Shown: positions 1-64,000 of the stretch, one piece after another
How the letters are laid out: every line of letters begins with the position of its first letter
How positions within the stretch are numbered: the stretch's first letter is position 1
Assembly: GCA_963781585.1 (NCBI GenBank)
Contig: CAWAGQ010000011.1
Span: 352,001-416,000, forward strand
Reading direction: 5' to 3'
Length of the DNA: 64,000 nucleotides
DNA from: an uncultured Gemmatimonadaceae bacterium
GTDB lineage: Bacteria > Gemmatimonadota > Gemmatimonadetes > Gemmatimonadales > Gemmatimonadaceae
Position numbers and translations under genes: made by a program
The notes under the pieces: model-generated
Database searches by the model: none
What the model saw: the letters and a program-made list of their open reading frames with translations, nothing else
What the model was told of the DNA's origin: nothing

Positions 1-288
1 GGAGAGATCGGCACCACCGCCCAGGGTGGCCTGGCGCCGGGCGGGATCGAGGCCGAGACGCGCCAGACGATGATGAACATCAGGGACGTGCTGGAGAAGT
101 CGGGCTCGTCGATGGATCGCGTGGTGAAGTGCACGGTCTTCCTGGCCGACATGAAGGAATGGGACGCGATGAACGGCGTGTACGCGACGTTCTTCCCCGA
201 CCACAAGCCGGCCCGGAGCGCGTTCGGCGCCACCGGACTCGCCCTCAACGCGCGAACCGAGATCGAGTGCGTCGCCCGCATGAAGTAG
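1..288 (+). CDS. RidA/YjgF family enamine/imine deaminase (5' end outside window)
   Basis: Frame open from base 1 (GEIGTTAQGGLAPGGIEAETRQ); VVKCTVFL..M..MNGVYATFF..PARS..EIECVA is the RidA signature. Confidence 0.9.
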   Translation, partial: GEIGTTAQGGLAPGGIEAETRQTMMNIRDVLEKSGSSMDRVVKCTVFLADMKEWDAMNGVYATFFPDHKPARSAFGATGLALNARTEIECVARMK

Positions 289-314
289 CGCGCGGCGCGG
301 GGCCGGGGCGCGCC

Positions 315-1334
315 ATGAGGTCCGTCGTCGCCGGCGCGGCAATCGGCGGGCTGCTGGCGGCCGTGCCACCGGCCGGGATCCGGCCGCCCGGCGTCGGACC
401 GCTCCCGGCCGGTGGCACGGTCGCCGTCGACACGTTCTGGAGCCAGTCGTTAGGCATCCGCAAGCGCCTCGTCGTCTGGCTGCCACCGTCCTACGGCACG
501 GATCCGGCACGCCGCTATCCGGTCGCCTATTACCTCCACGGGGCGTTCGGCAACGAAACCGACTGGACCGCCCGGGCCGGGCTGGACCACACGCTCGATT
601 CCCTGGTCGCGGCCGGCCTCCCCGAAATCATCGTCGCGATGCCCGACGGCGACGACGGATGGTACACCACCTGGAACGTCCTCGGCGACAACGCCGCATG
701 TCGCCGGGCGCATGCCAGGCAGGGGAACGAGCCCGCCGACGACTACTGCGTCCCGTGGCCGCATTACGACGACTACATCGCCCACGACCTGGTGTCGTTC
801 GTGGATCGCACCTACCGCACCCGCGCCGACCGGCTCCACCGCGGGATCGCCGGACTGAGCATGGGCGGGTACGGCGCCGTCGCCCTCGCGCTCGCCTATC
901 CCGAGGTCTTCTCCGCCGCCGCGAGTCACTCCGGCGTGCTGGCGCCGCTCGCCGGCACCGTTCCGCCGGCCCGGGGCGCGCCGCGTTATGCAGCAGCCAT
1001 CGACTCGCTGCGGGCCCGTTACCAGGCGCCGCTCTGGGGCATCATGGCGCCGGCATTCGGCAACGACACCTCCGCCTGGTGGGCGCGCGATCCCGGACGA
1101 CTCGCCGCGCGCCTCCTCCGCGAGCGCCCGTCGCTCGTGCCCGCGCTCCTGATCGACTGTGGCACCGCCGACCCGTTCCTCGACCAGAATCGCCTGTTTC
1201 GTGACACCATGGCGCAACTGGGAATCCCGGTCACCTACGCGGAATGGCCGGGGGCGCACACCTGGGACTACTGGCGTCGGCACGGCGCCGAGAGCGCGGC
1301 CTGGCTGGCGCAGAAACTGGCAGCGAGCAGGTAA
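315..1334 (+). CDS. Secreted alpha/beta-hydrolase (putative esterase family)
   Basis: Signal-like N-terminus, YPVAYYLHG, GLSMGG nucleophile elbow, IDCGTAD, GAHTWDYW. Confidence 0.85.
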   Translation: MRSVVAGAAIGGLLAAVPPAGIRPPGVGPLPAGGTVAVDTFWSQSLGIRKRLVVWLPPSYGTDPARRYPVAYYLHGAFGNETDWTARAGLDHTLDSLVAAGLPEIIVAMPDGDDGWYTTWNVLGDNAACRRAHARQGNEPADDYCVPWPHYDDYIAHDLVSFVDRTYRTRADRLHRGIAGLSMGGYGAVALALAYPEVFSAAASHSGVLAPLAGTVPPARGAPRYAAAIDSLRARYQAPLWGIMAPAFGNDTSAWWARDPGRLAARLLRERPSLVPALLIDCGTADPFLDQNRLFRDTMAQLGIPVTYAEWPGAHTWDYWRRHGAESAAWLAQKLAASR

Positions 1335-1339
1335 CGGGT

Positions 1340-1508
1340 ACAGCATTCAGCTGGCAGCGATCAGCTGTCAAATGGAGTCGGCAGTGTACAGCCTTCATTT
1401 TGGGAGCTGTCAGACGAACGCAGAGTGACATGGTCTGTTCGCCGGAGTCTGCCAGCTGGCATCTGACGGCTCCGGTCGTGGGCTGCGAGCTGAGCGCTGT
1501 CCGCTGAT
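1340..1508. repeat. Degenerate heptamer array (CAGC-type then GCTG-type units)
   Basis: cagcatt cagctgg cagcgat cagctgt ... gctgagc gctgtcc gctgatt; the two halves are in opposite orientation. Confidence 0.5.
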
Positions 1509-1531
1509 TCCCCCCCCGATATTCGACCTTC

Positions 1532-2080
1532 ATGCGCGGATTCTTCCCCCGGCAGACCGGTGCGTGGAAAACCATCGAGGAGGCGACGTCGTTCCGCCGC
1601 GTCTCGCTGTCGGTGGTCGAGATGGCCGTGCTCACCGGCGTCGTGCTCCGCGTCTACCGCGCCACCGTCATCTCGTTAGGCGCCGGGCGCGGCTGGCTCT
1701 ACCTCGGCGCCACCTTCGCCGTCGCATTCGCCCTGCTGTTCGGGATGGCCACCCTCCACCTCGGCAATTTCACCGTGCGCCAGTGGCTCTGGCGCGCCCC
1801 GGTGTTCGCTGCCATCGAGGCCGCCACCGAGGCCGCGGTCAGCCTGGGTCTGATTGCCCTCGGCCGCGAGCCGCTCGGCTCCGAACGCGCCACGTTCGGC
1901 GACTGGCCGACCATGGTGCGCGATGTCTTCATCTGGCGCGTCGGCACGGTCGTGGTCTTCGCGCTCCTCCTGGCCGGCGTGGTCCAGCTGGTGCGACGCA
2001 TTCTGCTGAAACACGAACATCGCGACCACACCCTCCGCGCCGTGCACGAAATGACCGCGGAGCACAAGGCGGAGCAGTGA
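1532..2080 (+). CDS. Hypothetical integral membrane protein (about 4 TM)
   Basis: Four hydrophobic stretches; GC3-rich codon usage. Confidence 0.7.
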   Translation: MRGFFPRQTGAWKTIEEATSFRRVSLSVVEMAVLTGVVLRVYRATVISLGAGRGWLYLGATFAVAFALLFGMATLHLGNFTVRQWLWRAPVFAAIEAATEAAVSLGLIALGREPLGSERATFGDWPTMVRDVFIWRVGTVVVFALLLAGVVQLVRRILLKHEHRDHTLRAVHEMTAEHKAEQ

Positions 2081-2220
2081 ACGGGCAGCCCTCAGAGCTC
2101 GGCGGTCGTCTCCCGGGAAGCTGGCCGTCGACCGCGACAGCGGCTGGCTGATCGCCTCACTTGATAGCTGACCGTGACCGAGGCTCGCTGCGCCCCTCCG
2201 ACCATTCGTATATTTCTCCC

Positions 2221-2604
2221 ATGACGTGGAAGAACAACAAGCGACTCATCGTCGTCGGCGACCGCGTGCTGGTGCGTCCCGCGGAAGGCGAAGAGCGCAG
2301 CAAGGTCGGGCTCTACCTGCCGCCGACTGCGGTGGATAGTCAGGCCGTGCAGGGCGGCGAGATCGTGGCCACCGGACCGGGCCTGCCCATGCCCGATCCG
2401 TCGGAATCCAGCGACGAACCCTGGCGCACCGGTCCGCGCGAGACGCGATTCCTGCCGATGCAGGCACGAGCCGGCGACTACGCGCTGTTCTTCCGGAAGG
2501 CGGCGGTCGAGATCACCTTCGACAACGAGACCTATCTCGTCGTGCCCCAGAGCGCGATCCTCGCGCTGGTGCGCGACCAGGACACGAGTGACCATGACAT
2601 CTGA
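2221..2604 (+). CDS. GroES/Cpn10-family co-chaperonin (no adjacent groEL)
   Basis: VGDRVLVRP..EERSKVGLYLP, GEIVATGPG, YLVVPQSAILA; extended roof loop. Confidence 0.85.
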   Translation: MTWKNNKRLIVVGDRVLVRPAEGEERSKVGLYLPPTAVDSQAVQGGEIVATGPGLPMPDPSESSDEPWRTGPRETRFLPMQARAGDYALFFRKAAVEITFDNETYLVVPQSAILALVRDQDTSDHDI

Positions 2605-2662
2605 CAACCGACAGCCACTCTCGATCGCCCGGCCTGCCGATCCAACTGAACTCAGGCCGACG

Positions 2663-3097
2663 ATGTACGACGAGCGTTTCATCGCCCCGATGCGACGCGA
2701 GCTCACCGATCTGGGTTTCCAGCAGCTGCATACCGCGGCCGAAGTGGACAGCGCATTGCCCGACGCGAAGGGCGTGTCGCTGGTGGTGGTGAATTCCATG
2801 TGCGGCTGCGCCGCTCGCAACGCGCGTCCGGCGCTGCGTCGCGCGCTGGCCGGCACCGGGGTGAGGCCGGCGCACCTCTTCACGGTGTTCGCCGGACAGG
2901 ACCCGGAACCCACCGCGCGCGCGCGTAACTATTTCACCGGATTTGCGCCGTCGTCGCCGTCGATCGGCATGCTGCGCGACGGCGAGTTGGTCTGGATGAT
3001 GGAGCGCTGGCAGATCGAGGGTAGGGAAGCCGACCAGATCGCCGCCGACATCGTGGCCGCGTTCGACCAGTACTGCGCCACGCCGTCGGGCGGCTGA
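2663..3097 (+). CDS. BrxA/BrxB family bacilliredoxin
   Basis: PMRRELT, VVNSMCGCAA (CGC motif), TVFAGQD, PSSPS; alternative start at 2594. Confidence 0.9.
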   Translation: MYDERFIAPMRRELTDLGFQQLHTAAEVDSALPDAKGVSLVVVNSMCGCAARNARPALRRALAGTGVRPAHLFTVFAGQDPEPTARARNYFTGFAPSSPSIGMLRDGELVWMMERWQIEGREADQIAADIVAAFDQYCATPSGG

Positions 3098-3142
3098 CCA
3101 CTCGGCGCCCGGCGCCGTGTCCCACGCACCGCCGAAGGATTC

Positions 3143-3691
3143 ATGGTGTTGACCGTCTACGCCAACCGGCGGTCGCCGGCGGTCCCGAAGATCGGCGCCG
3201 GACTCGCGGCCGCCTTTTTCCGGACGGCGCGCGGGCGCCCGGTGACGCTGGTGGCCGAAGGACTGCCGCTGTCGGCGCGGCCCCGCGACGTCACCTTCCA
3301 CGCGCTCGACCGGATGGAGCCCGGTACCCTGCCGACGCTGATCGCCGACCTCCGTCGCCGCCATCACATCACGGTCGTCGCGCCGAGCGACCCGCGCACC
3401 GAGCGCGCGTTTCTCGCCCTCGAGCACGCCGACCGGGTGCTGCTGCTCAGCGACCTCAGCGTCGCCGGCGTACGCGGCACCCAACGCGTGATCCGGCTCT
3501 GCGCTTCGTTAGGTTACCCGTATGACAAGTTGCGGGTGGTGCTGTTCGGCGTCGCCGACGACCACGCGGTGTCGCCCCAGGTCGCGGCCGCGGCGTTCAA
3601 GCGCCCGGTCTACTGGCGACTTGGCGCTCTCGATGGCACCGCTTCGTCACTCGAGGGCCTGGCTCGCCGGATCCTGACCGACGAACGCTAG
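3143..3691 (+). CDS. Truncated CpaE/TadZ/MinD-like protein (C-terminal module only)
   Basis: ALEHADRVLLLSDLSVAGVRGTQRVIRLCASLGYPYDKLRVV aligns with the C-terminus of CpaE at 27784-28974; no intact Walker A. Confidence 0.65.
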   Translation: MVLTVYANRRSPAVPKIGAGLAAAFFRTARGRPVTLVAEGLPLSARPRDVTFHALDRMEPGTLPTLIADLRRRHHITVVAPSDPRTERAFLALEHADRVLLLSDLSVAGVRGTQRVIRLCASLGYPYDKLRVVLFGVADDHAVSPQVAAAAFKRPVYWRLGALDGTASSLEGLARRILTDER

Positions 3692-3735
3692 CGACCGCCG
3701 CCCTCGTCCCGCGCCGTCCCCCGCATATTCACCCC

Positions 3736-5973
3736 ATGGTGGAGTCGTCGATCCTTCCCAACGCCGTGCTGGCCGGGCGCTACGCCATCGAGCGCGAGAT
3801 CGGCCGTGGCGGCATGGCGACCGTCTACGAGGCCGAAGACCGCAAGTACGGCCGCCGCGTGGCCATCAAGGTCCTGCGCTCCGACCTCTCCGCGTCGTTA
3901 GGTAGCGAGCGGTTTCTGCGTGAGATCAACATCGCCGCCCGCCTCTCGCACCCGCACATCGTGCCGCTGATCGACTCCGGCGAAGCCGACGGAGCGCTCT
4001 ACTACGTCTCGCAGTTCGTTCCCGGCGGCTCGCTGCGCGACCGCCTGCGCCGCGAACCGCGGCTCCCGGTGAAGGAGGCGATCCGCATCGCGCAGGAAGT
4101 GGCCGATGGCCTGGACTTCGCCCACCGGAGCGGCATCGTCCACCGCGACGTGAAGCCCGAGAACATCCTGTTCCTCGACGGCCACGCGGTGATCACCGAC
4201 TTCGGCATCGCCCGCTGCAGCGACGGCAGCGACGACTCGCTCACCGCCATCGGTATGGCCGTGGGCACCCCGGAGTACATGAGCCCCGAACAGGCCAGCG
4301 GCGAACGCGACCTCCAGCCCGCGAGCGACATCTACAGCCTCGCCTGCGTGACCTTCGAGATGCTCGCCGGAGAGCCTCCGTTCGTCAGCGACGGGGCCCA
4401 CCTCACCATCGCCCGGCAGGTTACCGAAACGCCCCGCGCCGTCCGCCTGCTCCGGCCCGACACGCCCCCCGCAGTCGAGCAGGCGGTGCGCAAGGCGCTG
4501 GCCAAGGATCCCGCCCGGCGCTTCCCGCGCATCACCGACTTCACCGCCGCGCTGGCAGCGGCCGAGGAGCCACGCGCGCTGCCGCCGGCGGCGCGCACCC
4601 GCGCCGTGGCCGTCCTCCCGTTCGTGAACGCGAGCCCCGATCCCGACAACGAATACCTGAGCGACGGCATCACCGACGAGCTGATCGACGTCCTCTCCCG
4701 CGTGCGCGGGCTGCGCGTGTCGTCGCGGACGTCGGTCTTCGCGCTCAAGGGGAAACCGCAGGACGTGCGCGCCATCGGCGCCCTGCTCGGCGTCGCCGAA
4801 GTGCTGGAAGGCACCGTGCGCCGGTCAGGCAATCGGCTGCGCATCGCCGCTCAGCTCACCTCCACCGAGGACGGAAGGCTCCTCTGGTCGCAGCGCTACG
4901 ACCGCACCCTCGACGACGTCTTCGCCATCCAGGATGAGATCGCCCGCACCATCGCCAACACCCTGCGCGGCACCTCATTCGCCGATATCGCCGAGCCGCT
5001 GCCCCAGCGCTACACGCAGAACGTGAAGGCGTACGGGCTCTACCTGCGCGGGCGCTTCGCCTGGAACAAGCGGACGCAGGAGGGCATCGCCGAAGGGATC
5101 CGCTATTTCGAACAAGCCATCGCCGAAGACCCCGCCTACGCTCCCGCGTACACCGGCCTCGCCGACTCGTACGCGCTCCACGTGGACTACCGCAGCGTTC
5201 CGGTGGCCGAGGGCTTCGCCCGGGCCATGGAGTACGCGCGGAAGGCCATCGCACTGGACGACACGCTGGCCGAGGCACACGCCTCTCTGGCCTGGAGTCT
5301 GTTCATCTTCGACTGGGACTGGGACGGAGCCGATCGCGAATACCGGCGCGCCATGGAGCTCGACCCCGCCTACGCCACCGCGCATCAGTGGTACAGCTTC
5401 CTCCTCACGGCGCGCGGAGCCCACGACGAGGCACTGCTCGAGGTGCACACCGCGCTCGAGCTCGATCCGGTGTCGGTGAGCGTGCGGCGCAGCGCCGGCT
5501 GGGCGTACTACTATTCGCGGCGATTCGACCGTGCGCGCTATCACCTCGATCGCGCGCTGGCCATGAACCCCACGGCCGAGGAGACGTTTCGCGTTCTCGG
5601 CCTCACCCTGCTCCGCCTCGGGCAGCACGCCGATGCCGAACGCGTCCTGCGCGAAGGGTCGGCCCTTCCCGGAGCCGGCACCTATGACCTCGCGACCCTC
5701 GGGCACGCCCTCGGGGTCATGGGACGACGCGCCGAGGCCGAGGACCTCCTGGCCAGTCTGGAGCAGCGCGCCAGCGAGGGGTACGTGTCGCCGGTGGCGT
5801 TCGCCATCCTGCACCTCGGACTCGGCAACCTGGAACGCGCGCTGGACTATCTCGAGGCGGCCTTCGCCGAGCGACGCGGCTGGCTGGCCTACATCAACGT
5901 GAATCCGACGCTCGATCCACTGCGGGGGGAGCCGCGGTTCAAGGATCTGGTCGGGAAGATGCGGCTCAGCTGA
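3736..5973 (+). CDS. Hanks-type Ser/Thr kinase with TolB-like and TPR domains
   Basis: GRGGMATVY, VAIK, HRDVKPEN, DFG, GTPEYMSPEQ; then AVLPF..YLSDGITDELI and TPR helices. Confidence 0.95.
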   Translation: MVESSILPNAVLAGRYAIEREIGRGGMATVYEAEDRKYGRRVAIKVLRSDLSASLGSERFLREINIAARLSHPHIVPLIDSGEADGALYYVSQFVPGGSLRDRLRREPRLPVKEAIRIAQEVADGLDFAHRSGIVHRDVKPENILFLDGHAVITDFGIARCSDGSDDSLTAIGMAVGTPEYMSPEQASGERDLQPASDIYSLACVTFEMLAGEPPFVSDGAHLTIARQVTETPRAVRLLRPDTPPAVEQAVRKALAKDPARRFPRITDFTAALAAAEEPRALPPAARTRAVAVLPFVNASPDPDNEYLSDGITDELIDVLSRVRGLRVSSRTSVFALKGKPQDVRAIGALLGVAEVLEGTVRRSGNRLRIAAQLTSTEDGRLLWSQRYDRTLDDVFAIQDEIARTIANTLRGTSFADIAEPLPQRYTQNVKAYGLYLRGRFAWNKRTQEGIAEGIRYFEQAIAEDPAYAPAYTGLADSYALHVDYRSVPVAEGFARAMEYARKAIALDDTLAEAHASLAWSLFIFDWDWDGADREYRRAMELDPAYATAHQWYSFLLTARGAHDEALLEVHTALELDPVSVSVRRSAGWAYYYSRRFDRARYHLDRALAMNPTAEETFRVLGLTLLRLGQHADAERVLREGSALPGAGTYDLATLGHALGVMGRRAEAEDLLASLEQRASEGYVSPVAFAILHLGLGNLERALDYLEAAFAERRGWLAYINVNPTLDPLRGEPRFKDLVGKMRLS

Positions 5974-6019
5974 CGGCCGGCAGCCGGCAGCTTCCAGGTG
6001 GAACGAGCAGTGGCCAGCG

Positions 6020-6982
6020 CTAGACTTCCGACCTGATCCCGCCGTCGTCCAGGCCGGCCGCTCCTACGCGCTCCAGGAAGATCTGATGCAGTGACGGCTG
6101 CACGAGCTCGAACCGCTGCACGCGCGCCCCCGTCTGCACCACCCGCCGCAGCAGCACCTGCGGGTCGGCGCCATCGGCCATCTCGATCTCGAAGAACCGG
6201 TTCGAGTCATCCACCCGCTTCACCAGTTGGCGATCGGCCAGCACGTCGGCGATGCCGTCGCCCGACTCGAGCGCCAGCACCACATGACGCCCGCCATGGT
6301 GCACCTTCACATCGGCCAGCTGGCCGTCCAGCACCATCTCGCCGCGCGAGATGATGCACACCGAATCGCAGAGCCGCTCGGCGTTCTCCATCAGATGGGT
6401 GCTGAAGATCACGGTCTTTCCCGCGCGACGGAGGTCCACCACCGTGTCCTTCAGCGCCTGTGAGTTGATGGGATCGAGTCCGCTGAACGGCTCGTCGAGC
6501 ACTACCAGTTCGGGATCGTGCAGCAGGGTGCTGATGAACTGCACTTTCTGCTGCATGCCGCGCGACAGGTCGTCGATCTTCGAGAGGCCCCAGTCCTTCT
6601 CCGGGGTCCGGAGTCCGAGGCGTTCCATCCATTCCGTGATACGCGCGTCGGCCAGCTTCGGCGAAACGCCCTTGAGCTCCGCCAGAAACCGCAGCAACCG
6701 CCGCACCTGCATCTTCTTGTAGAGGCCACGCTCCTCGGGCAGGTACCCCACGCGATCGGTGAGCCCCTTGGCCGTGTTCGGCTGCCCGAATATGAAGATG
6801 CTGCCCTCGTCGGGCTCTATGATGTTGAGCACCATCCGGATCGTCGTCGTCTTGCCGGCGCCGTTGGGGCCCAGCAGTCCGTACACCGATCCCTGCGGAA
6901 TCCGCAGCGAGACGTTGTTGACGGCGGTGTGGCCGGAGTAGCGTTTGACGACGTTGCGAATGTCGACGGAGTAGTCAGGCAA
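6020..6982 (-). CDS. ABC-2 type transporter ATP-binding protein (NatA-like)
   Basis: GPNGAGKTT, LSRGMQQK, LDEPFSGLD, C-terminal PSLHQIF; TTG start. Confidence 0.92.
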   Translation of the reverse strand: MPDYSVDIRNVVKRYSGHTAVNNVSLRIPQGSVYGLLGPNGAGKTTTIRMVLNIIEPDEGSIFIFGQPNTAKGLTDRVGYLPEERGLYKKMQVRRLLRFLAELKGVSPKLADARITEWMERLGLRTPEKDWGLSKIDDLSRGMQQKVQFISTLLHDPELVVLDEPFSGLDPINSQALKDTVVDLRRAGKTVIFSTHLMENAERLCDSVCIISRGEMVLDGQLADVKVHHGGRHVVLALESGDGIADVLADRQLVKRVDDSNRFFEIEMADGADPQVLLRRVVQTGARVQRFELVQPSLHQIFLERVGAAGLDDGGIRSEV

Positions 6983-7115
6983 AGTCGCGGTCAGGGACGA
7001 GGGTCAGACAGATAGCTCAGCTCATGCGCTACGTGTCAGCTGAATGTAGTCACTCAGGGGTCAGCTATCAGGGTTCAGCTTTCAGCCGTCAGCCCGGTCT
7101 GCTACGTTCCGATTT

Positions 7116-7199
7116 CCTTTGGCCTTTGGCCTTTGGCCTTTGGCCTTTGGCCTTTGGCCTTTGGCCTTTGGCCTTTGGCCTTTGGCCTTTGGCCTTTGG
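7116..7199. repeat. Perfect tandem repeat (CCTTTGG)x12
   Basis: Counted directly; ends 18 nt before the ATG at 7218; degenerate TCAGCT-type heptamers lie upstream at about 6990-7092. Confidence 0.97.
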
Positions 7200-7217
7200 C
7201 GTGATGGCCTCTGACCC

Positions 7218-8033
7218 ATGAGTTCTTTCAGGTATAGTCCCCGCCGGGCCACGCTCACCGTCATCGCGGGCGTCGGCGGGTCGCTGCTGCTCCTCTTTCT
7301 GGCCGCTCCGCTGGTGCAGCTGGTGGCCCAGGGGGGAAAGCAGGGCGTGGCGCACCTCGCCTCTGATCGTGAGCTGCGCCAGGCGCTGTATCTCACCGCG
7401 GTCACGGCCACCCTCGCGACCGCCTTCGGCGTCGCCGGCGGCACGCCGATCGCGTACCTGCTCTCGCGATTCCAATTCCGCGGCCGCGCGCTGGTGGCCG
7501 CCATCCTCGACCTCCCCCTCCTCATTCCGCATCCAGTGGCAGGCATCGCGCTCCTGCTCGTGCTGGGACGCGAATCGGCGGTTGGCTCGGCCGCGCTGCA
7601 GTTCGGTCTCCGCATCGTGGGCTCGCCCCCCGGCATCGTGTGCGCGATGCTCTTCGTCTCGGCTCCGCTGTACATCAGTGGCGCGCGTGAGGCGTTCTCG
7701 CGCGTGGATCGTCGCTTCGAGGCGGTGGCGCGCACGCTGGGCGACGACTCCTGGCGCGCGTTTCGCCGGGTCACGCTGCCGCTCGCGTCGCGCGGCATGA
7801 CCGCAGCGGCGGTGGTCATGTGGGCGCGGGCCGTGAGTGAGTTCGGCGCCATCGTCATCCTCACCTACAATCCGAAGACGGTGAGCGTGCTGAGCTACGA
7901 TCGGTTCACCACGTTCGGTCTGTCGGAAGCCCTGCCGGTGGCGGCGGTGCTCGCGTTGCTCGCACTGGTTCCGCTCACCGTGCTGCGTGCGCTGCGGTAC
8001 GACCATGTGACCGTACCCGGGTCTCCGCCGTGA
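7218..8033 (+). CDS. modB: Molybdate/tungstate ABC transporter permease (ModB/WtpB-like)
   Basis: DLPLLIPHPVAGIALL, EAA-loop FEAVARTLG, WARAVSEFGA. Confidence 0.85.
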   Translation: MSSFRYSPRRATLTVIAGVGGSLLLLFLAAPLVQLVAQGGKQGVAHLASDRELRQALYLTAVTATLATAFGVAGGTPIAYLLSRFQFRGRALVAAILDLPLLIPHPVAGIALLLVLGRESAVGSAALQFGLRIVGSPPGIVCAMLFVSAPLYISGAREAFSRVDRRFEAVARTLGDDSWRAFRRVTLPLASRGMTAAAVVMWARAVSEFGAIVILTYNPKTVSVLSYDRFTTFGLSEALPVAAVLALLALVPLTVLRALRYDHVTVPGSPP

Positions 8034-9109
8034 TCGAGGCGGCCGGGCTCTGCGCCCGGATCGGTGCCTTCGCGCTCTCCGACGTGACGTTCACGGTTCC
8101 GCGGGGCAGCTACGGTGTGGTGATCGGTCCGGCCGGGTCCGGGAAGACCACGCTGCTCGAGACGATTGCGGGTATCATCCGTCCGATCGGCGGGACGCTC
8201 CGGCTCGACGGGCGCGACGCGTCCGGCGTTCCACCCGAGCAACGCAACTTGGGGCTGGTGTATCAGCACGCGTTTCTCTTCCCCCATCTCTCGGTATCGG
8301 CGAACGTCGCGTACGGCGTCACCGATCCGGCGGTGACCGCCGAGTTCATGGCCCGGTTGGAGATCGCCGACCTCGGTGGTCGCGACGTTGCATCGCTCAG
8401 CGGCGGCGAGCGCCAGCTGGTGGCGCTGGCGCGCACGCTCGCGAGGCGGCCCTCGATCCTGCTTCTCGACGAGCCGTTCGGTGCCCTCGACCCGCGTCGC
8501 CGCGCCCGCACCCGGCGCGAGGTCCGCGCCCTCCACCGCGAGCTGGGCTTCACCGTGCTTCAGGTGACGCATGACTTCACCGAAGCCGGCTTGCTGGGCG
8601 ATGTGGCGATTCTGCTCGACAAGGGTCGGGTGCTCCAGACCGGAGCACCTGACGGCGTGTTCCGCCATCCCGCATCGCCCTACATCGCGGAGTTCCTTGG
8701 CGCCGAGAACGTCCTGGCCGGCAGCGCGCGGCTTCTTGGCGATCACGCGCCCGATTGGATCGACGCCGAGCCCGCCGCCCTGGCGGAGGGCTATCATCCC
8801 GTGGAATTCCGGAGCGGCCCGTTCACCATCTACACCGTCGGTCAGGCGCCCGAGGGCCCGTGCTATGCGGTGATCCGCGCCGAAGAGGTGGTGTTGTCGC
8901 TGGCGCCACAGAATACGTCGGCGCGCAATCTCTTCCGCGGCCGGATCATCGAGATCGGCACGTTAGGCGCGTTCGCGCGGGTGACAGTCGAGGTGGAGGG
9001 CGTGCCGCTGGTGGCCGCCGTCACCACCCGCTCGGCGCAGGAGATGCATCTTGTCGAAGGTGTTGAAGTCTGGGCGACGTTCAAGGCGATGGGAGTGCAT
9101 CTCTGCTAG
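8030..9109 (+). CDS. modC: Molybdate/tungstate ABC ATP-binding protein with TOBE/Mop domain (ModC/WtpC-like)
   Basis: GPAGSGKTT, LSGGERQ, LLDEPF; C-terminal TSARNLF..T..SAQEM..FKA Mop motif. Confidence 0.85.
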   Translation: MIEAAGLCARIGAFALSDVTFTVPRGSYGVVIGPAGSGKTTLLETIAGIIRPIGGTLRLDGRDASGVPPEQRNLGLVYQHAFLFPHLSVSANVAYGVTDPAVTAEFMARLEIADLGGRDVASLSGGERQLVALARTLARRPSILLLDEPFGALDPRRRARTRREVRALHRELGFTVLQVTHDFTEAGLLGDVAILLDKGRVLQTGAPDGVFRHPASPYIAEFLGAENVLAGSARLLGDHAPDWIDAEPAALAEGYHPVEFRSGPFTIYTVGQAPEGPCYAVIRAEEVVLSLAPQNTSARNLFRGRIIEIGTLGAFARVTVEVEGVPLVAAVTTRSAQEMHLVEGVEVWATFKAMGVHLC

Positions 9110-9328
9110 GACGGCAGCGATCAAACGTCATGCCGCTGACGCTGGGTCACGGTTCAGCCGGCGCGCCGCTTCGACGCTTTGCGCTGATGACCCCCGCGGG
9201 CCAGCAACGCCGCGCTGACATCCGCACTCGAATGATCCGGGACCTCGCCGGTGCGGACGCTATCGTTTGCTGCCAAGTCACCGATCGATGACTCGCCGCG
9301 GTCCTCTTGCGAAATCGGGGATACGGCA

Positions 9329-9357
9329 TTACCGTAATACGTATTACCAAATACGAT
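9329..9357 (+). promoter_or_regulatory. TA promoter with palindromic operator
   Basis: TTACCG-17nt-TACGAT overlapping the perfect palindrome GTAATACGTATTAC (9334-9347). Confidence 0.65.
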
Positions 9358-9369
9358 TACGGTGCCACC

Positions 9370-9600
9370 ATGCCCATGTCCACCTTGACCACGAAGTACC
9401 AGGCCACGATTCCCCGGCAGGTACGCGAGGTTCTGCAGCTCACCGCCGGAGACCGCGTCGAGTTCGTGCTCGACGCCACTGGAGGCGTGCGTGTGCGCAA
9501 GGCGCCGCCGCGCGCCTCCGCCGAGCTCCATGCCCTCGAGGCAACGCTGTCGCCGGAATGGGATTCGGACAGCGATGACGACGCGTATGCCGGACTATAG
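9370..9600 (+). CDS. AbrB/MazE-type antitoxin
   Basis: STLTTKYQATIPRQVREVLQLTAGDRVEF AbrB fold; acidic tail EWDSDSDDDAY; overlaps toxin start. Confidence 0.88.
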   Translation: MPMSTLTTKYQATIPRQVREVLQLTAGDRVEFVLDATGGVRVRKAPPRASAELHALEATLSPEWDSDSDDDAYAGL

Positions 9601-9919
9601 TCCCGGCGACGTCGTCATCGTCCCGTTTCCCTTCACCGATCGCCAGGCCGCGAAGCGCAGACCGGCGGTGGTCTGTTCGTCCAGCGCGTTCAATCGCCAG
9701 GCGGTCCACCTGGTTCTCGCGATGATCACGACCGCCACGCACTCGTCCTGGCCCGACGATGTGCCCGTCCGTGATCTCGGGGCCGCCGGCTTGCCGGCGG
9801 CGTCGGTCGTGCGCTGGAAGCTCTTTACGCTCGATGCATCGCTTGTCCTGCGCACGGCAGGTGCACTCTCCCCGCAGGATCGCACCGCGTGCCGCAAGCA
9901 CCACCCGGTGCGGTTCTGA
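9587..9919 (+). CDS. PemK/MazF family endoribonuclease toxin
   Basis: GDVVIVPFPFTD..KRRPAVV..LAMITT..GLPAASVVR. Confidence 0.9.
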   Translation: MPDYSPGDVVIVPFPFTDRQAAKRRPAVVCSSSAFNRQAVHLVLAMITTATHSSWPDDVPVRDLGAAGLPAASVVRWKLFTLDASLVLRTAGALSPQDRTACRKHHPVRF

Positions 9920-9997
9920 CTTCTGACCACAGACCTCTAACCACAGACCTCTGACCACAGACCTCAGACGCCTGACGCCTGGCCTCCGACCTCCGAC
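9914..9997. repeat. Degenerate heptamer array (12 units, NNCNGAC)
   Basis: TTCTGAC TTCTGAC CACAGAC CTCTAAC CACAGAC CTCTGAC CACAGAC CTCAGAC GCCTGAC GCCTGGC CTCCGAC CTCCGAC in register. Confidence 0.9.
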
Positions 9998-10060
9998 CTC
10001 CCGACGGTGTACCACTCCCCGGCTTGTCACCTGTCCGGAGCCCACTGAACGTTCGTCGCA

Positions 10061-11329
10061 ATGACAATGCATGGCAGAACCGCAAGACCCCACTCCACGG
10101 CGCTCGCCTCCCTGAGCGCAACAGTCCTCGCCGTGGCGTGTGCATCAGGTGGCAGCGCTCCACCGCAGAGCATCACGCGCGTTCCGATCGCCTACGAGCA
10201 GCCGCTCCCGCCCCTCGCGCCCCTCGAGGCGCACCTGCGGCTGGCCGGATCCGAGAGCACGTGGGTGGCGCAGGGCCCCGGCTTCGAGCTGCGAGCGCGA
10301 TCCAGGCCCGACATGCCGCGTCTCAACACCACCCTCCAGCAACTCGCCGAGGTCCATGGCCGCGCCTTCGGCTCCGACCCCGCTCTGGTCATCGTCACGA
10401 TTAGACGCCTCTCGCGCGAGGGGCAGACGGTGGTGCCGGCGCCGACGGTCACCTCAACAACCGAACCGGTGGTCGAGGTGACGGTCGGCCCCGCCGGCGA
10501 TCCGGTCGACGAGGCGACCCTCAGGATGGGACTGCGGGAGGCAGAAGCCCGCGGTGGAGAGGCGGACCGCTCGGGTCGCGGCGGCGCCAACCGCGGCCAG
10601 GGGCTCGGCGGCGTCAACGGGATCGGCGCTCCCGGTACCCGGCGTTCCTCCGGCGTGACGCGCCCGGCCGCGTTAGGCACCGTGGCACGCGTCGAGCGCG
10701 CGTGGCTCTCGGCGCGCGCCACGGCGCTCACGGGCACGCCCGCCACAGACGATCAGCGCGCCGGACTCGACCAGGATCCGCGCGTCCCGGCATGGGCTGA
10801 AGAGGCCATTGCGTCGCTGGCGGCGGACTCGCAGACGGTGAATTACCTGGCCGCCCGGCTCGCGCCGCAGATCGACAGTCTGTACCCGCTCGAGCGACTG
10901 TTAACCATGCGGCGACCCGCCGAACCCCGGCCGGTGATCGCGACCCAGGGCGCCGACTCGGCTGGCCGGCGCGGAGGCGCGGCCGACGGCGGCGCCGGGC
11001 GCCGGGGCGGCATGGAGGGCCGTCGCGCTGGCGGAGGGGGCGGGGGCGGGGGCGGATTCGGTTACGGGAGCTTTGGCGTGACCCTTCGCGGCGCGGCGCT
11101 CTTCGACGCGGAGGCCGAGGCCGTGGGGCAGTACCTCGCATCGCGCGAGGGCCCCCGGATCATCGGCGCGATGGTGGACAGCCAGATCATGGGCAAGCCG
11201 GCGGTGTCGGCGTTGGCCGGCGCCAGAATGCTCCCGGCCCAGCTGCCGGCGCTCGAGGCGCAGTGGCAGAAGTGGCTCGACTATCGCGCGCGCGGCACGT
11301 CAGGCGGCGGCCCCACCAGAATGCGCTGA
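10061..11329 (+). CDS. Hypothetical lipoprotein with Gly/Arg-rich segments
   Basis: Lipobox-like LAVAC; long ORF with GC3 bias; function not recognised. Confidence 0.6.
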   Translation: MTMHGRTARPHSTALASLSATVLAVACASGGSAPPQSITRVPIAYEQPLPPLAPLEAHLRLAGSESTWVAQGPGFELRARSRPDMPRLNTTLQQLAEVHGRAFGSDPALVIVTIRRLSREGQTVVPAPTVTSTTEPVVEVTVGPAGDPVDEATLRMGLREAEARGGEADRSGRGGANRGQGLGGVNGIGAPGTRRSSGVTRPAALGTVARVERAWLSARATALTGTPATDDQRAGLDQDPRVPAWAEEAIASLAADSQTVNYLAARLAPQIDSLYPLERLLTMRRPAEPRPVIATQGADSAGRRGGAADGGAGRRGGMEGRRAGGGGGGGGGFGYGSFGVTLRGAALFDAEAEAVGQYLASREGPRIIGAMVDSQIMGKPAVSALAGARMLPAQLPALEAQWQKWLDYRARGTSGGGPTRMR

Positions 11330-11622
11330 CCCTCCACGCGCACCGTGTACGCCACCGCGGCCTGCTCGGCGGGACCGCGGCGCACCGCACCCGTGTGGCA
11401 GTCGAAGCGCGCCCCGTGCCAGACACACTCCAGCGTCCCATCGGGGAGCACTTCGCCCGCCGACAACGGCATGCCCTGGTGCGGGCATTCGTCCAGAAAC
11501 GCGCTGATCTCGTCGCCGTAGCGAACCAGGCAGACCCGTTCTCCCGAGGGGAGTTCCGCCGGGTACACGCCGTCGCCAGGCAGATCGTCGAGGGTGGCGA
11601 CCGGTTGCAGCGCCTCGATCAT
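11281..11622 (-). CDS. Rieske [2Fe-2S] ferredoxin (suf-associated)
   Basis: CPH...CVWH Rieske ligands, GARFD; last gene of the suf operon. Confidence 0.9.
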   Translation of the reverse strand: MIEALQPVATLDDLPGDGVYPAELPSGERVCLVRYGDEISAFLDECPHQGMPLSAGEVLPDGTLECVWHGARFDCHTGAVRRGPAEQAAVAYTVRVEGQRILVGPPPDVPRAR

Positions 11623-12125
11623 GGTTCCTGACGCAGCGCCGACCGCAGCGCGTGCCACGCCAGGCTCGCGCACTTGACCCGGATCGGGAAACGCGCCACC
11701 CCGGCGAACGCCCGCAGGGAACCTAACGAGGCGTCGGGTGCCGTCGGCGTCGCCGCTTCACCGCCGCGCGGCTCGCGCGCCGGTGGAGCGGCCGCCCCGG
11801 GCGCCAGCGCCGATCCCGGCTCCCGGGCGCCGCTCCCGGTGACCAGCGCGTGGAACCGTTCGAACAGCGCCTCCGCCTCGCCGCGCGTCTTCCCCTTCAC
11901 CGCCTGGGTCATCATCGACGCCGACGCCTTGGAGATGGCGCACCCTTCCCCGGTGAACCTGACGTCGCGGATCCGGTCGCCGTCCAGGTCCACGTACAGC
12001 GTGAGACGGTCGCCGCACAGCGGATTGTGCCCCTCCACGCGGCGCGCGCCAGGCAACTCGCCCCAGTTCCGCGGCGCGCGGTTGTGGTCCAGGATGACCT
12101 CGGCGTACAGCCCGTCGAGCTCCAT
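11619..12125 (-). CDS. sufU: SufU/NifU-family Fe-S assembly protein
   Basis: LYAEVILDH, GHNPLCGD, GCAISKASAS, RVKCASLAWH; Ala/Pro-rich loop insertion. Confidence 0.93.
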   Translation of the reverse strand: MELDGLYAEVILDHNRAPRNWGELPGARRVEGHNPLCGDRLTLYVDLDGDRIRDVRFTGEGCAISKASASMMTQAVKGKTRGEAEALFERFHALVTGSGAREPGSALAPGAAAPPAREPRGGEAATPTAPDASLGSLRAFAGVARFPIRVKCASLAWHALRSALRQEP

Positions 12126-12127
12126 CG

Positions 12128-13501
12128 TCAGGCAAAGAGCGCGCGCACGCGATGCAGCGCGCGCACCAGCGCGTCCACCTCGTGGCGCGTGTTGTACAGA
12201 TAGAACGACGCGCGGGCCGTGGCCGGAACGCCGAACCGCCGCATCAGCGGCTGGGCGCAGTGATGTCCGGCGCGGATGGCGATGCCGTCGCTGTCGAGCA
12301 CTGTCGCCACGTCGTGCGGATGGACGCCCTCCAGCACGAAGCTCAGCACGCCGGTCTTCTCCGGCGCGGTCCCGATCAGCCGGACCCCGTCCACCTCGTG
12401 CACCTGTTCGGTGGCGTAGCTGAGAAGGTCGTGTTCGTGGGCCGCAACCGCGGCGCGGTCCACGCGCTCCAGATATTCGATCGCCTGCCGGAACGCCACG
12501 ACCGACGCGATGTCGGGCGTCCCCGCTTCGAACTTCGCCGGCAGCCGGGCGTACGTGGTACGCTCGAACGTCACCGTGTCGATCATGTCGCCGCCCCCCT
12601 GCCACGGCGGAAGGCGGTCCAGCCACGTCTCCTTCCCGTAGAGCACCCCGGTGCCGGTGGGGCCCAGCATCTTGTGCGCCGAGAAGGCGAGGAAGTCGCA
12701 GTCCACGTCGCGCACGTCGACCGCGATGTGCGGGGCCGCCTGGGCCGCGTCGAGCAGCACCGGAATCCCGCGGTCGTGCGCCAGCGCCACGATCCGCCGC
12801 ACCGGGTTGATCGTGCCTAACGCGTTGGAGACCCAGGTCAGCGCCACCAGCCTGGTGCGTGGCCCCAGCAGGCGCTCGTACGCCGCCAGGTCGAGCGAGC
12901 CGTCGTCGCTCACCGGCACCGGGCGCAGCACCGCCCCGGTCCGTCCGGCCATCAATTGCCAGGGCACGATGTTCGAGTGATGCTCCATCTCCGATATCAC
13001 AATCTCGTCGCCCTCTCCCACGCCGGTCTGGCCGAACGTCGCCGCCACCAGGTTGATCGCCTCGGTGGTGTTGCGCGTGAAGACGATCTCGTGGGCATGG
13101 CGCGCGTTGACGAACCGGCGCACCGCTTCACGCGTGGCGTCGTACAGCTCGGTGGCGCGCTCACTCAGATAGTGCACGCCGCGATGGATGTTGCCGTTCT
13201 CTTCCTCGTAGAATCGTCGCACGGCGTCGATCACGACCCGCGGTTTCTGGCTGGTGGCCGCGCTGTCGAGGTAGACCAGCGGCTTGCCGCGCGGCGTCGT
13301 GGCCAGGATCGGGAAGTCGGCGCGCAGCCGTTCGACATCGAGCGCCGGGGAGACCGAAACGCCGCGCCCCGCCATGCCGGCAGTCACCGCAACCCCACCC
13401 CCGGCCGCCGGCCCGCCGGCAGTCGCGGCGGCACCGGTCATTCGCGAATCGGCGCCGCCCCCGTCCGGGGCCACTGTCTCGCTACGCGATCCCTGATCCA
13501 T
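12128..13501 (-). CDS. sufS: Cysteine desulfurase SufS (start uncertain)
   Basis: LVYLDSAATSQKP, MEHHSN, SAHKMLGP, RAGHHCAQP. Confidence 0.95.
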   Translation of the reverse strand: MDQGSRSETVAPDGGGADSRMTGAAATAGGPAAGGGVAVTAGMAGRGVSVSPALDVERLRADFPILATTPRGKPLVYLDSAATSQKPRVVIDAVRRFYEEENGNIHRGVHYLSERATELYDATREAVRRFVNARHAHEIVFTRNTTEAINLVAATFGQTGVGEGDEIVISEMEHHSNIVPWQLMAGRTGAVLRPVPVSDDGSLDLAAYERLLGPRTRLVALTWVSNALGTINPVRRIVALAHDRGIPVLLDAAQAAPHIAVDVRDVDCDFLAFSAHKMLGPTGTGVLYGKETWLDRLPPWQGGGDMIDTVTFERTTYARLPAKFEAGTPDIASVVAFRQAIEYLERVDRAAVAAHEHDLLSYATEQVHEVDGVRLIGTAPEKTGVLSFVLEGVHPHDVATVLDSDGIAIRAGHHCAQPLMRRFGVPATARASFYLYNTRHEVDALVRALHRVRALFA

Positions 13502-13507
13502 GCCGAC

Positions 13508-14833
13508 TCACGGGCGCCCGGCGCCCACCGCTCCCACGAAACGCCGCAGCGTCAGTCCCTCCAGCTCCACCTTGAGCGCCTCCTGCGGAATGGTCTCGAG
13601 CACCTCGGCGGCGAACGCGTAGGTGAGGAGCCGGCGCGCCTCGGCGGTGGGGATGCCGCGGCTTTTCATGTAGAACAGCGCGGTCTCGTCGATCCGCCCG
13701 ACCGTGGCCCCGTGCGTGCACTTCACGTCGTCCGCGAAGATCTCGAGCTGCGGCTTGGTGTCGATCCGCGCGCGCTCCGACAGCAGCAGCGTGTTGTTGG
13801 TCTGCTTGCCGTCCGTCTTCTGCGCCTCGGGGTGCACGTACACCTTGCCGTTGAACACGCCGTGCGATTCGCCGTCGAGGATGCCCTTGTAGAGCTCGCG
13901 GCTGTAGCAGTTCTCGGCGATGTGCTCGATCCGCGTCTGATGGTCGGAGTGCTGGTGTGCGTCGAGCATGTACAGCCCGTTGAGCGTCGCGCCACACCCC
14001 TCGCCCGCCAGCGCGGTGAAGATGTTGGTGCGCGACAGCGACCCCCCGGCCGCGAACGAGAACGAGACGAAGTGCGAGTCACGCTCCTGGTGCGCGGCCA
14101 CCGTCCCCACGTGGAACGCGCGCTGTCCCTCGCGCTGCAGCCGGAAGTGCTGCAGCGTGGCGCCGGCGGCCACCGAGATCTCGGTCACCGCGTTGGTCAG
14201 GTAGGCGGCGTCGCCTGACGAGACGTACTGCTCCACCAGCGTGGCCTGGGCGTTCGGCTCCACGATCACCAGCGTCCGCGGATGGCTCACCCCGCCGGCG
14301 CCCGCGTCGTCGGTCACGAACAGCAGATGAATCGGCGCTCCCGGCGCGGCGTCGCGGGCCACGTGAACCAGCGCCCCCTCGGTCATGAACGCCGTGTTGA
14401 GCGCGGTGAACACCAGCGCCGGATCGTCGAACGATGCGACCCGCGTCAGATGGCGCTCCAGCAGCGTCGGCTCCTCGCGCAGCGCCCCGGCCAGGCTCAT
14501 CACCCGCACCCCGGGTCCGATGCCCTCCACCCGCGACAGCGCCGGTGCGTAGCGCCCGTTCACGAACACCAGCCGCGGCCACGCGTCGGCGTCCACCAGG
14601 TACGGCGCCAGCTGCGCAGCGCCGATCGATCCGTTCGCCGGACGCATCGGTCCGAACGTCGCCTCGGCGATCGGAGCCGGACTGGTGAAGTGCCAGTCCT
14701 CGTTCTTCATCGTCGGGAACCCGAATTCGGCGAAGCGTTCCATCGCCTCGCGCCGTCGCGGCGCCAGCCACGTCGGCCCGCCGCCGTTCTCACCCGGCAG
14801 CATCGCGAACTGCTCAACGTACGCGGTGGTCAC
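13508..14833 (-). CDS. sufD: Fe-S cluster assembly protein SufD
   Basis: FPTMKNEDWHFT, AQKTDGKQ, KPQLEIFADDVKCTHGAT. Confidence 0.95.
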   Translation of the reverse strand: MTTAYVEQFAMLPGENGGGPTWLAPRRREAMERFAEFGFPTMKNEDWHFTSPAPIAEATFGPMRPANGSIGAAQLAPYLVDADAWPRLVFVNGRYAPALSRVEGIGPGVRVMSLAGALREEPTLLERHLTRVASFDDPALVFTALNTAFMTEGALVHVARDAAPGAPIHLLFVTDDAGAGGVSHPRTLVIVEPNAQATLVEQYVSSGDAAYLTNAVTEISVAAGATLQHFRLQREGQRAFHVGTVAAHQERDSHFVSFSFAAGGSLSRTNIFTALAGEGCGATLNGLYMLDAHQHSDHQTRIEHIAENCYSRELYKGILDGESHGVFNGKVYVHPEAQKTDGKQTNNTLLLSERARIDTKPQLEIFADDVKCTHGATVGRIDETALFYMKSRGIPTAEARRLLTYAFAAEVLETIPQEALKVELEGLTLRRFVGAVGAGRP

Positions 14834-14834
14834 G

Positions 14835-15596
<762 letters not shown>

Positions 15597-15609
15597 GGTA
15601 GTCGGGAAT

Positions 15610-15770
15610 CAGTGGTCAGCTATCAGCGTTCGGCTATCAAATCGGTCAAGCAGTTACCAGCTATCAGTTGTCAGCGATCAAGTAGAGCGAGCAGGTTACC
15701 AGCTGTCAGCCTTCAGCTATCAAGCAGAGCGAGCAGTCAACAGCAGTCGGCCGTCAGTTTTCAGCCGTAA
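15610..15770. repeat. Degenerate heptamer array (TCAGCNN-type) inside the suf operon
   Basis: Repeated tcagcta/ccagcta/tcagttg/tcagcga units and duplicated agagcgagcag between sufB and sufC. Confidence 0.7.
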
Positions 15771-15797
15771 GTGTTCATCACCGGCAAGCAGCGCCGT

Positions 15798-17227
<1,430 letters not shown>

Positions 17228-17231
<4 letters not shown>

Positions 17232-17974
17232 GCCTGTGTCCTGTGCTGTTCGTTCCCCCGACCGTCCCCACCCACCCCATCGGGTGCGGACGCGCCGGAC
17301 GATGCCTGACCCGGCGCTACCTGAACCAGCTCGGGTCCGCTGGACGGGATGCAGTACTCGCAGCAGTTCGCCCCCTTGGCGATGTGCGTCTGGCGCGTCA
17401 CCGGCGCGCCGAGGACGTCGCTGATGAACCGCTCCTCGGCGTCGCACACTTCGGGAAACCGCTGCGCGACGACACGGATGGCGCAGTTGTGCTCCGTCAG
17501 GGTCGTCGGTTCACCCGCCCGCAGCTCCGCCATGTATCCGAGCGACGTGAGCAGCGTCGCCAGCCGCTCGGCGCGCGCCGCGATCGGCAGCTGCGCCAGG
17601 TCGGCACGCGTCTCATCCGCGATCTGCTCCCACCGATGGCGAAAGAGCTCGACCACACCCGCCTCACCTGCCTGTGCGCGCACGAGCTCGAGCACTTCCG
17701 ACAGCGCCCTGTCGTAGGCCCGCGGGAAGAGCGCCTCGCCCGACTCGGTGAGGGAGAAGGCGAATACCGGACCGCCCACACCCCGGATCTCGCGGCGATA
17801 CCGGACCGCACCCTCGAGCTCAAGCTCCTTCAGGTGTCTCCTGAGGGCATTCGGTGTCACCCCGATGATCGAGGCAAGCTCTCTTGTGGTAAGGGTTTGC
17901 GACTTCTTCAACGCGAGCAGGATCTGGCCCCGCGTTCCCCTGTACCCGGCTGGCAATCCGGCTGATGTCGTCAC
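17228..17974 (-). CDS. sufR: SufR-like HTH Fe-S-sensing transcriptional regulator
   Basis: N-terminal wHTH, FPRAY, C-terminal HNCAI..EVC..CCEY cysteines; first gene of suf operon. Confidence 0.85.
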
Positions 17975-17980
17975 GAACGG

Positions 17981-18020
17981 ACTATAGCGAGATTCGCCAA
18001 ATTCTTCAACGAAAGTGTTT
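17981..18020 (-). promoter_or_regulatory. Sigma70-type leaderless suf promoter with candidate SufR site
   Basis: Minus strand TTGAAG-17nt-TATAGT-6nt-GTG start; CAAC-N6-GTTT at 18007-18020 overlaps the -35. Confidence 0.7.
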
Positions 18021-18081
18021 GCGAATTCGCCCGCGCAGGTCGTCAGCCACTCGTCACTCAGGCCGGCTCTCGGCCGGTCGA

Positions 18082-20727
18082 CTATTCGTGTCGGAGCGCC
18101 ACCAGTGGATCGACCCGAGTCGCCCGGCGTGCGGGCACCCAGCAGGCGGCAAGGGAGACCGCGACGAGGACGAACGTGATCGCTGCCAGCGTCGACGGGT
18201 CCGTCGGGGCCACTCCGAACAGCAGTCCGCGGAGCAGTCGCGTGACCATGAGTGAGACGGCAACCCCGGCAACCACGCCGATGCTGATGAGCGCGAGTCC
18301 CTGGCCGATGACCATGCGGACGATCTGGGCAGGTCGCGCGCCGAGTGAAATCCGCATCCCGATCTCGTGGGTGCGCCGAGTGACGGAATACGAGACGAGC
18401 CCGTACAGCCCGACCGCCGCGAGCGCGACTCCCAGCAACGCGAACGAGGCGATCAGCAACGTATAGAAGCGCGGTTGCGCGATCGAATCCGAGACGACGG
18501 CGGTGAGCGGGCGCTCTCTCGTGATGGGAGCGTTCGCATCGACTTCGCGAAGCCGGGCGTGGACGGCCGGGAGGACTTGTGCCGGGTCGCCGACGGTGCG
18601 CACGACGATGTCCATGTACTCCATGCCGAACTGCAGGAACGGAAAGTAGACGTCGGGCTCGACGTCATCGCGCACGCCGAATTGCTTCACGTCGTCGACC
18701 ACGCCGGCGATGGTCGCGATGCGCTCGGAGGCGCTGCCGACCTGCACCGTCACCGTGCGCCCGGTTGCGCGCTGCCCACCGAGGAACTGCCTGACGAACG
18801 CGTGGTTCACGACGACCACCGGCGGTGCGCCGGCGACGTCTTCCGGCGAGATCCCGCGCCCGTCGCGCACGTGCGCCCCGATCGCCTCGAAGTAGCGATC
18901 GCTCACGATGGAGATGTAGGCTCGTTGCGTATCCGCGGGAGTGACAGGCGCGTGACCCTGGAGCCACACGGGTGCATAAATGAACGCGCCGTTGAGCGGC
19001 GCTGCGGTGGCCACCGCCGCGTCGCGCACGCCGGGTACGCCCGACAGTTCACGCACGATCCGCGAGTAGTACACCCGGCCGCTGACGCCCCCCGGGAGCT
19101 CGTCGAACGCTGGGGCCAGGGTGATGACCGCGGCATGCCCGGGATCGAAGCCGAGGGCGACGCGCTGCATCCTGGCGAAGCTGTTGATCATGAGGCCGGC
19201 GCCGGACAAGAGGGCGACCGCCAGCGCCATTTGCACGATGACGAGCAGCGCGCGCGCCCCTGGACGACGGAGACTCGCGCCGCCGGAACCGCGGTCCGAC
19301 GCGCCCTCACGCAGCGCGCGACTGAGGTCGACCCCGGCGAGCCGGAACGCGGGAGCGAGCCCCGACAGCAGGCTGACGGCGATCGTGGCGACGGCGGTGA
19401 AGGCCAGGACGCGCCAGTCGATCGAGAGATCAGGGAGCCGCGGGATATCGGGCGGCGGCTGCGCCGCGATCAGCCGGACGCTCCACCACGCCAGCAGCAG
19501 GCCGACGGCGCCGCCAACCAGCGCCAGGAGGCCGCTCTCGGTGAGCAACTGTCGCAGGAGCCGCGGCATGCTCGCCCCGATCGCGGAACGCACCGCCACT
19601 TCGCGCTGTCGCGATGCCGCCCGGGCAAGGAAGAGGTTCGCGACGTTGGCACACGCGATGAGGAGGACGAACCCGACGGCACCGAACAGCACCCAGAGTG
19701 ACGACTTCACGTTTCCAACCAACGCGTCATACATGCTCGCGACGGCGCTTCCCCATCCCGCGTGCGACGCCGGGTCTTCGACGGCGAGTTGCGCCTGGAC
19801 ATCGGCCAGCTCGCGGGCCGCGTCCCGTTCGCCGACTCCCGGGCGCAGGCGCGCGACGACGCTGAGCCAGCGCAGGGAGGCGCGCCGCTGGTCGTTTCGC
19901 AGCGGGACCCAGAAGTCCGCCCCGTCACGGATGCCCACGAGGTCCGCCACCACCCCGACCACGGTGAATGGCCGGCGCTGAAGGAGGGCGATGGTGCGTC
20001 CGAGGGCGGCAGAATCGCCGCCAAACCGCCGCATCCAGAAGGCGTGACTGAGAATCACCACGTCCGGCGCGGTCATCTCCGCGTCGTCGTCCGTGAAATC
20101 GCGGCCGCGCTCCAGGCGGACGCCCAGGCTGCGGAATAGGTTCGGCGTGATCGCGGCGCCGACGAGCTCCTCGGGCTCGACGCCACCGGTGTCGGTCGAT
20201 GTCTCGCGCGCCCACGCGGCGATCGCCTCGAACGAGTGCGTGCGTGCGCGCCAGGCGGCGAGGGTGGAGCCGGTGGTCACGATACGCGATCCCGGGAACG
20301 CCACGCGGCTTTCCCACAGACGCACGAGGCGGCCGGGGTCGCGGTACGGCAGCGAGCGGAGCAGCACCGTGTTCACGACGCTGAACACGGCCGTGTTCGC
20401 GCCGATGCCGAGGGCGAGCGTGCCGATCACGACCGCGGCGAAGACGGGGTTCCGGCGCAATGTGCGGAGGCCGTAGCGGACGTCGCGCGCGGCGTTCTCG
20501 ACCGACGCCTCCCATCCGCCGCCGCGCACGCGCTCCTTCACGTTTTCGACCCCGCCCATGGCCAGGCGCGCGGCGCGCAGCGCCTCGTCAGGCGCCAGCC
20601 CGGCCCGTTCGTGTTCGCGGGCCGCCATCGCGACGAAGTGCGCCACCTCGTCGTCGAGGTCGCGCTCGTGGCCCGAGCGGCGCAGGAGTCGGCGCAGTCC
20701 GGCGGCAAACGATCGGACGACGCTCAC
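18082..20727 (-). CDS. Duplicated MacB/FtsX-type ABC permease (ADOP family)
   Basis: DLDDEVAHF, RDVRYGLRTL, TLALGIGANTAVFS, LLIACANVANL, RTHEIGMRISLGA, VDPLVALRHE. Confidence 0.93.
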   Translation of the reverse strand: MSVVRSFAAGLRRLLRRSGHERDLDDEVAHFVAMAAREHERAGLAPDEALRAARLAMGGVENVKERVRGGGWEASVENAARDVRYGLRTLRRNPVFAAVVIGTLALGIGANTAVFSVVNTVLLRSLPYRDPGRLVRLWESRVAFPGSRIVTTGSTLAAWRARTHSFEAIAAWARETSTDTGGVEPEELVGAAITPNLFRSLGVRLERGRDFTDDDAEMTAPDVVILSHAFWMRRFGGDSAALGRTIALLQRRPFTVVGVVADLVGIRDGADFWVPLRNDQRRASLRWLSVVARLRPGVGERDAARELADVQAQLAVEDPASHAGWGSAVASMYDALVGNVKSSLWVLFGAVGFVLLIACANVANLFLARAASRQREVAVRSAIGASMPRLLRQLLTESGLLALVGGAVGLLLAWWSVRLIAAQPPPDIPRLPDLSIDWRVLAFTAVATIAVSLLSGLAPAFRLAGVDLSRALREGASDRGSGGASLRRPGARALLVIVQMALAVALLSGAGLMINSFARMQRVALGFDPGHAAVITLAPAFDELPGGVSGRVYYSRIVRELSGVPGVRDAAVATAAPLNGAFIYAPVWLQGHAPVTPADTQRAYISIVSDRYFEAIGAHVRDGRGISPEDVAGAPPVVVVNHAFVRQFLGGQRATGRTVTVQVGSASERIATIAGVVDDVKQFGVRDDVEPDVYFPFLQFGMEYMDIVVRTVGDPAQVLPAVHARLREVDANAPITRERPLTAVVSDSIAQPRFYTLLIASFALLGVALAAVGLYGLVSYSVTRRTHEIGMRISLGARPAQIVRMVIGQGLALISIGVVAGVAVSLMVTRLLRGLLFGVAPTDPSTLAAITFVLVAVSLAACWVPARRATRVDPLVALRHE

Positions 20728-20728
20728 C

Positions 20729-21073
20729 TCACGCCCGTGCCTCGAGCAGGCGCGCGATCGCGGCTGCGCGCCGCTCCCAGTCACGCGTTTCCGCCACGAG
20801 CCGCTTCTGCCCCTTCTTCGTCAGCGAGTAGTACTTCGCGCGCCGGTTGTTCTCGGTGGGGCGCCACTCGGCGGCGAGCAGTCCCTCGCGCTCGAGGCGC
20901 TGGAAGGCGAGGAGGAGGGAGCCGGGATTCACCTTGAAGACGCCGCGGGTGATCTGCTCGACGCGCCGCGAGATGCCGAACCCGTGCATCGGCGCCAGCG
21001 AGAGCGTCTTGAGGATCAGAAGGTCGAGCGTGCCCTGGATGACGTCGGTGGTCGACTGAGGGTCTGGGGGCAT
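20729..21073 (-). CDS. PadR-family transcriptional regulator (ADOP-associated)
   Basis: QGTLDLLILKTL..MHGFGI..GSL..ENNRRAKYYSLT. Confidence 0.93.
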   Translation of the reverse strand: MPPDPQSTTDVIQGTLDLLILKTLSLAPMHGFGISRRVEQITRGVFKVNPGSLLLAFQRLEREGLLAAEWRPTENNRRAKYYSLTKKGQKRLVAETRDWERRAAAIARLLEARA

Positions 21074-21085
21074 GGTCTTTCGCGA

Positions 21086-21225
<140 letters not shown>

Positions 21226-21232
21226 CCAGCGT

Positions 21233-21282
21233 TTCCTATTGGCCGCCAAGATGAGGGTCGACCAGTTGGCGGTCAAGAGGAA
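21233..21282. promoter_or_regulatory. 17-bp inverted repeat, candidate PadR operator
   Basis: TTCCTATTGGCCGCCAA ... TTGGCGGTCAAGAGGAA (15/17 complementary) upstream of padR. Confidence 0.5.
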
Positions 21283-21358
21283 GGTGACGAGCCGTCCGAC
21301 GTGCCGGCGGACGCTGTCGGCGGACGGCTGTTTGCTGTCCGGCTCGACTTGTGCGCTG

Positions 21359-22468
21359 TCAGCTGCTCGCTGCCAGCCAGGGAACGATGACCGCCTTCGT
21401 CACTTCGCGTCGCGCGACCGCGTCCAGTGCGCGGCCGGCGTCGGCGAGGCCGAACCGGCCCCCGATCATGTCGCGCCACGGCACTTGGTCGCCGAACCGC
21501 GCCGCCAGCCGGACCGCGCGATACAGGTGCGAGAAGTCCGAACCCCAGCAGCCACGGATCTCGACGTGCTTGCGGTTGATCTGCCAGTGCGGATGGATGC
21601 GGACGTCGCCGGTGTCCGTGTAGTGCCCGCACACCACTACTCTGCCGCCGTCGCGCACCAGGTCCAGCGCCTGCGGCACCGCTTCCGGGACGCCGGTGGC
21701 TTCGATCACCACGTCCACGCCGCGTCCGCGCGTCAGCTCGCGCACACGTCTAGCCCGTTCGTCAGGCGGCAGGTCGAGCCCGATCGCGTCGGTGGCGCCC
21801 ATCCGCCGGGCGAAGTCCAGCCGCGACGCGGGATCGCCGATCGCGACGATCCACTCGGCGCCGCCTAACGCGGACAGCGCAATCGCCGACTGGCCCACGG
21901 GCCCCACGCCCAGCACGGCGACGCTGTCGCCGAGGCGCAGCTCGGCGCGCTCCACCGCGTGGAGCGCGGTCACCAGGCCGCATCCGCCGCCGATGAACGT
22001 CTCGGGGTCGAGGCCAGAGGGGAGGTGCAGCATGTGAACGCCGGGCTTCATCCAGATCGCCTCGGCCCAACCGCCTAACAAGCCGTCGGCCGCACCGTAG
22101 GTGATGCCGTAGACGCGGCGGTGGGGACAGCGGGTGGTCTGTTTCGTCACCAGGCAGTGGTAGCACCGGCCGCAGGTGCCGTGGACGTCGAGGAAGGTGA
22201 CTGTGTCGCCTTCGCGGAACGGGACGCCGTCCACGTCCTCGAGTGGCGTCGCGAGCTCGGCGATCGCGCCCACCGAGACATGGCCCGGGATGATCGGATA
22301 CGGGACGCCGCTCAGCCGGCCGTGGTGGAGATGGACATCGGTGCCGCAGACCTCGGAGAAGAGGACGCGGAGGAGGGCGGCGCCGGGTTCGAGCACCGGG
22401 GCCGCGATCTCTTCGAGGCCGATCGCCGCGTCAGGCGCGGGCATGATGGCGGCGGCATATGCAGGCAT
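21359..22468 (-). CDS. Zinc-dependent alcohol dehydrogenase (MDR family)
   Basis: VCGTDVH, IPGHV, CGRCYHC..C structural Zn, GVGPVG. Confidence 0.92.
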   Translation of the reverse strand: MPAYAAAIMPAPDAAIGLEEIAAPVLEPGAALLRVLFSEVCGTDVHLHHGRLSGVPYPIIPGHVSVGAIAELATPLEDVDGVPFREGDTVTFLDVHGTCGRCYHCLVTKQTTRCPHRRVYGITYGAADGLLGGWAEAIWMKPGVHMLHLPSGLDPETFIGGGCGLVTALHAVERAELRLGDSVAVLGVGPVGQSAIALSALGGAEWIVAIGDPASRLDFARRMGATDAIGLDLPPDERARRVRELTRGRGVDVVIEATGVPEAVPQALDLVRDGGRVVVCGHYTDTGDVRIHPHWQINRKHVEIRGCWGSDFSHLYRAVRLAARFGDQVPWRDMIGGRFGLADAGRALDAVARREVTKAVIVPWLAASS

Positions 22469-22507
22469 CAGCGGTCAGCGATCAATAGAGCGGGCAGTCA
22501 GCAGGCG

Positions 22508-23461
22508 TCAGCGGTCAGTACTTTGGCCATTGGCCTTGGCCCTCTGGCCTTTCCATTCCCCATACCGATTCCACAGTAGAATCCCCAACGCCGGAAAGTA
22601 GATCGCGTACGCCCACGGCACCGCCAGTCGCACCTCGTAATCGCCGGGCACGAGCCCCTGACGCCAGCCGAAAAAGAGCACGAGGCTCGACAACGACAGC
22701 ACTGTCGCCTGGCGCAGTGTGCGCGGAATGAGCCAGAGGAGCAACTGATCGTAGAAGAAAAGCGCCTGCGGCACGACGCTCATCACCATCAGCAATCGAC
22801 CCTCGGGGCGTTTGATGGCGAGGAGTGAGAGCAGCAGCAGAAATCCACCGGGGCGCAGCAGCGGAATGAACTTCTCCTCACGCCCGCTGATGTTGGCGAG
22901 CCACTCGCCGGGCCAACCGGGCATGATGGCCACGCTGATCAGCACCAGCACCGCACCGAGGATCGCGGGAAGAAGCAGCGGACGCGCGACCCACACGCCG
23001 AGTCCGAGGTTTGGCTTCGCCGGCAGCACCAGGCCGACCGCAGGGATCAGGGCTGCGGCGATCATGAGCGGCGACCACTGCCCGAGCGACAGCGCGAGGA
23101 GAAAGGGGGCGCTGAGGAGGATGGGCAGCCGCACCGCGCCCGAGCGCGAGACTCCCCAGGCCAGGAGCCCGGCGGACACCGCCATGAAGATCGCGCCTGC
23201 AACGGGTAGTGGCAGCCACGCTACAGGAACGAGCAGCAGATACGCCGGCAGCGGATAGAGGGCGGGATCGTGCCCCGGGTTGAGCGGTCCCGAAGGAACG
23301 CTGAGATACGGGTCGCCGCCTGCGAGGAGTGTCCGCGCGGCGGACCAGAAGTGGAAGAAGTCAGGCGCGTACCCGGGGCGCGCCATGAGGGCCCACGCCG
23401 CGACGCCGCATGTTGCGGCCGCCGTGAACGCCACCAGCGTGGCGCGTCGGCGCCCGAGCAC
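22508..23461 (-). CDS. GT87/DUF2029-like membrane glycosyltransferase, paralogue 1
   Basis: DF..FWSAARTLLAGGDPY, LYPLP, GQWSP, AKPNLG, PEGRLL, FYDQL; multi-TM. Confidence 0.7.
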   Translation of the reverse strand: MLGRRRATLVAFTAAATCGVAAWALMARPGYAPDFFHFWSAARTLLAGGDPYLSVPSGPLNPGHDPALYPLPAYLLLVPVAWLPLPVAGAIFMAVSAGLLAWGVSRSGAVRLPILLSAPFLLALSLGQWSPLMIAAALIPAVGLVLPAKPNLGLGVWVARPLLLPAILGAVLVLISVAIMPGWPGEWLANISGREEKFIPLLRPGGFLLLLSLLAIKRPEGRLLMVMSVVPQALFFYDQLLLWLIPRTLRQATVLSLSSLVLFFGWRQGLVPGDYEVRLAVPWAYAIYFPALGILLWNRYGEWKGQRAKANGQSTDR

Positions 23462-23929
23462 CTGCTGGAGCGACCAGTCGAGAGAGAGCGACGCGCGGAG
23501 CGATGAGATGTTCAGAAGTACTCCGGTTCCAGCTGGTGGAAGCGTGATGCGGAATTACGATTCCGAGCCGAGAAATGCGGCACGTAGTGGCCGGCGCGTC
23601 GAATCGCACTGCTCCGAACCAGGACGGGGCTTGGAGGCTACTCTGTTGAGCGCACGCGACACCGATTGTTTCCTCAGAGCATCACCTGTTCTGACTCGCC
23701 TTGCCGGCGACAAGAGTTGGCACGGGACTTCCATTCATGACGATGCCCGCGAGCAATGAGCTATCACCTGTGAGCTCAGGTCGACGCGGGCCGGAGTCTT
23801 CTCGCTGTCCAGAGGAAGGCCTGACAAGGAATCAGGCTGGACCGGACCTTGCGCGAATGATCGCAGCGTTGTTTGTTAGTGCTTCCTAATTTTCTCTTTG
23901 TTGGCGCGTGCTTTCGGCATCGGGTGACG

Positions 23930-23953
23930 TTCGCGGTGGTTTTCCACCGCGAA
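23930..23953 (+). promoter_or_regulatory. Perfect hairpin upstream of flp1
   Basis: TTCGCGGTGG-TTTT-CCACCGCGAA, about 40 nt before the start codon. Confidence 0.5.
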
Positions 23954-23991
23954 GACGCAGGATCCACATCTTCACAACGAGAGGTTTTGGT

Positions 23992-24159
23992 ATGAACCGC
24001 ATCCGCAGTTTCCTCAAGTCCGACGACGCCATCGCCGTGACCGAGTACGGTCTCCTGATCGCCCTCGTCGCCATCGCCCTGATCGCCGTCGTCACGATCT
24101 TCGGGCAGCAGATCAGCTCATGGTTCTCGCGCAAGACCGGCCAGATCACCACCGTCTGA
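23992..24159 (+). CDS. flp: Flp/Fap (type IVc) pilin 1
   Basis: DDA|IAVTEYGLLIALVAIALI Flp motif; GAGG RBS. Confidence 0.93.
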   Translation: MNRIRSFLKSDDAIAVTEYGLLIALVAIALIAVVTIFGQQISSWFSRKTGQITTV

Positions 24160-24272
24160 CCGAGCGCTGGCGAAAAACACAAACGCGGATGCGTCTGGTG
24201 GTGCGGCACGGAGCATCGTGCCCGCCGCCGGCGCTACGCGCCAATCGCTGCACCAAAACGAGAGGTACGGGC

Positions 24273-24461
24273 ATGGTGAGGGACTGGGGTCAGGTCAAGC
24301 GCAGGCTCCGTCGACTCGGGGCGGATGACGCAATCGCGGTTACCGAGTACGGTCTGCTGATCGCGCTGGTGGCACTCGCCCTCATCGCCGTGCTGACCAT
24401 ATTCGGTGGGTCGATCTCGAGCTGGTTTGCCCGGAAGACAGGACAAATCACGACGGTGTAG
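24273..24461 (+). CDS. flp: Flp/Fap pilin 2
   Basis: DDA|IAVTEYGLLIALVALALI; near-identical mature region; same AACGAGAGG RBS context. Confidence 0.92.
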   Translation: MVRDWGQVKRRLRRLGADDAIAVTEYGLLIALVALALIAVLTIFGGSISSWFARKTGQITTV

Positions 24462-24544
24462 CGTACGCGGCGTGGCTCCGGCGCACTTTCGGCGTCCGTC
24501 GCGACGCTGTGGCGAGGAACCACGCAACGGCGGACTGGAAGACA

Positions 24545-25087
24545 ATGCTTCTGCAATCGCCGCATGGCCCGGCCTGGGGGGCGCTGTTCACGGCGCTGCT
24601 TGTCGCAGGCTGCGTGGCAGACGTTAAGTGGCGGCGGATCCCGAATGGCCTGGTTCTGGCAATTGCCATCACCGGACTCTGCCATTCCATTACCACACGA
24701 CCGGTCTGGCAGGGTCTCGGTTCCAGTGTGGCCGGGCTTCTGTTAGGCTTTGTGATCTGGATCGTCTTTTACGTCGCGGGCGTTCTCGGCGCCGGCGACG
24801 TCAAGTTCTTTGCTGCGGCTGGCGCCTGGCTCGGCCCCGCGGCGACCTGGCGCGCAGCGCTGGTCGCCGGCGTGGCTGGTGGGGTGCTCGCCGTCTTATA
24901 TCTGGTTCGCGAACGACGGCTGGCCAGTACCGTCCGTCGCATGGCCCTTGCAACGTCGTCCCGTACGCCGGCGCTCTTCGGGGAGATGCCCGACGCCGCG
25001 GGTTCAACACGGCGACACCTTCCGTACGGGGTGGCTCTGGCACTGGGCGCGCTGACGGCGGCATGGGTGCCGCACCTTCTGGCGTAG
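24545..25087 (+). CDS. cpaA: Prepilin peptidase CpaA/TadV (A24)
   Basis: DVKWRRIPN, LGAGDVK, LPYGVAL. Confidence 0.92.
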   Translation: MLLQSPHGPAWGALFTALLVAGCVADVKWRRIPNGLVLAIAITGLCHSITTRPVWQGLGSSVAGLLLGFVIWIVFYVAGVLGAGDVKFFAAAGAWLGPAATWRAALVAGVAGGVLAVLYLVRERRLASTVRRMALATSSRTPALFGEMPDAAGSTRRHLPYGVALALGALTAAWVPHLLA

Positions 25088-25097
25088 GGGAGCCACG

Positions 25098-25523
25098 ATG
25101 AATCCGTTCTACAGACTGAAACGATTTGCCCGCGGCGACCGCGCGGCGGCGATCATTGAGTTCGCGCTGGTTGTTCCGATTCTCTTTCTCATGGTCTGGG
25201 GCATCATCAACTTCAGCAGGGCCTATCAGCGGCTGAACACGCTGAGTGCTTCGCTCCGAGAGGGAGTGCGGTACCGGAGCACTCTGGCCAACCCGGATAC
25301 CTCCTGGATGCGCGACTCGGTCTGCCTACGCGTTTACACCTTTTCGAGCGCGTTTGGTTTCCCCATCGACACCAGTCAGATCCAGGTGCCCGCGTCGAAC
25401 ACTCTTGATGTACGTGTACGCGTGACGAACTACCCGCTCTTTTCCGGACTGAACTTCCTCGGCAACACCCTGAGCTCCATCCGGGTGACCCGGGAAGCCA
25501 TCTTCAGGTGGGAGCGATCGTAG
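25098..25523 (+). CDS. tadE: TadE/TadG-family pseudopilin
   Basis: RA|AAIIEFALVVPILF..GIINF..REGVR. Confidence 0.88.
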   Translation: MNPFYRLKRFARGDRAAAIIEFALVVPILFLMVWGIINFSRAYQRLNTLSASLREGVRYRSTLANPDTSWMRDSVCLRVYTFSSAFGFPIDTSQIQVPASNTLDVRVRVTNYPLFSGLNFLGNTLSSIRVTREAIFRWERS

Positions 25524-25602
25524 CGGGGCTTCCTCGAAGTTGCCGGCCGGGCGGCGGGGCGGAACGTGTCGTTAGGCAGATCCCTCGAACCACGTGGTGC
25601 GT

Positions 25603-26550
25603 ATGGCTGCAAAACGTTACTCGCTGGTCTTCTACGGAGCCGTGATCGTGGCCGTCGTGGCCACCTACGGCGTCTGGCGCGTGATCGAATCCACCAAGGC
25701 CAGCAACCGGATCGTCACCGGCCCGGTGGTGGTGGCGACCCGGGACATTCCGGAAGCGCTCATCATTGACCGGCTGGCGCTGGCCGTTGCCCAGTGGCCG
25801 CTGACCACCATCCCTCCCGGCGCGTACACGCGCATCGATTCGGTGGTCGGTCGGGTGACCAAGGTCCCCATCTTCAACGGGGAACCCATGGTACCCGGGC
25901 GACTCGCGCCGCAGGGAACGTCGCCCGGACTCGAGACCAAGATCACGCCCGGCAAGCGCGCGATGTCGGTCCGCGTCAATGACGTCTCGGGCGTTGCGGG
26001 GATGATCCAGCCCAACAGCCGCGTGGACATCCTCTACACGGCCAATCCCGGGAGCGATGGTCAGGAGCGCAAGTCAAAGCTGTTCATGAACAACATGCGC
26101 ATCCTCGCGATGGGCCAGCAGACGCAGCGAGGCCAGGACGGTCGTCCGATTCAAACCTCGGTGGCGACCATCGAGGTGATGCCGGAGGAGGGTGAGTTGC
26201 TCGCTGCGGCCCTGGCGCAGGGTTCGTTCCAGCTGCTGCTTCGCGGGTACGGCGACCCGGACTCGGTTGAAACGAGGGGAGCTACTGGGAGAGACGTCGC
26301 CGCGAGCCTGCGAGATGTCCCAGTGCGCTCATCCCGCCCGGCGCCGCGAGTCGCCACGTCCCACGTGTCGCCCCAACCCCATCCGATCGAAGAGCCTCCA
26401 CCAGTCGCGCCGGCCCCACCGCCCGTCGTGCAGAAGGCTGCCCAGAAACCCGACTCGCTTGTCATCCAGATGTTCAAGGGGAGCAAGCGCACGGACATCA
26501 AGCTGGCGCGAGACTCGGTCAGGCCTGACACGGGATCCACCAGGCCATAG
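25603..26550 (+). CDS. cpaB: Flp pilus assembly protein CpaB/RcpC
   Basis: SAF domain VVVATRDIP, PGKRAMSVRV..VAGMIQPNSRVDIL. Confidence 0.93.
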   Translation: MAAKRYSLVFYGAVIVAVVATYGVWRVIESTKASNRIVTGPVVVATRDIPEALIIDRLALAVAQWPLTTIPPGAYTRIDSVVGRVTKVPIFNGEPMVPGRLAPQGTSPGLETKITPGKRAMSVRVNDVSGVAGMIQPNSRVDILYTANPGSDGQERKSKLFMNNMRILAMGQQTQRGQDGRPIQTSVATIEVMPEEGELLAAALAQGSFQLLLRGYGDPDSVETRGATGRDVAASLRDVPVRSSRPAPRVATSHVSPQPHPIEEPPPVAPAPPPVVQKAAQKPDSLVIQMFKGSKRTDIKLARDSVRPDTGSTRP

Positions 26551-26597
26551 CGGCGGTGCTACGTGAATTCGCCAGGTACCAATACCGGAGGTATCGC

Positions 26598-27758
26598 TTG
26601 AACGGAACAGTCCATCGGGGCCCGCGCGCCCTCGGCGCCTTTAGTCTGGTGCTTGCCACGCTCCTGGCCGCACCGGCGAGGGCGCAGCAGCCGCAGACGC
26701 CGGTCACCCCCCTCGACCTTCCCGTCGGGCGGTCCTATCCCATCCGTACCGACGCCAACGTCACCCGCATCTCGATCGCCGATCCCGAGGTCGCCGATGT
26801 CCTGGCCGTCTCGGAGAACGAGGTCGTTATCAACTCGATGAAGCCTGGGGAGACCGACGCCATCATCTGGCTCGCTGACGGAACGCGCACCCACTATCGC
26901 ATCCAGGTGCACTCGCCGTCCGACCGGAAGCAGATCGCGATCGGGGTGAAGTTCGCCGAGGTCCGGCGCGACGCGCTCCGCAACATTGGATTCTCGGGAC
27001 TCTGGCGTGATCAACGTACTCGGGTAGGAACCGGCATCTTCAACTCCGACGCCGGAATCGACCCGACAACTGGCGAGGTCACCATCCCGACCTCGTCCAG
27101 ATTCCTGACTGTTCTCAGCGATCTTGGCACCAACGACATCCTCGCCTTTCTGAACGCCGAGGAGCAGACCGGGAAAGCCCGCATCCTGGCCGAGCCCAAC
27201 CTGCTTGCCGGGAACAAGGACACCGCGAGTTTTCTCGCCGGCGGCGAGCTGCCGATCCCCGTAGTGCAGTCTTCCCAGGGCCAGAACGGTGCGGTTTCGA
27301 TCCAGTTTCGCGAATTCGGGATCCGCCTGAGGTTCGTGGGCGAGATCATCAGCGACAGCCTCATCAAGCTCTCTGTAACACCGGAAGTCTCGAGTCTCGA
27401 CTTCACGAATGCCATCACGCTCCAGGGGTTCCGTATTCCAGCGCTCCGCACGCGGCGCGTGAGCAGCACGCTCGACGTCAAGCGCGATGAGAGCCTCATC
27501 ATCTCCGGGATGTTCGACACCGAGGACGAAAACGTCCGCACGGGGCTTCCGTTCCTGAAGGACATCCCCATTCTCGGACTCCTGTTCTCGGATACCCGCT
27601 GGCAGCGCAGCGAGACCGAGCTGCTGGTGGTCGTGACCCCCGTAATCGTTGATCCGATGAATCCACGCGCGCAGGACATATTGCGCATGCCGTCCGACAC
27701 GTCGCGTCCGGCGCTGGACGCACTCAAGAAGCGTCTTCCGCCGCCCAAGAAGCCCTGA
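26598..27758 (+). CDS. cpaC: Flp pilus secretin CpaC/RcpA
   Basis: TTG start after GGAGG; IADPEVADV, LAEPNL..ASFLAGGELPIP, FREFGIRL, PFLKDIPILGLLF, TELLVVVTP. Confidence 0.95.
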   Translation: MNGTVHRGPRALGAFSLVLATLLAAPARAQQPQTPVTPLDLPVGRSYPIRTDANVTRISIADPEVADVLAVSENEVVINSMKPGETDAIIWLADGTRTHYRIQVHSPSDRKQIAIGVKFAEVRRDALRNIGFSGLWRDQRTRVGTGIFNSDAGIDPTTGEVTIPTSSRFLTVLSDLGTNDILAFLNAEEQTGKARILAEPNLLAGNKDTASFLAGGELPIPVVQSSQGQNGAVSIQFREFGIRLRFVGEIISDSLIKLSVTPEVSSLDFTNAITLQGFRIPALRTRRVSSTLDVKRDESLIISGMFDTEDENVRTGLPFLKDIPILGLLFSDTRWQRSETELLVVVTPVIVDPMNPRAQDILRMPSDTSRPALDALKKRLPPPKKP

Positions 27759-27783
27759 TGGCGATGGAACTGACCGTGTCTGC

Positions 27784-28974
27784 ATGAACCGCCAGGCCCT
27801 GATCATTGGCGACGCGGTTGGCGCCGAGTCGGCGCTGGAGCAGACGCTCCAGCGCTACGGCTACACGACCATCCTCCACCGTCCCGGCGTGGCGGAAGGG
27901 CTGGAGTTCATAGGTCACGAGCACGTGGACCTGCTGTTCGTCCCCATCGACGCGGTGGATGAGCTCCAGCTCGCGGCGATCGACCGGGCGGGCCGACGCG
28001 AGCGGCACATGGGCGTCGTGGCCACCGGTCCGCGCACTGATCCGGAACTCATGCTCCGCGCAATGCGCGCGGGGATCCAGGAGTTCCTCGTCCGCCCCGT
28101 GGTGCTCGCCGACCTGGTCTCCGCAGTGGAGCGGCTGCATCGGCGAACAAACCTGGGAGTGACAAGTGGTCAGGTGTACGCCGTGTTCAGCTCCAAGGGA
28201 GGCGTGGGAACGAGCACGATCGCCCTCAACCTGGCGTACGCGCTGGCGTGCAATCACAAGGAAGCGCGAGTCGCGATTGCCGACCTGGCGATTCCCGGTG
28301 GCGACATCCGCGTCCTGCTCAACGTGCGGCCGTCGTACGACCTGGGCGACCTGGCTGCCAAGATCGACCGGGTGGATCGCGAGCTCCTCAACTCCGTACT
28401 CGTGCCGGCCACCGACGGCCTCTGGGTTCTGGCCGCACCCGAGCGGCCGGAAGCCGAGGAAATGATAGACGCCAACGTCGTATCGAGCGTGATCCAGCAG
28501 CTGCGCGGGGCCTTCAACTACAGCGTGGTCGATTGCGAGACCCAGATGAGCGACCGCACGCTGGCGGCGCTCGACGCATCGGACCGGATCATCCTCATCA
28601 CCGAGCTGAAGGTCCCGGCCATGCGCGCGGCGCAGCGGACGCTGGGGCTCTTCCGGCGGCTCGGCTACCCCAACGAGAAGCTGTGCGTGGTGGTGAACCG
28701 GTATCAGTCGGGCGATGTGGTCTCGGCGGCGGAAGCCGCCGACGTCCTCAAGACCGACCTGTTCTTCAAGCTGCCTAACGACTACCGGACGGCCTCGGAG
28801 TCGGCCACCGCCGGCGTCCCGATCGCCAAGAGCCACCCCGAGTCGAAGCTCGCCTGGGGATTCCTGCAACTGGCCCAGAAGCTGGGTGGCGGAGCGCTCG
28901 CCAGCGCCGACCGCGCCGGGACCAACGGGTCGCGCAAGGCCATTCGCAGTCTGTTCACGCGAAAGAGGAGTTGA
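27784..28974 (+). CDS. cpaE: CpaE/TadZ (receiver-like plus MinD-like ATPase)
   Basis: [10 protein letters not shown], deviant Walker [21 protein letters not shown]. Confidence 0.93.
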
Positions 28975-28976
28975 CG

Positions 28977-30389
28977 ATGTCGCTCGTGGATCGCCTGACC
29001 GGTCGAAGGACCCCTGCCGCGAACAAGGCGGTGGCCGACGTCATCGAGCCCGATGTCGCCGAAGCCGCAACCCCGCCCGCCGAGGGCGTTCGTGGCTCGA
29101 ACCTGTTCTCGCGAGCCATCGAACAGGACGTCCTGAGCCCGATCGACCAGCTCAAGGTGGACATACACCACCGCCTCATCACCCGTCTGGACCTGGAGGC
29201 GCTGGAGCAGATCAAGGACGAGGGCGAGATCACGGCGCAGATCCGGCTGGCGGTGAGCGAGTTCCTGCGCACGGAGTCAACTCCGCTGTCCCAGGCCGAG
29301 CGCGAGGAAATCGTCGAGCACATCGTCTGGGAGATCACCGGCCTCGGCCCCATCGAGCCGTTCTTCCGCGATCCCAGCATCACCGACATCCTGGTCAACA
29401 ACGCCCACAACATCTTCATCGAGCGCAAGGGAAAGCTGCGCCGCGTGCACGCGCAGTTCCGCAACGACGCCCACCTGATGGCGGTCATCGACCGCATCGT
29501 GAGCCGGGTGGGACGGCGCGTCGACGAGTCGTCACCGATGGTGGACGCGCGCCTCCCCGATGGCTCGCGCGTCAACGCCATCATCCCGCCGCTGGCCCTC
29601 GACGGTCCGGTCCTGTCGATCCGGCGATTCGGCGCCGACCTCTCGGTCCAGCAGCTCCTCGAAAACGGGAGCATGACGGCGGACATGTTCAAGGTGACGT
29701 CGGGGTGTGTGAAGGCGCGACTCAACGTCCTGATCTCGGGTGGAACGGGCTCGGGCAAGACCACCATGCTCAACGCCCTCAGCTCTTTCATTCCGTCAGA
29801 CGAACGCCTCATCACAATCGAGGACGCAGCGGAGCTCAAGATGCAGCAGGAGCACGTGGTGCGCCTGGAGACGAGGCCACCCAACTCGGAGGGACGGGGC
29901 GAGGTCATCGCCCGCGACCTGGTCAAGAACGCGTTGCGCATGCGTCCCGACCGGATCATCGTCGGAGAGGTTCGAGGCGCCGAAGCCCTCGACATGCTCC
30001 AGGCCATGAACACCGGCCACGAAGGGTCGTTGAGCACCATCCACGCCAACTCGCCTCGCGACGCGCTGTCGCGTCTGGAGACGATGATCCTGATGGCCGG
30101 CACGAACCTGCCCAACCGCGCCATGCGCGAGCAGATCGCCTCGGCGCTGGACGTGATCATCCAGGTGCAGCGTCTGGCCGACGGTACACGCCGCGTCGTC
30201 AGCATCACCGAGGTCACGGGCATGGAAGGCGAGATCGTGACCACCCAGGAGATCTTCCGGTTCCGCCGGAAAGGCGTGAATCCCGACGGCAGGATCGTGG
30301 GAGCGTTCGAGCCGAGCGGAATCCGTCCCCTCTTCACCGACAGGCTCCGGATCTCCGGCGTAGATCTGCCCACCGGTCTTTTCGACTAG
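28977..30389 (+). CDS. cpaF: Flp pilus assembly ATPase CpaF/TadA
   Basis: [52 protein letters not shown]. Confidence 0.97.
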
Positions 30390-30395
30390 CAGCGC

Positions 30396-31355
30396 ATGCA
30401 GCTTCTGATTCTCGCCCTCGTCTTCCTCGGCACCGTCGGCCTGCTGGTCGGCGGCTACGTGTTCGTCAACCGCAGATCTCTGGCGGCCAGCGAAGCGGCG
30501 CTGGAGCGCCTGCGCGATATCGAGCACGCGCCGCAGTCGGCGCGAAGCATCCTCCGCGACACGAGCGCCAGCAACGTTCCAATGCTCGATCGCCTGCTCG
30601 CGGGCCGCGGGATGACCGATGTCATGACGCGCCGATTGCTCCGCGCCGGACTCACCATGACCCCGGGGAGCTTCCTGCTGCGCGCGGCACTCAGTGTGGT
30701 TTCAGGGCTCCTGGTCGGACGGTACATCTCGTCGAGTACAGTGACGGTGCTCATGGGTGGGATCGTCGGTGCTGGGCTGCCCTTCGCCTGGTTACGAATG
30801 AAGCAAGGCAAACGCTTGCGGTCGTTCCAGGACCAGCTTCCCGATGCCATCGACATGATGGTGAGCGCCATGAAGTCGGGGTACTCGTTCCAGGCGGCGA
30901 TGAAGTTCATCGGCGAGGAAGTGCCGGACCCGCTCGGTCCCGAGTTTGCGCGCTTCTACGAAGAGCAGCGGTTGGGGATGGAAGTGCGCACGGCACTCCT
31001 GGAGCTCCAGGAACGCATCGACAGCCTCGACCTGCGAATGCTGGTCACCGCCATCCTCATCCAGCGCGAGACCGGCGGCAACCTGGGCGAAGTACTCGAG
31101 AAGATCAGCACCCTGATGCGGTCGCGGATGGCGCTCAAGGGTGAGATCCAGACACTGACCGCCGAATCGAAGCTCTCGGCCAGGATCCTGGGCGCGCTCC
31201 CGTTCATCGTTTTCGGTGCGGTCAGCATACTCAACCCCGGATTTCTGAAACCGCTGCTGCAGACGTCCTTCGGGCCGTGGCTGCTGCTCGGTGCCACCCT
31301 TTCGGTGGCGTTCGGTTACTGGGTCATGATGAAGATCGCCGACATCGATATCTAG
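30396..31355 (+). CDS. tadB: TadB inner-membrane platform protein
   Basis: FQDQLPDAID..KSG, IQRETGGNL, LTAESKLS. Confidence 0.93.
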   Translation: MQLLILALVFLGTVGLLVGGYVFVNRRSLAASEAALERLRDIEHAPQSARSILRDTSASNVPMLDRLLAGRGMTDVMTRRLLRAGLTMTPGSFLLRAALSVVSGLLVGRYISSSTVTVLMGGIVGAGLPFAWLRMKQGKRLRSFQDQLPDAIDMMVSAMKSGYSFQAAMKFIGEEVPDPLGPEFARFYEEQRLGMEVRTALLELQERIDSLDLRMLVTAILIQRETGGNLGEVLEKISTLMRSRMALKGEIQTLTAESKLSARILGALPFIVFGAVSILNPGFLKPLLQTSFGPWLLLGATLSVAFGYWVMMKIADIDI

Positions 31356-31364
31356 GCAGATGGA

Positions 31365-32270
31365 ATGAGCCCACTCCTGATTGCTCTGCTCGCGTTTGGC
31401 GCCGTCGCCATCATCGTGGCGGGTGCAGCGCTCTACTCGATGCTCCAGCGGCGCGAGCTGCTCCGGCGAGCGACGGAGGAGATGGATTTCGATACGGCAA
31501 CGCGGTTGTTGCGGCCGGAGGAGGGTGGGGGCGGGAAGCTGCGGGCGCGGCTGGAGGCAATGGCAAAGCAGCGCGCCACCGATGCCGAGATGCAATCGAA
31601 GCTCGTGCAGGCGGGATTCGATTCCACCACCGCGCCGGCGGTCTTCTTCCTGTCGCGCATCGGATCGTTCGTCCTGATACCTGTCGTTGCGTTCGTCTTG
31701 GTTCCCCGGCGCGAATACGTGCTGCTGATCATGACGATGGCCGTGGCGGTGTTCTTCGGGCTCATCCTGCCGGTGGCGCTGCTTGACCGGTTCGTCCGGC
31801 TCCGGCAGGAGCGGATCAGGCGGTCCGTCCCCGATGCCCTGGACCTCCTGGTGGTGTGCGTGGAAGCGGGAATCTCGCTGGATGCGGCCATTCTGCGGGT
31901 GGCCCGGGAGATCCGGCTGGTACACCCGGAGCTGGCGCACGAGCTGGCGGTGGTGAACCGCGTGACCAATGCGGGCATCCCGAGGGAGGAGGCGTTGCGC
32001 GGGCTCTGGCAGCGGACCGGGGTAGTCGACCTTCGCGCGCTGGTATCGAGCATGATCCAGAGCGAGCGATGGGGGACGAGCATCGCCACGGTACTGAGGG
32101 TTGCGGGGGAAACGCTACGCCGGAAACGGCGCCAGCTGGCCGAACGGAAGGCGAAGATGGCCGCCCTCAAGATGACCTTCCCCTTGCTCCTCTTCATTCT
32201 CCCCGCCCTATTTGTGGTGATCCTGGGACCGGCTGTGGTAAGTATTGTGCAGGAATTCAGGAAGATCTGA
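31365..32270 (+). CDS. tadC: TadC inner-membrane platform protein
   Basis: PDALDLLVVCVEAG, QSERWGTSI, KMTFPLLLFILP. Confidence 0.93.
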   Translation: MSPLLIALLAFGAVAIIVAGAALYSMLQRRELLRRATEEMDFDTATRLLRPEEGGGGKLRARLEAMAKQRATDAEMQSKLVQAGFDSTTAPAVFFLSRIGSFVLIPVVAFVLVPRREYVLLIMTMAVAVFFGLILPVALLDRFVRLRQERIRRSVPDALDLLVVCVEAGISLDAAILRVAREIRLVHPELAHELAVVNRVTNAGIPREEALRGLWQRTGVVDLRALVSSMIQSERWGTSIATVLRVAGETLRRKRRQLAERKAKMAALKMTFPLLLFILPALFVVILGPAVVSIVQEFRKI

Positions 32271-32344
32271 CCGGCGGGCGACGACTGTGAAACGCCTTCT
32301 CGCGCGTTTCATTTTCCACCGAGCGAGAAGCGGGAGGAGGAGCA

Positions 32345-33563
32345 ATGCCAGGAGGAATGCGGTCGCGCCGTGGCGCCATCGTCGTGATGGTTGGCGTGAT
32401 GTTCATGGCCATCGTCGCCATTTCGGCGATCGCCATCGATTTCAGCAGGCTGTGGAGCGTCAGAAACGAGCTCGAAGACGTCCGCCGACGCGGCGGCGCT
32501 TGCGGGCGCCATCCAGTTCATTCAGCCCCGCCTGAAGTCCAAGGCCGATTCGTTCGCGCGCGCCTACGCGAGGCAGAATCTGGTCATGGCAGGTACCGAC
32601 TCTGTCGAGCAGGTGATCATCGGCAAGTGGGACGACAACACCGCCACCTTTACTCCGGGCGCACCGGATTCGACGGCGATCCATGTAGTGGTTAGCCGCC
32701 AGTCGTCCGGGCTGATCATGAACGCCTTTGGAGTGCCGAGTCCGCGGATGCGCGCGAGCGCCATTGCGTGGGCGGATGCGCCAGTGGCGACCACCTCGTG
32801 CATCAAGCCGTGGGCGGTCCCCTTCGTGACGTTGATGTACCGGGTGAATGTGTATCGCAACGCGCACGAGTCGCCGTCTCCATTCGTACCGCCGGACTCG
32901 TGGGGGAACCTCACGAGGCCGTTCGATCAGACCAACGACATTGCTGCACTCAACAGCATGACGGTTGCGGAACGGACTTTCGATCTCAAGTTGGGCTCTG
33001 GCGGGGCGTTCAACGACTCGGTTACACAGGCGATGCCGGGGAACTACCAGGCGGTCGAGCTGCCCAAGTTGTGGGACGTAGCCACCCGGACGTATCCCAC
33101 ACCGGGACCGCAGAGCGGAGCGCAGGCGTACGAGGACAACGTGTCGGGCGCCACCTGCTACGGCTTGTCAGTTGGCGACTCACTGACGACCGAGCCGGGG
33201 AACAAAGTAGGGCCCACCGTCAAGGGCGTGACCGCTGGGCCCTGTCCGACGTTGCGCGGCTCCACCGACAACACTTCCCAGAGTTCCTCCGCATTCGGGG
33301 ACTGTCTGGACGCGAACGGCCTGCCCCCGGACATCAAGGCCGCGTTCTACTACTGCAGCTCGGGGTGCAACGGAAAGTCCACCGTGTCGGTCAACCTGCT
33401 GGGGTCATTCACGCTGACAAAGGTGTTCCCTGAGAACTCCAAGAAGTCGGCCTACCGGCAGTTCGACAAGGCGGAGATCATGGGGATCTACAACCCGATT
33501 CAGGACTCCGGTCCTGTCGGTGGCGCGAGCACGACGCTGCAGCGCCCCATTTTGGTGAGGTGA
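32345..33563 (+). pseudogene. tadG: TadG-like tip pseudopilin with a +1 frameshift near 32474-32477 (real or sequencing error)
   Basis: RRG|AIVV..AIDFSRLWSVRNEL in one frame continues as TSADAAALAGA in the next frame, which runs into ORF 32586-33563. Confidence 0.8.
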
Positions 33564-33590
33564 GGTCGCCCGGGAAGCGGGTTGGTCAGA

Positions 33591-33640
33591 GAGGCCGGTG
33601 AGGCTTGACGCTTCACCGGCCTCGGTCATTTTGTCCTTTC
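33591..33640 (+). terminator. Probable intrinsic terminator of the tad operon
   Basis: GAGGCCGGTGAGGC-ttgac-GCTTCACCGGCCTC 14-bp stem followed by an interrupted T-rich tract. Confidence 0.7.
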
Positions 33641-33724
33641 ATCGTCGGTCGACACATTGCTCTCCGTCGGCCATTCCAGTGTTGGCGGTCGGACGTAGGC
33701 ACAGGCATTGCCTATAATTAGGTC

Positions 33725-35317
33725 GTGTTGATAGCCCCTAGAAATCTCGCGGCGGCCATCGCGGGCTCGGCGCTGCTGTGCGGCTCGGTGCAGGCCCAGA
33801 TTCCGAGACTCGCCCCCCCGCCACCGTGCCGGATTCCGGCAGCGGCCTCGTCGCCCGTGGCGTCGCTCCAGGGCGGCCTGCTTGGCCGCACATCGGGCGG
33901 CATGTCGGTGGCGATCCTCCCGTTCGACCAGGACATCGCCGAGGCGGAGAGGCTGCACGTACCGTGGGCGCTGGGGCAGCGCGTGACCGCTGAGCTGGCG
34001 CGGAACGGTCGCCTGCGCCTTCTGTCGCAGGAAAGCGTCTCGCGCGCCGTGACCCAGTCCGGCGGTATGCGCGACTCTACCCTGCGTCTGCTCAAGTCGG
34101 AGTATGTCCTCACCGGACGGATTTCACAGGAGAAGGGGCGCCAGGATGTGGACGTGGCGCTGTTTCGGTCGGGACAGACCGCACCGGTCTGGCGCGCCAC
34201 CTTCGGTACGTCCTGGACGCTCCAGGCGATGGTAAACGCCATCGCTGGGGGCGTTGAGAAGACGGTCCTGGGTAATGTGGAACAGTCGCGGACGTCGTTG
34301 AGGCCGCGAAATGCCGAAGCGTATGACGCCGTTGCGGCAGGAGACTTCGCGCTGGAGTCCACGACGCTGGGCGGAGCGGACTCGGCCCGGGCGGCATATG
34401 AGCGCGCGCTGCGACTCTCGCCAACGTCCGCGGTGGCGGCATCGCGACTGGCGCTGGCCCTGGTGGCCATCCTGGAACGGGGAGGGCAGGTACCCGGGTC
34501 CAGCAGCCTGGCCCTGACGAACCGGGTGGACGCTCTCGTTACTCAAGCGCTGGCCGCGGATTCGACGTGGGGGCAGGCGTGGACCGTACGGGCGATGCTG
34601 GCTCGGTTGCGCGACCCGGTGCATTTCGAGGGGGCCGTGGCGGCGCACGCGCGCGCCATTGCTCTCTCGCGCGACGATGCCGAGGCCGAGTACGAGTACG
34701 GGGCGACGCTGATGCGGCTTGGGGAGGATCGGGCGGCGGAAGCGCATTTCCACCGGGCGCTGGCGCTGGAGCCCAACGACGCGGCGGCACTCGCTGCGCT
34801 GAGTGAGCTGGCGCTGCGTCAGAATCGGTGGGTCGAGGGCTGCGCATTCGCGAATGCCAGTATCGAGGCTTGGCCCTTCGACCCGGTGCCGTACGCGGCG
34901 CGGGCGCGTGCGCGCCTGCACCTCTCGCAGGCGCGTGACGCGTATTCCGACGCCGAGACAGCGGGGCGGCTCACGGGGGCGGCGTGGGTGGCGGCGCTGC
35001 ACGTGCTCGTGGAGGTGGGGGCGGACGGGGTGGACCGGGCGCGGCCACCGGCGATGGCGCTGGTGGCACGGTGGCTCGGTCCGGGACGACAACTCACGCC
35101 GCGCGATGCGTCCTATCTGGCGATGGCATTCGTGTCCGTGAATGAGCCGCGGTACGCGGTGGAGGCGGTGCGACGCGTGCGGCCGCTGGGGGCCGATCTG
35201 GTCACCAACATGCGCGATTCGGCGCTGGCGTCAGTGCGCGGGGACACAACTGTGGTGCGGCTGCTGGGCGAGGCAAGGGGCGGACGGGGGAGCGGCGAGA
35301 ACCTGCCGCGCAAGTAG
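33725..35317 (+). CDS. Exported TolB-like plus TPR repeat protein
   Basis: Signal peptide (..VQA|Q), VAILPF, several TPR-like helices (AYERALRLSP, FHRALALEPND). Confidence 0.75.
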   Translation: MLIAPRNLAAAIAGSALLCGSVQAQIPRLAPPPPCRIPAAASSPVASLQGGLLGRTSGGMSVAILPFDQDIAEAERLHVPWALGQRVTAELARNGRLRLLSQESVSRAVTQSGGMRDSTLRLLKSEYVLTGRISQEKGRQDVDVALFRSGQTAPVWRATFGTSWTLQAMVNAIAGGVEKTVLGNVEQSRTSLRPRNAEAYDAVAAGDFALESTTLGGADSARAAYERALRLSPTSAVAASRLALALVAILERGGQVPGSSSLALTNRVDALVTQALAADSTWGQAWTVRAMLARLRDPVHFEGAVAAHARAIALSRDDAEAEYEYGATLMRLGEDRAAEAHFHRALALEPNDAAALAALSELALRQNRWVEGCAFANASIEAWPFDPVPYAARARARLHLSQARDAYSDAETAGRLTGAAWVAALHVLVEVGADGVDRARPPAMALVARWLGPGRQLTPRDASYLAMAFVSVNEPRYAVEAVRRVRPLGADLVTNMRDSALASVRGDTTVVRLLGEARGGRGSGENLPRK

Positions 35318-35360
35318 CCGGTCGCGGGCGACACGGAATCCGACGCGAAGCCTGAGACAA

Positions 35361-36614
35361 ATGACCACCCTTCCGCGGCTGATGCGCGAGGGTTCCCGTG
35401 ACTCCGGGGACGAAGGCGGCGTTGTCGCGCCTCCCGCGATCGAGCTGAGCGTGGTGATGCCATGCCTCAACGAAGCGGAGACCATCGAGGTCTGTGTGCG
35501 CAAGGCGTTCGCCTCGCTGGAGCGCCTGGGGATCGCGGGTGAGGTCATCGTGGCCGACAATGGCAGCGCCGATGGATCGCGCGAGCTGGCGCGGGCACTC
35601 GGCGCGCGGGTCATCGACGTGGCGGTGCGCGGGTACGGGGCCGCGCTCCAGGAAGGCATTCGCGCGGCGCGTGGCGAGTACATCATCATGGGCGACGCCG
35701 ATGACAGCTATGACTTCGGCGAAATCCCGCGCATCTACGCGAAGCTCCGTGAGGGTTACGATCTGGTGCAGGGGTGCCGCCTGGAGAGTGGCGGGGGGCG
35801 CGTGATGCCGGGCGCGATGCCGTTCACCCACCGATGGTGGGGGAACCCCATGTTCTCATGGATGGCGCGCCAGTGGTTCGGTGCGCCGATTCACGACGTG
35901 TATTGCGGCCTGCGCGGATTTACCCGGCAGCACGTCGCGCGGCTGGACCTGCGATGCACAGGGATGGAGTACGCCACCGAGATGATCATCAAGTCCAGCC
36001 TCTTCGGCAGCCGGGTGGCGGAGGTGCCGATCACCCTTCACCAGGACGGTCGGAAGAGCCACGCACCGCACCTGCGCACGTTCCGGGATGGATGGCGCAC
36101 GCTGCGGTTCTTTCTGATGTACAGTCCGCGCTGGCTGTTCCTGCTGCCTGGGGCCGCGCTCATTCTGTTCGGAATCGTGGGCTATTTCCTGGCGCTTCCC
36201 GGAGTGAGGGTTCGAGGCCTGCACTTCGACGCGCACACGCTGCTGTTCGCCAGTCTCGCAATCATAGCTGGCCATCAGGCGATCACGTTTGCCGTCTTCG
36301 CCAAGGCATACGCCGTGAGCCAGGGACTCCTGCCAGTGGATGACCGTCTGAACTCGGCGATCCGCCGGATCACCTTGGAGCGCGGACTGGTGCTGGGTGC
36401 AGCGTGCGTCGCATCGGGCGCCGGGCTGCTGGCTGCGGCGGTGCTCCAATGGCGGGCCGCGGGCTTCGGCGCCCTGGATTACAGCCACACGATGCGGTGG
36501 GTCATTCCGGGGGTAACCCTCTCGGTGCTCGGGCTTCAGACGGTGTTCTCGAGTTTCTTCCTGAGCATACTGGGGCTCGGCCTCGGCTATCCGGGCGCGT
36601 CGTCGAGAGGGTGA
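35361..36614 (+). CDS. GT2 polyprenyl-phosphate glycosyltransferase (DPM1-like) with C-terminal TM helices
   Basis: LSVVMPCLNE, ADNGSADGS, RGYGAAL, MGDADDSY, GMEYATEM, DGWRTLRF. Confidence 0.9.
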   Translation: MTTLPRLMREGSRDSGDEGGVVAPPAIELSVVMPCLNEAETIEVCVRKAFASLERLGIAGEVIVADNGSADGSRELARALGARVIDVAVRGYGAALQEGIRAARGEYIIMGDADDSYDFGEIPRIYAKLREGYDLVQGCRLESGGGRVMPGAMPFTHRWWGNPMFSWMARQWFGAPIHDVYCGLRGFTRQHVARLDLRCTGMEYATEMIIKSSLFGSRVAEVPITLHQDGRKSHAPHLRTFRDGWRTLRFFLMYSPRWLFLLPGAALILFGIVGYFLALPGVRVRGLHFDAHTLLFASLAIIAGHQAITFAVFAKAYAVSQGLLPVDDRLNSAIRRITLERGLVLGAACVASGAGLLAAAVLQWRAAGFGALDYSHTMRWVIPGVTLSVLGLQTVFSSFFLSILGLGLGYPGASSRG

Positions 36615-36703
36615 GCGTGCGTCAAGCGCCACGGTCGGCATCGCCAACCGACAGGCGAACACGCTCCTTTGTGCAAATGGAATTCCGACCTCGCCTCATT
36701 TCT

Positions 36704-37309
36704 CTAGGCGTTCTGCACATGCGTGAGGCGCGCGACGAAGTGCAGAGAGCGCTCGAAGATCCAGGAGGCAGGGCGCGGATAGAGCCCCAGCGATCCCACC
36801 ATCGCGTCCACGCGCAGTCCCGCCTCTTGCCACATCGCGTCCCATTCGGCGCGTGCGAAATAGTTGTATGGCAGCCGCACGCCGAATCGTGCATTGCCAA
36901 TCCAGTCCATGAAGCGAAGCGTAGGCACTGCCAGCATTCCTTTCCGCAAATGGTCCTTGATCACCACGGCGTCCGAGGCAACGCGGGACGCCTCCTGCAG
37001 CAGGCCGCGCGCATCTTCCGCGTGATGCAGTACGTCCACGAACATCACGACGTCAACCTCGCCGGTCTTGGCGGGGAGGCCATACCCGTCGAAGGGGCGC
37101 ACATCGATATGAGTGGTTGGACGAACCAGCACGTCCACGCCTCGAACGCGGAGATCCGGGCGTCGATCGAGAAGCATCCGGTCGATCAGCCCATCTCCGG
37201 CACCGACGTCGAGCACCGATGCACCAGACGGAATCATGGAATCGAGCAGCTCAGCCAGTCGTCGCACGCGCGGGCGATGCACGAAGGTGTGATGTAATGA
37301 TCCGAGCAT
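36704..37309 (-). CDS. Class I SAM-dependent methyltransferase
   Basis: VLDVGAGDG, GVDV, FVDVLHH, LQEASRV. Confidence 0.88.
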   Translation of the reverse strand: MLGSLHHTFVHRPRVRRLAELLDSMIPSGASVLDVGAGDGLIDRMLLDRRPDLRVRGVDVLVRPTTHIDVRPFDGYGLPAKTGEVDVVMFVDVLHHAEDARGLLQEASRVASDAVVIKDHLRKGMLAVPTLRFMDWIGNARFGVRLPYNYFARAEWDAMWQEAGLRVDAMVGSLGLYPRPASWIFERSLHFVARLTHVQNA

Positions 37310-37601
37310 ATCGATTGTTTCACTCCGCCATCGAGTTAGTGCCGAATCGCCCGCAAGAGAGCCGCGGGAACGCGCCAGCGGACAAGTACGGGTACTTGGG
37401 CCAGCGTTCTGACAGCGGGAATGTAGTGATCCTCCAACGGGAGCGCGTCGAGCAGGTCCGGAACTTGCCACCCTTGGCATGGACGAGTAGTTGGCCGTCC
37501 ATCGGCGCCTGCTCCCGTGAAATGATGCCTTGGTGCAGTGGAGCCGAGCTGTGGGGATAGACTGCGGCAGTGTCTGGAGACGCTTGTAAGAATGAATCAT
37601 C

Positions 37602-40453
37602 GTGACTGATCGAGAACGGCAGTTCGGCGCGAGGAACTGGATGGTGGCGGCGGTATGGTTCGCTCTGGCTGCAGCCTCGATTCACCTCCTCTACGTCCTC
37701 TACGTGCGGCATGTCGAGCATGAGTTGACGTGGACGGGGCGTGAGTTCCTGTGGATGGCGCCTCTGTCCTACCTGCTCGTTTACGCCATGGTAGGCAGCC
37801 TGGGGGGCATCGTCGCCTTCTACCGCCCTGCGGCCGGCCGACCGCGAGTCGTCGTCACCGTTCTCGCGGCGGTTACCATCTTCGGCGCGCTCCTGTTGCT
37901 CCTCCCCAGGATTCATCCCCTGGCCTCGGCCGCTTTCGCAGCGGGTGTGGCGATGCAGGTCGCACGCCGAGCGCGAGCCGCAAGTTCTCACATCCCGATT
38001 GTCGTTCGTCTGGCCGCTCTGCCTGCGATTGTCATCGGGCTGTTCGGGGGCGTGGAGCAGGTCTCGCGGCAATGGCGGGAGGACCGGACCTTGGTGGCGC
38101 AGAGTCCCCCGCCCGGCGCACCTAACGTGATTCTCATCGTCATGGACGCCGTTCGTGCCGACAATACCAGCGCGTACGGGTATCCGGAGCCTACCACGCC
38201 GACACTCGAGCGCCTGGCCCGTGAGGGCGTGCTCTTCGAACGGGCGTTCGCCACCGCGCCGTGGTCCCTGCCGTCACATGCGGGGATCTTTACCGGGCTG
38301 CTTCCCAGCGAGCTGTATGCAGACTGGAAAACGCCGTTTCGGCGGAATGTTCCCACGCTTGCCGAGCAGTTGCGTGATCACGGGTGGGCGACCGGGATGT
38401 TCAGCGCGAACGTGGGCTACGTGACGTGGGAGACCGGGCTGTCCCGCGGTTTCATCCATGTGGACGACTACCCCCTGCTAGTCGCAGAGATGGTTCGCTG
38501 CAATGTCTTCGAACAAGCGCTCCAGCGGCACCGCTCCTGCGTTTCGCGGCGCCCCGTGGATGTTCAATGACCACTATCGTCGCGGCGCACAACAGATTGT
38601 TGACCGTTTTCTGCCGTGGCAGGCTCGGGTTGGCCCTCGGCCGTTCTTCGCGTTTCTAAACCTGCTCGACGCCCACGAACCGCCGATGGTGAACCCTTCG
38701 ACTCTCGGCCGGTTCGTGCGCTCCACAAAGTCCCAAGACGCGGCAGAGTACGATGCGGCCATAGCGGACATGGACGGTGAAATAGGGCGGTTGGTGGATT
38801 CCCTGTCGCGCCGCGGCGTGCTGAATCGGACGCTCGTCATAGTTACCTCGGATCACGGGCAGCTCCTTGGCGAACACGGGCTGATTCTACCACGGAAACA
38901 GTCTCTACCGACGAGTGCTTCAGGTGCCACTTGTCCTCGAGATTCCCCGGGCGCGTCCCGGCCGGCTGGCGCGTGCACCAAGTGACGTCTCTGCGCGAAT
39001 TGACGGCAACGATTCTGCATTTGACGAGGATAGGGCCAGCCGGTTCGGACAGCCTCTCGTTGTCGCGCTTCTGGAGGCGCTACAGGTGAAGCTGGGCGAG
39101 GATGGTGACGTTGCGCTCGCTCAGGTTAGCTTCTCGCGCGCGGACGGTGGCTCCGATGAAGATGGCCCGCTAGCGCGGCTGCTCGCGGTGATTGCCCCGC
39201 ATTACCCGAAGGCCGGCAACGGCCGGCAGCCGATCGGGCTGGAGCGGATGTTGCGCGTCTACTTTCTGCAGCAGTGGTTCAACTTGTCCGATCCGCAGGC
39301 CGAGGACACCATCTATGATAGTGAGTCGATGCGGCGCTTCGCCGGGGTGGAGTTGGGCGAGGACGTGATCCCGGACGAGACCACCATCCTGCGGTTCCGG
39401 CACCTCTTGGAGCGGCATCAGCTCACGGAAGCGATCTTCGCCGAGATCCGCGCGCTGTTGGCGGAGAAACGGTTGCTCTTGAAGGCGGGGACGATCGTGG
39501 ATGCGACGATCATCGCGGCGCCGGGGTCGACGAAGAACGCCGACAAGGCGCGGGATCCCGAGATGCGCCAGACCCGGAAGGGCAAGTCGTGGCACTTCGG
39601 GATGAAACTCCACGTGGGGACCGACACGCACGGGGTGGTGCACCACGTGATCGCGACGGATGCCGCGGTGGCGGATATCACCCAACTGCCGGCCTTGCTG
39701 CTCGGGACGGAGCGGGTGGTCTACGGGGATCAAGCCTATTGGAAGGAAGATCATCGCCAGCAGTGGCAGCTCTCAGGTGGGACCTATCGGGTGAACCGGC
39801 GCGGCACGACGACACACCCGCTGACCCCGCACCAGAAGGCAGTCAACCGGACGCGGTCCCAGTGCCGGGCCCTCGGGGAGCATCCCTTTCAGGTGGTGAA
39901 ATACCTCTGGGGCTTCATGAAAGTGCGGTACCGCGGTCTCGCGAAGAATGCGGCGCGTGCGTACACCATGTTCGGGTTGGCCAATCTCTATCGGATGCGG
40001 CGCCGCTTGCTCCCCGAGGATTCCGCCCATGCCTGACGTAAGACCTCCCGCGCACTCGCGACGGAGCCGCCGCACGCCAACCGATGGTCGGGACCGATCC
40101 GAACCGGGCGTCGCCCCAACCCTGTTATCCGCCTAACCAGTCGATCACTCATGCATGCCGTCCACGCAGCACCCTGTGCAGATGCGCTCATCGGTGACCG
40201 CTGGTACTACATCGAAGGCCCCGCGCACAGAGGGAGCTGTTACGACTACACCATCGACACTGCCTAAGCCATCAACTTGGCGGACGACTCCGCGTATCGA
40301 GACACCGTGGCCATGCTCTCGCGGAAACTGCGGAGCGTGGCGCCACGATCGGCGCCGCTGGAGGGAACGGCCGCGATCCGCCCTGATTGCGCGCAGACGG
40401 CTCGGCCTGCACGATGCGACGGTGAGGGTAATGCCGGCTGTGCCTCAAGCTGA
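37602..40453 (+). pseudogene. Membrane-anchored sulfatase-like hydrolase/transferase, frameshifted and split by an IS5 remnant
   Basis: About 5 N-terminal TM, PNVILIVMDAVRAD, APWSLPSH; TSDHG and HGNSLY..VPL in successive +1 frames; C-terminus ALIGDRWYYI..YD..(TAA)..NLAD resumes at about 40184. Confidence 0.8.
39173..40183 (+). mobile_element. IS5-family element remnant (5'-truncated transposase, stop at 40036)
   Basis: IAPHYPK..LERMLRVYFLQQWFNLSDP, IPDETTILRFRHLL, IVDATII, WHFGMKLH, YGDQAY, EHPF, KVRYRGLAKN; N-terminus and left IR missing. Confidence 0.9.
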
Positions 40454-40469
40454 CTGGTGCTGTCCAGAG

Positions 40470-41450
40470 TCATGGCCACCTGGACGCCGCCTCTCCTTCG
40501 GCAGATCGCAGCACAATCCAGAGCGCGGGAAGATAGATCAGCGCGATAGTGGCATACGCGCCCGGCGTACGCGGAACCGGGTGAACGTGGCGAAGGTGTT
40601 GGTCGCCGGCAGCACAATGACCACGACCGCGGAGAGAAGCGAAAGCAGCAGTACGCCTCGTAGCGTGGGCGGCAATGAGACAGAGCAGGAATGCCGCGCT
40701 GACCCCCGGTGTCTGGGGAACGATGGAAAGCGCCGCCAGCAGCCTCCCTTCCCACCGGCGCCAGCGCAGCAACGACAGCACCAGCGGAAATCCAATAGGA
40801 AGCATGATCGGAGAGAGGAAGTGTGTGGAGCCGTGCAGCGCGCCGCGCCACTCGCCGAACCACGAGGGCTGAATCGCGAAGGCGACGACCGTCATGGCAA
40901 GAGCACTGCTTCCCCCGATGATCGCCCCACGAAGCGATCGCGACCCCGCCAGAACGGCGAGGCCCAGATTCGGCTTGGCCGCCAGGAACGGCCCGAACCA
41001 CGGCGCGAACAGCGCGCACGCGAGCAGCGGCGGCCATTGCACGATCTTCACATTGATCATGAAGGCGACCGACAGGAACGCGGGGAGGCGGTGGTAGCTG
41101 TCTCTCGTGCTGACGAACGCGAGCGCGGCCGCCGAGGCGCCCACCATGACCACCCGAGCCGCGAGCAGCGGGAGCGCGGCGACGGGAGCGACGAGCATCG
41201 CGGCCGGAAGTGGATAGTAGAAGGGAAACGGATAATCGAACTCGCGCCCGGGTCCGATGAGATCATACGGATCGCGTCCGTGGAGGAGCGCCCGCGCGGC
41301 GAACCAGATCTGGTCGAAGTCGGTCACCGCATCCGGGAACTTGTGCCCGAATCGAAACGTGACCGCCGCGGCGATGACCCCGATACCGAGGGCGATGCCC
41401 AGCCGGTGTTCGAGGGGAACGAGCTGCGGGCGCGAAGAATGGGAATTCAT
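40470..41450 (-). CDS. GT87/DUF2029-like membrane glycosyltransferase, paralogue 2 (compensating frameshifts near 40673 and 40570)
   Basis: TDFDQIWFAARALLHGRDPY, YYPLP, VQW, AKPNLG, PQTP; a TM helix (PTLRGVLLLSLLSAVVVIVL) sits in an alternative frame. Confidence 0.7.
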   Translation of the reverse strand: MNSHSSRPQLVPLEHRLGIALGIGVIAAAVTFRFGHKFPDAVTDFDQIWFAARALLHGRDPYDLIGPGREFDYPFPFYYPLPAAMLVAPVAALPLLAARVVMVGASAAALAFVSTRDSYHRLPAFLSVAFMINVKIVQWPPLLACALFAPWFGPFLAAKPNLGLAVLAGSRSLRGAIIGGSSALAMTVVAFAIQPSWFGEWRGALHGSTHFLSPIMLPIGFPLVLSLLRWRRWEGRLLAALSIVPQTPGVSAAFLLCLIAAHATRRTAAFASLRGRGHCAAGDQHLRHVHPVPRTPGAYATIALIYLPALWIVLRSAEGEAASRWP

Positions 41451-42460
41451 GATCCGCGCGATATCTGCTCCACGGGAGGTGCTGAGTCTGCGGATCCTTC
41501 ACGCGCCGGAAGGAGCAGCAGCAGCACCAGGGCAGGGGCGTAGAGGGTGAACACCATCCACGGGAACGCGATCTCGTTCTGCGCGGGCGATGCGTGGTGC
41601 GGATACCAGGCGAGATATCCCATCCAGCTCACGGCAGTGAGCGCGAGCGACCGGATCAACGTGGAGGGGATGAGCCAGAGCAGGAGCTGGTCGTAGAACA
41701 CCGGAAGCTGAGGCATGAGCGAGAGCGCGACGAACAGGCGCCCCTCGGGGCGCCGCCAACGAAGCAGCCCGAGCAGCAGGAAGCAGCCGAGCAGCGTGGT
41801 AGCGGGACCCCGATAGCGCGCGGTGCCAGCCATCGCGTGTCGCCATTCGACGGGCCAGGCAGGGATGACGATGAGCGAGGCGACGACAAGGATCACCCCG
41901 CCGATGACGCCACGCCACGACGGCCGATAGAGCCAAGCCGCGAGTCCCACCGTAGGTTTGGCGGCCGCGATGAACTGCAGTGTGGGCATCAAGGCAGCGG
42001 CCGTTGCGATGGGCGACCACTGGCCGAGGATCGCGGCCTGCACGAAGGGCGCGCTGGCGAAGAGAGGTAGTCGGTGCGGGCAATCCCTGAGTACGCCCCA
42101 GGCCAGAAGCGCAGACGACAGCCCCACGAATAGGGCGCCGGCAATCTCGGGCCGAAGCGGCGCGAAGGGCGCGGCGAGGAGGGCGGCAGGGAGGGGATAG
42201 AAAAGGGGCGCGTTGAACGGATAGGGCCCGCCTCCGTGCATGACCTGGTAGGGGTCCTGCCCCGCCAGCAGGGCGCGTGCCGCGCGCCAGGGATATGAGA
42301 AGTCTTTCGCCACGTGCTGGGGATGCGACGCCATCGCGAAGTAGGCGATGAAAGCGCCCCAGCCGCCGAGCACCAGCGCGAGAATCACGCGGTCGCCGGC
42401 GATCAGAGCCCGGAGACGACCCGGTCTCACGGCCGACCCAGTGGCGTGGTCCTCAGACAT
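41447..42460 (-). CDS. GT87/DUF2029-like membrane glycosyltransferase, paralogue 3
   Basis: KDFSYPWRAARALLAGQDPY, FYPLP, GQWSP, AKPTVG, PEGRL, FYDQL. Confidence 0.72.
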   Translation of the reverse strand: MSEDHATGSAVRPGRLRALIAGDRVILALVLGGWGAFIAYFAMASHPQHVAKDFSYPWRAARALLAGQDPYQVMHGGGPYPFNAPLFYPLPAALLAAPFAPLRPEIAGALFVGLSSALLAWGVLRDCPHRLPLFASAPFVQAAILGQWSPIATAAALMPTLQFIAAAKPTVGLAAWLYRPSWRGVIGGVILVVASLIVIPAWPVEWRHAMAGTARYRGPATTLLGCFLLLGLLRWRRPEGRLFVALSLMPQLPVFYDQLLLWLIPSTLIRSLALTAVSWMGYLAWYPHHASPAQNEIAFPWMVFTLYAPALVLLLLLPAREGSADSAPPVEQISRGS

Positions 42461-42482
42461 GGTTCGCCATGAAAGCGTAAGC

Positions 42483-43604
42483 CTAACGATACGTAGCGAG
42501 CGGAAGCCACACGAGCATTGCGCCAGCGAACGCGAGGACACCGAGCAGCATCAGATCCAGACGGCGTGTCGGCAGACTACCGCGCCATCCGGGGAGCGTC
42601 AGGGCTTCTCCCTGCGCCACCGTGGGCGACAGGTTTGGACGACGTAGAATCATGAGAAGGACCGGAAGATACACGACAAATATCGAGGCCTGCCCCAAAT
42701 GGAGCATGTACAGGTCGAACGTCGCCCCGGACCCCCAGATGACAAACCCCCAGAACAGCGCGTGTGTGAGAATCGCGAGGACCATCGTCTCGCGCAGGGA
42801 GAAGCACGCGAAGAAGAGAAGCAGGAGATCGTAGAGGCTCGGGGTGTGCGGCGTGGCGGCGAGCACGAGCAACAGCCGTGCCTCCGGGCGTCGCCAGCGG
42901 AGGGCCGCCAGCACGAGGACAAAACCCCCAGGCAGGAGCATCGGAATCTTCAGGGGAGGAATTGAGCGTATCGCACCGATCCAGTCCGCGAATGATGAGG
43001 GCCGCAGGGCCGCGCTGAGCGCTGTGATCAGCGCTGCCGCGGCGGCTGCGAGAACGAGGCGTCGTCGCGACAGTGCGGCCAGCACCGCCAGCCCGACAGT
43101 CGGCTTCGCGGCCACGACAGCGCCGAGTGCGGGCATCCATGCGGCGGTAAGGAGCAGGAGCGCCCATTGCGTGCGCGACGTGGCGATGAGATAGGAAGCG
43201 CTCAGCACCATCGGCCAGACCACTCGGATGCGTGGGCCGGCAGCCCATCCGAGCAGAGCGGCCGACAACGTGCTGAAGACGACTCGTGCCCATGCGATCG
43301 GCAAGAGAACGAACGGCGCCGAGAGCAGCACGGCAGGCGGCGGGTACACGAGGGGCCAAATCCAGCGAAATGGTCGCCCCGGCCCGACTACCGCGTACGG
43401 GTCGCCGCCGTGAACCAACGCCCGCGCCGCGTACCAGAGCTGGTCAAAGTCGGTTGGCCAGTCAGGCTCGTGGATCGCGCGGGCCGCGGCGTAGGCACCG
43501 GTGAGCAGCGCCATCATGAGGGGGGTCACCCAGCGGAATTGCCGCTGGGCCCTTGCCGACGCGGCCCCAGCCGGCGACGCGCCGACTGCGCCGGGAGCGG
43601 TCAT
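42483..43604 (-). CDS. GT87/DUF2029-like membrane glycosyltransferase, paralogue 4
   Basis: TDFDQLWYAARALVHGGDPY, YPPP, AKPTVG, PEARLL, PSLYDL; extra C-terminal TM. Confidence 0.72.
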   Translation of the reverse strand: MTAPGAVGASPAGAASARAQRQFRWVTPLMMALLTGAYAAARAIHEPDWPTDFDQLWYAARALVHGGDPYAVVGPGRPFRWIWPLVYPPPAVLLSAPFVLLPIAWARVVFSTLSAALLGWAAGPRIRVVWPMVLSASYLIATSRTQWALLLLTAAWMPALGAVVAAKPTVGLAVLAALSRRRLVLAAAAAALITALSAALRPSSFADWIGAIRSIPPLKIPMLLPGGFVLVLAALRWRRPEARLLLVLAATPHTPSLYDLLLLFFACFSLRETMVLAILTHALFWGFVIWGSGATFDLYMLHLGQASIFVVYLPVLLMILRRPNLSPTVAQGEALTLPGWRGSLPTRRLDLMLLGVLAFAGAMLVWLPLATYR

Positions 43605-44644
43605 GGCGTGACCCGGCGAAGGCGGGACCAGAGGAAGGGCAGTCGCTCCATGATCGGGGGAAGGGTCCCCTCGTTAGGCCTCCGGAGCAGCATGACCAAT
43701 GCCGGAAAATAGCAGAGCCACACGGTGCCGTTGCCCACGATGCGGCCCCACGAGAGGTAATCCGGCTGCGGCGTGTTGAACCCAACGTAGAAGAAGAGAA
43801 CCACCGTGGAAAGCGCGAAAATCAGGGACTCGCGCGCAGTGATGCACATGGCCGCCAGCAGCATCTGGTCGTAGAAGGTGGGTGGCTGGGGGACGATGGC
43901 GAGCGCGAGCAGCCACCGCGCCTCCGGCCGGCGCCATTTGAGCGCTGCCAGCAGGAGGAGGAATCCGAACGGGCGCGTGACAGGAGCTCGGAAGTGCGGT
44001 GCGTCGCGGAGATTCCGCAGCCAGGTGGAATGCCACCCAGGCAGGAGGACTTCGCTCACGGCGAAGAAGGTCACCGCGCCGGCAAGGAGGAAGACCAACG
44101 TCCGGTTCGTGCGGGCTGATGCACCGAGTGCGACACCGAAGTTCGGCTTGGCAAATCCGGCGAAGGCCAGCGGCGGCAGGAAGAATGCGGCGGCGTAAAG
44201 CGATGACCACTGCACCAACTCGACGGACACCATGAAGGAAACGCTGAGGAAGATGGGGAGCCGTGACCACCCATCGCGGGTGACCGCCCAGGCAAGGAGG
44301 GCGGTGGACAAGCCGGAGAAGACGGCGCGCGCGGCAAGCACGGGGAGGAGGCCCAGTGGCGCAACGAGCAGGAGCGCGGGCAGCGGATAGTAGAGCGGCC
44401 ACTTCCAGTGGAATGCCCCGTGTGGTCCTACCACCTGATACGGATCCTTGCCTTGCCACAAGGCTCCCGCGCCGGCCCACACTTGATCGAAGTCGCTGAC
44501 GAAGTCGGGATTGGCGCGCCCGTGGACGACTACGTAGACGACGGCGAGGATGCCGAGCAGCAACGCAAACGCGAGACGGAGGCGAGCATCCGGAGCCGCT
44601 TTCTCGGGATCGGGATGCGCGCGCACCCGCTCTAGGATCGGCAT
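43601..44644 (-). CDS. GT87/DUF2029-like membrane glycosyltransferase, paralogue 5
   Basis: SDFDQVWAGAGALWQGKDPY, YYPLP, VQWS, AKPNFG, PEARWL, FYDQM. Confidence 0.72.
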   Translation of the reverse strand: MPILERVRAHPDPEKAAPDARLRLAFALLLGILAVVYVVVHGRANPDFVSDFDQVWAGAGALWQGKDPYQVVGPHGAFHWKWPLYYPLPALLLVAPLGLLPVLAARAVFSGLSTALLAWAVTRDGWSRLPIFLSVSFMVSVELVQWSSLYAAAFFLPPLAFAGFAKPNFGVALGASARTNRTLVFLLAGAVTFFAVSEVLLPGWHSTWLRNLRDAPHFRAPVTRPFGFLLLLAALKWRRPEARWLLALAIVPQPPTFYDQMLLAAMCITARESLIFALSTVVLFFYVGFNTPQPDYLSWGRIVGNGTVWLCYFPALVMLLRRPNEGTLPPIMERLPFLWSRLRRVTP

Positions 44645-46431
44645 TCCGCTTCGGTAGTCGCCGGACGCGCCGGCGGATGGCTGGGAGGTACGACGCGATT
44701 CGAATCGGCGGCGAGCGCGGTGGAGTCGATCCGAGTGAGCGTGAACGGACCCATGTCGTCGTCGACGCGCAGCCTCCACGCCTGACGAGTGGGGAAGTGT
44801 CGCAGCAACTTCAGATCCTCGCGTGGTCCCATACCGCGCGCCCAGACGACCGGCGACGCTTCGATATCGGCCGCGTTGTACACCCACTCGAAGTCGCCCT
44901 CGTGCCGCGGCCCGTATTCCACGATCACCAAGTCCCTCTGCGCGGTGCTTGCCAGGCTGGCCTGCATGGCGGCGCGATGCCACTCCCAGTCCCTGAAGCG
45001 CAGCGAGCGCGAGCGCGCCAAGAGCAGCACTGTGGCGAGCGCGGACGCCAGCGTGAATACCGCCACTGCCTGCACCAGCCTCCGGCCAGCACGGATTCCT
45101 CCGACCCGAAAGGCATTGAGGCGCCGCGCCGCCACGGTCAAAAGCACGCAATACGCGCCAACAAAAGGCCCAGCATAATGGAGCAGCAGCTTCCGCGGAT
45201 CGACGGCCCAGGCCGCGAACACCGCCAGTGCGCAGGCGGCGGGCAGCCAGAGCCTATCGCGGCGCAACGCCCAGGGGAGCGCGAGGAAGAGGGGGAAAAC
45301 GAAGAACGGCGCAAGGCCGAGTCTCAGCGGCTCGGAACGCGACCAGAAATCGCGCAGGAACTCCTGCGTCGATGAAGGAATGTCGACGTGGCCTTCCCCG
45401 ACGGTGTAAAAGCAACGCATCACGTCGTGCCGATAGCTCGGATTTGTAGCACGATCGATCCCCAGGAGGAGGGGCACCGTCTCGTACTGTCGCGCGTGTT
45501 CGACGTACGGAAATCGTGTCGCGCTGCCGGTCACTCGCCAATTGTAGTACGCCATGAACGCCGCGCCCGAGAGGAGAGCAGGAACCAGAATCGCGGCGCT
45601 GCGCGAGACGAGATGCCCCTGGCCCATCCGTACTAGGCGGATGCACCAGAGCAGGAAGTACGCGATCGTGGGTAACGCGAACAGGAACCCTTCGAAGGGG
45701 CGTGTGTTCGCGAGGACGACGAGTCCGACGCCCAGCGCGGCGGAGGACACGACGATTTGGCGGATGGGACGACTCGTCAGGCGACGCACCCCCCCAAGCA
45801 CCAGGGCGCTGCCAGCGGCGGCGACGGCCCCGCCCCAGTACGACGACGTCCAGTAGCCGGCGTCAGCGTGCCGGCCGGCGAACCAGAGCGCGACCATCAG
45901 GCTGCCCCAGAAAGCCCACGTGGGGCGGGTCCACGCCTGGAGCATCCACGCAATCGCGGCGCACATCAGCGCGTAGCCAATCCACACACCGACGATCGGG
46001 GCGCCGGTGAGGATCTGCCCCAGCGCCATCACGAGCGACGAACCGGGAGGATACTTCGAGGCGTAAGTCGGAACCTGGATGATGTGGAACGACTCGTAGT
46101 GTTGCCAGAACGGCGGTGTGGGGTTCGTCAGCCGGCCGTGGGCAAATGTGTCGCTCGCGAGCAGGTAGCTGAACTCGTCCTGCAGAACGGGCGCCGGTGG
46201 CCACCCGATCGCGAAAGTGACCGTTGCCGCCACGGCAAAGCCGACAGCACCGACGACAAGTGGAACACGGGATGGGCGCCTGTACAGCCAGGTTGAGCCT
46301 CGCCCTACCGGCGACTCGGCGCGAGGGGACGTCCTCGCTTTCGCATCGAGACCTGACGAATGCTGTGCTTGCGATGTGGCACGCGTCCGCGCGAATTGCA
46401 CGACGGAGAGCAGGCCGGTCATCGAGCGCAT
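44632..46431 (-). CDS. GT-C-like multi-TM protein, DEFSY family copy A
   Basis: QDEFSYLLASDTFAHGRLTNP, YASKYPPG, SYWGG, NTRPFEG, C-terminal EWVYNAADI domain. Confidence 0.7.
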   Translation of the reverse strand: MRSMTGLLSVVQFARTRATSQAQHSSGLDAKARTSPRAESPVGRGSTWLYRRPSRVPLVVGAVGFAVAATVTFAIGWPPAPVLQDEFSYLLASDTFAHGRLTNPTPPFWQHYESFHIIQVPTYASKYPPGSSLVMALGQILTGAPIVGVWIGYALMCAAIAWMLQAWTRPTWAFWGSLMVALWFAGRHADAGYWTSSYWGGAVAAAGSALVLGGVRRLTSRPIRQIVVSSAALGVGLVVLANTRPFEGFLFALPTIAYFLLWCIRLVRMGQGHLVSRSAAILVPALLSGAAFMAYYNWRVTGSATRFPYVEHARQYETVPLLLGIDRATNPSYRHDVMRCFYTVGEGHVDIPSSTQEFLRDFWSRSEPLRLGLAPFFVFPLFLALPWALRRDRLWLPAACALAVFAAWAVDPRKLLLHYAGPFVGAYCVLLTVAARRLNAFRVGGIRAGRRLVQAVAVFTLASALATVLLLARSRSLRFRDWEWHRAAMQASLASTAQRDLVIVEYGPRHEGDFEWVYNAADIEASPVVWARGMGPREDLKLLRHFPTRQAWRLRVDDDMGPFTLTRIDSTALAADSNRVVPPSHPPARPATTEAECRS

Positions 46432-48113
46432 GTCGACGAAGGAGACATACCTGTGTCAGGGAGCTCGCCGGCGCTGACGCGTAGGTCATCAAGGGCCTGG
46501 AGAGAGCCAGAGTTAACCGAGACAAGGTTGTACGGCCCGTCGTCATCCTCAATGCGGAGCATCCATGCGTGGCGATCCGAGAAGTACCGCAGAAGTTTCG
46601 CGTCCTCCGTTGGACCCATCGCCCGCGCCCAGACGACCCTGGATCCGTCGATGTCCGCGGCGTTATAGACCCACTCCTGATCTGCATTGTGATGTGGCCC
46701 GTACTGGACAAGTACCAGTTGCTTTTCTGGGGACCCCGAGAGCCGTTCTTGGGTCGTCGCGCGCTGCCATGACCATGTCTGATGGAGTTTCGGGCGCAGG
46801 ATGGCCATGCCCACGGCGGACACCAATGCGAACAGGACAACGAACACCATTGTTAGGCGTGTGAGCGTAGCGCCGAGCGGAAATTGGCGAACGCGCCAGA
46901 CGTTGAGTCGCCGCGCGCTGAGGGCGAGCAGGAGAAAATACGCCCCCACCATCGGCGCGCCGTAGTGTAGCGTCAATATCCAGGGATTCACCAGGAACGT
47001 GGCAACAGACAGTCCCATGCTCGCGAGCGGAAGCCACGGACGGTCGCGGCGAAGGACCCACGGAACGGCGAGAACGAATGGAATGATGAAGAACGGCAGC
47101 AAGCCATGGGTCAGCGGCTGCGATCGTTGCCACAGTGATCTCACATAGTCCTGGAATGACGAGGGTTCGTGGGCGTGCCCTCTTCCTGCCAGGTAGAAGC
47201 AGCGCATGACGGGGTGACGGTATGCCGGGAGAGGGGGAGCCCTCCGTCCGACAAAATAGGAGGAGGCATCGTACTGTTGCGCGTAGAGCGTATACGGGAA
47301 CTGCGACCAAGTGCCCGTGACGGCACTATTGTACCGCGCCGTGGCGACGGTGCCCGCCAGAAGGATCGCCAGCGCCGGCGTGAGCGCCGGAAAGAGACGA
47401 CGACGGTCTTTCTTCCGCCACCTCCGGCCGACCCACCACATGAGGCTCGCGAAGATCGGAAGGGAGAAGAAGAAGCCCTCGAAGGGGCGCGTATTGGCGA
47501 GCAGCAAGAGTCCCAAACCCGCCCACATGGAGTTTGGGATATGCATGCGCTTGTCGGACTGTTGGATGCGCCGCACTCCTCCGAGCACCAGGGCTCCTGC
47601 CCCAGCGGGAACGGCACCACCCCAGTACGAGCTTGCCCAGTACACGCCGCCGGCGGGAAGATTCACAAACCACAGCGTTACGAGAATGCCTCCCCAGAGC
47701 ACCCACCGCGGGCGCAGCCAGGCTTGCAGCATCCAGGTGACCGCGGCGCACATGAACGCATAGCCGATCCAGACACCGACGATCGGGTATCCGGTAAGAA
47801 CCTGTCCGAGCGCGAGGAAGAGTGCAGACCCCGGCGGGTACTTCGACGCATACGACGGAACCTGCAACACGTGGAATGTCTCGAAGTGCTGCCACAGCGG
47901 GTGCGTCGGGTTCGTTAGGCGGCCGTGCGCGAAGGTGTCGCTCGCTAACAGGTAGCTGAACTCGTCGTGGACGGCCGGGGCGGGGGGCCATCCGAGAGCC
48001 ACCGACGCCGCGACCGCCGCCGCGAAGCCGAGTCCCCCCATGGCAAGAGGGGCCCGGTATGGCCGCTGCAGGATCCAGCGATACGCTCGCTCAGGCAGGA
48101 CATTCGGTCGCAT
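46419..48113 (-). CDS. GT-C-like multi-TM protein, DEFSY family copy B
   Basis: HDEFSYLLASDTFAHGRLTNP and all motifs of copy A; tandem paralogue. Confidence 0.7.
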   Translation of the reverse strand: MRPNVLPERAYRWILQRPYRAPLAMGGLGFAAAVAASVALGWPPAPAVHDEFSYLLASDTFAHGRLTNPTHPLWQHFETFHVLQVPSYASKYPPGSALFLALGQVLTGYPIVGVWIGYAFMCAAVTWMLQAWLRPRWVLWGGILVTLWFVNLPAGGVYWASSYWGGAVPAGAGALVLGGVRRIQQSDKRMHIPNSMWAGLGLLLLANTRPFEGFFFSLPIFASLMWWVGRRWRKKDRRRLFPALTPALAILLAGTVATARYNSAVTGTWSQFPYTLYAQQYDASSYFVGRRAPPLPAYRHPVMRCFYLAGRGHAHEPSSFQDYVRSLWQRSQPLTHGLLPFFIIPFVLAVPWVLRRDRPWLPLASMGLSVATFLVNPWILTLHYGAPMVGAYFLLLALSARRLNVWRVRQFPLGATLTRLTMVFVVLFALVSAVGMAILRPKLHQTWSWQRATTQERLSGSPEKQLVLVQYGPHHNADQEWVYNAADIDGSRVVWARAMGPTEDAKLLRYFSDRHAWMLRIEDDDGPYNLVSVNSGSLQALDDLRVSAGELPDTGMSPSSTCAR

Positions 48114-48432
48114 TTCAGGCCAATGTCAGCGCAACCTCCATGCCATCAAGCACTTCCGCCCTGCGCTCCGGGTGCAATGTTTGAGCAGGCACGAGTTTCG
48201 CACGCCATGGGCAGCTTCGACGGAAGGGGCTTTGGGATAGCCGATCACGTACACTCCGCTTCCACGTCCGCAGCAGTCGGTCCACCCACTTTCCGCCTCC
48301 GGGAGAAGCCTGTCGAGACAAGAGCCAAGAAGTCACCGCCCGCTTGATCCGGCGCAATCTCGCGCGACAGCCGAGGATGACGCAATTCACCGATCCCGTG
48401 CGCGCCCGACACGACGAAGTCGCCATGGTCGG

Positions 48433-49995
48433 GTGTTGCCGGTGACCACCGCTCACCCAACGTCGCAGGCGGTGCTCGCCGCAGGCGCACTCGCGGCGCC
48501 GCTGTGCCTGGCCGGCTTCGTCCTGCAGTCGGGCGCGCTGGCAGGGCGTCCGCTGTGGCTGGATGAACGGCTGACGCTACTCGTAGCAAGCCAGCCGTCG
48601 ATGCCCGCGGTGCTGGACGCACTGCGACAGGGCGCGGACACGAGCCCGCCGTTGCTCTTCGCCTGGCACTGGGCCATAGGACACCTGCTGGGCCAGGTGG
48701 CCCCATGGCAGCTCCGCACCACAGCGCTTCTCTCGATGTTTGGAGCCGTGCTTGGCCTGTTCATGTTGCTCCGGCGCGTCTACGGCACGCTCCCGGCGCT
48801 CGCAGGCGCCTTTGTCCTGGCCGCGAATGCACAGATCATCCGCTACGCCTTCGACGCCAGGTTCTACGGACCCTGGGTGCTGCTCACCGTGGTCTATCTC
48901 GCGCTACTGGCGCGTCTCGCTTCCAGACGCGGTGGTGTCGTGCAGTGGGTTGCGACCTGCCTGGCAGCCGCGGCGCTCTGCCTCATTCACTACTTCGGTG
49001 TCATCACGCTGGTACTCGTCAGCGGAGGGGTGCTGCTCGCCGGCTACCCGGATCGACGGCGAATGCGCGAGGTCTGGCCGGGCGTGGTGACTGGAGCTGT
49101 GACAGTCGCGGCCCTTCTCCCGATGGTGCGCGGACAGCGTGCCGCGCTCACCGTGTCCACGTGGGTTCCACCTGCGTCGATTCTGCTGGCAATCCAGTTT
49201 CTCGGACCCTACCTGCTCCTGTACGTGGCCGCGGCGGCAACGCGTCGCTCGCTACAGGAGGGGCTTCGCCGCAGCGAACAGGCGCATGAACGCCGGGCGA
49301 TCGTCGCCGGATTGCTCAGTCTCGGCCTGCTGCCTCTTGTTCTCACCGGGTTCTCGTTCGCTGTGCAGTCGGTGATGATCATTCGCTATGCCCTTCCGGC
49401 GTTTCTGGCGATGGGCCTGGTGGCGAGCGCGCTGTTCTCACTGCTCACCCCACGATTACGGATCGTCTTCGCCGCGGTCCTTGTGGTAGCGGGACTCTCC
49501 GCGGCCTTCGCACAGGCCAATGACGGGCGCGCGTTCGAAGAGCGTGTGCGGGCCGATTCCATCACCGTCGAGACGGCACTAGGGCAAGGGCGGATCATCG
49601 CCAGCCCGTCTCGTAAGGAGCTGTACCCGCTCTGGAGCGTCATGCGCGGCACGCCGGACGCCGTCGTGATGGCAACCGTTTCCCCTGGACGCATTCGTGA
49701 GCGCTTCCCATCTGCGTCGGACTCGGCCGGCTTCGGCAACTACATGCTCCTGGAACAGGACATCGGACGGGTGCACTCGCGGCTCTTCCAACTGCCGCAG
49801 CAGGTCTCGGCGGACAGCCTCGCACATCTGCAGTGTTTCGTGCTGGTGGAGGATCAGGACGCGCCGCTGTTCGTGCAACGCTGGATGCCCGGGGCGACGG
49901 CCACCCGCTTGCAGGATCACGTGTTCCTGGTGCATGGTCCCCCGCGGCTCCCAACCGGAGACTCCGATCACGACTGCGCCGACGCCGCACGCTAG
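48433..49995 (+). CDS. GT39/ArnT-like (PMT_2) membrane glycosyltransferase
   Basis: LWLDE after first TM, SPPL, ARFY, HYFG, RY in late loop; about 12 TM. Confidence 0.75.
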   Translation: MLPVTTAHPTSQAVLAAGALAAPLCLAGFVLQSGALAGRPLWLDERLTLLVASQPSMPAVLDALRQGADTSPPLLFAWHWAIGHLLGQVAPWQLRTTALLSMFGAVLGLFMLLRRVYGTLPALAGAFVLAANAQIIRYAFDARFYGPWVLLTVVYLALLARLASRRGGVVQWVATCLAAAALCLIHYFGVITLVLVSGGVLLAGYPDRRRMREVWPGVVTGAVTVAALLPMVRGQRAALTVSTWVPPASILLAIQFLGPYLLLYVAAAATRRSLQEGLRRSEQAHERRAIVAGLLSLGLLPLVLTGFSFAVQSVMIIRYALPAFLAMGLVASALFSLLTPRLRIVFAAVLVVAGLSAAFAQANDGRAFEERVRADSITVETALGQGRIIASPSRKELYPLWSVMRGTPDAVVMATVSPGRIRERFPSASDSAGFGNYMLLEQDIGRVHSRLFQLPQQVSADSLAHLQCFVLVEDQDAPLFVQRWMPGATATRLQDHVFLVHGPPRLPTGDSDHDCADAAR

Positions 49996-50029
49996 CGCGT
50001 GGCCGCATGGCACCCCAGATGACACCTGG

Positions 50030-50965
50030 GTGCTCATCCCCATTTTCAACGACTGGCAGGCCCTCGGGGAATTGCTGCCCGCGCTCGAGCGCGAGCTGGC
50101 GACGAACGACCTCGCGGTGCGCGTCCTGGTGGTGGACGACGGCTCGTCGCAGCAAGGCACGTGCATGCGGCAGCCGGAATGGCGCGGCATCCGTTCCCTC
50201 GAGCTCCTTCGCCTGCGCCGGAACATGGGACACCAGCGCGCGATTGCGGTCGGGCTCTGTCACCTGGTGGACCATCATGCCGGGCGCGGATGCGTGGTCA
50301 TGGACGGGGACGGCCAGGACAAGCCCACCGACGTCCCGCGCCTAATGTCGGCCAGCGGAGCATCTCCTGACGGCCAGGCCGTATTCGGTTCCCGGTTGCG
50401 CCGGTCCGAAGGAATCACGTTTGCGTTCTTCTACCACCTGTATCGGCTCGTGCACTGGCTGCTCACCGGCGTACCGGTGCGGATCGGCAACTTCAGCTAC
50501 CTGCCGTGGCGCGACGCGAAGTGCCTGGCTGTTTGCTGGGAACTCTGGAATCACTACGCCGCGGCCGTGATCCATGCGCGCATTCCATTCCACACGGTGC
50601 CGTGCGCCCGGGGGGACCGCCTCACCGGACAGTCGAAGATGAATCCGGTGGCGCTGGTGGTTCACGGACTCAGCGCCATGGCCGTGTTTTCGGATCGGAT
50701 CGGTGTGCGGGTGCTTGCCCTCTCCGGCGCGCTCTCGGCCCTCGCCGTGCTCGGCATCGGCGCCGTGCTGGCCGTCAAGTGGGGAACTTCTCTCGCCGTG
50801 CCCGGCTGGCCGACGTCGGCCATGGGACTCCTGCTGGTCGTGGTGGGTGAGCTAGTGCTGTTGAGCACCCTCTTCACGTTCATCATCCTGTCGGGGCGGA
50901 GCACGAGCGCGGTGATACCGTTGCGGGATTATGAGATCTTCGTGGAACCATCTCCGCACCAGTGA
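50030..50965 (+). CDS. GT2 GtrB/ArnC-like polyprenyl-phosphate glycosyltransferase (start uncertain, possible 5' frameshift)
   Basis: VLIPIFND, VVDDGS, RNMGHQRAI, MDGDGQD, two C-terminal TM. Confidence 0.87.
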   Translation: MLIPIFNDWQALGELLPALERELATNDLAVRVLVVDDGSSQQGTCMRQPEWRGIRSLELLRLRRNMGHQRAIAVGLCHLVDHHAGRGCVVMDGDGQDKPTDVPRLMSASGASPDGQAVFGSRLRRSEGITFAFFYHLYRLVHWLLTGVPVRIGNFSYLPWRDAKCLAVCWELWNHYAAAVIHARIPFHTVPCARGDRLTGQSKMNPVALVVHGLSAMAVFSDRIGVRVLALSGALSALAVLGIGAVLAVKWGTSLAVPGWPTSAMGLLLVVVGELVLLSTLFTFIILSGRSTSAVIPLRDYEIFVEPSPHQ

Positions 50966-52041
50966 GTGACGCCGCCATGACCGCGTCGGTCGAGCCCGAG
51001 GACCCTCACAGGCCCCTCGCCATTTCCCTGCGCCTGCGTGTCGCGCTGGGCGTGGCCGGAGTGGCGGCCATTCTGGTCGTCTTCGGCGCGCTCCATTTCC
51101 CGGACTTCATCAGCGACTTCGACCAGATCTGGTTTGCGGCGCGCGCTGTCCTGCACGGACGCGACCCTTATCAGCTGATCGGACCGGGGAAGGAGTTCAA
51201 CGTCGGATTTCCGCTGTACTATCCGCTGATGGCCCCGATCGTCGCGCTGCCGTTCGGCATGCTGCCGCTCATCGCGGCGCGCGCCGCGTGGGTCTTCACC
51301 ACTTGCGGGTTGCTTGCCTTCCTGCTCACGCGCGACGGATACCGGCGCCTCCCGATTGTCATCTCGGGTGCATTCGTCTCGTGCATTCAGCTCGTGCAGT
51401 GGTCGCCGATCATGACCTGCGCGGTCCTGGTCCCGGCGCTGGGTTTCTTCGCGGCCGCCAAACCAAACATCGGTGCGGCCGCTGTGGCCGGCGTAAGGAC
51501 CCGGCGCGAGTTCGTCCTCTCCGCCGGCGGCGTGATGCTCCTGACGCTGATCGCGTTCCTGGTGCAGCCGTCATGGTTCAGCGAATGGCGCGCCGCGGTG
51601 GCCTCGGCGACGCACTTTCGATCGTTCATGATGCTCCCCGGAGGGCAGCTGCTGGCGCTCTGCGCCCTCCGCTGGCGGCGCTGGGATGCCCGGCTGCTGG
51701 CGGTGTTGGCCCTGTTCCCACAGACACCGGGCGCGAATTCGGCTTTGCTCCTCCTGCTGATCCCCCAGCGCCGGTTCGACATTCTGGTGTTCAGCCTGTT
51801 GACCTACATCCCCGTCTATGTGGGATTCTGGGCCGCCTACCGGCCGACAGTGGAGGAATACTCGCGAGTCATGGGCTGGGTGACGCTCGTCTCCGTCTAT
51901 TTCCCGATGTTGTGGTTCGTCCTGCGCCAGCCTAACGTGGGCCGCATGCCCGGCGTCGTCGAACGCGCGGTCGCCCGGTTCCCGGAGTGGATCCGTGGAT
52001 CCGCACCCGGTGGGGGAGCCGTGGCCGGAACCAGCGCCTGA
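50962..52041 (+). CDS. GT87/DUF2029-like membrane glycosyltransferase, paralogue 6
   Basis: SDFDQIWFAARAVLHGRDPY, YYPL, VQWSP, AKPNIG, PQTP. Confidence 0.72.
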   Translation: MSDAAMTASVEPEDPHRPLAISLRLRVALGVAGVAAILVVFGALHFPDFISDFDQIWFAARAVLHGRDPYQLIGPGKEFNVGFPLYYPLMAPIVALPFGMLPLIAARAAWVFTTCGLLAFLLTRDGYRRLPIVISGAFVSCIQLVQWSPIMTCAVLVPALGFFAAAKPNIGAAAVAGVRTRREFVLSAGGVMLLTLIAFLVQPSWFSEWRAAVASATHFRSFMMLPGGQLLALCALRWRRWDARLLAVLALFPQTPGANSALLLLLIPQRRFDILVFSLLTYIPVYVGFWAAYRPTVEEYSRVMGWVTLVSVYFPMLWFVLRQPNVGRMPGVVERAVARFPEWIRGSAPGGGAVAGTSA

Positions 52042-52047
52042 GGAGAC

Positions 52048-52866
52048 ATGCCGACTCCCGTCGATGTGTCCGTGGTGCTCCCCTGCTTCCGCGACGCCGC
52101 GCTCGCGCGGCGGTCGGTCGGGGCGCTCCGCTTCGCGCTCGAGCGCACCGGATTCTCGTGGGAGATCGTCGTGGTCGATGATGGAGGAGGAGATTTCCTG
52201 CACGGGGAATGGGACGACGACGAGGACATTTCGCTCCTCCGCTTTCCGGAGAACCGCGGCAAGGGTGCGGCCGTGCGGGCCGGGCTGCGGGCCGCGCGCG
52301 GCCGGGCGCGAATCTTCACCGACGTCGACCTTCCGTTCGGCACGGATCTGATTCCGGTGATCGCGGACTACCTGCTCGACCGCGACTTTCACGTAGTGAT
52401 GGGGGACCGGACGCTGCCGGATTCGGCGTACTATCTGCGCACGCCGTGGCCGCGCCGGCTGGCGTCGGCACTCTTCACCGCCTTCGTGGGCACCCTGGTG
52501 ACCGGGGGGTTCTTCGATACGCAGTGCGGTCTCAAGGGCCTGCGTGGCGATGTGGCCGAGGCCATGCTCCCATTGTTGCGGCTCGACCGGTTCGCCTTTG
52601 ATGTGGAACTGGTCTACGTATCGCTGAAGCACCGTCTCGACATCAAGCGGATTCCCGTCCGGTTGCTGCATAACGAGACGTCGTCGGTTCGTCTGGCCCG
52701 GGATTCGGCGCGCGGCTTCATCGACGTATTCCGGATAAAGTACCATCAGCTCCGCGGATGGTACGCGAGTCTTCCGCTCGATGCGATCGTGCGCCGCGAT
52801 TTCGCCGGGCAATACGCCCGTTCCACACAGCCGGCAGAGCCGTTTCGACAGCAAGGGCCCCGGTGA
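52048..52866 (+). CDS. GT2 dolichyl/polyprenyl-phosphate glycosyltransferase (ALG5-like)
   Basis: VVDDG, NRGKGAAVRAG, FTDVDL, DTQCGLK, FAFDVEL. Confidence 0.88.
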   Translation: MPTPVDVSVVLPCFRDAALARRSVGALRFALERTGFSWEIVVVDDGGGDFLHGEWDDDEDISLLRFPENRGKGAAVRAGLRAARGRARIFTDVDLPFGTDLIPVIADYLLDRDFHVVMGDRTLPDSAYYLRTPWPRRLASALFTAFVGTLVTGGFFDTQCGLKGLRGDVAEAMLPLLRLDRFAFDVELVYVSLKHRLDIKRIPVRLLHNETSSVRLARDSARGFIDVFRIKYHQLRGWYASLPLDAIVRRDFAGQYARSTQPAEPFRQQGPR

Positions 52867-53900
52867 CCGGCGCACACCTGGAATCGCAGCCGGGCCCCGC
52901 CACGCCGGAAGAGGAGAAGCGGCCCCGTCGCTTCGACTGGCGTGCGCATGTCGAGGTCGCGCGGCCGGACTACTGGTTCAAGAACGTCTTCGTCCTGCCC
53001 GGGATCGTGATCGCGCTCGGCACCGTCAGTCAGGTGGATCCCGGGCAGGTCGCGCGGCGCGCCCTCATCGGACTGTTGTCGATCTGCCTGATCGCGTCGA
53101 GCAACTACACCCTCAACGAGATCCTCGACGCGGCCTCGGACCGCTTTCATCCGGTGAAGCATGCCCGGCCCATCCCGTCCGGACGGGTCCGCGTGGGGGC
53201 GGCGTACGCGCAGTGGGTGCTGCTGTTCGTGGCCGGCATGGCGCTGGGACGGATGGTGTCGACGCCGTTCTCCCTGTCGGTGCTGGCGCTGTGGATCATG
53301 GCGTGCGTCTACAACGTGCCGCCGGTGCGCGCCAAGGATCAGCCGTATGTCGACGTCCTGTCGGAATCGATCAACAATCCGCTGCGCCTGCTTGCCGGCT
53401 GGTTCATCGTCACCGATGTCACCATTGCGCCGGCGTCGCTGCTCCTCAGCTACTGGATGATCGGTTGCTACTTCATGGCGCTCAAGCGATACGCGGAACT
53501 GAATGGCATCGACGATCGCGACCGCGCCGCGGCCTATCGCCGGTCGTTCGCGTTCTACACTCCCGAGCGGCTCATCGTATCCATCATGTTCTACGCCGCG
53601 GCGTCGATGCTCTTCTTCGGCGCCTTCTGCATGCGGTACCGGATGGAGCTCATCCTCGCGTTCCCGCTGATCGCTCTGGTCATGGCCATCTATCTGCGGG
53701 TGGCGCTCAAGACGAACAGCGCCGCGCAACACCCCGAGCGGCTGTACCGGGAACCGGCGCTGATGGCCGCCGTGGTCGGGACAGCGCTGGTGATGTTGGT
53801 CCTGCTGCGGCTGGATCTACCCGTGCTCTATGGTCTGTTCAGTCCGACCGCGCCGGTGCAGCAGCGAGGGAACGCCCTGGAACGGAGCAAACAACCGTGA
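52863..53900 (+). CDS. UbiA-family prenyltransferase, decaprenyl-phosphate phosphoribosyltransferase-like
   Basis: RP..WFKNVFV, NYTLNEILD..DRFHPVK..RPIPSG, KRYAEL match the DPPR-synthase subfamily rather than quinone UbiA. Confidence 0.8.
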   Translation: MTGAHLESQPGPATPEEEKRPRRFDWRAHVEVARPDYWFKNVFVLPGIVIALGTVSQVDPGQVARRALIGLLSICLIASSNYTLNEILDAASDRFHPVKHARPIPSGRVRVGAAYAQWVLLFVAGMALGRMVSTPFSLSVLALWIMACVYNVPPVRAKDQPYVDVLSESINNPLRLLAGWFIVTDVTIAPASLLLSYWMIGCYFMALKRYAELNGIDDRDRAAAYRRSFAFYTPERLIVSIMFYAAASMLFFGAFCMRYRMELILAFPLIALVMAIYLRVALKTNSAAQHPERLYREPALMAAVVGTALVMLVLLRLDLPVLYGLFSPTAPVQQRGNALERSKQP

Positions 53901-53934
53901 CCATTTCGCGATCGGCGAGGACGTTCGACTGACC

Positions 53935-55605
53935 ATGCAGGCGGCGCTCACCGCGGGCCGCCACCGGGGCGGTGTCATGTCAATCGGCACGCGCTCCACG
54001 GTCTGGCTGTGCCTGCTTGCCTGGCTGATTCTGATGTTGTGCGTCCAGCGATTCTCGGAGGCCGACGTCTGGTATCACCTCCGGAACGCTCAGGACTTGC
54101 TTAGCGCGCGCGCGGTTCCGCGCTTCGATCACTACACCTTCACATCAGCCGGAGCGCCGCTCGTGGACTACGAATGGCTCTCCGAACTGCCGTACTATAG
54201 CGCGTTCCGTGCCTGGGGCATGCGGGGTCTCCTGGCCGTCTACGCGGCGGTGCTCCTCCTGGTATTTGCCGGCGTGTATCACCTGGCGCGGCGCCGCGGC
54301 GCGAATTATCGGCAGGCCGCGCTCGCCACTTTCGTGGGGGTGGCGCTGGGTTCCTATTCCTTTGGCCCTCGCATGATGCACTTCGGGTGGCTCTGCCTGG
54401 TCGGCCTGCTGTTGGTGCTCGATCGGTGTGAGGAGAATCCGAAGCTGCTGTGGCTCATGCCGCCGCTGTTCGCGGCTTGGATCAATCTTCACGGATCCTG
54501 GGTGCTGGGTTTCGTGGTCCTCGGCGCGGTGCTGCTCGATGGAAGCCTGCGCGGGACCTGGGGAGCGATTACCGCCGCCGAGAGCACCGGCGCCACGCGT
54601 CCGAAACCTGTGGCGGTGGCGGCGCTCGGATCCATCGCAGCGCTGTTCGTCAACCCATACGGCGTTGGTCTCGTTCGGTATCCATTCGACCTGTTGTTCA
54701 GGCAGCAGTCCAATCTCAGCACGGTGATCGAGTGGCAGTCCGTGGACTTCCACTCCGGCTATGGCAAACTGGCTATGCTGATGATCCTGGGCGTGCTGGC
54801 GATCGTCTTGTTGCATCGCAAACCGTGGCGGCTGCGCGACGTGCTGCTTGTCGGATTCGCTCTCTGGGCCTCGCTGACGCACGCCCGTTTTCTGATCCTG
54901 GCCGGAATCCTGCTCCCGCCGATCCTCGCGTGCCGTGTGACGCTGTTGTCCGACGCCGATCGGACCCAGGAGACACCTGCGCTCAATCTCCTACTTCTCC
55001 TGGTGATGATCGTCGCGTTGATCAGGACGGTGCCATCGGAGAAGCGACTGCAGGCAACGATCGATCGCGATTTCCCACGAGCCGCCCTGGCCTTCTTGCA
55101 AGAACAGCGGCTCGAAGGGCGTTTGTTCAACGCGTACGACTTTGGCGGATTCGTCGAGTGGAACGCGCCATCGATCAGGACGTTCGCGGACGGGCGAACC
55201 GATATTTTTGTGTACAACGGTGTGCTCCACGACTACCTGAGAATCGTGCTGCTCAAGGGCTCGTTCGAAGTCCTGGATAAGTACGCAATACGGTACGTCC
55301 TTTACCCACCCGGACACCCACTCACCTATCTTCTCGATCGGAACAGGTCCTGGCATCAACTCTACGCTGACCAGACGGCGCGATTGTATGAACGCACCAT
55401 CGGTGCGCCTGCTACCAGGACCGAAGCCCCCAGCCGGGACGATCCGCGGACGGCCGCAACTTCAGGGATGGAACACGATCCAGAGCTGCAGACCCAATCC
55501 GAGCGCGGCCATTACGATGAGGATTCTGTTCAACCGGTTGCTGACAGAGTTCACTCCGCCCCGTTCGGCGCTCGCTCGTCCGATGGGTTCCGGAGGATGC
55601 CATAG
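53935..55605 (+). CDS. GT-C-like multi-TM membrane protein (D-x-W-x-HL family)
   Basis: DVWYHLR, YEWLSE, WINLHG, NPYG, IEWQS, C-terminal FNAYDFGGF..FADGR domain. Confidence 0.65.
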   Translation: MQAALTAGRHRGGVMSIGTRSTVWLCLLAWLILMLCVQRFSEADVWYHLRNAQDLLSARAVPRFDHYTFTSAGAPLVDYEWLSELPYYSAFRAWGMRGLLAVYAAVLLLVFAGVYHLARRRGANYRQAALATFVGVALGSYSFGPRMMHFGWLCLVGLLLVLDRCEENPKLLWLMPPLFAAWINLHGSWVLGFVVLGAVLLDGSLRGTWGAITAAESTGATRPKPVAVAALGSIAALFVNPYGVGLVRYPFDLLFRQQSNLSTVIEWQSVDFHSGYGKLAMLMILGVLAIVLLHRKPWRLRDVLLVGFALWASLTHARFLILAGILLPPILACRVTLLSDADRTQETPALNLLLLLVMIVALIRTVPSEKRLQATIDRDFPRAALAFLQEQRLEGRLFNAYDFGGFVEWNAPSIRTFADGRTDIFVYNGVLHDYLRIVLLKGSFEVLDKYAIRYVLYPPGHPLTYLLDRNRSWHQLYADQTARLYERTIGAPATRTEAPSRDDPRTAATSGMEHDPELQTQSERGHYDEDSVQPVADRVHSAPFGARSSDGFRRMP

Positions 55606-56565
55606 GAAGTGATTACCGAGGGCCAGCAACAGGACCGGGAGCAGGACGAGGTACACTTGCAGTCGCGCCAGCATGGAATAGCCGGCATCGAAGCTCCCGT
55701 ACGGGCCTAACGCCAGCGCGACCAACTGCAGCAGGTGCGTCAGCGCGGCCAGAACGAGGGCCTGACGCAGCGTGCGGCACAGCGCGAACAACGGCAGCAC
55801 ATCGTACAGGCTGGGAGTCTGCGGAACGAGCGAAGCCACGAGTAGTACACGGCCGTCAGCAGTGCGCCAGAGAAGCAACGCGGCCAGGAGGAGAACCCCC
55901 CCCGGCTGCAGCAGCGCGATCTCTTTGTTCGGGGCCGAGCGCGCCAGCGCGAGCCACTCTCCGTACCATGAAGGCCGCAAGACCAACGACGCCAGCATGA
56001 ACGAGGCGGCCAAGCCGATCACCAGGATGGCCTTGCGTCGATCCTGTGCGACGACTGCCAACAGCCCGACATTCGGCTTGGCGGCTACCACGAACCCAAG
56101 CGCCGGAAGCCAGAATGTCGCCAGGATCAGCGGTGCCAGCTGATTTCGGGAGATCGCCAGGTAGTACGAGGTGCTGAGCAGCATCGGCCAAAGCACGCGC
56201 CAGCGTGGGCCCACGGCGAAACCCAGTATCCCGGCCGAGACGACGCTGAACGCAATACGCGCCGCAGCCAACGGGAGAAACGAGAACGGAACGATGAGAA
56301 TGACAGCCGTGGGTGGATAGAAGAGCGGCCACGCCCACGGGAACTGTCGCCCCGGTCCCACCGCGGTGTACGGATCGGCGCCGCGAACCAGCGCCCGCGC
56401 CGCGTACCACAACTGGTCCAGATCGCTGGACATTCCCGGACCACGGACGTGTCGCAGAAGCGAGAAGGCGAGGGTGACTCCGATGACGACGAGGGTCGCC
56501 CGCCATCTGCTTCGCGACGCTCCATCAGGCTCACCAGCCGCCTGGGCGCCGGTCACGGTCTGCAA
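55462..56565 (-). CDS. GT87/DUF2029-like membrane glycosyltransferase, paralogue 7
   Basis: SDLDQLWYAARALVRGADPY, FYPP, AKPNVG, PQTPSLYD; extra C-terminal TM as in paralogue 4. Confidence 0.72.
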   Translation of the reverse strand: MQTVTGAQAAGEPDGASRSRWRATLVVIGVTLAFSLLRHVRGPGMSSDLDQLWYAARALVRGADPYTAVGPGRQFPWAWPLFYPPTAVILIVPFSFLPLAAARIAFSVVSAGILGFAVGPRWRVLWPMLLSTSYYLAISRNQLAPLILATFWLPALGFVVAAKPNVGLLAVVAQDRRKAILVIGLAASFMLASLVLRPSWYGEWLALARSAPNKEIALLQPGGVLLLAALLLWRTADGRVLLVASLVPQTPSLYDVLPLFALCRTLRQALVLAALTHLLQLVALALGPYGSFDAGYSMLARLQVYLVLLPVLLLALGNHFLWHPPEPIGRASAERGGVNSVSNRLNRILIVMAALGLGLQLWIVFHP

Positions 56566-56633
56566 CTCGCGTGGATGTCCCGGGCTCCGATGGCTCCGTC
56601 AGGCATGACTGCGTTCATGCCAGAGCGCCGCGC

Positions 56634-58478
56634 CTACTCCACCCCCACCACCGGCAGCACCACCCGCGACGGCCACCGCGCCGACCGGAAGATCCGCTGC
56701 GTCGCCGCCCGGTAGTCCCCCGCTTTCGCCTCGAAGATGTTGGGCACGAAGGTCTGCGGGTTGCGATCGATCACCGGAAACCAGGTGCTCTGCACCTGTA
56801 CCATGATCCGGTGCCCCTTCCCGAACCGGTAATTCTGCCCGTGCAGGCTGTACCGGTACTCCACCACCTCGTCAGGCACGACGGCCGCCGGATGCTCGAA
56901 ACTCTCCCGATAGCGCCCCCGGAAGACCTCGTTCGATACCATGAACTCGTACCCGCCCATCTTCGCGTTCCCGGACACGTCCTCGGGATAGACGTCAATG
57001 AGCTTCACGATCCAGTCGGCGTCGGTCCCGGTGGTTGACGCGAACAGGTCGGCAATCACGTCGCCCGCAATGGTCAAACCGTCCGTGAGCACATCGGTCT
57101 CAAAGGTAAGCACGTCCGGCCGCCCGTCGACGAACCGCTGGTCCTCGGTGAGCCACGTGTACCACCCCGACCCGCGCGGGTCGTACGTGGGCTGGATGGG
57201 CCGCTGCCGGTACGGCACCGGATGCGCTGGATCGGACACGTAACCGTCGAACCGCTGCCCGGTGTCGCGCGGCGCATCGAACGACAACACGCCGTCCGCG
57301 TGGAAGTACAGCGGCCGCGCGGTCACGCCGTGCTTCGGCGGCCAGGCGTCGAACGTGCGCCACCGGTTGTCGCCCGCTTCGAACGTGGTCGCCTCCGCCT
57401 GATGCAGATCGCCGCGCCCCTTGAGGTAGTACGCGAAGAACGGCGCCTGGATACTGTCGCGGAAATACTTCGACGGCGCACCACCGAAGTCGATGTTGCC
57501 CAGCATCCGCCCGTCCGCCGAATTCCACCCGCCGTGCCGCCACGGACCCACCACCAGGAAGTTCCGGTTGTCGCGATCGAACTGCTCGAGCCGCTGATAG
57601 ATCGCCAACGGCCCGTAAAAATCCTCCTGGTCCCACCACCCGGCCACGTTGAGCGTGGGCACCGTCACCTGCGTGAGCGACGGGATCAGCGTCTGCGCCT
57701 GCCAGAACGCGTCGTAATCCGGATGCGCCGCGAAATCGTTCCACGACGGAATCGCTCCGTGGAGATACTTCGCGTTCGCGTTGGAGAGCGGGCCGAGCCG
57801 GAGATACCAGTCGTAGGTGTCGTAGCTGTCGAACGCAAAGCGCTCGTCGCGCTTGCTGGTCTCCATCCGCGTGGCGTACTCGAACCCGTAACTCAGACGG
57901 AAGGCGCCATTGTGATGGAAGTCGTCGCCCAGCCACATGTCGGCGGGCGACGCCTGGGGTGACGCCGCCCGGAGCGCCGGATGCGGATCGGTGAGCGCCA
58001 TCGCCGTCGTCCAGCCGTCGTACGACACGCCCAGCATCCCCACCCGCCCGTTGTTCCGCGCAACGTTCTTCACGAGCCAGTCGATGGTGTCGTACGCGTC
58101 GGTCGCCTCGTCGATGGCGTTCGGATCACCGCGCTGTGCTGCGTTGCGCGCCGGCCGCTGCATCACGAACGTCCCCTCGGACTTGTAGCGGCCCCGCAGG
58201 TCCTGAAAGGCGAAGATGTATCCGTCCGCCGCCAGCTCCTCGAACGACGAGTTGAACCGCCCCGCGGCGTTGTCGATCCCGTACGGCGTCCGCAGGAGCA
58301 GGATCGGGAGCGGGCCGGACTGGTTTTGCGGCACATAGAAATCGGTGTTGAGCTTCACCCCGTCGCGCATCACGACCATGGCGTTGGTGCGCACGTAGCG
58401 CGCGGCCTGTCCCGACGGCTGCTGCGCCCCGAGGAGCGAGCTGGCGAGCAGGGCGAGCGCGAGCGATGCGCTCCTCAC
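56634..58478 (-). CDS. CocE/NonD family hydrolase (alpha-amino acid ester hydrolase-like), secreted
   Basis: MRDGVKL, RTPY, DLRGRYKSEG, GVSYDG nucleophile, GDDFHHNGAF, GPWRHG. Confidence 0.93.
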   Translation of the reverse strand: MRSASLALALLASSLLGAQQPSGQAARYVRTNAMVVMRDGVKLNTDFYVPQNQSGPLPILLLRTPYGIDNAAGRFNSSFEELAADGYIFAFQDLRGRYKSEGTFVMQRPARNAAQRGDPNAIDEATDAYDTIDWLVKNVARNNGRVGMLGVSYDGWTTAMALTDPHPALRAASPQASPADMWLGDDFHHNGAFRLSYGFEYATRMETSKRDERFAFDSYDTYDWYLRLGPLSNANAKYLHGAIPSWNDFAAHPDYDAFWQAQTLIPSLTQVTVPTLNVAGWWDQEDFYGPLAIYQRLEQFDRDNRNFLVVGPWRHGGWNSADGRMLGNIDFGGAPSKYFRDSIQAPFFAYYLKGRGDLHQAEATTFEAGDNRWRTFDAWPPKHGVTARPLYFHADGVLSFDAPRDTGQRFDGYVSDPAHPVPYRQRPIQPTYDPRGSGWYTWLTEDQRFVDGRPDVLTFETDVLTDGLTIAGDVIADLFASTTGTDADWIVKLIDVYPEDVSGNAKMGGYEFMVSNEVFRGRYRESFEHPAAVVPDEVVEYRYSLHGQNYRFGKGHRIMVQVQSTWFPVIDRNPQTFVPNIFEAKAGDYRAATQRIFRSARWPSRVVLPVVGVE

Positions 58479-59761
58479 TTCGCCTCCCGCATCCACCGCA
58501 CCAGCTCCCCCACCGTCACGCGCTTGCCGTACATCAACAGACCGGTGCGATACACGATCGCCGCCAGGTACACCGCGAGGTAGCAGGCCGCCACCAGTGC
58601 GAACACCGACAGTGCCATCTCCCACGGCGCCACGTCAACGGCGCTCATCCGGAGCGGCATCATGATCGGCGACGAGATCGGGAGAAGACTCAGCGTGATC
58701 GCCAGGTTCGCGTCGGGGGCGTTGAGTGCCGGCTGGAGGAACATCAGCGTCGTCACCAGCATCAGCACCACCGGCATCTGCGCCTGCTGCGCCTCGTGCT
58801 CGGAACTCACCATCGCGCCGACGGTGGCAAACAGCGCCGAGTAGAAGATGTAGCCAAGGAGGAAGAAGACGAGGAGCACCGCAAGCATGCCGGGGGTGAT
58901 GGACGGGAGTGGAATTGGCGCGGCCTCGACGCCGAAATGGTGAAGCGCGGCCACCCGCCACTTCGTCATCGCTGCCCCGGCCACGATCCAGATGACGAGC
59001 TGGGTGAGTCCCACGGCCCCCACCCCCAGCACCTTGCCTGCCAGCAGCGTGAGCGGCCGGATGCTCGACATCACCACCTCGGCCACGCGCGTCTGCTTCT
59101 CCTCGATCACCCCGCGGAGAACCGCCTGCCCGTACATGAGGATGGTCATGTAGAGCAGCAGCGCCACAACTATTGCGAAGACGATGCTCACGCTCCCCGA
59201 TCCGCCGCGTCCCGCCGTCGTTATTCGCTCGGCGCGCAGCGTGAACCTGGTGTTCTTGAAGCGGTCGGCTGCTTCCGCGGAAAGCCCTGCCTGCCGTAGC
59301 TGGACCGCCAGCACCTCCCGTTCGACCACCGACTCCAGCTCGCGCACGTCGGCAATGGACGTGGCATTCACCCCCGCATAGCGGGCGTTGGAGCCAGCCA
59401 GCACGCTCGCTGGCAGGACCAGGTATCCCCTCAGGCGGCGGCTCTGCACCTCGCGTGTCGCTGCCGCCTCGGCGTCGGGAAGCTCCGGCTCGGTCAACGC
59501 GACCACCTGGGTGCGCGACGTGTCACCGGCCACACCGCCGTTCAATTCGGCGGCAATGCTGCGTCCGAGGTCGGTCCGGGTCACGTCGAGTATCCGGATG
59601 CGCGACACGTCGGCAGACGCGCGCTCGCGCCTGGCCATGTAGGCAGGCAGGAACATCAACGCGCCCAGCAGCAGCGGTCCGAACACCGTGGCCACGACGA
59701 ACCACCGCGTACGGACGCGTTCGAGATACTCGCGCTTGATGACTACGAAGAGTTTGCGCAT
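58475..59761 (-). CDS. ABC-2 type transporter permease (NatB-like)
   Basis: KREYLERVRT, VIEEKQTRVAEVV, GKVLG, YRTGLLMYGK. Confidence 0.9.
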   Translation of the reverse strand: MRKLFVVIKREYLERVRTRWFVVATVFGPLLLGALMFLPAYMARRERASADVSRIRILDVTRTDLGRSIAAELNGGVAGDTSRTQVVALTEPELPDAEAAATREVQSRRLRGYLVLPASVLAGSNARYAGVNATSIADVRELESVVEREVLAVQLRQAGLSAEAADRFKNTRFTLRAERITTAGRGGSGSVSIVFAIVVALLLYMTILMYGQAVLRGVIEEKQTRVAEVVMSSIRPLTLLAGKVLGVGAVGLTQLVIWIVAGAAMTKWRVAALHHFGVEAAPIPLPSITPGMLAVLLVFFLLGYIFYSALFATVGAMVSSEHEAQQAQMPVVLMLVTTLMFLQPALNAPDANLAITLSLLPISSPIMMPLRMSAVDVAPWEMALSVFALVAACYLAVYLAAIVYRTGLLMYGKRVTVGELVRWMREAK

Positions 59762-59769
59762 TCAGGAGC

Positions 59770-59890
59770 GGTCATAGCTCAGAGGCCAGAGGTCAGCAAA
59801 GCGAACGTTATAGGTCAAAGGTCATAGCTCACAGGAGTGGCCAGGGTCATTATGGCCCATGAGCCCTGGCCTATGCCCTACGGACTCTGT
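59770..59890. repeat. Degenerate heptamer tract
   Basis: ggtcata gctcaga ggccaga ggtcagc ... ggtcaaa ggtcata gctcaca; then atggccc atgagcc ctggcct atgccct. Confidence 0.6.
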
Positions 59891-60990
59891 CCCAGAAACA
59901 CCATTCCCCTGCGCAGAAGCGTCTTCGCCAACCTTACCTTGTATCCATTCTTCGCCAGCGGCCGCGCATCGTACAGCGCACGCTCGGCCAGCGTCTCGAT
60001 ATCGTCGTCGCCCAGCGCGCCCGAGGCGACGTCCTCCTCCACCGACGTATCCACCCTCCACGGCTTCGGCGCCACCCCGCCCAGCACCAGCCGCACCGCG
60101 CCGTCGCGCCGGCGCACCGCCGCCACCGAGGCGAGCGCAAAGTCCCAGGCTCCACGCTGCATCAGCTTGACGTACTGCTGACGGCCGCCTGACGAGTGGG
60201 CCGGGATTTCGACGTGGGTCACGAATTCGCCGGGCTGGAGCACGGTCTCGCTCTCGAGCCTCTCGTGGGGCAGCACGAAGAACTCGCCGATCGGGATGGC
60301 CCGCGTGCGCGCGGACCCGTTGGCACCGCCCGCCACGCGCACCACCGCATCGAGCGCGGTGAGCGCCACCGCCGGATCGGAGGGATGCACGATGTGGCAC
60401 GGACCGCCGCCGAAGATCGCGTGATACTGGTTCTCGCCCTCGGCGGCCGGACAGGAGTCGCCGCCGCTCTTGAAGCAGGACACACCCGACCGGAAGTACC
60501 AGCACCGCGGCCGCTGGCACAGATTCCCGCCCAGCGTCCCCATGTTGCGCAGCGCGAGACTGCCCACCGACTCGCACGCCATGGCGAGCGCGGGGAAATG
60601 CGCGCGCACCCTCACGTCATCCGCGATGTCGGCGATGCGCACCGCGGCGCCGATCCGGACCGAGACGCCGGGAGCGACCGATTCTCCTGTCGCCTCTCCG
60701 GGAGATGCCGCCGCCATTCGCGCCGCCACCCCCATTCCCGGCGACGCCGCCCCGTCTCCCAGCGACGCGCCCGCGCCCGCCGCCGCCGCCGATGCGCCGG
60801 CGGGCGTCCACGCCAGCTCGTTGGCTCCGGGGATGTTGCGGAGGTCCACCAGCAGCTCGGGCCGCGCGATCCCCTCGCGAATGCCGACGAACAGATCGGT
60901 GCCGCCGCCCAGTGGCACCGCGCCCGGGCGCTGCAGCAGATGAATCGCCAGCTCGATGCTCTCGCTACGTTCGTATTCGAATGAGGCCAT
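59878..60990 (-). CDS. Xanthine dehydrogenase family FAD-binding subunit (PaoB/YagS-like) with low-complexity insertion
   Basis: GGGTDL, LRNMGTLGGNLCQRPRCWY, CFKSGG..C..C, HPSD, LGGVAPKPWR, NGYKV. Confidence 0.92.
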   Translation of the reverse strand: MASFEYERSESIELAIHLLQRPGAVPLGGGTDLFVGIREGIARPELLVDLRNIPGANELAWTPAGASAAAAGAGASLGDGAASPGMGVAARMAAASPGEATGESVAPGVSVRIGAAVRIADIADDVRVRAHFPALAMACESVGSLALRNMGTLGGNLCQRPRCWYFRSGVSCFKSGGDSCPAAEGENQYHAIFGGGPCHIVHPSDPAVALTALDAVVRVAGGANGSARTRAIPIGEFFVLPHERLESETVLQPGEFVTHVEIPAHSSGGRQQYVKLMQRGAWDFALASVAAVRRRDGAVRLVLGGVAPKPWRVDTSVEEDVASGALGDDDIETLAERALYDARPLAKNGYKVRLAKTLLRRGMVFLGQSP

Positions 60991-61077
60991 GGTCCCGGCT
61001 ACCGCCGACAGGTTCCCGCCTCCAATCTACCACGCATCATCCGGCTTGCCCCGTCCCCGTCTCCATTCCCGTTTCCC

Positions 61078-62109
61078 GTGATGCTCCTGCGCCCGCGCCA
61101 ATTCGTGGTCTCGTGCGCGCTCGTGCTGGCGGCGTGCGGCGGACAAACGCCGCCGGCTGCGGATTCGATCGCGGCCAGCGCGGACTCCATCGTCATTGAT
61201 ACAACCGCTGCCGATAGCGCCACCGGCGCGTCCGACAGTGCGACCGCCCGGGTGGTTCGGGCGCGACTGCCGGGACGTCGCGCCCTCTCACCCGTCGCCG
61301 ATTCGATTGCCCAACGGCTGGTCTTCGTGCCGGCCACGCAGACGATCTTCCTGGTAGCCGGGCGCGCCAAGCACATGCTCGTGGACATCGGGCGGGTGGA
61401 CGTGAGCGTCTCCCGGCCGGCTTCCCGGCTGGCGGCCTACAAGGAGGCGGTCGTGGCGGGCTCGCCGATTGCCGTCGGTACGCGACTCCGACTGCGCGGA
61501 CCCTGGGGTGCCGACGACGTGGAGGTGTCGGGCTTCGACGTGTGGAACGGACGGATCGTGGCCACCATCAAGGGCGCCCCACGAGTGGACTCGCTGGCGC
61601 GCAGGATCGATCCGCTGACGGCCGTGGCGGTACGTGCCGACAGCGCCTCACCGCCGGTCGATACGCCGTGCGTGCGGGACAGCGTCGATACGCTCCTGGA
61701 CCGCCGCATTGCCGTGCTGCGCGATTCCGTCCTCCAGTTGCTGCACCAGGGAGACCAGCCGATCTACCCGCGGCTGCTGGCATCGATCAAGGAGCACTCG
61801 TCGCGGGTGGTGGGATGTTTTCCGTCGGCACGCGCGCTGCTGGTGGTGTCGCTGGTGGCAGGCGACTACGAGTGGGTACGGGAACGCGCGTTGCTGGTCG
61901 GGACGGACGGAAAGGTCCGGCAGCTCAGCGTGCGTGACCTGCGCTTCCGCGCCCACGACCTGCTGGGTGCGCTGGATGCCGACGGCGACAGTGTGGACGA
62001 GGTCGCCGCACTCGCGCACACCGAGCGGGCGGGCGGGACGGTGGTCCTGCGCATCGCTGACGACAAGCGGCTGGAGCGCGTGATCGCGGGGTTCAGCTGG
62101 GAGAGGTGA
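61078..62109 (+). CDS. Hypothetical lipoprotein
   Basis: Lipobox LAAC; DADGDSVDE Ca-binding-like motif near C-terminus. Confidence 0.7.
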   Translation: MMLLRPRQFVVSCALVLAACGGQTPPAADSIAASADSIVIDTTAADSATGASDSATARVVRARLPGRRALSPVADSIAQRLVFVPATQTIFLVAGRAKHMLVDIGRVDVSVSRPASRLAAYKEAVVAGSPIAVGTRLRLRGPWGADDVEVSGFDVWNGRIVATIKGAPRVDSLARRIDPLTAVAVRADSASPPVDTPCVRDSVDTLLDRRIAVLRDSVLQLLHQGDQPIYPRLLASIKEHSSRVVGCFPSARALLVVSLVAGDYEWVRERALLVGTDGKVRQLSVRDLRFRAHDLLGALDADGDSVDEVAALAHTERAGGTVVLRIADDKRLERVIAGFSWER

Positions 62110-62303
62110 CAGGGGACTGCTGAACGCCGACAAGATGAGCTGGCAGAACGGAGCGATCGGCGATCGACGGTCAGCGCCCTCGTATGCGAGCTCATCGCTG
62201 CCTGCTGACCTCTGCTCGATTTACTTGACAGCCGCCAGCGGGCAGACCACTTGATATGCCGCGGACTCATTACCGACCATACTGTCGTCAGAGGATGGTT
62301 TTC

Positions 62304-62696
62304 ATGCGCCTACCCGCTCTCGCTTCCATCATTCTCGCAACGTTCTTCGTCGGGGCCTGCGGCGATGACCTCGGCCCCAACATCAGCGGCGTACCCGGCT
62401 ACGCGATCGCGTCGGTGCACGTCGTGCCCGAAATCGACACGATCGTCATCGGTGATGTGATCGACGAGACCGATCAGCTCCAGTTGACGGCCGTGGCGCT
62501 TTCGCGGACGCTCACCGAGATCTCCGGCATGCAGTTCGTGTGGTCATCGTCGGACGAAACGGTGGCGACCGTGGACGGGAGCGGACTGGTCATGCCGGTC
62601 TCTCCCGGCTCCGCCTACATCACGGCGAGCGCGGCGAAGACCGGACGTGCCCTGGTAGTGGTGAAGTACGTCCCGGATGTCATCCCGGTCCCGTAA
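62304..62696 (+). CDS. Lipoprotein with bacterial Ig-like (Big_2) domain
   Basis: VGAC lipobox; WSSSDETVATVDGSGLV..G.A.ITA. Confidence 0.85.
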   Translation: MRLPALASIILATFFVGACGDDLGPNISGVPGYAIASVHVVPEIDTIVIGDVIDETDQLQLTAVALSRTLTEISGMQFVWSSSDETVATVDGSGLVMPVSPGSAYITASAAKTGRALVVVKYVPDVIPVP

Positions 62697-63170
62697 CTAC
62701 TCCAGCGCCGCGAACGAATCGACCGTGAATCCGTAGTTCAGATCGCCCACCGGCGGGATGGACTGTATCGACGCGCTGCGCGGAAACCCCAGCAACTCGT
62801 CGTACGTTGCCTCGACATGGGCCGCGCTGGCGCCGATGGCGGCGCCGATGGCCGAGAAGAGTTCCTCGACCGTGCCCAGGCCGGTACCGAAGTCGGTCGG
62901 AACCGGGTCGCCGGTATCCACGAACGTCCGCGATTCCACGGCGTTGTTCCGCACGTTGATGCGGATTGGCCGGTTGTCGTAGGCGCACGAGCACACCTCG
63001 CGGATGACGAACGTGTAGCTCGCGATCCCCTTCGTTGCCCAGAGGTGTTTCGCTCTGTTCAGCTCCGCCAGAAGGCTGTTGTCCGACCCGGTGGTTGAGC
63101 GGCACGCCGCCGCGATCGCCAGGAACGCGAGCGGCATAAGACCCCGGAACCGTGTTGCACGACGCGACAT
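62697..63170 (-). CDS. DUF6174-like lipoprotein
   Basis: AAAC lipobox; W..GIASYTF..CSC, TVEELF, YDELLGFP. Confidence 0.75.
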   Translation of the reverse strand: MSRRATRFRGLMPLAFLAIAAACRSTTGSDNSLLAELNRAKHLWATKGIASYTFVIREVCSCAYDNRPIRINVRNNAVESRTFVDTGDPVPTDFGTGLGTVEELFSAIGAAIGASAAHVEATYDELLGFPRSASIQSIPPVGDLNYGFTVDSFAALE

Positions 63171-63208
63171 TGTTGCGATCCGCAGTCAACTGAGTGTGCG
63201 ATGCGACT

Positions 63209-63298
63209 GATCCGTTCTATCCGTTCGATCCGTTGTGTCCGCGTGATCCGCTCTATCCGCCAGAATCCGCGTCCCGTGATCCGTTCTATCCGCCAGAT
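63209..63298. repeat. Degenerate 9-mer array (NATCCGTTC) with a 22-bp direct repeat
   Basis: gatccgttc tatccgttc gatccgttg tgtccgcgt gatccgctc tatccgcca; gtgatccgYtctatccgccaga occurs twice. Confidence 0.75.
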
Positions 63299-63432
63299 CG
63301 CAGTTATTACACGCGCCGCGCATCCGTACCCTGAAGCCGGGGATGAGACGATATGCGCCTCGTCCACTGTTTGACCGTCGATCGCTGGCCGCTGGCATTG
63401 ACAGACCGACGCGCGTCCTGCGATTCCTTCGC

Positions 63433-64000
63433 GTGCCCAACCACGCCTGCCGTCCGCGCCTCCTTCTCGCGCTCCTCGGCGCGTTCGTGTCGGCGGGCTG
63501 CTCGCATGCGCATCCCGCCACGGTACCGGCGCCGGTGGCGGGCGTACCGGATGATCGTGAGGCGAACATCCTTCGCGCCAGGCAGCTGATGGTGCCGGTG
63601 GCGGGGATCGCGCCCTCGGAGCTGCGCGACACCTATATGGCCGGGCGCGGATCCGACATCCACGCGGCGCTCGACATCATGGCTCGGCGCAACACGCCGG
63701 TGGTGGCGGCCGACGACGGGACGATCCTTCAGCTCCGGCATAACGACGCCGGAGGCATCACGATCTACGAGCTCGATGCGGGCGAGCAGTTCGTGTACTA
63801 CTATGCGCACCTCGAGCGCTATGCCGACAGCCTGCGGCAGGGGATGGGGGTGCGGCAGGGCGACGTGATCGGCTACGTGGGGACGACCGGGAACGCGCCC
63901 CCCGACCTTCCCCATCTCCACTTTCAACTCATGCGCTATGTCGGGCACGGGCAGTGGTGGGGAGGCGTGCCGCTCAACCCGTTGCCGTTTCTGGTTCGTC
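63433..64000 (+). CDS. M23 family metallopeptidase lipoprotein (runs off window)
   Basis: Translated by hand: SAGC lipobox, HAALD, YYYAHL, IGYVGTTGN, PHLHF. Confidence 0.9.
   Translation, partial: MPNHACRPRLLLALLGAFVSAGCSHAHPATVPAPVAGVPDDREANILRARQLMVPVAGIAPSELRDTYMAGRGSDIHAALDIMARRNTPVVAADDGTILQLRHNDAGGITIYELDAGEQFVYYYAHLERYADSLRQGMGVRQGDVIGYVGTTGNAPPDLPHLHFQLMRYVGHGQWWGGVPLNPLPFLVR

Follow-up and report, generated by a model that had tools for sequence, protein, structure and literature searches.

The octamer CGTTAGGC is present in 1442 copies (724 on the plus strand and 718 on the minus strand) in the 5.7-Mb genome (G000) of this soil Gemmatimonadaceae bacterium, which is ~28 times the order-3 Markov expectation. 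The word is hyper-abundant, maintained at the DNA level, free of polarity, evenly spaced, depleted in atypical genes, found on all replicons, and patchily distributed among lineages. We tentatively propose that it is a self tag resembling uptake sequences and spread by molecular drive, although we do not go so far as to call this probable; its reader would be the uptake machinery, and the force behind it uptake bias. Among the four functions suggested by a first-pass annotation of this DNA (uptake sequence, HIP1-type element, methylase site, and nucleoid-protein site), our tests favour the uptake-sequence-like one.

Abundance of the octamer

The window is the whole 64,000-nt stretch of this genome. 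The over-representation of CGTTAGGC reported in the first-pass annotation was even stronger than claimed, with 14 exact copies in the window, each at the coordinate reported for it (Table 1), against ~1 expected. Dinucleotide-preserving shuffling of the window gave a mean of 0.98 and a maximum of 4 copies, and none of 100 shuffles reached 14. The degenerate form CGTTAGGY occurs 18 times against 1.82 expected and is split 9/9 between strands as annotated, and the three reported TGTTAGGC variants are all there. The codon contexts described (xLG via TTA, PN via CCT, and RLT via CTA) were also found, as was a paralogue pair encoding GRLTN by cgc cta acg at 47910 and cgg ctg acg at 46123.

Table 1. 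Copies of CGTTAGGC and its variants in the window.
Site	Position	Strand	Context	Gene or spacer	Orthologous place
exact CGTTAGGC	448..455	+	sense, TCG TTA GGC (S-L-G)	esterase-family gene 267-1334	
exact CGTTAGGC	1674..1681	+	sense, TCG TTA GGC	gene 1532-2080	
variant CGTTAGGT	3507..3514	+	sense, TCG TTA GGT	gene 3143-3691	
variant CGTTAGGT	3896..3903	+	sense, TCG TTA GGT	Ser/Thr kinase gene 3736-5973	
exact CGTTAGGC	8961..8968	+	sense, ACG TTA GGC	ABC ATPase gene 8030-9109	
exact CGTTAGGC	10671..10678	+	sense, GCG TTA GGC	gene 10133-11329	
variant CGTTAGGT	11721..11728	-	sense, TCG TTA GGT	NifU-like gene 11619-12125(-)	exact word in locus L052
exact CGTTAGGC	12815..12822	-	sense, GCG TTA GGC	sufS-like gene 12128-13501(-)	Leu as CTC or CTT in five aligned relatives
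exact CGTTAGGC	16953..16960	-	sense, CCG TTA GGC	sufB 15798-17231(-)	word also in L028, L032, L033, L052, L062; CGCTC-type words in most other relatives
exact CGTTAGGC	21863..21870	-	sense, GCG TTA GGC	dehydrogenase gene 21359-22468(-)	
variant TGTTAGGC	22073..22080	-	sense, TTG TTA GGC	dehydrogenase gene 21359-22468(-)	
variant TGTTAGGC	24741..24748	+		outside called genes	
exact CGTTAGGC	25570..25577	+	spacer	tadE-like / rcpC-like genes	
exact CGTTAGGC	28773..28780	-	antisense, CTG CCT AAC GAC (L-P-N-D)	gene 27784-28974(+)	
variant CGTTAGGT	38120..38127	-	antisense, GCA CCT AAC GTG	gene 37602-38570(+)	
exact CGTTAGGC	42481..42488	-	short spacer	genes 41447-42460 / 42483-43529	
exact CGTTAGGC	43672..43679	+	antisense, AGG CCT AAC GAG	gene 43601-44644(-)	
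variant TGTTAGGC	46851..46858	+	antisense, CGC CTA ACA	gene 46419-48113(-)	
exact CGTTAGGC	47913..47920	+	antisense, CGC CTA ACG (R-L-T)	gene 46419-48113(-); paralogue at 46123, cgg ctg acg	
exact CGTTAGGC	51930..51937	-	antisense, CAG CCT AAC GTG	gene 50962-52041(+)	
exact CGTTAGGC	55705..55712	-	sense, GCG TTA GGC	gene 55462-56565(-)	

Markov expectations for the whole genome are 216.6 (order 0), 89.4, 44.3, and 50.6 (order 3) copies. In this comparison, a check proposed in the annotation, CGTTAGGC was the most over-represented 8-mer, having the highest z among all 8-mers of the genome, and the claim was not refuted. As an 8-mer the word is sharply defined, and its flank preferences are weak. 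Each one-off variant has at most 183 copies against 1442 perfect ones, save the codon-favoured CGTCAGGC. The same word with the same flanks is found in a second genus.

Coding context and codon usage

Genes were called with a crude ORF and codon-score caller made for this analysis (4248 genes, 83% coding). They contain 1115 copies (782 sense and 333 antisense) against 44 under synonymous shuffling within genes (30 shuffles; 18.3 sense and 25.9 antisense on average, maximum total 56). Because both the Markov and the synonymous-shuffle nulls are far exceeded, composition, codon usage, and protein sequence cannot cause the excess. Nor are TTA codons equally frequent elsewhere, the other observation that could have spoken against the annotated motif: 751 of 1295 (58%) lie inside the word, and outside it TTA makes up 0.3-0.8% of Leu codons (0.8% overall), while in NCG-Leu-GGC contexts it is the commonest Leu codon (751/1992).

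The coding copies use four reading frames, the antisense strand included, with occupancies of 32%, 15.7%, 2.6%, and 1.0% in the four possible frames. Seventy percent of the coding copies are sense, in the single frame NCG TTA GGC, a bias that is only partly explained by frame opportunity. A further 329 copies lie at non-coding or gene-edge places, and word density in non-coding DNA is similar to, or above, that in coding DNA. Together with the conservation of spacer copies described below, these observations agree with the annotation that the word is maintained at the DNA rather than the protein level.

It seems most improbable to us that the word is a functionless by-product of mutation bias, codon-pair preference, or peptide or mRNA selection. 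The predominance of one coding frame is in favour of such an origin, but it is contradicted by the non-coding copies, by the conservation of spacer copies, and by the Leu codons at orthologous places in relatives, which are CTC or CTG, so that at least two substitutions are needed for each copy of the word. The use of antisense frames and the near-expected frequencies of the tripeptides involved also argue against it. The dependence on GC3 is likewise opposite to the general trend of TTA: word density climbs 11-fold from the lowest-GC3 to the highest-GC3 genes, and TTA use in the word context rises from 12% to 48% with rising GC3, whereas TTA use elsewhere drops. These two rises indicate that the tag marks long-resident DNA, and the word is rare in compositionally atypical genes.

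Conservation between diverged contigs

In 610 kb of homologous contig pairs (88% identity), 133 of 161 copies (82.6%) were identical in the partner contig, compared with 44.8% of all 8-mers and 41.7% of same-frame CGnnnGGC words in the same pairs. Of 23 spacer copies, 17 were kept, compared with 38% of spacer 8-mers. The word is maintained, its conservation between diverged contigs being about twice that of control words. High-identity tracts of the contig pairs were not enriched in the word (0.20 vs. 0.22 per kb), and the flanks of shared copies were scarcely more conserved than random places (identity 0.893 vs. 0.884, p = 0.07); thus, no direct recombination trace centred on the word was seen in these pairs.

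Polarity, placement, and spacing

The absence of Chi- or KOPS-type polarity noted in the annotation was confirmed genome-wide, word orientation being independent of the direction of replication as inferred from GC skew. Sense copies account for 70.9% in genes on the leading strand and for 70.8% in those on the lagging strand (odds ratio 1.005), intergenic copies divide 57/57 by replication strand, and the leading-strand share of all copies (53%) is fully explained by gene strand. We therefore give almost no credence to a polar chromosome signal, whether a RecBCD/AddAB Chi-type hotspot or a KOPS/SRS-type translocase guide. Chi of E. coli is an 8-bp, non-palindromic word with a density of ~1 per 4 kb, which CGTTAGGC resembles; Chi (GCTGGTGG) and KOPS (GGGNAGGG) are both asymmetric, over-represented 8-bp words of similar density, and the raw strand counts on contig C4 do flip at the GC-skew turn. 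However, Chi and KOPS are co-oriented with replication and CGTTAGGC is not, the switch on C4 is fully explained by gene orientation, and orientation is mixed within single operons of dense relatives. Co-orientation of the word with the leading strand was tested and rejected.

Spacer copies showed no bias relative to the direction of transcription (64/49, p = 0.19), word density was equal in divergent, convergent, and co-directional spacers, and this comparison of spacer classes across the genome revealed no promoter or terminator preference. Copies repel one another within ~1 kb. Only 4.8% of gaps are shorter than 500 bp, whereas a potential-site null gives 12.4 ± 0.8%, with none of 200 simulations coming out as low, and in a dense relative (G009) the spacing has a CV of 0.86, with 9% of gaps below 200 bp where 22% are expected. 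This repulsion fits the idea that one tag per DNA fragment is enough. Only four word pairs lie within 60 bp of each other genome-wide, one of them a hairpin, and terminator-type inverted pairs are nearly absent (two in the order GTTAGGC..GCCTAAC across the genome).

Distribution among genomes and replicons

At least 300 copies were found in 18 of 401 Gemmatimonadota genomes, all from two families of one order. Several genera of Gemmatimonadales share the hyper-abundant word, as the annotation had proposed to check among relatives, and within the phylum the trait is confined to scattered genera of this order; none of 351 Acidobacteriota genomes showed it. Word density spans a 4-fold to 8-fold range among word-rich genomes, with values between 0.16 and 1.25 per kb. 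In the complete genome G297, the chromosome, two megaplasmids, and a 21-kb plasmid all carry the word at 0.50-0.86 per kb. A single genus includes genomes with ~3500-4100 copies (G233, G290, and G394) and one with 66 (G286). In word-poor relatives the word occurs almost only in cassette arrays. The word-poor genomes G088 and G286, sampled over 400 kb and 345 kb, respectively, yielded no alternative dispersed "dialect" word; the top words of the latter are heptamer tandem arrays.

The word could instead be an in-cell signal of a DNA-transaction or DNA-marking system unrelated to uptake, each copy being kept by ordinary selection, for example a non-polar loading or stop site for repair or recombination, a nucleoid-protein anchor, or a self mark of a defence system. 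We consider this doubtful, yet it deserves serious attention. The strong site-specific conservation with unconserved flanks, the repulsion of copies, and the presence of the word on every replicon, down to the 21-kb plasmid, are all consistent with it, and the contrast in copy number within one genus suggests an accessory reader gene. However, nucleoid proteins and regulators usually tolerate mismatches, while here the perfect word far exceeds its one-off variants other than CGTCAGGC. The word also lacks a promoter or terminator preference, the repair and segregation signals known at this length (Chi and KOPS) are polar, and the density range is ill-suited to a fixed structural role.

A methylation-linked element like HIP1 would be a methyltransferase target that owes its abundance to methylation-dependent transformation, repair bias, or another methyl-dependent process, and we think it unlikely that the word is one. 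Very-short-patch-type repair bias alters word counts far less than 28-fold and is too small for the excess observed here. The word is non-palindromic, and the Eco57I methylase (PF07669), the one family profiled, occurs in 44 of 48 genomes irrespective of whether they are rich or poor in the word. These genomes do possess many methyltransferase genes, and HIP1 (GCGATCGC) of cyanobacteria is the closest precedent for an octamer so abundant and conserved, the two sharing very high over-representation, conservation at orthologous places, and quasi-regular spacing. Unlike CGTTAGGC, which is asymmetric, is not known to have a methylase, and is limited to scattered genera within a single order, HIP1 is a palindrome with known methylases and is nearly phylum-wide. 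According to the portions of the literature available to us, HIP1 is recognized by two methylases (PMC13756078) and, long without an assigned function, is now proposed as an uptake signal (PMC5861425; PMC13756078).

Relation to integron attC sites

CGTTAGGC coincides in every letter with the R' end of Gemmatimonadales attC sites, and published integron cores, in the excerpts available, commonly read GTTAGGC. Of 29 attC sites in the G021 cassette arrays, identified by the L' arm and hence independently of the base before the core, 26 end in CGTTAGGC and 3 in CGTTAGAC. The arrays adjoin IntI genes, the clusters in G021 and G019 have the attC structure (an R''-L''...L'-R' imperfect palindrome of ~60-130 nt folding as a hairpin), and G000 itself has an intact IntI at C7:185885-186829. 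Because of this exact identity, we considered that the integron integrase reads the word, solo copies either serving it as secondary (attG-like) sites of recombination or arising as by-products when IntI binds. Chance is an unlikely source of an 8-of-8 match with the top word of the genome, and the arrays next to IntI and the intact IntI of G000 are in line with such reading; even so, we judge it decidedly unlikely. IntI presence does not track word abundance: it is above the family cut-off in 4 of 7 word-rich genomes and 14 of 24 other relatives, is reduced to frameshifted pieces in the densest genome (G009), and is missing from G005 (93% complete, 605 copies). While the word shares with integron attC/attI cores (R box, GTTRRRY type) its identity to the attC R' end, >99% of the copies in G000 are solo, without an inverse core or hairpin and inside conserved genes; an inverse core at attC distance was found for only 8 of ~1440, and the sequence flanking solo copies proved uninformative. 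Many recombination sites in essential genes should, moreover, harm rather than persist.

We likewise think it unlikely that the reader was recruited to the conserved attC R' end. In that case, a Gemmatimonadales lineage would have evolved a preference for CGTTAGGC in DNA uptake or in some other process of import or recombination, which would favour the gain of cassettes, each with exactly one copy of the word, and drive would have spread this cassette tag to the core genome and plasmids. If true, one DNA word would tie natural transformation to integron cassette traffic, and the near-restriction of the word to cassette arrays in word-poor relatives would be explained.

Competence genes and uptake sequences

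Under the uptake-sequence reading, a putative sequence-specific protein would read the word as duplex DNA, and the competence machinery would preferentially bind and import fragments carrying it, the imported alleles replacing resident ones by homologous recombination. Uptake bias, acting as molecular drive and perhaps aided by selection for own-kind DNA, would thereby write the word wherever it is tolerated, mostly at synonymous positions of [A/S/T/P]-Leu-Gly and Pro-Asn and against codon preference. The uptake core is represented in G000 by ComEC, DprA, numerous type IV pilins, a PilQ-type secretin that narrowly misses the cut-off (268 bits), and a ComEA-like protein matched only weakly. The word-poor congener G286 has ComEC, PilQ, and pilins to the same extent, and since word-rich and word-poor genomes alike have such genes, no link of competence genes to the word emerges. 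A ComP_DUS-type receptor (PF16732), a search that bears on DUS and not on USS, gave one above-cut-off match in 31 genomes, in a word-poor one, and the best match in G000 had only E = 0.006. Our literature search found no paper on competence in Gemmatimonadota.

The word resembles the USS of Pasteurellaceae and the DUS of Neisseriaceae, from which Haemophilus and Neisseria tell their own DNA, in being short and non-palindromic, with copies that number in the hundreds to thousands, occupy both strands, and show no replication polarity, those within genes lying in tolerated frames. It also resembles them in a spacing more even than random, in rarity in atypical DNA, and in being common to related genera, and for USS/DUS, too, one orientation is described as commoner in genes in the part of the source available (PMC2346458). 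It differs in belonging to another phylum, in its sequence, and in its 8 bp without extended flanks. Moreover, it shows no dialects in the two word-poor relatives sampled, is present or absent within one genus, and coincides with the integron attC R' end. Unlike for DUS, a ComP-type receptor was not found and terminator-forming inverted pairs are almost absent.

Implications

To our knowledge, uptake sequences are established in only two bacterial families, with HIP1 as a debated third case. If CGTTAGGC is an uptake tag, it would add a very clean case from a soil phylum that has received little study, and genome-wide self tags would be a recurrent solution. Finding the reader should be made easier by the contrast within one genus, where three genomes have ~3500-4100 copies and another has 66, by the up to 8-fold contrast in density, and by the existence of at least one complete, multi-replicon, word-rich genome. 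Through its exact attC R' match, the word also suggests a connection of cassette traffic with DNA recognition that can be put to the test. In practice, the word is a sensitive marker that distinguishes long-resident from recently acquired DNA in Gemmatimonadales, and it flags mis-binned contigs in metagenome bins of this order.

Abundance and Coding Context

In the window, the 8-mer CGTTAGGC (the word) is present in 14 exact copies, while dinucleotide-preserving shuffles contained 0.98 ± 0.92 copies and at least 14 were reached in 0/100 of them. The first-pass annotation had located all 14 copies correctly, together with three variants of the form TGTTAGGC, and had reported an even strand split of CGTTAGGY, which was reproduced (18 copies, 9 per strand, against 1.82 expected). 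The codon contexts were also as it described them (8 exact copies in NCG TTA GGC, 3 in CCT AAC G, and 1 in CTA ACG), as was a pair of paralogues that write GRLTN with different codons; 2 exact copies lie outside called genes. The gene content of the window is ordinary for a chromosome and includes a suf operon, a Tad pilus operon, ABC transporters, and a Ser/Thr kinase.

The genome to which the window belongs (G000; 5.72 Mb in 17 contigs, 67% G+C; the window is C11:352001-416000) carries 1442 copies (724 on + and 718 on -), where Markov models of orders 0, 1, 2, and 3 expect 216.6, 89.4, 44.3, and 50.6, respectively. By order-3 z-score, CGTTAGGC is the top of all 8-mers in this genome, and the ranks just below are occupied by its overlapping neighbors. 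Information content is limited to the 8 positions; the flanks contribute little, with C slightly disfavored at -1 and G/A slightly favored at +8. In one soil-metagenome DNA run, searched as contigs, 8% of the sampled words were present; no RNA run was listed. Next in over-representation in G000 comes the word family of the heptamer GGCCAAA, which forms 58 tandem arrays of 3–17 units; AGGCCAAA words are intergenic in 284/328 cases.

Gene calling was done with a crude program of our own, which predicted 4248 genes and a coding share of 83%. On this basis, 1113 copies of the word are located within genes and 329 in spacers or at gene edges. Within-gene synonymous codon shuffling (30 shuffles) left 18.3 sense and 25.9 antisense copies, while 782 and 333 were observed, and 751 of the 1295 TTA codons of the genome lie inside the word. 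Thus, the ratio of observed to expected copies is far from 1 under a codon-preserving null and TTA is not equally frequent outside this context, so that the motif of the first-pass annotation stands on both counts. TTA accounts for 0.8% of Leu codons overall, yet it is the commonest Leu codon between NCG and GGC (751/1992). The frequencies of the tripeptides able to host the word are near expectation, and the fraction of possible places that is filled differs among the four frames (see the following table).

Coding frames of the word in G000 and the share of possible places filled, counted over places where synonymous changes alone would suffice to make the word
Frame	Direction	Copies	Possible places	Places carrying the word
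NCG-TTA-GGC	sense	751	[ASTP]-Leu-Gly	15.7% (751/4789)
G-CCT-AAC-G	antisense	269	x-Pro-Asn-[VADEG]	32% (269/838)
GC-CTA-ACG		63	[SRGC]-Leu-Thr	2.6%
C-GTT-AGG-C		30	x-Val-Arg-[LPHQR]	1.0%

Features of the window and of the compared genomes
Feature	Location	Strand	Remark
GGCCAAA array	window 7118-7194	-	11 units, spacer
sufB copy of the word	window 16953		
GGCCAAA array	window 21160-21201	+	6 units, spacer
Tad/Flp pilus operon	window 25098-35317	+	complete: TadE, RcpC, secretin, TadZ-like ATPase, TadA, TadB, TadC, TPR protein
DDE transposase	window 39086-40036		
Six ORFs in a row	window 40470-48113	-	326-564 aa, no Pfam match; include the GRLTN paralogues; A-over-T skew unusually high, 0.21-0.29
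GRLTN as cgg ctg acg	window 46123		
GRLTN as cgc cta acg	window 47910		
303-aa tyrosine recombinase	G000:C7:172407-173237		three identical copies within a repeat of ~5 kb; one copy also in G001
303-aa tyrosine recombinase	G000:C7:183006-183836		as above; two of the three copies close to the IntI gene
303-aa tyrosine recombinase	G000:C13:309021-309851		as above
IntI gene	G000:C7:185885-186829		intact
Solitary attC-like hairpin	G000:C13:335129-335213		GCCTAACG, complementary arms, CGTTAGGC; far from the integrase
Cassette array	G021:C95:1-20000		long, very uniform attC
Cassette array	G021:C80:1-8000		long, very uniform attC; 3' side of the IntI gene, same strand
Heptamer array	L162:1825-1962		G286
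Heptamer array	L163:7032-7234		G286

Maintenance between Homologous Contigs

Three pairs of homologous contigs exist within G000, C5 and C8 (345 kb, 88% identity), C2 and C6 (181 kb, 90%), and C11 and C17 (60 kb, 91%), which probably stem from two related populations sharing one bin, given a reported contamination of 7.19%. Diverged duplicate replicons are the other possibility for these syntenic pairs. Over 610 kb of alignment, the partner contig has the identical word at 133/161 copies counted from one side and at 133/163 counted from the other. At most of the 58 discordant sites the partner differs by a single letter (CGTTAGGT 13 times, CGTCAGGC 11 times). Partner identity was 82.6% for the word, compared with 44.8% for all 8-mers, 43.9% for same-frame 8-mers, and 41.7% for other CGnnnGGC words in the same frame. 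It was 85.7% for sense-frame copies (78/91), and spacer copies were also kept (17/23, against 38.1% for spacer 8-mers). This bears out the earlier suggestion of a motif maintained at the DNA level; the word changes at roughly one quarter of the rate of comparable words. We hold it highly improbable that the word is a functionless by-product.

Flanks around shared copies were no better conserved than random places in the contig pairs (0.893 against 0.884, p = 0.07), and the word was no denser in high-identity tracts of these pairs (0.20 per kb, against 0.22). Maintenance is therefore seen without a direct footprint of recombination.

Orientation, Spacing, and Genomic Distribution

With the leading strand of G000 taken from GC skew in 100-kb windows, sense copies were 287/405 in leading-strand genes and 196/277 in lagging-strand genes, giving an odds ratio of 1.005, and intergenic copies were split 57/57. 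The lack of strand polarity noted at first thus holds when gene strand is separated out, and a Chi/KOPS-type polarity was rejected; that the word is a polar signal of any kind is scarcely credible against these figures. A strand switch of copies on contig C4 follows from gene orientation and is hence only apparent. In spacers, the word favored neither direction relative to transcription (64 against 49, p = 0.19), its density per kb was 0.27 in co-directional, 0.25 in divergent, and 0.33 in convergent spacers (0.23 in coding DNA), and copies are roughly uniform in position along genes. On these grounds, roles in promoters, terminators, RNA, or translation were rejected; the same properties argue for recognition of the word as duplex DNA in either orientation.

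Copies of the word avoid each other. When copies were re-dealt among potential sites within ±8 kb (200 runs), gaps below 500 bp made up 12.4 ± 0.8% of all gaps (minimum 10.3%), against 4.8% observed, and those below 1 kb made up 23.3%, against 14.8%. Genes with the lowest GC3 carry the word at 0.035 per kb and those with the highest at 0.385. Along this gradient TTA gains ground within NCG-Leu-GGC contexts (12% to 48%) but becomes rarer outside them, where its share of Leu codons drops from 0.81% to 0.29%. Low-G+C regions are among the longest stretches devoid of the word (19–39 kb). In G297, a complete genome of four replicons, the chromosome had 0.60 copies of the word per kb and the two megaplasmids had 0.62 and 0.50 (a 100-kb sample from each of these large replicons), compared with 0.86 over the whole 21-kb plasmid.

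Distribution among Relatives

Among 31 relatives (G000 counted), seven are word-rich, with at least 300 copies: besides G000, these are its congener G001 (915), G009 (6360), G005 (605), G015 (516), G014 (460), and G030 of another family (345). The remaining genomes mostly have 6–60 copies. An even sample of 401 Gemmatimonadota genomes yielded 18 with at least 300 copies, 13/94 in the family of the window, spread over nine genera, and 5/166 in a second family, all of one genus; families f4-f12 had 0/136. Within a single genus, three genomes carry 3479–4141 copies versus 66 in G286. In a 261-kb sample of G009, the same 8-mer is the most frequent outright (1.22 per kb), with weak flanks as in G000 and copies in both orientations intermixed; the CV of its spacing is 0.86.

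The word in sufB occupies the same orthologous place in L028, L032, L033, L052, and L062, loci of relatives, and most other relatives have CGCTC-type words there. In a SufB tree of 59 rows (loci up to L068 that have a recognizable SufB of at least 350 aa, minus seven from outside Gemmatimonadota), the word-bearing loci form two or three groups within one poorly resolved subtree.

In G286, the top words come from tandemly repeated heptamers, (AGAAAGC)n and (CAGGGTT)n in loci L158-L177, often as inverted pairs of arrays 60–200 bp apart. Heptamer arrays specific to each species may be common to the whole family.

Of 351 Acidobacteriota genomes, not one reached 300 copies, the maximum being 299 in G471, where the reversed control word is about as frequent, and five genomes of other phyla had 17–37 copies each. 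For Acidobacteriota, then, the counts lend no support to a spread of the word across phyla. Some otherwise word-poor Acidobacteriota have strongly one-stranded counts (G587 168/6, G481 73/9, G726 65/6, and G701 3/58), which resemble the cassette-array pattern of the relative G021.

The Integron attC Match

In word-poor relatives, same-strand runs of the word ~550 bp apart proved to be integron cassette arrays. On two contigs of G021 (C95 and C80), each copy terminates a conserved attC of ~95 nt, composed of GCCTAACA, a pair of inverted-repeat arms, and CGTTAGGC, and attC sites picked by the L' arm alone end in CGTTAGGC in 26/29 cases and in CGTTAGAC in 3/29. At G021:C80 and G019:C26, a gene for the integron integrase IntI adjoins an array of this kind. 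All eight letters of the word thus match the local attC R' end, which favors a role linked to IntI. Against such a role, IntI above the family cut-off was found in 4/7 word-rich and 14/24 other relatives; in G009 it is reduced to frameshifted pieces, and none was found in G005. Because the phyletic pattern of IntI does not follow word abundance, IntI was rejected as the reader of solo copies, and we consider a link to it decidedly improbable. G000 has an intact IntI gene; a simple scan found no cassette array beside it, and attC-like order and distance occur in only 8 pairs genome-wide, one of them the solitary hairpin on C13.

Candidate Readers

G000 encodes ComEC, DprA, a PilQ-type secretin, many prepilins, and a weak ComEA-like match. 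The ComP_DUS family profile gave no real match, and a receptor of this type was dropped as the reader; competence genes did not discriminate either, since ComEC, PilQ, and pilins are present in word-poor G286 and in its word-rich congeners alike. The word might instead be linked to methylation, an explanation that we regard as unlikely: an Eco57I-family methyltransferase is encoded by 44/48 genomes irrespective of the word and is no discriminator. No candidate reader emerged from the ComP_DUS, competence-gene, Eco57I-family, and IntI profiles.

An alternative dispersed ("dialect") word was sought in 400 kb of G088 and 345 kb of G286, and none was found. Four results speak against counting the word among DUS proper: no ComP-type receptor was found, terminator pairs are almost absent, the two word-poor genomes sampled showed no dialects, and competence genes are not linked to the word.

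Possible Role of the Word

Our searches found no literature on CGTTAGGC as a genomic motif (its letters occur as primers or constructs among the matches listed) or on uptake sequences or competence in Gemmatimonadota. Over-representation that is both extreme and specific, strand symmetry, genic placement driven by tolerance, and even spacing, together with scarcity in atypical DNA, occurrence on every replicon, maintenance of individual sites, and sharing among related genera, make up the combination that characterizes the uptake sequences of Pasteurellaceae (USS) and Neisseriaceae (DUS). Features of USS and DUS are described in PMC2817400, PMC1939737, PMC2346458, and PMC3630211. Part of the combination applies to HIP1 too, and HIP1 has now itself been proposed as an uptake signal (PMC13756078).

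The main rival, to which we give a lower but appreciable probability, is a signal for binding or marking within the cell. Judging from the whole combination, our preferred but tentative reading is that the word may be a self tag of the uptake-sequence type that molecular drive has spread.

Follow-up and report, generated by a model that had tools for sequence, protein, structure and literature searches.

We lean toward the view that the locus analyzed here directs extracytoplasmic protein glycosylation for a Tad/Flp pilus, with a GT-C-type enzyme, family D, priming Ser/Thr residues of Flp and families A, B, and C extending the glycan. The locus lies within a 64,000-nucleotide stretch from an uncultured Gemmatimonadaceae bacterium (the window). 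Several observations lead to this reading: the six best fold matches of family D are protein-acceptor GT-Cs, family D is linked to tad in two phyla, and flp is accompanied, without the Tad machinery, by family D on a Phyllobacterium zundukense plasmid and by family A in another genome (G050). It further draws on a PimE-like model of family A, Flp tails that hold six Ser/Thr and no Asn, σ54-type sites before flp and both long GT-C units, and the precedent of TfpW.

Gene content of the locus

The plus-strand tad operon opens with two pilin genes, flp1 (23992..24159) and flp2 (24273..24461, ~80% identity to flp1). These are followed by cpaA/tadV, encoding the prepilin peptidase (24545..25087; PF01478), the minor pilin gene tadE (25098..25523; PF07811), cpaB/rcpC (25594..26550; TIGR03177, 186 versus a cut-off of 71), the secretin gene cpaC/rcpA (26556..27758; PF00263, PF13629), cpaE/tadZ (27784..28974; receiver and ParA-like domains), the ATPase gene cpaF/tadA (28977..30389; PF00437), tadB (30396..31355) and tadC (31365..32270; both PF00482), and tadG (32345..33563). 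The Flps score 30.3 and 25.2 bits against PF04964 (cut-off 32.2), and both carry the EY motif. Pfam and NCBIfam identify every gene of the operon named in the first-pass annotation, and the combination of Flp EY motif, A24 peptidase, CpaB, secretin, CpaE, CpaF, TadB, TadC, and TadE defines a Tad/Flp (type IVc) locus whose core content and order match those of Aggregatibacter, Caulobacter, and Pseudomonas. That annotation overlooked a frameshift in tadG, whose reading frame changes near 32475 (an assembly error or real), placing PF13400 and PF09977 in different ORFs. It also missed a gene for an exported TolB_N-like/TPR protein (33725..35317, +), an IS5 copy, and two compensating shifts in a family A gene. 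A 14-pair hairpin (33591..33623, +) after tadG is the probable end of the tad transcript. The TolB_N-like/TPR gene, found at the equivalent position in 4 of 14 relatives, may have a TadD-like role.

Eleven polytopic GT-C-type genes fall into four families (seven A, two B, one each of C and D). Tad had been described as lying inside this cluster; it is flanked on both sides, but near one end, with one of the 11 genes upstream of flp and ten after tadG. The upstream gene, family A paralog 1 (22508..23461, −; GT87/PimE-like), diverges from flp. Beyond the TPR gene are GT2a (35361..36614, +; C-terminal membrane helices, polyprenyl-P-sugar synthase type, AglJ-like below cut-off) and a class I SAM methyltransferase gene (36704..37309, −; start uncertain). 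The membrane sulfatase/phosphotransferase-like gene reported earlier is present (37602..40400, +) but broken, both by frame changes, of which there are at least three (near 38566, 38886, and 38960), and by the IS5-family copy (39174..40181, +; NF033581; 99.9% identity to a copy on contig C7), after which its tail resumes. A minus-strand series follows: family A paralogs 2 (40470..41450, in which the compensating frame changes garble ~35 residues near the end), 3 (41447..42460), 4 (42483..43604), and 5 (43601..44644, the modeled copy), and family B paralogs 1 (44632..46431, a probable GT-C with an invariant DE after the first helix) and 2 (46419..48113). On the plus strand are family C (48433..49995; PMT_2/ArnT-like), GT2b (50030..50965, start approximate; ArnC/PgfS-like with two membrane helices), family A paralog 6 (50962..52041), the short GT2c (52048..52866; polyprenyl-P-sugar synthase type, PpgS-like below cut-off), a UbiA-family gene (52863..53900), and family D (53935..55605), the candidate initiating protein glycosyltransferase; family A paralog 7 (55462..56565, −) closes the locus. 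The UbiA protein is DPPR-synthase-like, with Rv3806c (8j8j) as its best PDB match (E 2e-16) and 98.5 bits against the DPPR synthase NCBIfam model (cut-off 207). The earlier tally of GT-C-like families, three GT2s, UbiA, and methyltransferase is thereby confirmed, with folds modeled for A and D only.

By BLASTP and HMM searches of the 5.7 Mb genome, every copy of A, B, C, and D resides at this locus, as does the only tad set, so the grouping is not a product of chance. Among the genes called between 22.5 and 56.6 kb there is no Wzx, Wzy, Wzz, GT4, or NDP-sugar family, as previously claimed, and no cytoplasmic priming transferase. Neither GtrA (PF04138) nor a DprE1-type ALO domain (PF04030) was found in the genome, which is 93.5% complete. 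The failure to find a GtrA flippase and the broken state of tadG and the sulfatase-like gene in the assembly count against pilus glycosylation.

The genome encodes rpoN, and a σ54-type −24/−12 site (23718..23733, +; hand score 8 of 9) lies upstream of flp1, with two further sites placed back to back (48130..48202), each scoring 7 and directed toward the two long GT-C units. All are pattern matches only, scored after the fact against a consensus; a score of 7 or more occurs in 1.5% of 927 upstream regions. Across the window the plain pattern is not above chance (48 versus 64), and only the positions stand out. The leaders of family A paralogs 1 and 7, the methyltransferase, and the sulfatase-like gene score 2–5, and no σ70-type promoter was seen in 22–41 kb. 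From these patterns, σ54 may control both the pilin genes and the two long GT-C units.

Family D and its linkage to tad

The family D model matches STT3B best (Z 19.9, rmsd 4.2, 429 aligned residues), followed by DPY19 (17.2), Pmt4 (16.5), PglB (15.7), and AglB and Pmt1 (15.3 each), every one a protein-acceptor GT-C. The earlier annotation would have fallen had the membrane proteins lacked a GT-C fold; the A and D models both display one, and in both families the first external loop contains an acidic residue. Family D has in common with STT3/AglB/PglB, DPY19, and Pmt the membrane fold, conserved first-loop acidic residues, and the oligosaccharyltransferase (OST) arrangement of a membrane domain with a C-terminal globular domain, which in the model matches that of AglB/PglB. 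Compared with OSTs, it is short (~500 aa), shares 7–13% identity, and lacks both PF02516 and, in most members, the WWD motif of STT3/PglB/AglB (present in 2/270 proteins; [WF]GG[YF] occurs in 206/270). No Pfam match of any kind was obtained, and a look-up of database clusters returned no names for this family, whose members form 27,594 clusters at 50% identity (E ≤ 1e-10). A predicted complex of D with Flp scored 0.22 against a mark of 0.32, which is evidence neither way. Family D is a candidate, unproven enzyme for glycosylating Flp pili.

STT3B being the single best match also suits two related schemes, which we regard as rather improbable: that the protein targets of D lie elsewhere in the periplasm or are numerous (TadG, TadE, RcpC, and the TPR protein), or that D transfers a pre-built lipid-linked oligosaccharide en bloc, as STT3 does, after A, B, and C have acted on the lipid carrier. 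Long, TPR-extended D relatives turn up in unrelated surroundings; of 20, three adjoin genes for GFxxxE type IV pilins. The C-terminal part of TadG has four sequons. Against these schemes, TadG sequons are at chance level in 15 relatives with no preference for D-carrying loci, WWD is rare, the interval lacks a priming transferase, GT4, or Wzx, and the minimal cassettes described below contain one GT2 and GtrA, which suits a monosaccharide donor.

To gauge linkage, we surveyed 200 Gemmatimonadota genomes (10 of them seed genomes) and 120 Acidobacteriota genomes, with cpaB as the tad marker. In Gemmatimonadota, D occurred in 37 genomes and cpaB in 39, with 31 having both, six D only, and eight cpaB only. 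Where both were present, they lay ≤17 kb apart in 26 genomes, on different contigs in five, and far apart on one contig in none; with the seed genomes removed, 16 of 21 remained linked. In Acidobacteriota, 9 of 10 co-occurrences fell within 18 kb, and 34 of 120 genomes had a D-like gene without cpaB. A Fisher test was set aside because kin are not independent. Among close D relatives, 27 of 56 have tad genes within 10 kb. A link unique to this contig would have undone the first-pass proposal; instead, it is conserved in two phyla, and its conserved core is family D rather than the 11-gene set. The occurrence of D and A without pili, and of 8/39 cpaB genomes without D (6/39 without both A and D), counts against pilus glycosylation.

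In many relatives no gene lies closer to flp than D; in the window D stands 29 kb away and is 53–55% identical to Acidobacteriota proteins versus 19–28% to those of its own phylum, both of which also weigh against the pilus reading. The P. zundukense plasmid carries flp-flp-GT2-MTase-GtrA-D without the Tad machinery; among seven plasmid D loci, flp was missing from the fetched stretch in six, another point against pilus glycosylation, and GtrA was annotated in four. A metagenome scan with TadG returned seven distant loci, mostly short, one with a family A gene, and was uninformative. Locus content varies widely among relatives, and this, together with the IS5 copy and frame breaks, the seemingly acquired D, and the failure of family B to track tad, could indicate that envelope genes insert preferentially beside tad, the link being positional and partly decaying. 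We find this very unlikely: D and tad are linked in both phyla, none of the 31 genomes has the two far apart on one contig, every copy of the four families in the genome lies at this locus, and four family A paralogs have their own orthologs in another genus.

Proposed extension enzymes and the acceptor

Family A paralogs share 32–39% identity and a conserved Asp after helix 1. The modeled copy matches PimE best (Z 18.2, rmsd 4.8, 300 aligned; next Z 12.9), with further likeness to ALG6, ALG3, and GPI mannosyltransferase I. The GT87 profile is weak: the best window score for PF09594 is 16.9 (gathering cut-off 25 bits), and 17 of 142 members match at E 0.01 or better. PimE acts in extension of protein-linked mannose, and by its model family A may be a PimE/GT87-like glycan extender, although it comprises seven old paralogs and goes with tad rather than, like PimE, with the mycobacterial wall. 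Six A copies in four genomes lie away from tad, which counts against pilus glycosylation; G050 has an A–flp pair, and no plasmid match to family A was found. Family C exceeds the PMT_2 cut-off (PF13231, 27.4 versus 26.1 bits), placing it among GT-Cs. Family B (50% identity between paralogs) is probably GT-C on weaker evidence than A or D: its language-model neighbors have PMT_2 in 35–48% of members, and the domain is absent from 90 family B members. B and D profiles did not align to each other, and profile searches with A, B, and D against the PDB gave no meaningful match.

These likenesses invite a different product. The cluster could make an envelope glycolipid or lipoglycan by PIM/GPI-like logic. 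Its regulation and inheritance would be shared with the pilus in the service of surface attachment, and pilin would not be the acceptor. Seven of the 11 enzymes resemble PimE, ALG6, ALG3, and GPI mannosyltransferase I, extenders of lipid-linked glycans; AftD, ArnT, and ALG12 are among the D matches (Z 12.6–14.3); and a 42-residue pilin is a small target for eleven enzymes. The PAP2_3, Acyl_transf_3, sulfatase-like, and methyltransferase-fusion genes added in relatives fit as well, and such neighbors, with PimE, count against the pilus reading. We consider a glycolipid unlikely, since protein-acceptor enzymes rank first for D, D or A adjoins flp without Tad machinery, and D is so often the closest gene to flp.

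N-glycosylation of Flp was rejected at this locus because the window Flps lack Asn; sequons occur in 11 of 55 Flps examined. Ser/Thr-rich tails are common to every Flp examined, a generality that counts against the pilus reading, as does the C. crescentus Tad pilus, which shows no glycan in the portion of PMC10710030 consulted and so differs from the modified pilus proposed here. In Aggregatibacter, RcpC is implicated in Flp glycosylation, with no enzyme named in the part available (PMC12307814). The earlier assertion that Flp1 is a glycoprotein finds only indirect backing in that text, and passages of PMC7157720, PMC13721041, and PMC4471445 contain no such statement.

A proposed pathway and its precedents

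In the pathway we favor, the three GT2s and UbiA would load single sugars, one possibly ribose, onto polyprenyl phosphate, and the lipid-linked sugars would then be flipped outward. Family D would transfer the first sugar to Ser/Thr of Flp, and possibly to further subunits of the Tad system. Together with B and C, the PimE-like A paralogs would then add one sugar per step to lengthen or branch the glycan, and the methyltransferase, plus the sulfatase-like enzyme where intact, would decorate it. The suggestion that several lipid-linked donor synthases feed many periplasmic transferases agrees with the gene anatomy; its choice of acceptor (Flp or some other molecule of the envelope) is at present a supposition. 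More tentatively, family D may represent a very large, uncatalogued branch of the STT3/DPY19/Pmt fold in bacteria and may start Flp O-glycosylation from polyprenyl-P-monosaccharide. Up to eleven GT-Cs would then assemble a long pilus glycan that varies between strains, entirely outside the cytoplasm and without a cytoplasmic oligosaccharide stage.

Three-component GT2/GtrA/GT-C systems, such as GtrAB-GtrV and ArnC-ArnT, share the polyprenyl-P-sugar synthase and GT-C, and the plasmid D cassettes have exactly these three components; the window differs in its three GT2s, UbiA, 11 GT-Cs, undetected GtrA, and probable protein acceptor. The closest pilus precedent is TfpW, a pilin-linked GT-C for arabinosylation of Pseudomonas aeruginosa group IV pilins, described in the consulted part of its report with YX6PFX7P and DDX motifs and a C-terminal TPR domain (bioRxiv 10.1101/2020.04.19.049825). 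Both systems involve a pilin-linked GT-C, a lipid-linked monosaccharide donor, a DPPR-synthase-like UbiA, and an expected Ser/Thr acceptor; TfpW is a single GT-C acting on a IVa pilin, versus 11 here and a type IVc Flp. YX6PFX7P occurs in none of 270 D proteins and DD within the first 90 aa in 16; the TPR domain, absent from the window D protein, is present in long relatives. A position directly beside the pilin gene, not seen in the window, recurs in many D relatives. The arabinose parallel drawn earlier is weak, as neither a DprE1-type ALO domain nor GtrA was found, and an arabinose donor is unsupported.

A search of titles and abstract openings, together with openly accessible papers, found no published description of such a locus. 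Pilus glycans block pilus phages in Pseudomonas, according to the accessible part of one report (bioRxiv 10.1101/150227), and the glycan here might likewise serve in phage masking, or in adhesion. The locus points to an enzyme that may glycosylate Flp pilin, and a testable system exists in a bacterium that is cultured and named: a four-gene cassette accompanied by flp genes of its own. If correct, our proposal would give a role to a GT-C family that is very large and unnamed, supply studies of GT-C evolution and glycoengineering with a compact bacterial relative of STT3, DPY19, and Pmt, and add the type IVc pili of uncultured phyla to those known to carry glycans.

Anatomy and genomic setting of the locus

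The GT-C glycosylation locus linked to tad is genuine and conserved. Pfam and NCBIfam searches bore out the flp-flp-cpaA-tadE-cpaB-cpaC-cpaE-cpaF-tadB-tadC-tadG operon named in the first-pass annotation; its genes are closely spaced from cpaA onward, and a 14-pair hairpin ends the run. The eleven accompanying membrane proteins were likewise confirmed as four families: A (seven copies), B (two), C (PMT_2), and D, encoded at 53935..55605 on the forward strand. The GT-C genes had been described as flanking tad; both sides are indeed occupied, but the arrangement is lopsided, with one gene upstream of flp and ten downstream. Wzx, Wzy, Wzz, GT4, and NDP-sugar families are, as claimed, absent among the genes called in the interval. 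The three GT2 glycosyltransferases score best against the polyprenyl-P-sugar synthases AglJ, PpgS, ArnC, and PgfS, all below the NCBIfam cut-off, and the best match of the DPPR-synthase-like UbiA protein is Rv3806c. The predicted membrane sulfatase-like gene (37602-40400) is present, but in the assembly it carries an IS5 insertion and no fewer than three frame changes; seven further paralogs lie elsewhere in the genome (contigs C7, C11, and C17). The assembly also contains one frame change in tadG and two mutually compensating ones in the family A paralog at 40470.

Every A, B, C, and D copy in the source genome (5.7 Mb in 17 contigs; 93.5% complete, 7.2% contaminated), together with its only tad set, sits at this locus, while six more PMT_2-type genes occur elsewhere. 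GC content is even along the window (63-73%), and the best plasmid match of a flanking CocE hydrolase is to Gemmatirosa (62%), from which the phylum is taken to be Gemmatimonadota. The upstream region (18082-21172), with a PadR gene and a duplicated MacB/FtsX permease, is ordinary.

Folds of the membrane protein families

The family D model (pLDDT 93.6) has STT3B as its top match (Z 19.9, rmsd 4.2, 429 aligned), followed by DPY19 (Z 17.2), Pmt4 (16.5), PglB (15.7), AglB (15.3), and Pmt1 (15.3), with ALG12 (14.3), ArnT (14.1), and AftD (12.6) ranked lower; the Foldseek ranking agrees. Compared with isolated globular domains, the C-domain scored 8.8 for AglB and 7.2 for PglB. D is not an STT3 member by Pfam, and the locus likewise lacks Pfam GT87 members. 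D returned no match in Pfam or NCBIfam; a search with its own profile yields 27,594 clusters at or below E 1e-10. Neither WWD nor TfpW motifs were found in D. Judged against the TfpW preprint (bioRxiv 10.1101/2020.04.19.049825), the D locus would work like TfpW, but D departs from it in motif, TPR, and donor.

For family A (model pLDDT 94.3), PimE is the top structural match (Z 18.2, rmsd 4.8, 300 aligned), ahead of ALG6, PIG-U, ALG3, and GPI mannosyltransferase I (Z 12.0-12.9). PimE also ranks first in Foldseek, but only at E 0.009, and GT87 is weakly matched by 17 of 142 family members. In a tree of 43 A proteins, four window paralogs each pair with their own partner in a genome of another genus (G138), so these paralogs are old. 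Family B is likely GT-C, given an invariant DE after helix 1 and language-model neighbours that carry PMT_2; none of 90 members matched PMT_2 itself.

Linkage to tad and occurrence elsewhere

Among 200 other genomes of the phylum, A was detected in 21, B in 8, D in 37, and cpaB in 39. In linkage counts drawn from non-independent kin and mostly fragmented genomes, D and cpaB co-occur in 31 (six with D only, eight with cpaB only, 155 with neither), lying within 17 kb in 26, on different contigs in five, and never far apart on one contig. The D profile was seeded from ten genomes chosen because D adjoined cpaB; without these, 16 of 21 are linked. For family A, cpaB is present in 17 of its 21 genomes, sharing a contig within 26 kb in 12, on different contigs in four, and unlinked in one. 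One of the 12 (G155), an unpublished genome also tallied as cpaB-only with respect to D, can be left out to give 11 of 16. We fetched 14 of the 39 tad regions and found D in 11, with PMT_2, GT2, PAP2_3, sulfatase-like, acyltransferase, and methyltransferase genes varying; the fetched regions of G070 and G072 held neither D nor A. Given its presence in most of these regions and its linkage to cpaB amid varying neighbours, D is the conserved core of the locus and the remaining genes are variable. That the association reflects a positional hot spot is very improbable.

PAP2_3 genes recur in these loci, and at L012:15366-17993 (G123) D and a PAP2_3 domain share one reading frame, by fusion or assembly error. 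Spermidine-synthase-like domains fused to membrane proteins recur in GT-C clusters (L011, L020, L036, L124, and L127).

Window D is nearer to Acidobacteriota proteins (53-55%) than to those of its own phylum. Tad genes lie within 10 kb at 27 of 56 loci of close D relatives (22 of the 36 that are full-length; 31 of 56 under a looser criterion), where D often faces away from flp. Across 120 Acidobacteriota genomes, D-like genes occur in 44 and cpaB in 18; ten have both, nine of them within 18 kb, and 34 have D-like genes alone. Acidobacteriota loci L053, L059, L069, and L072 carry D paralog arrays next to flp, comparable to family A in the window. The two samples together include 40 D-only genomes, from which 20 loci were fetched: TPR-extended forms account for 12, in mostly unrelated settings, GFxxxE type IV pilin genes are nearby in three, and cpaA adjoins at a contig end in one. 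GT-C clusters with D-like genes adjoining GFxxxE pilin genes (L127, L130, and L131) are a possible type IVa counterpart. TPR-extended D-like genes at L120, L122, and L123 share a conserved lexA/PrpD-like context devoid of pilus genes.

D occurs on seven of 72,556 plasmids. A minimal cassette in Phyllobacterium zundukense (NZ_CP104971, L108:11864-16476) comprises flp, flp, GT2, methyltransferase, GtrA, and D, and the 30 kb fetched contain no further tad genes. Three plasmids carry the same cassette minus flp; in the remaining three, D is accompanied at most by a GtrA-like gene. Cassettes from Sulfuricystis (L111:4090-9428, adjoining traG/H/F) and Azospira (L109) reside on mobilisable or conjugative plasmids. 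Six A copies in four genomes lie away from tad; in G050, where cpaB was not found, a lone A-flp pair sits between glmM- and glmS-type genes (L137:8480-9738).

Candidate acceptor, donors, and regulation

We lean slightly towards a mechanism in which the GT2s and UbiA would produce polyprenyl-P-monosaccharides, D would prime Flp at Ser/Thr, and A, B, and C would extend the glycan outside the cytoplasm. Because the mature window Flps contain no Asn (a sequon occurs in 11 of 55 Flps), any Flp glycan at this locus would be O-linked; their tails hold six Ser/Thr, and such tails are general among Flps. The leader of the Flps encoded at 23992-24461 ends in Ala (DDA|IAVTEY) rather than the usual Gly, as in G138. 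Aggregatibacter Flp1 is a glycoprotein. Published work implicates RcpC in Flp glycosylation (PMC12307814) and, for the Caulobacter pilus, describes no added density (PMC10710030).

Single-sugar donors are favoured because the cassettes have one GT2 plus GtrA and cytoplasmic priming genes are lacking from the interval; transfer en bloc or to proteins other than Flp seems quite unlikely. No GtrA was found in the source genome. A DprE1-type gene was also not found in this 93.5% complete assembly, and the UbiA product would therefore be ribose-linked, not arabinose-linked.

The genome encodes rpoN. By a hand-made pattern score (maximum 9, from a sigma54 consensus), the flp leader reaches 8, a score found at 17 sites genome-wide; the value is 7 for both long GT-C units and 6 for the TPR-GT2a unit, and four further leaders lie at 2-5, against a background of 927 regions with 1.5% at 7 or above and 9.6% at 6 or above. 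In relatives, scores of at least 6 occur in 10 of 13 flp, 4 of 9 D, 7 of 26 A/GT2, and 42 of 382 other leaders. These sigma54-type sites suggest that the pilin and GT-C units may be co-regulated. A co-regulated glycolipid as the cluster product is unlikely, and Flp glycosylation remains our preferred reading. A literature search covering few subscription papers found no description of this locus type.
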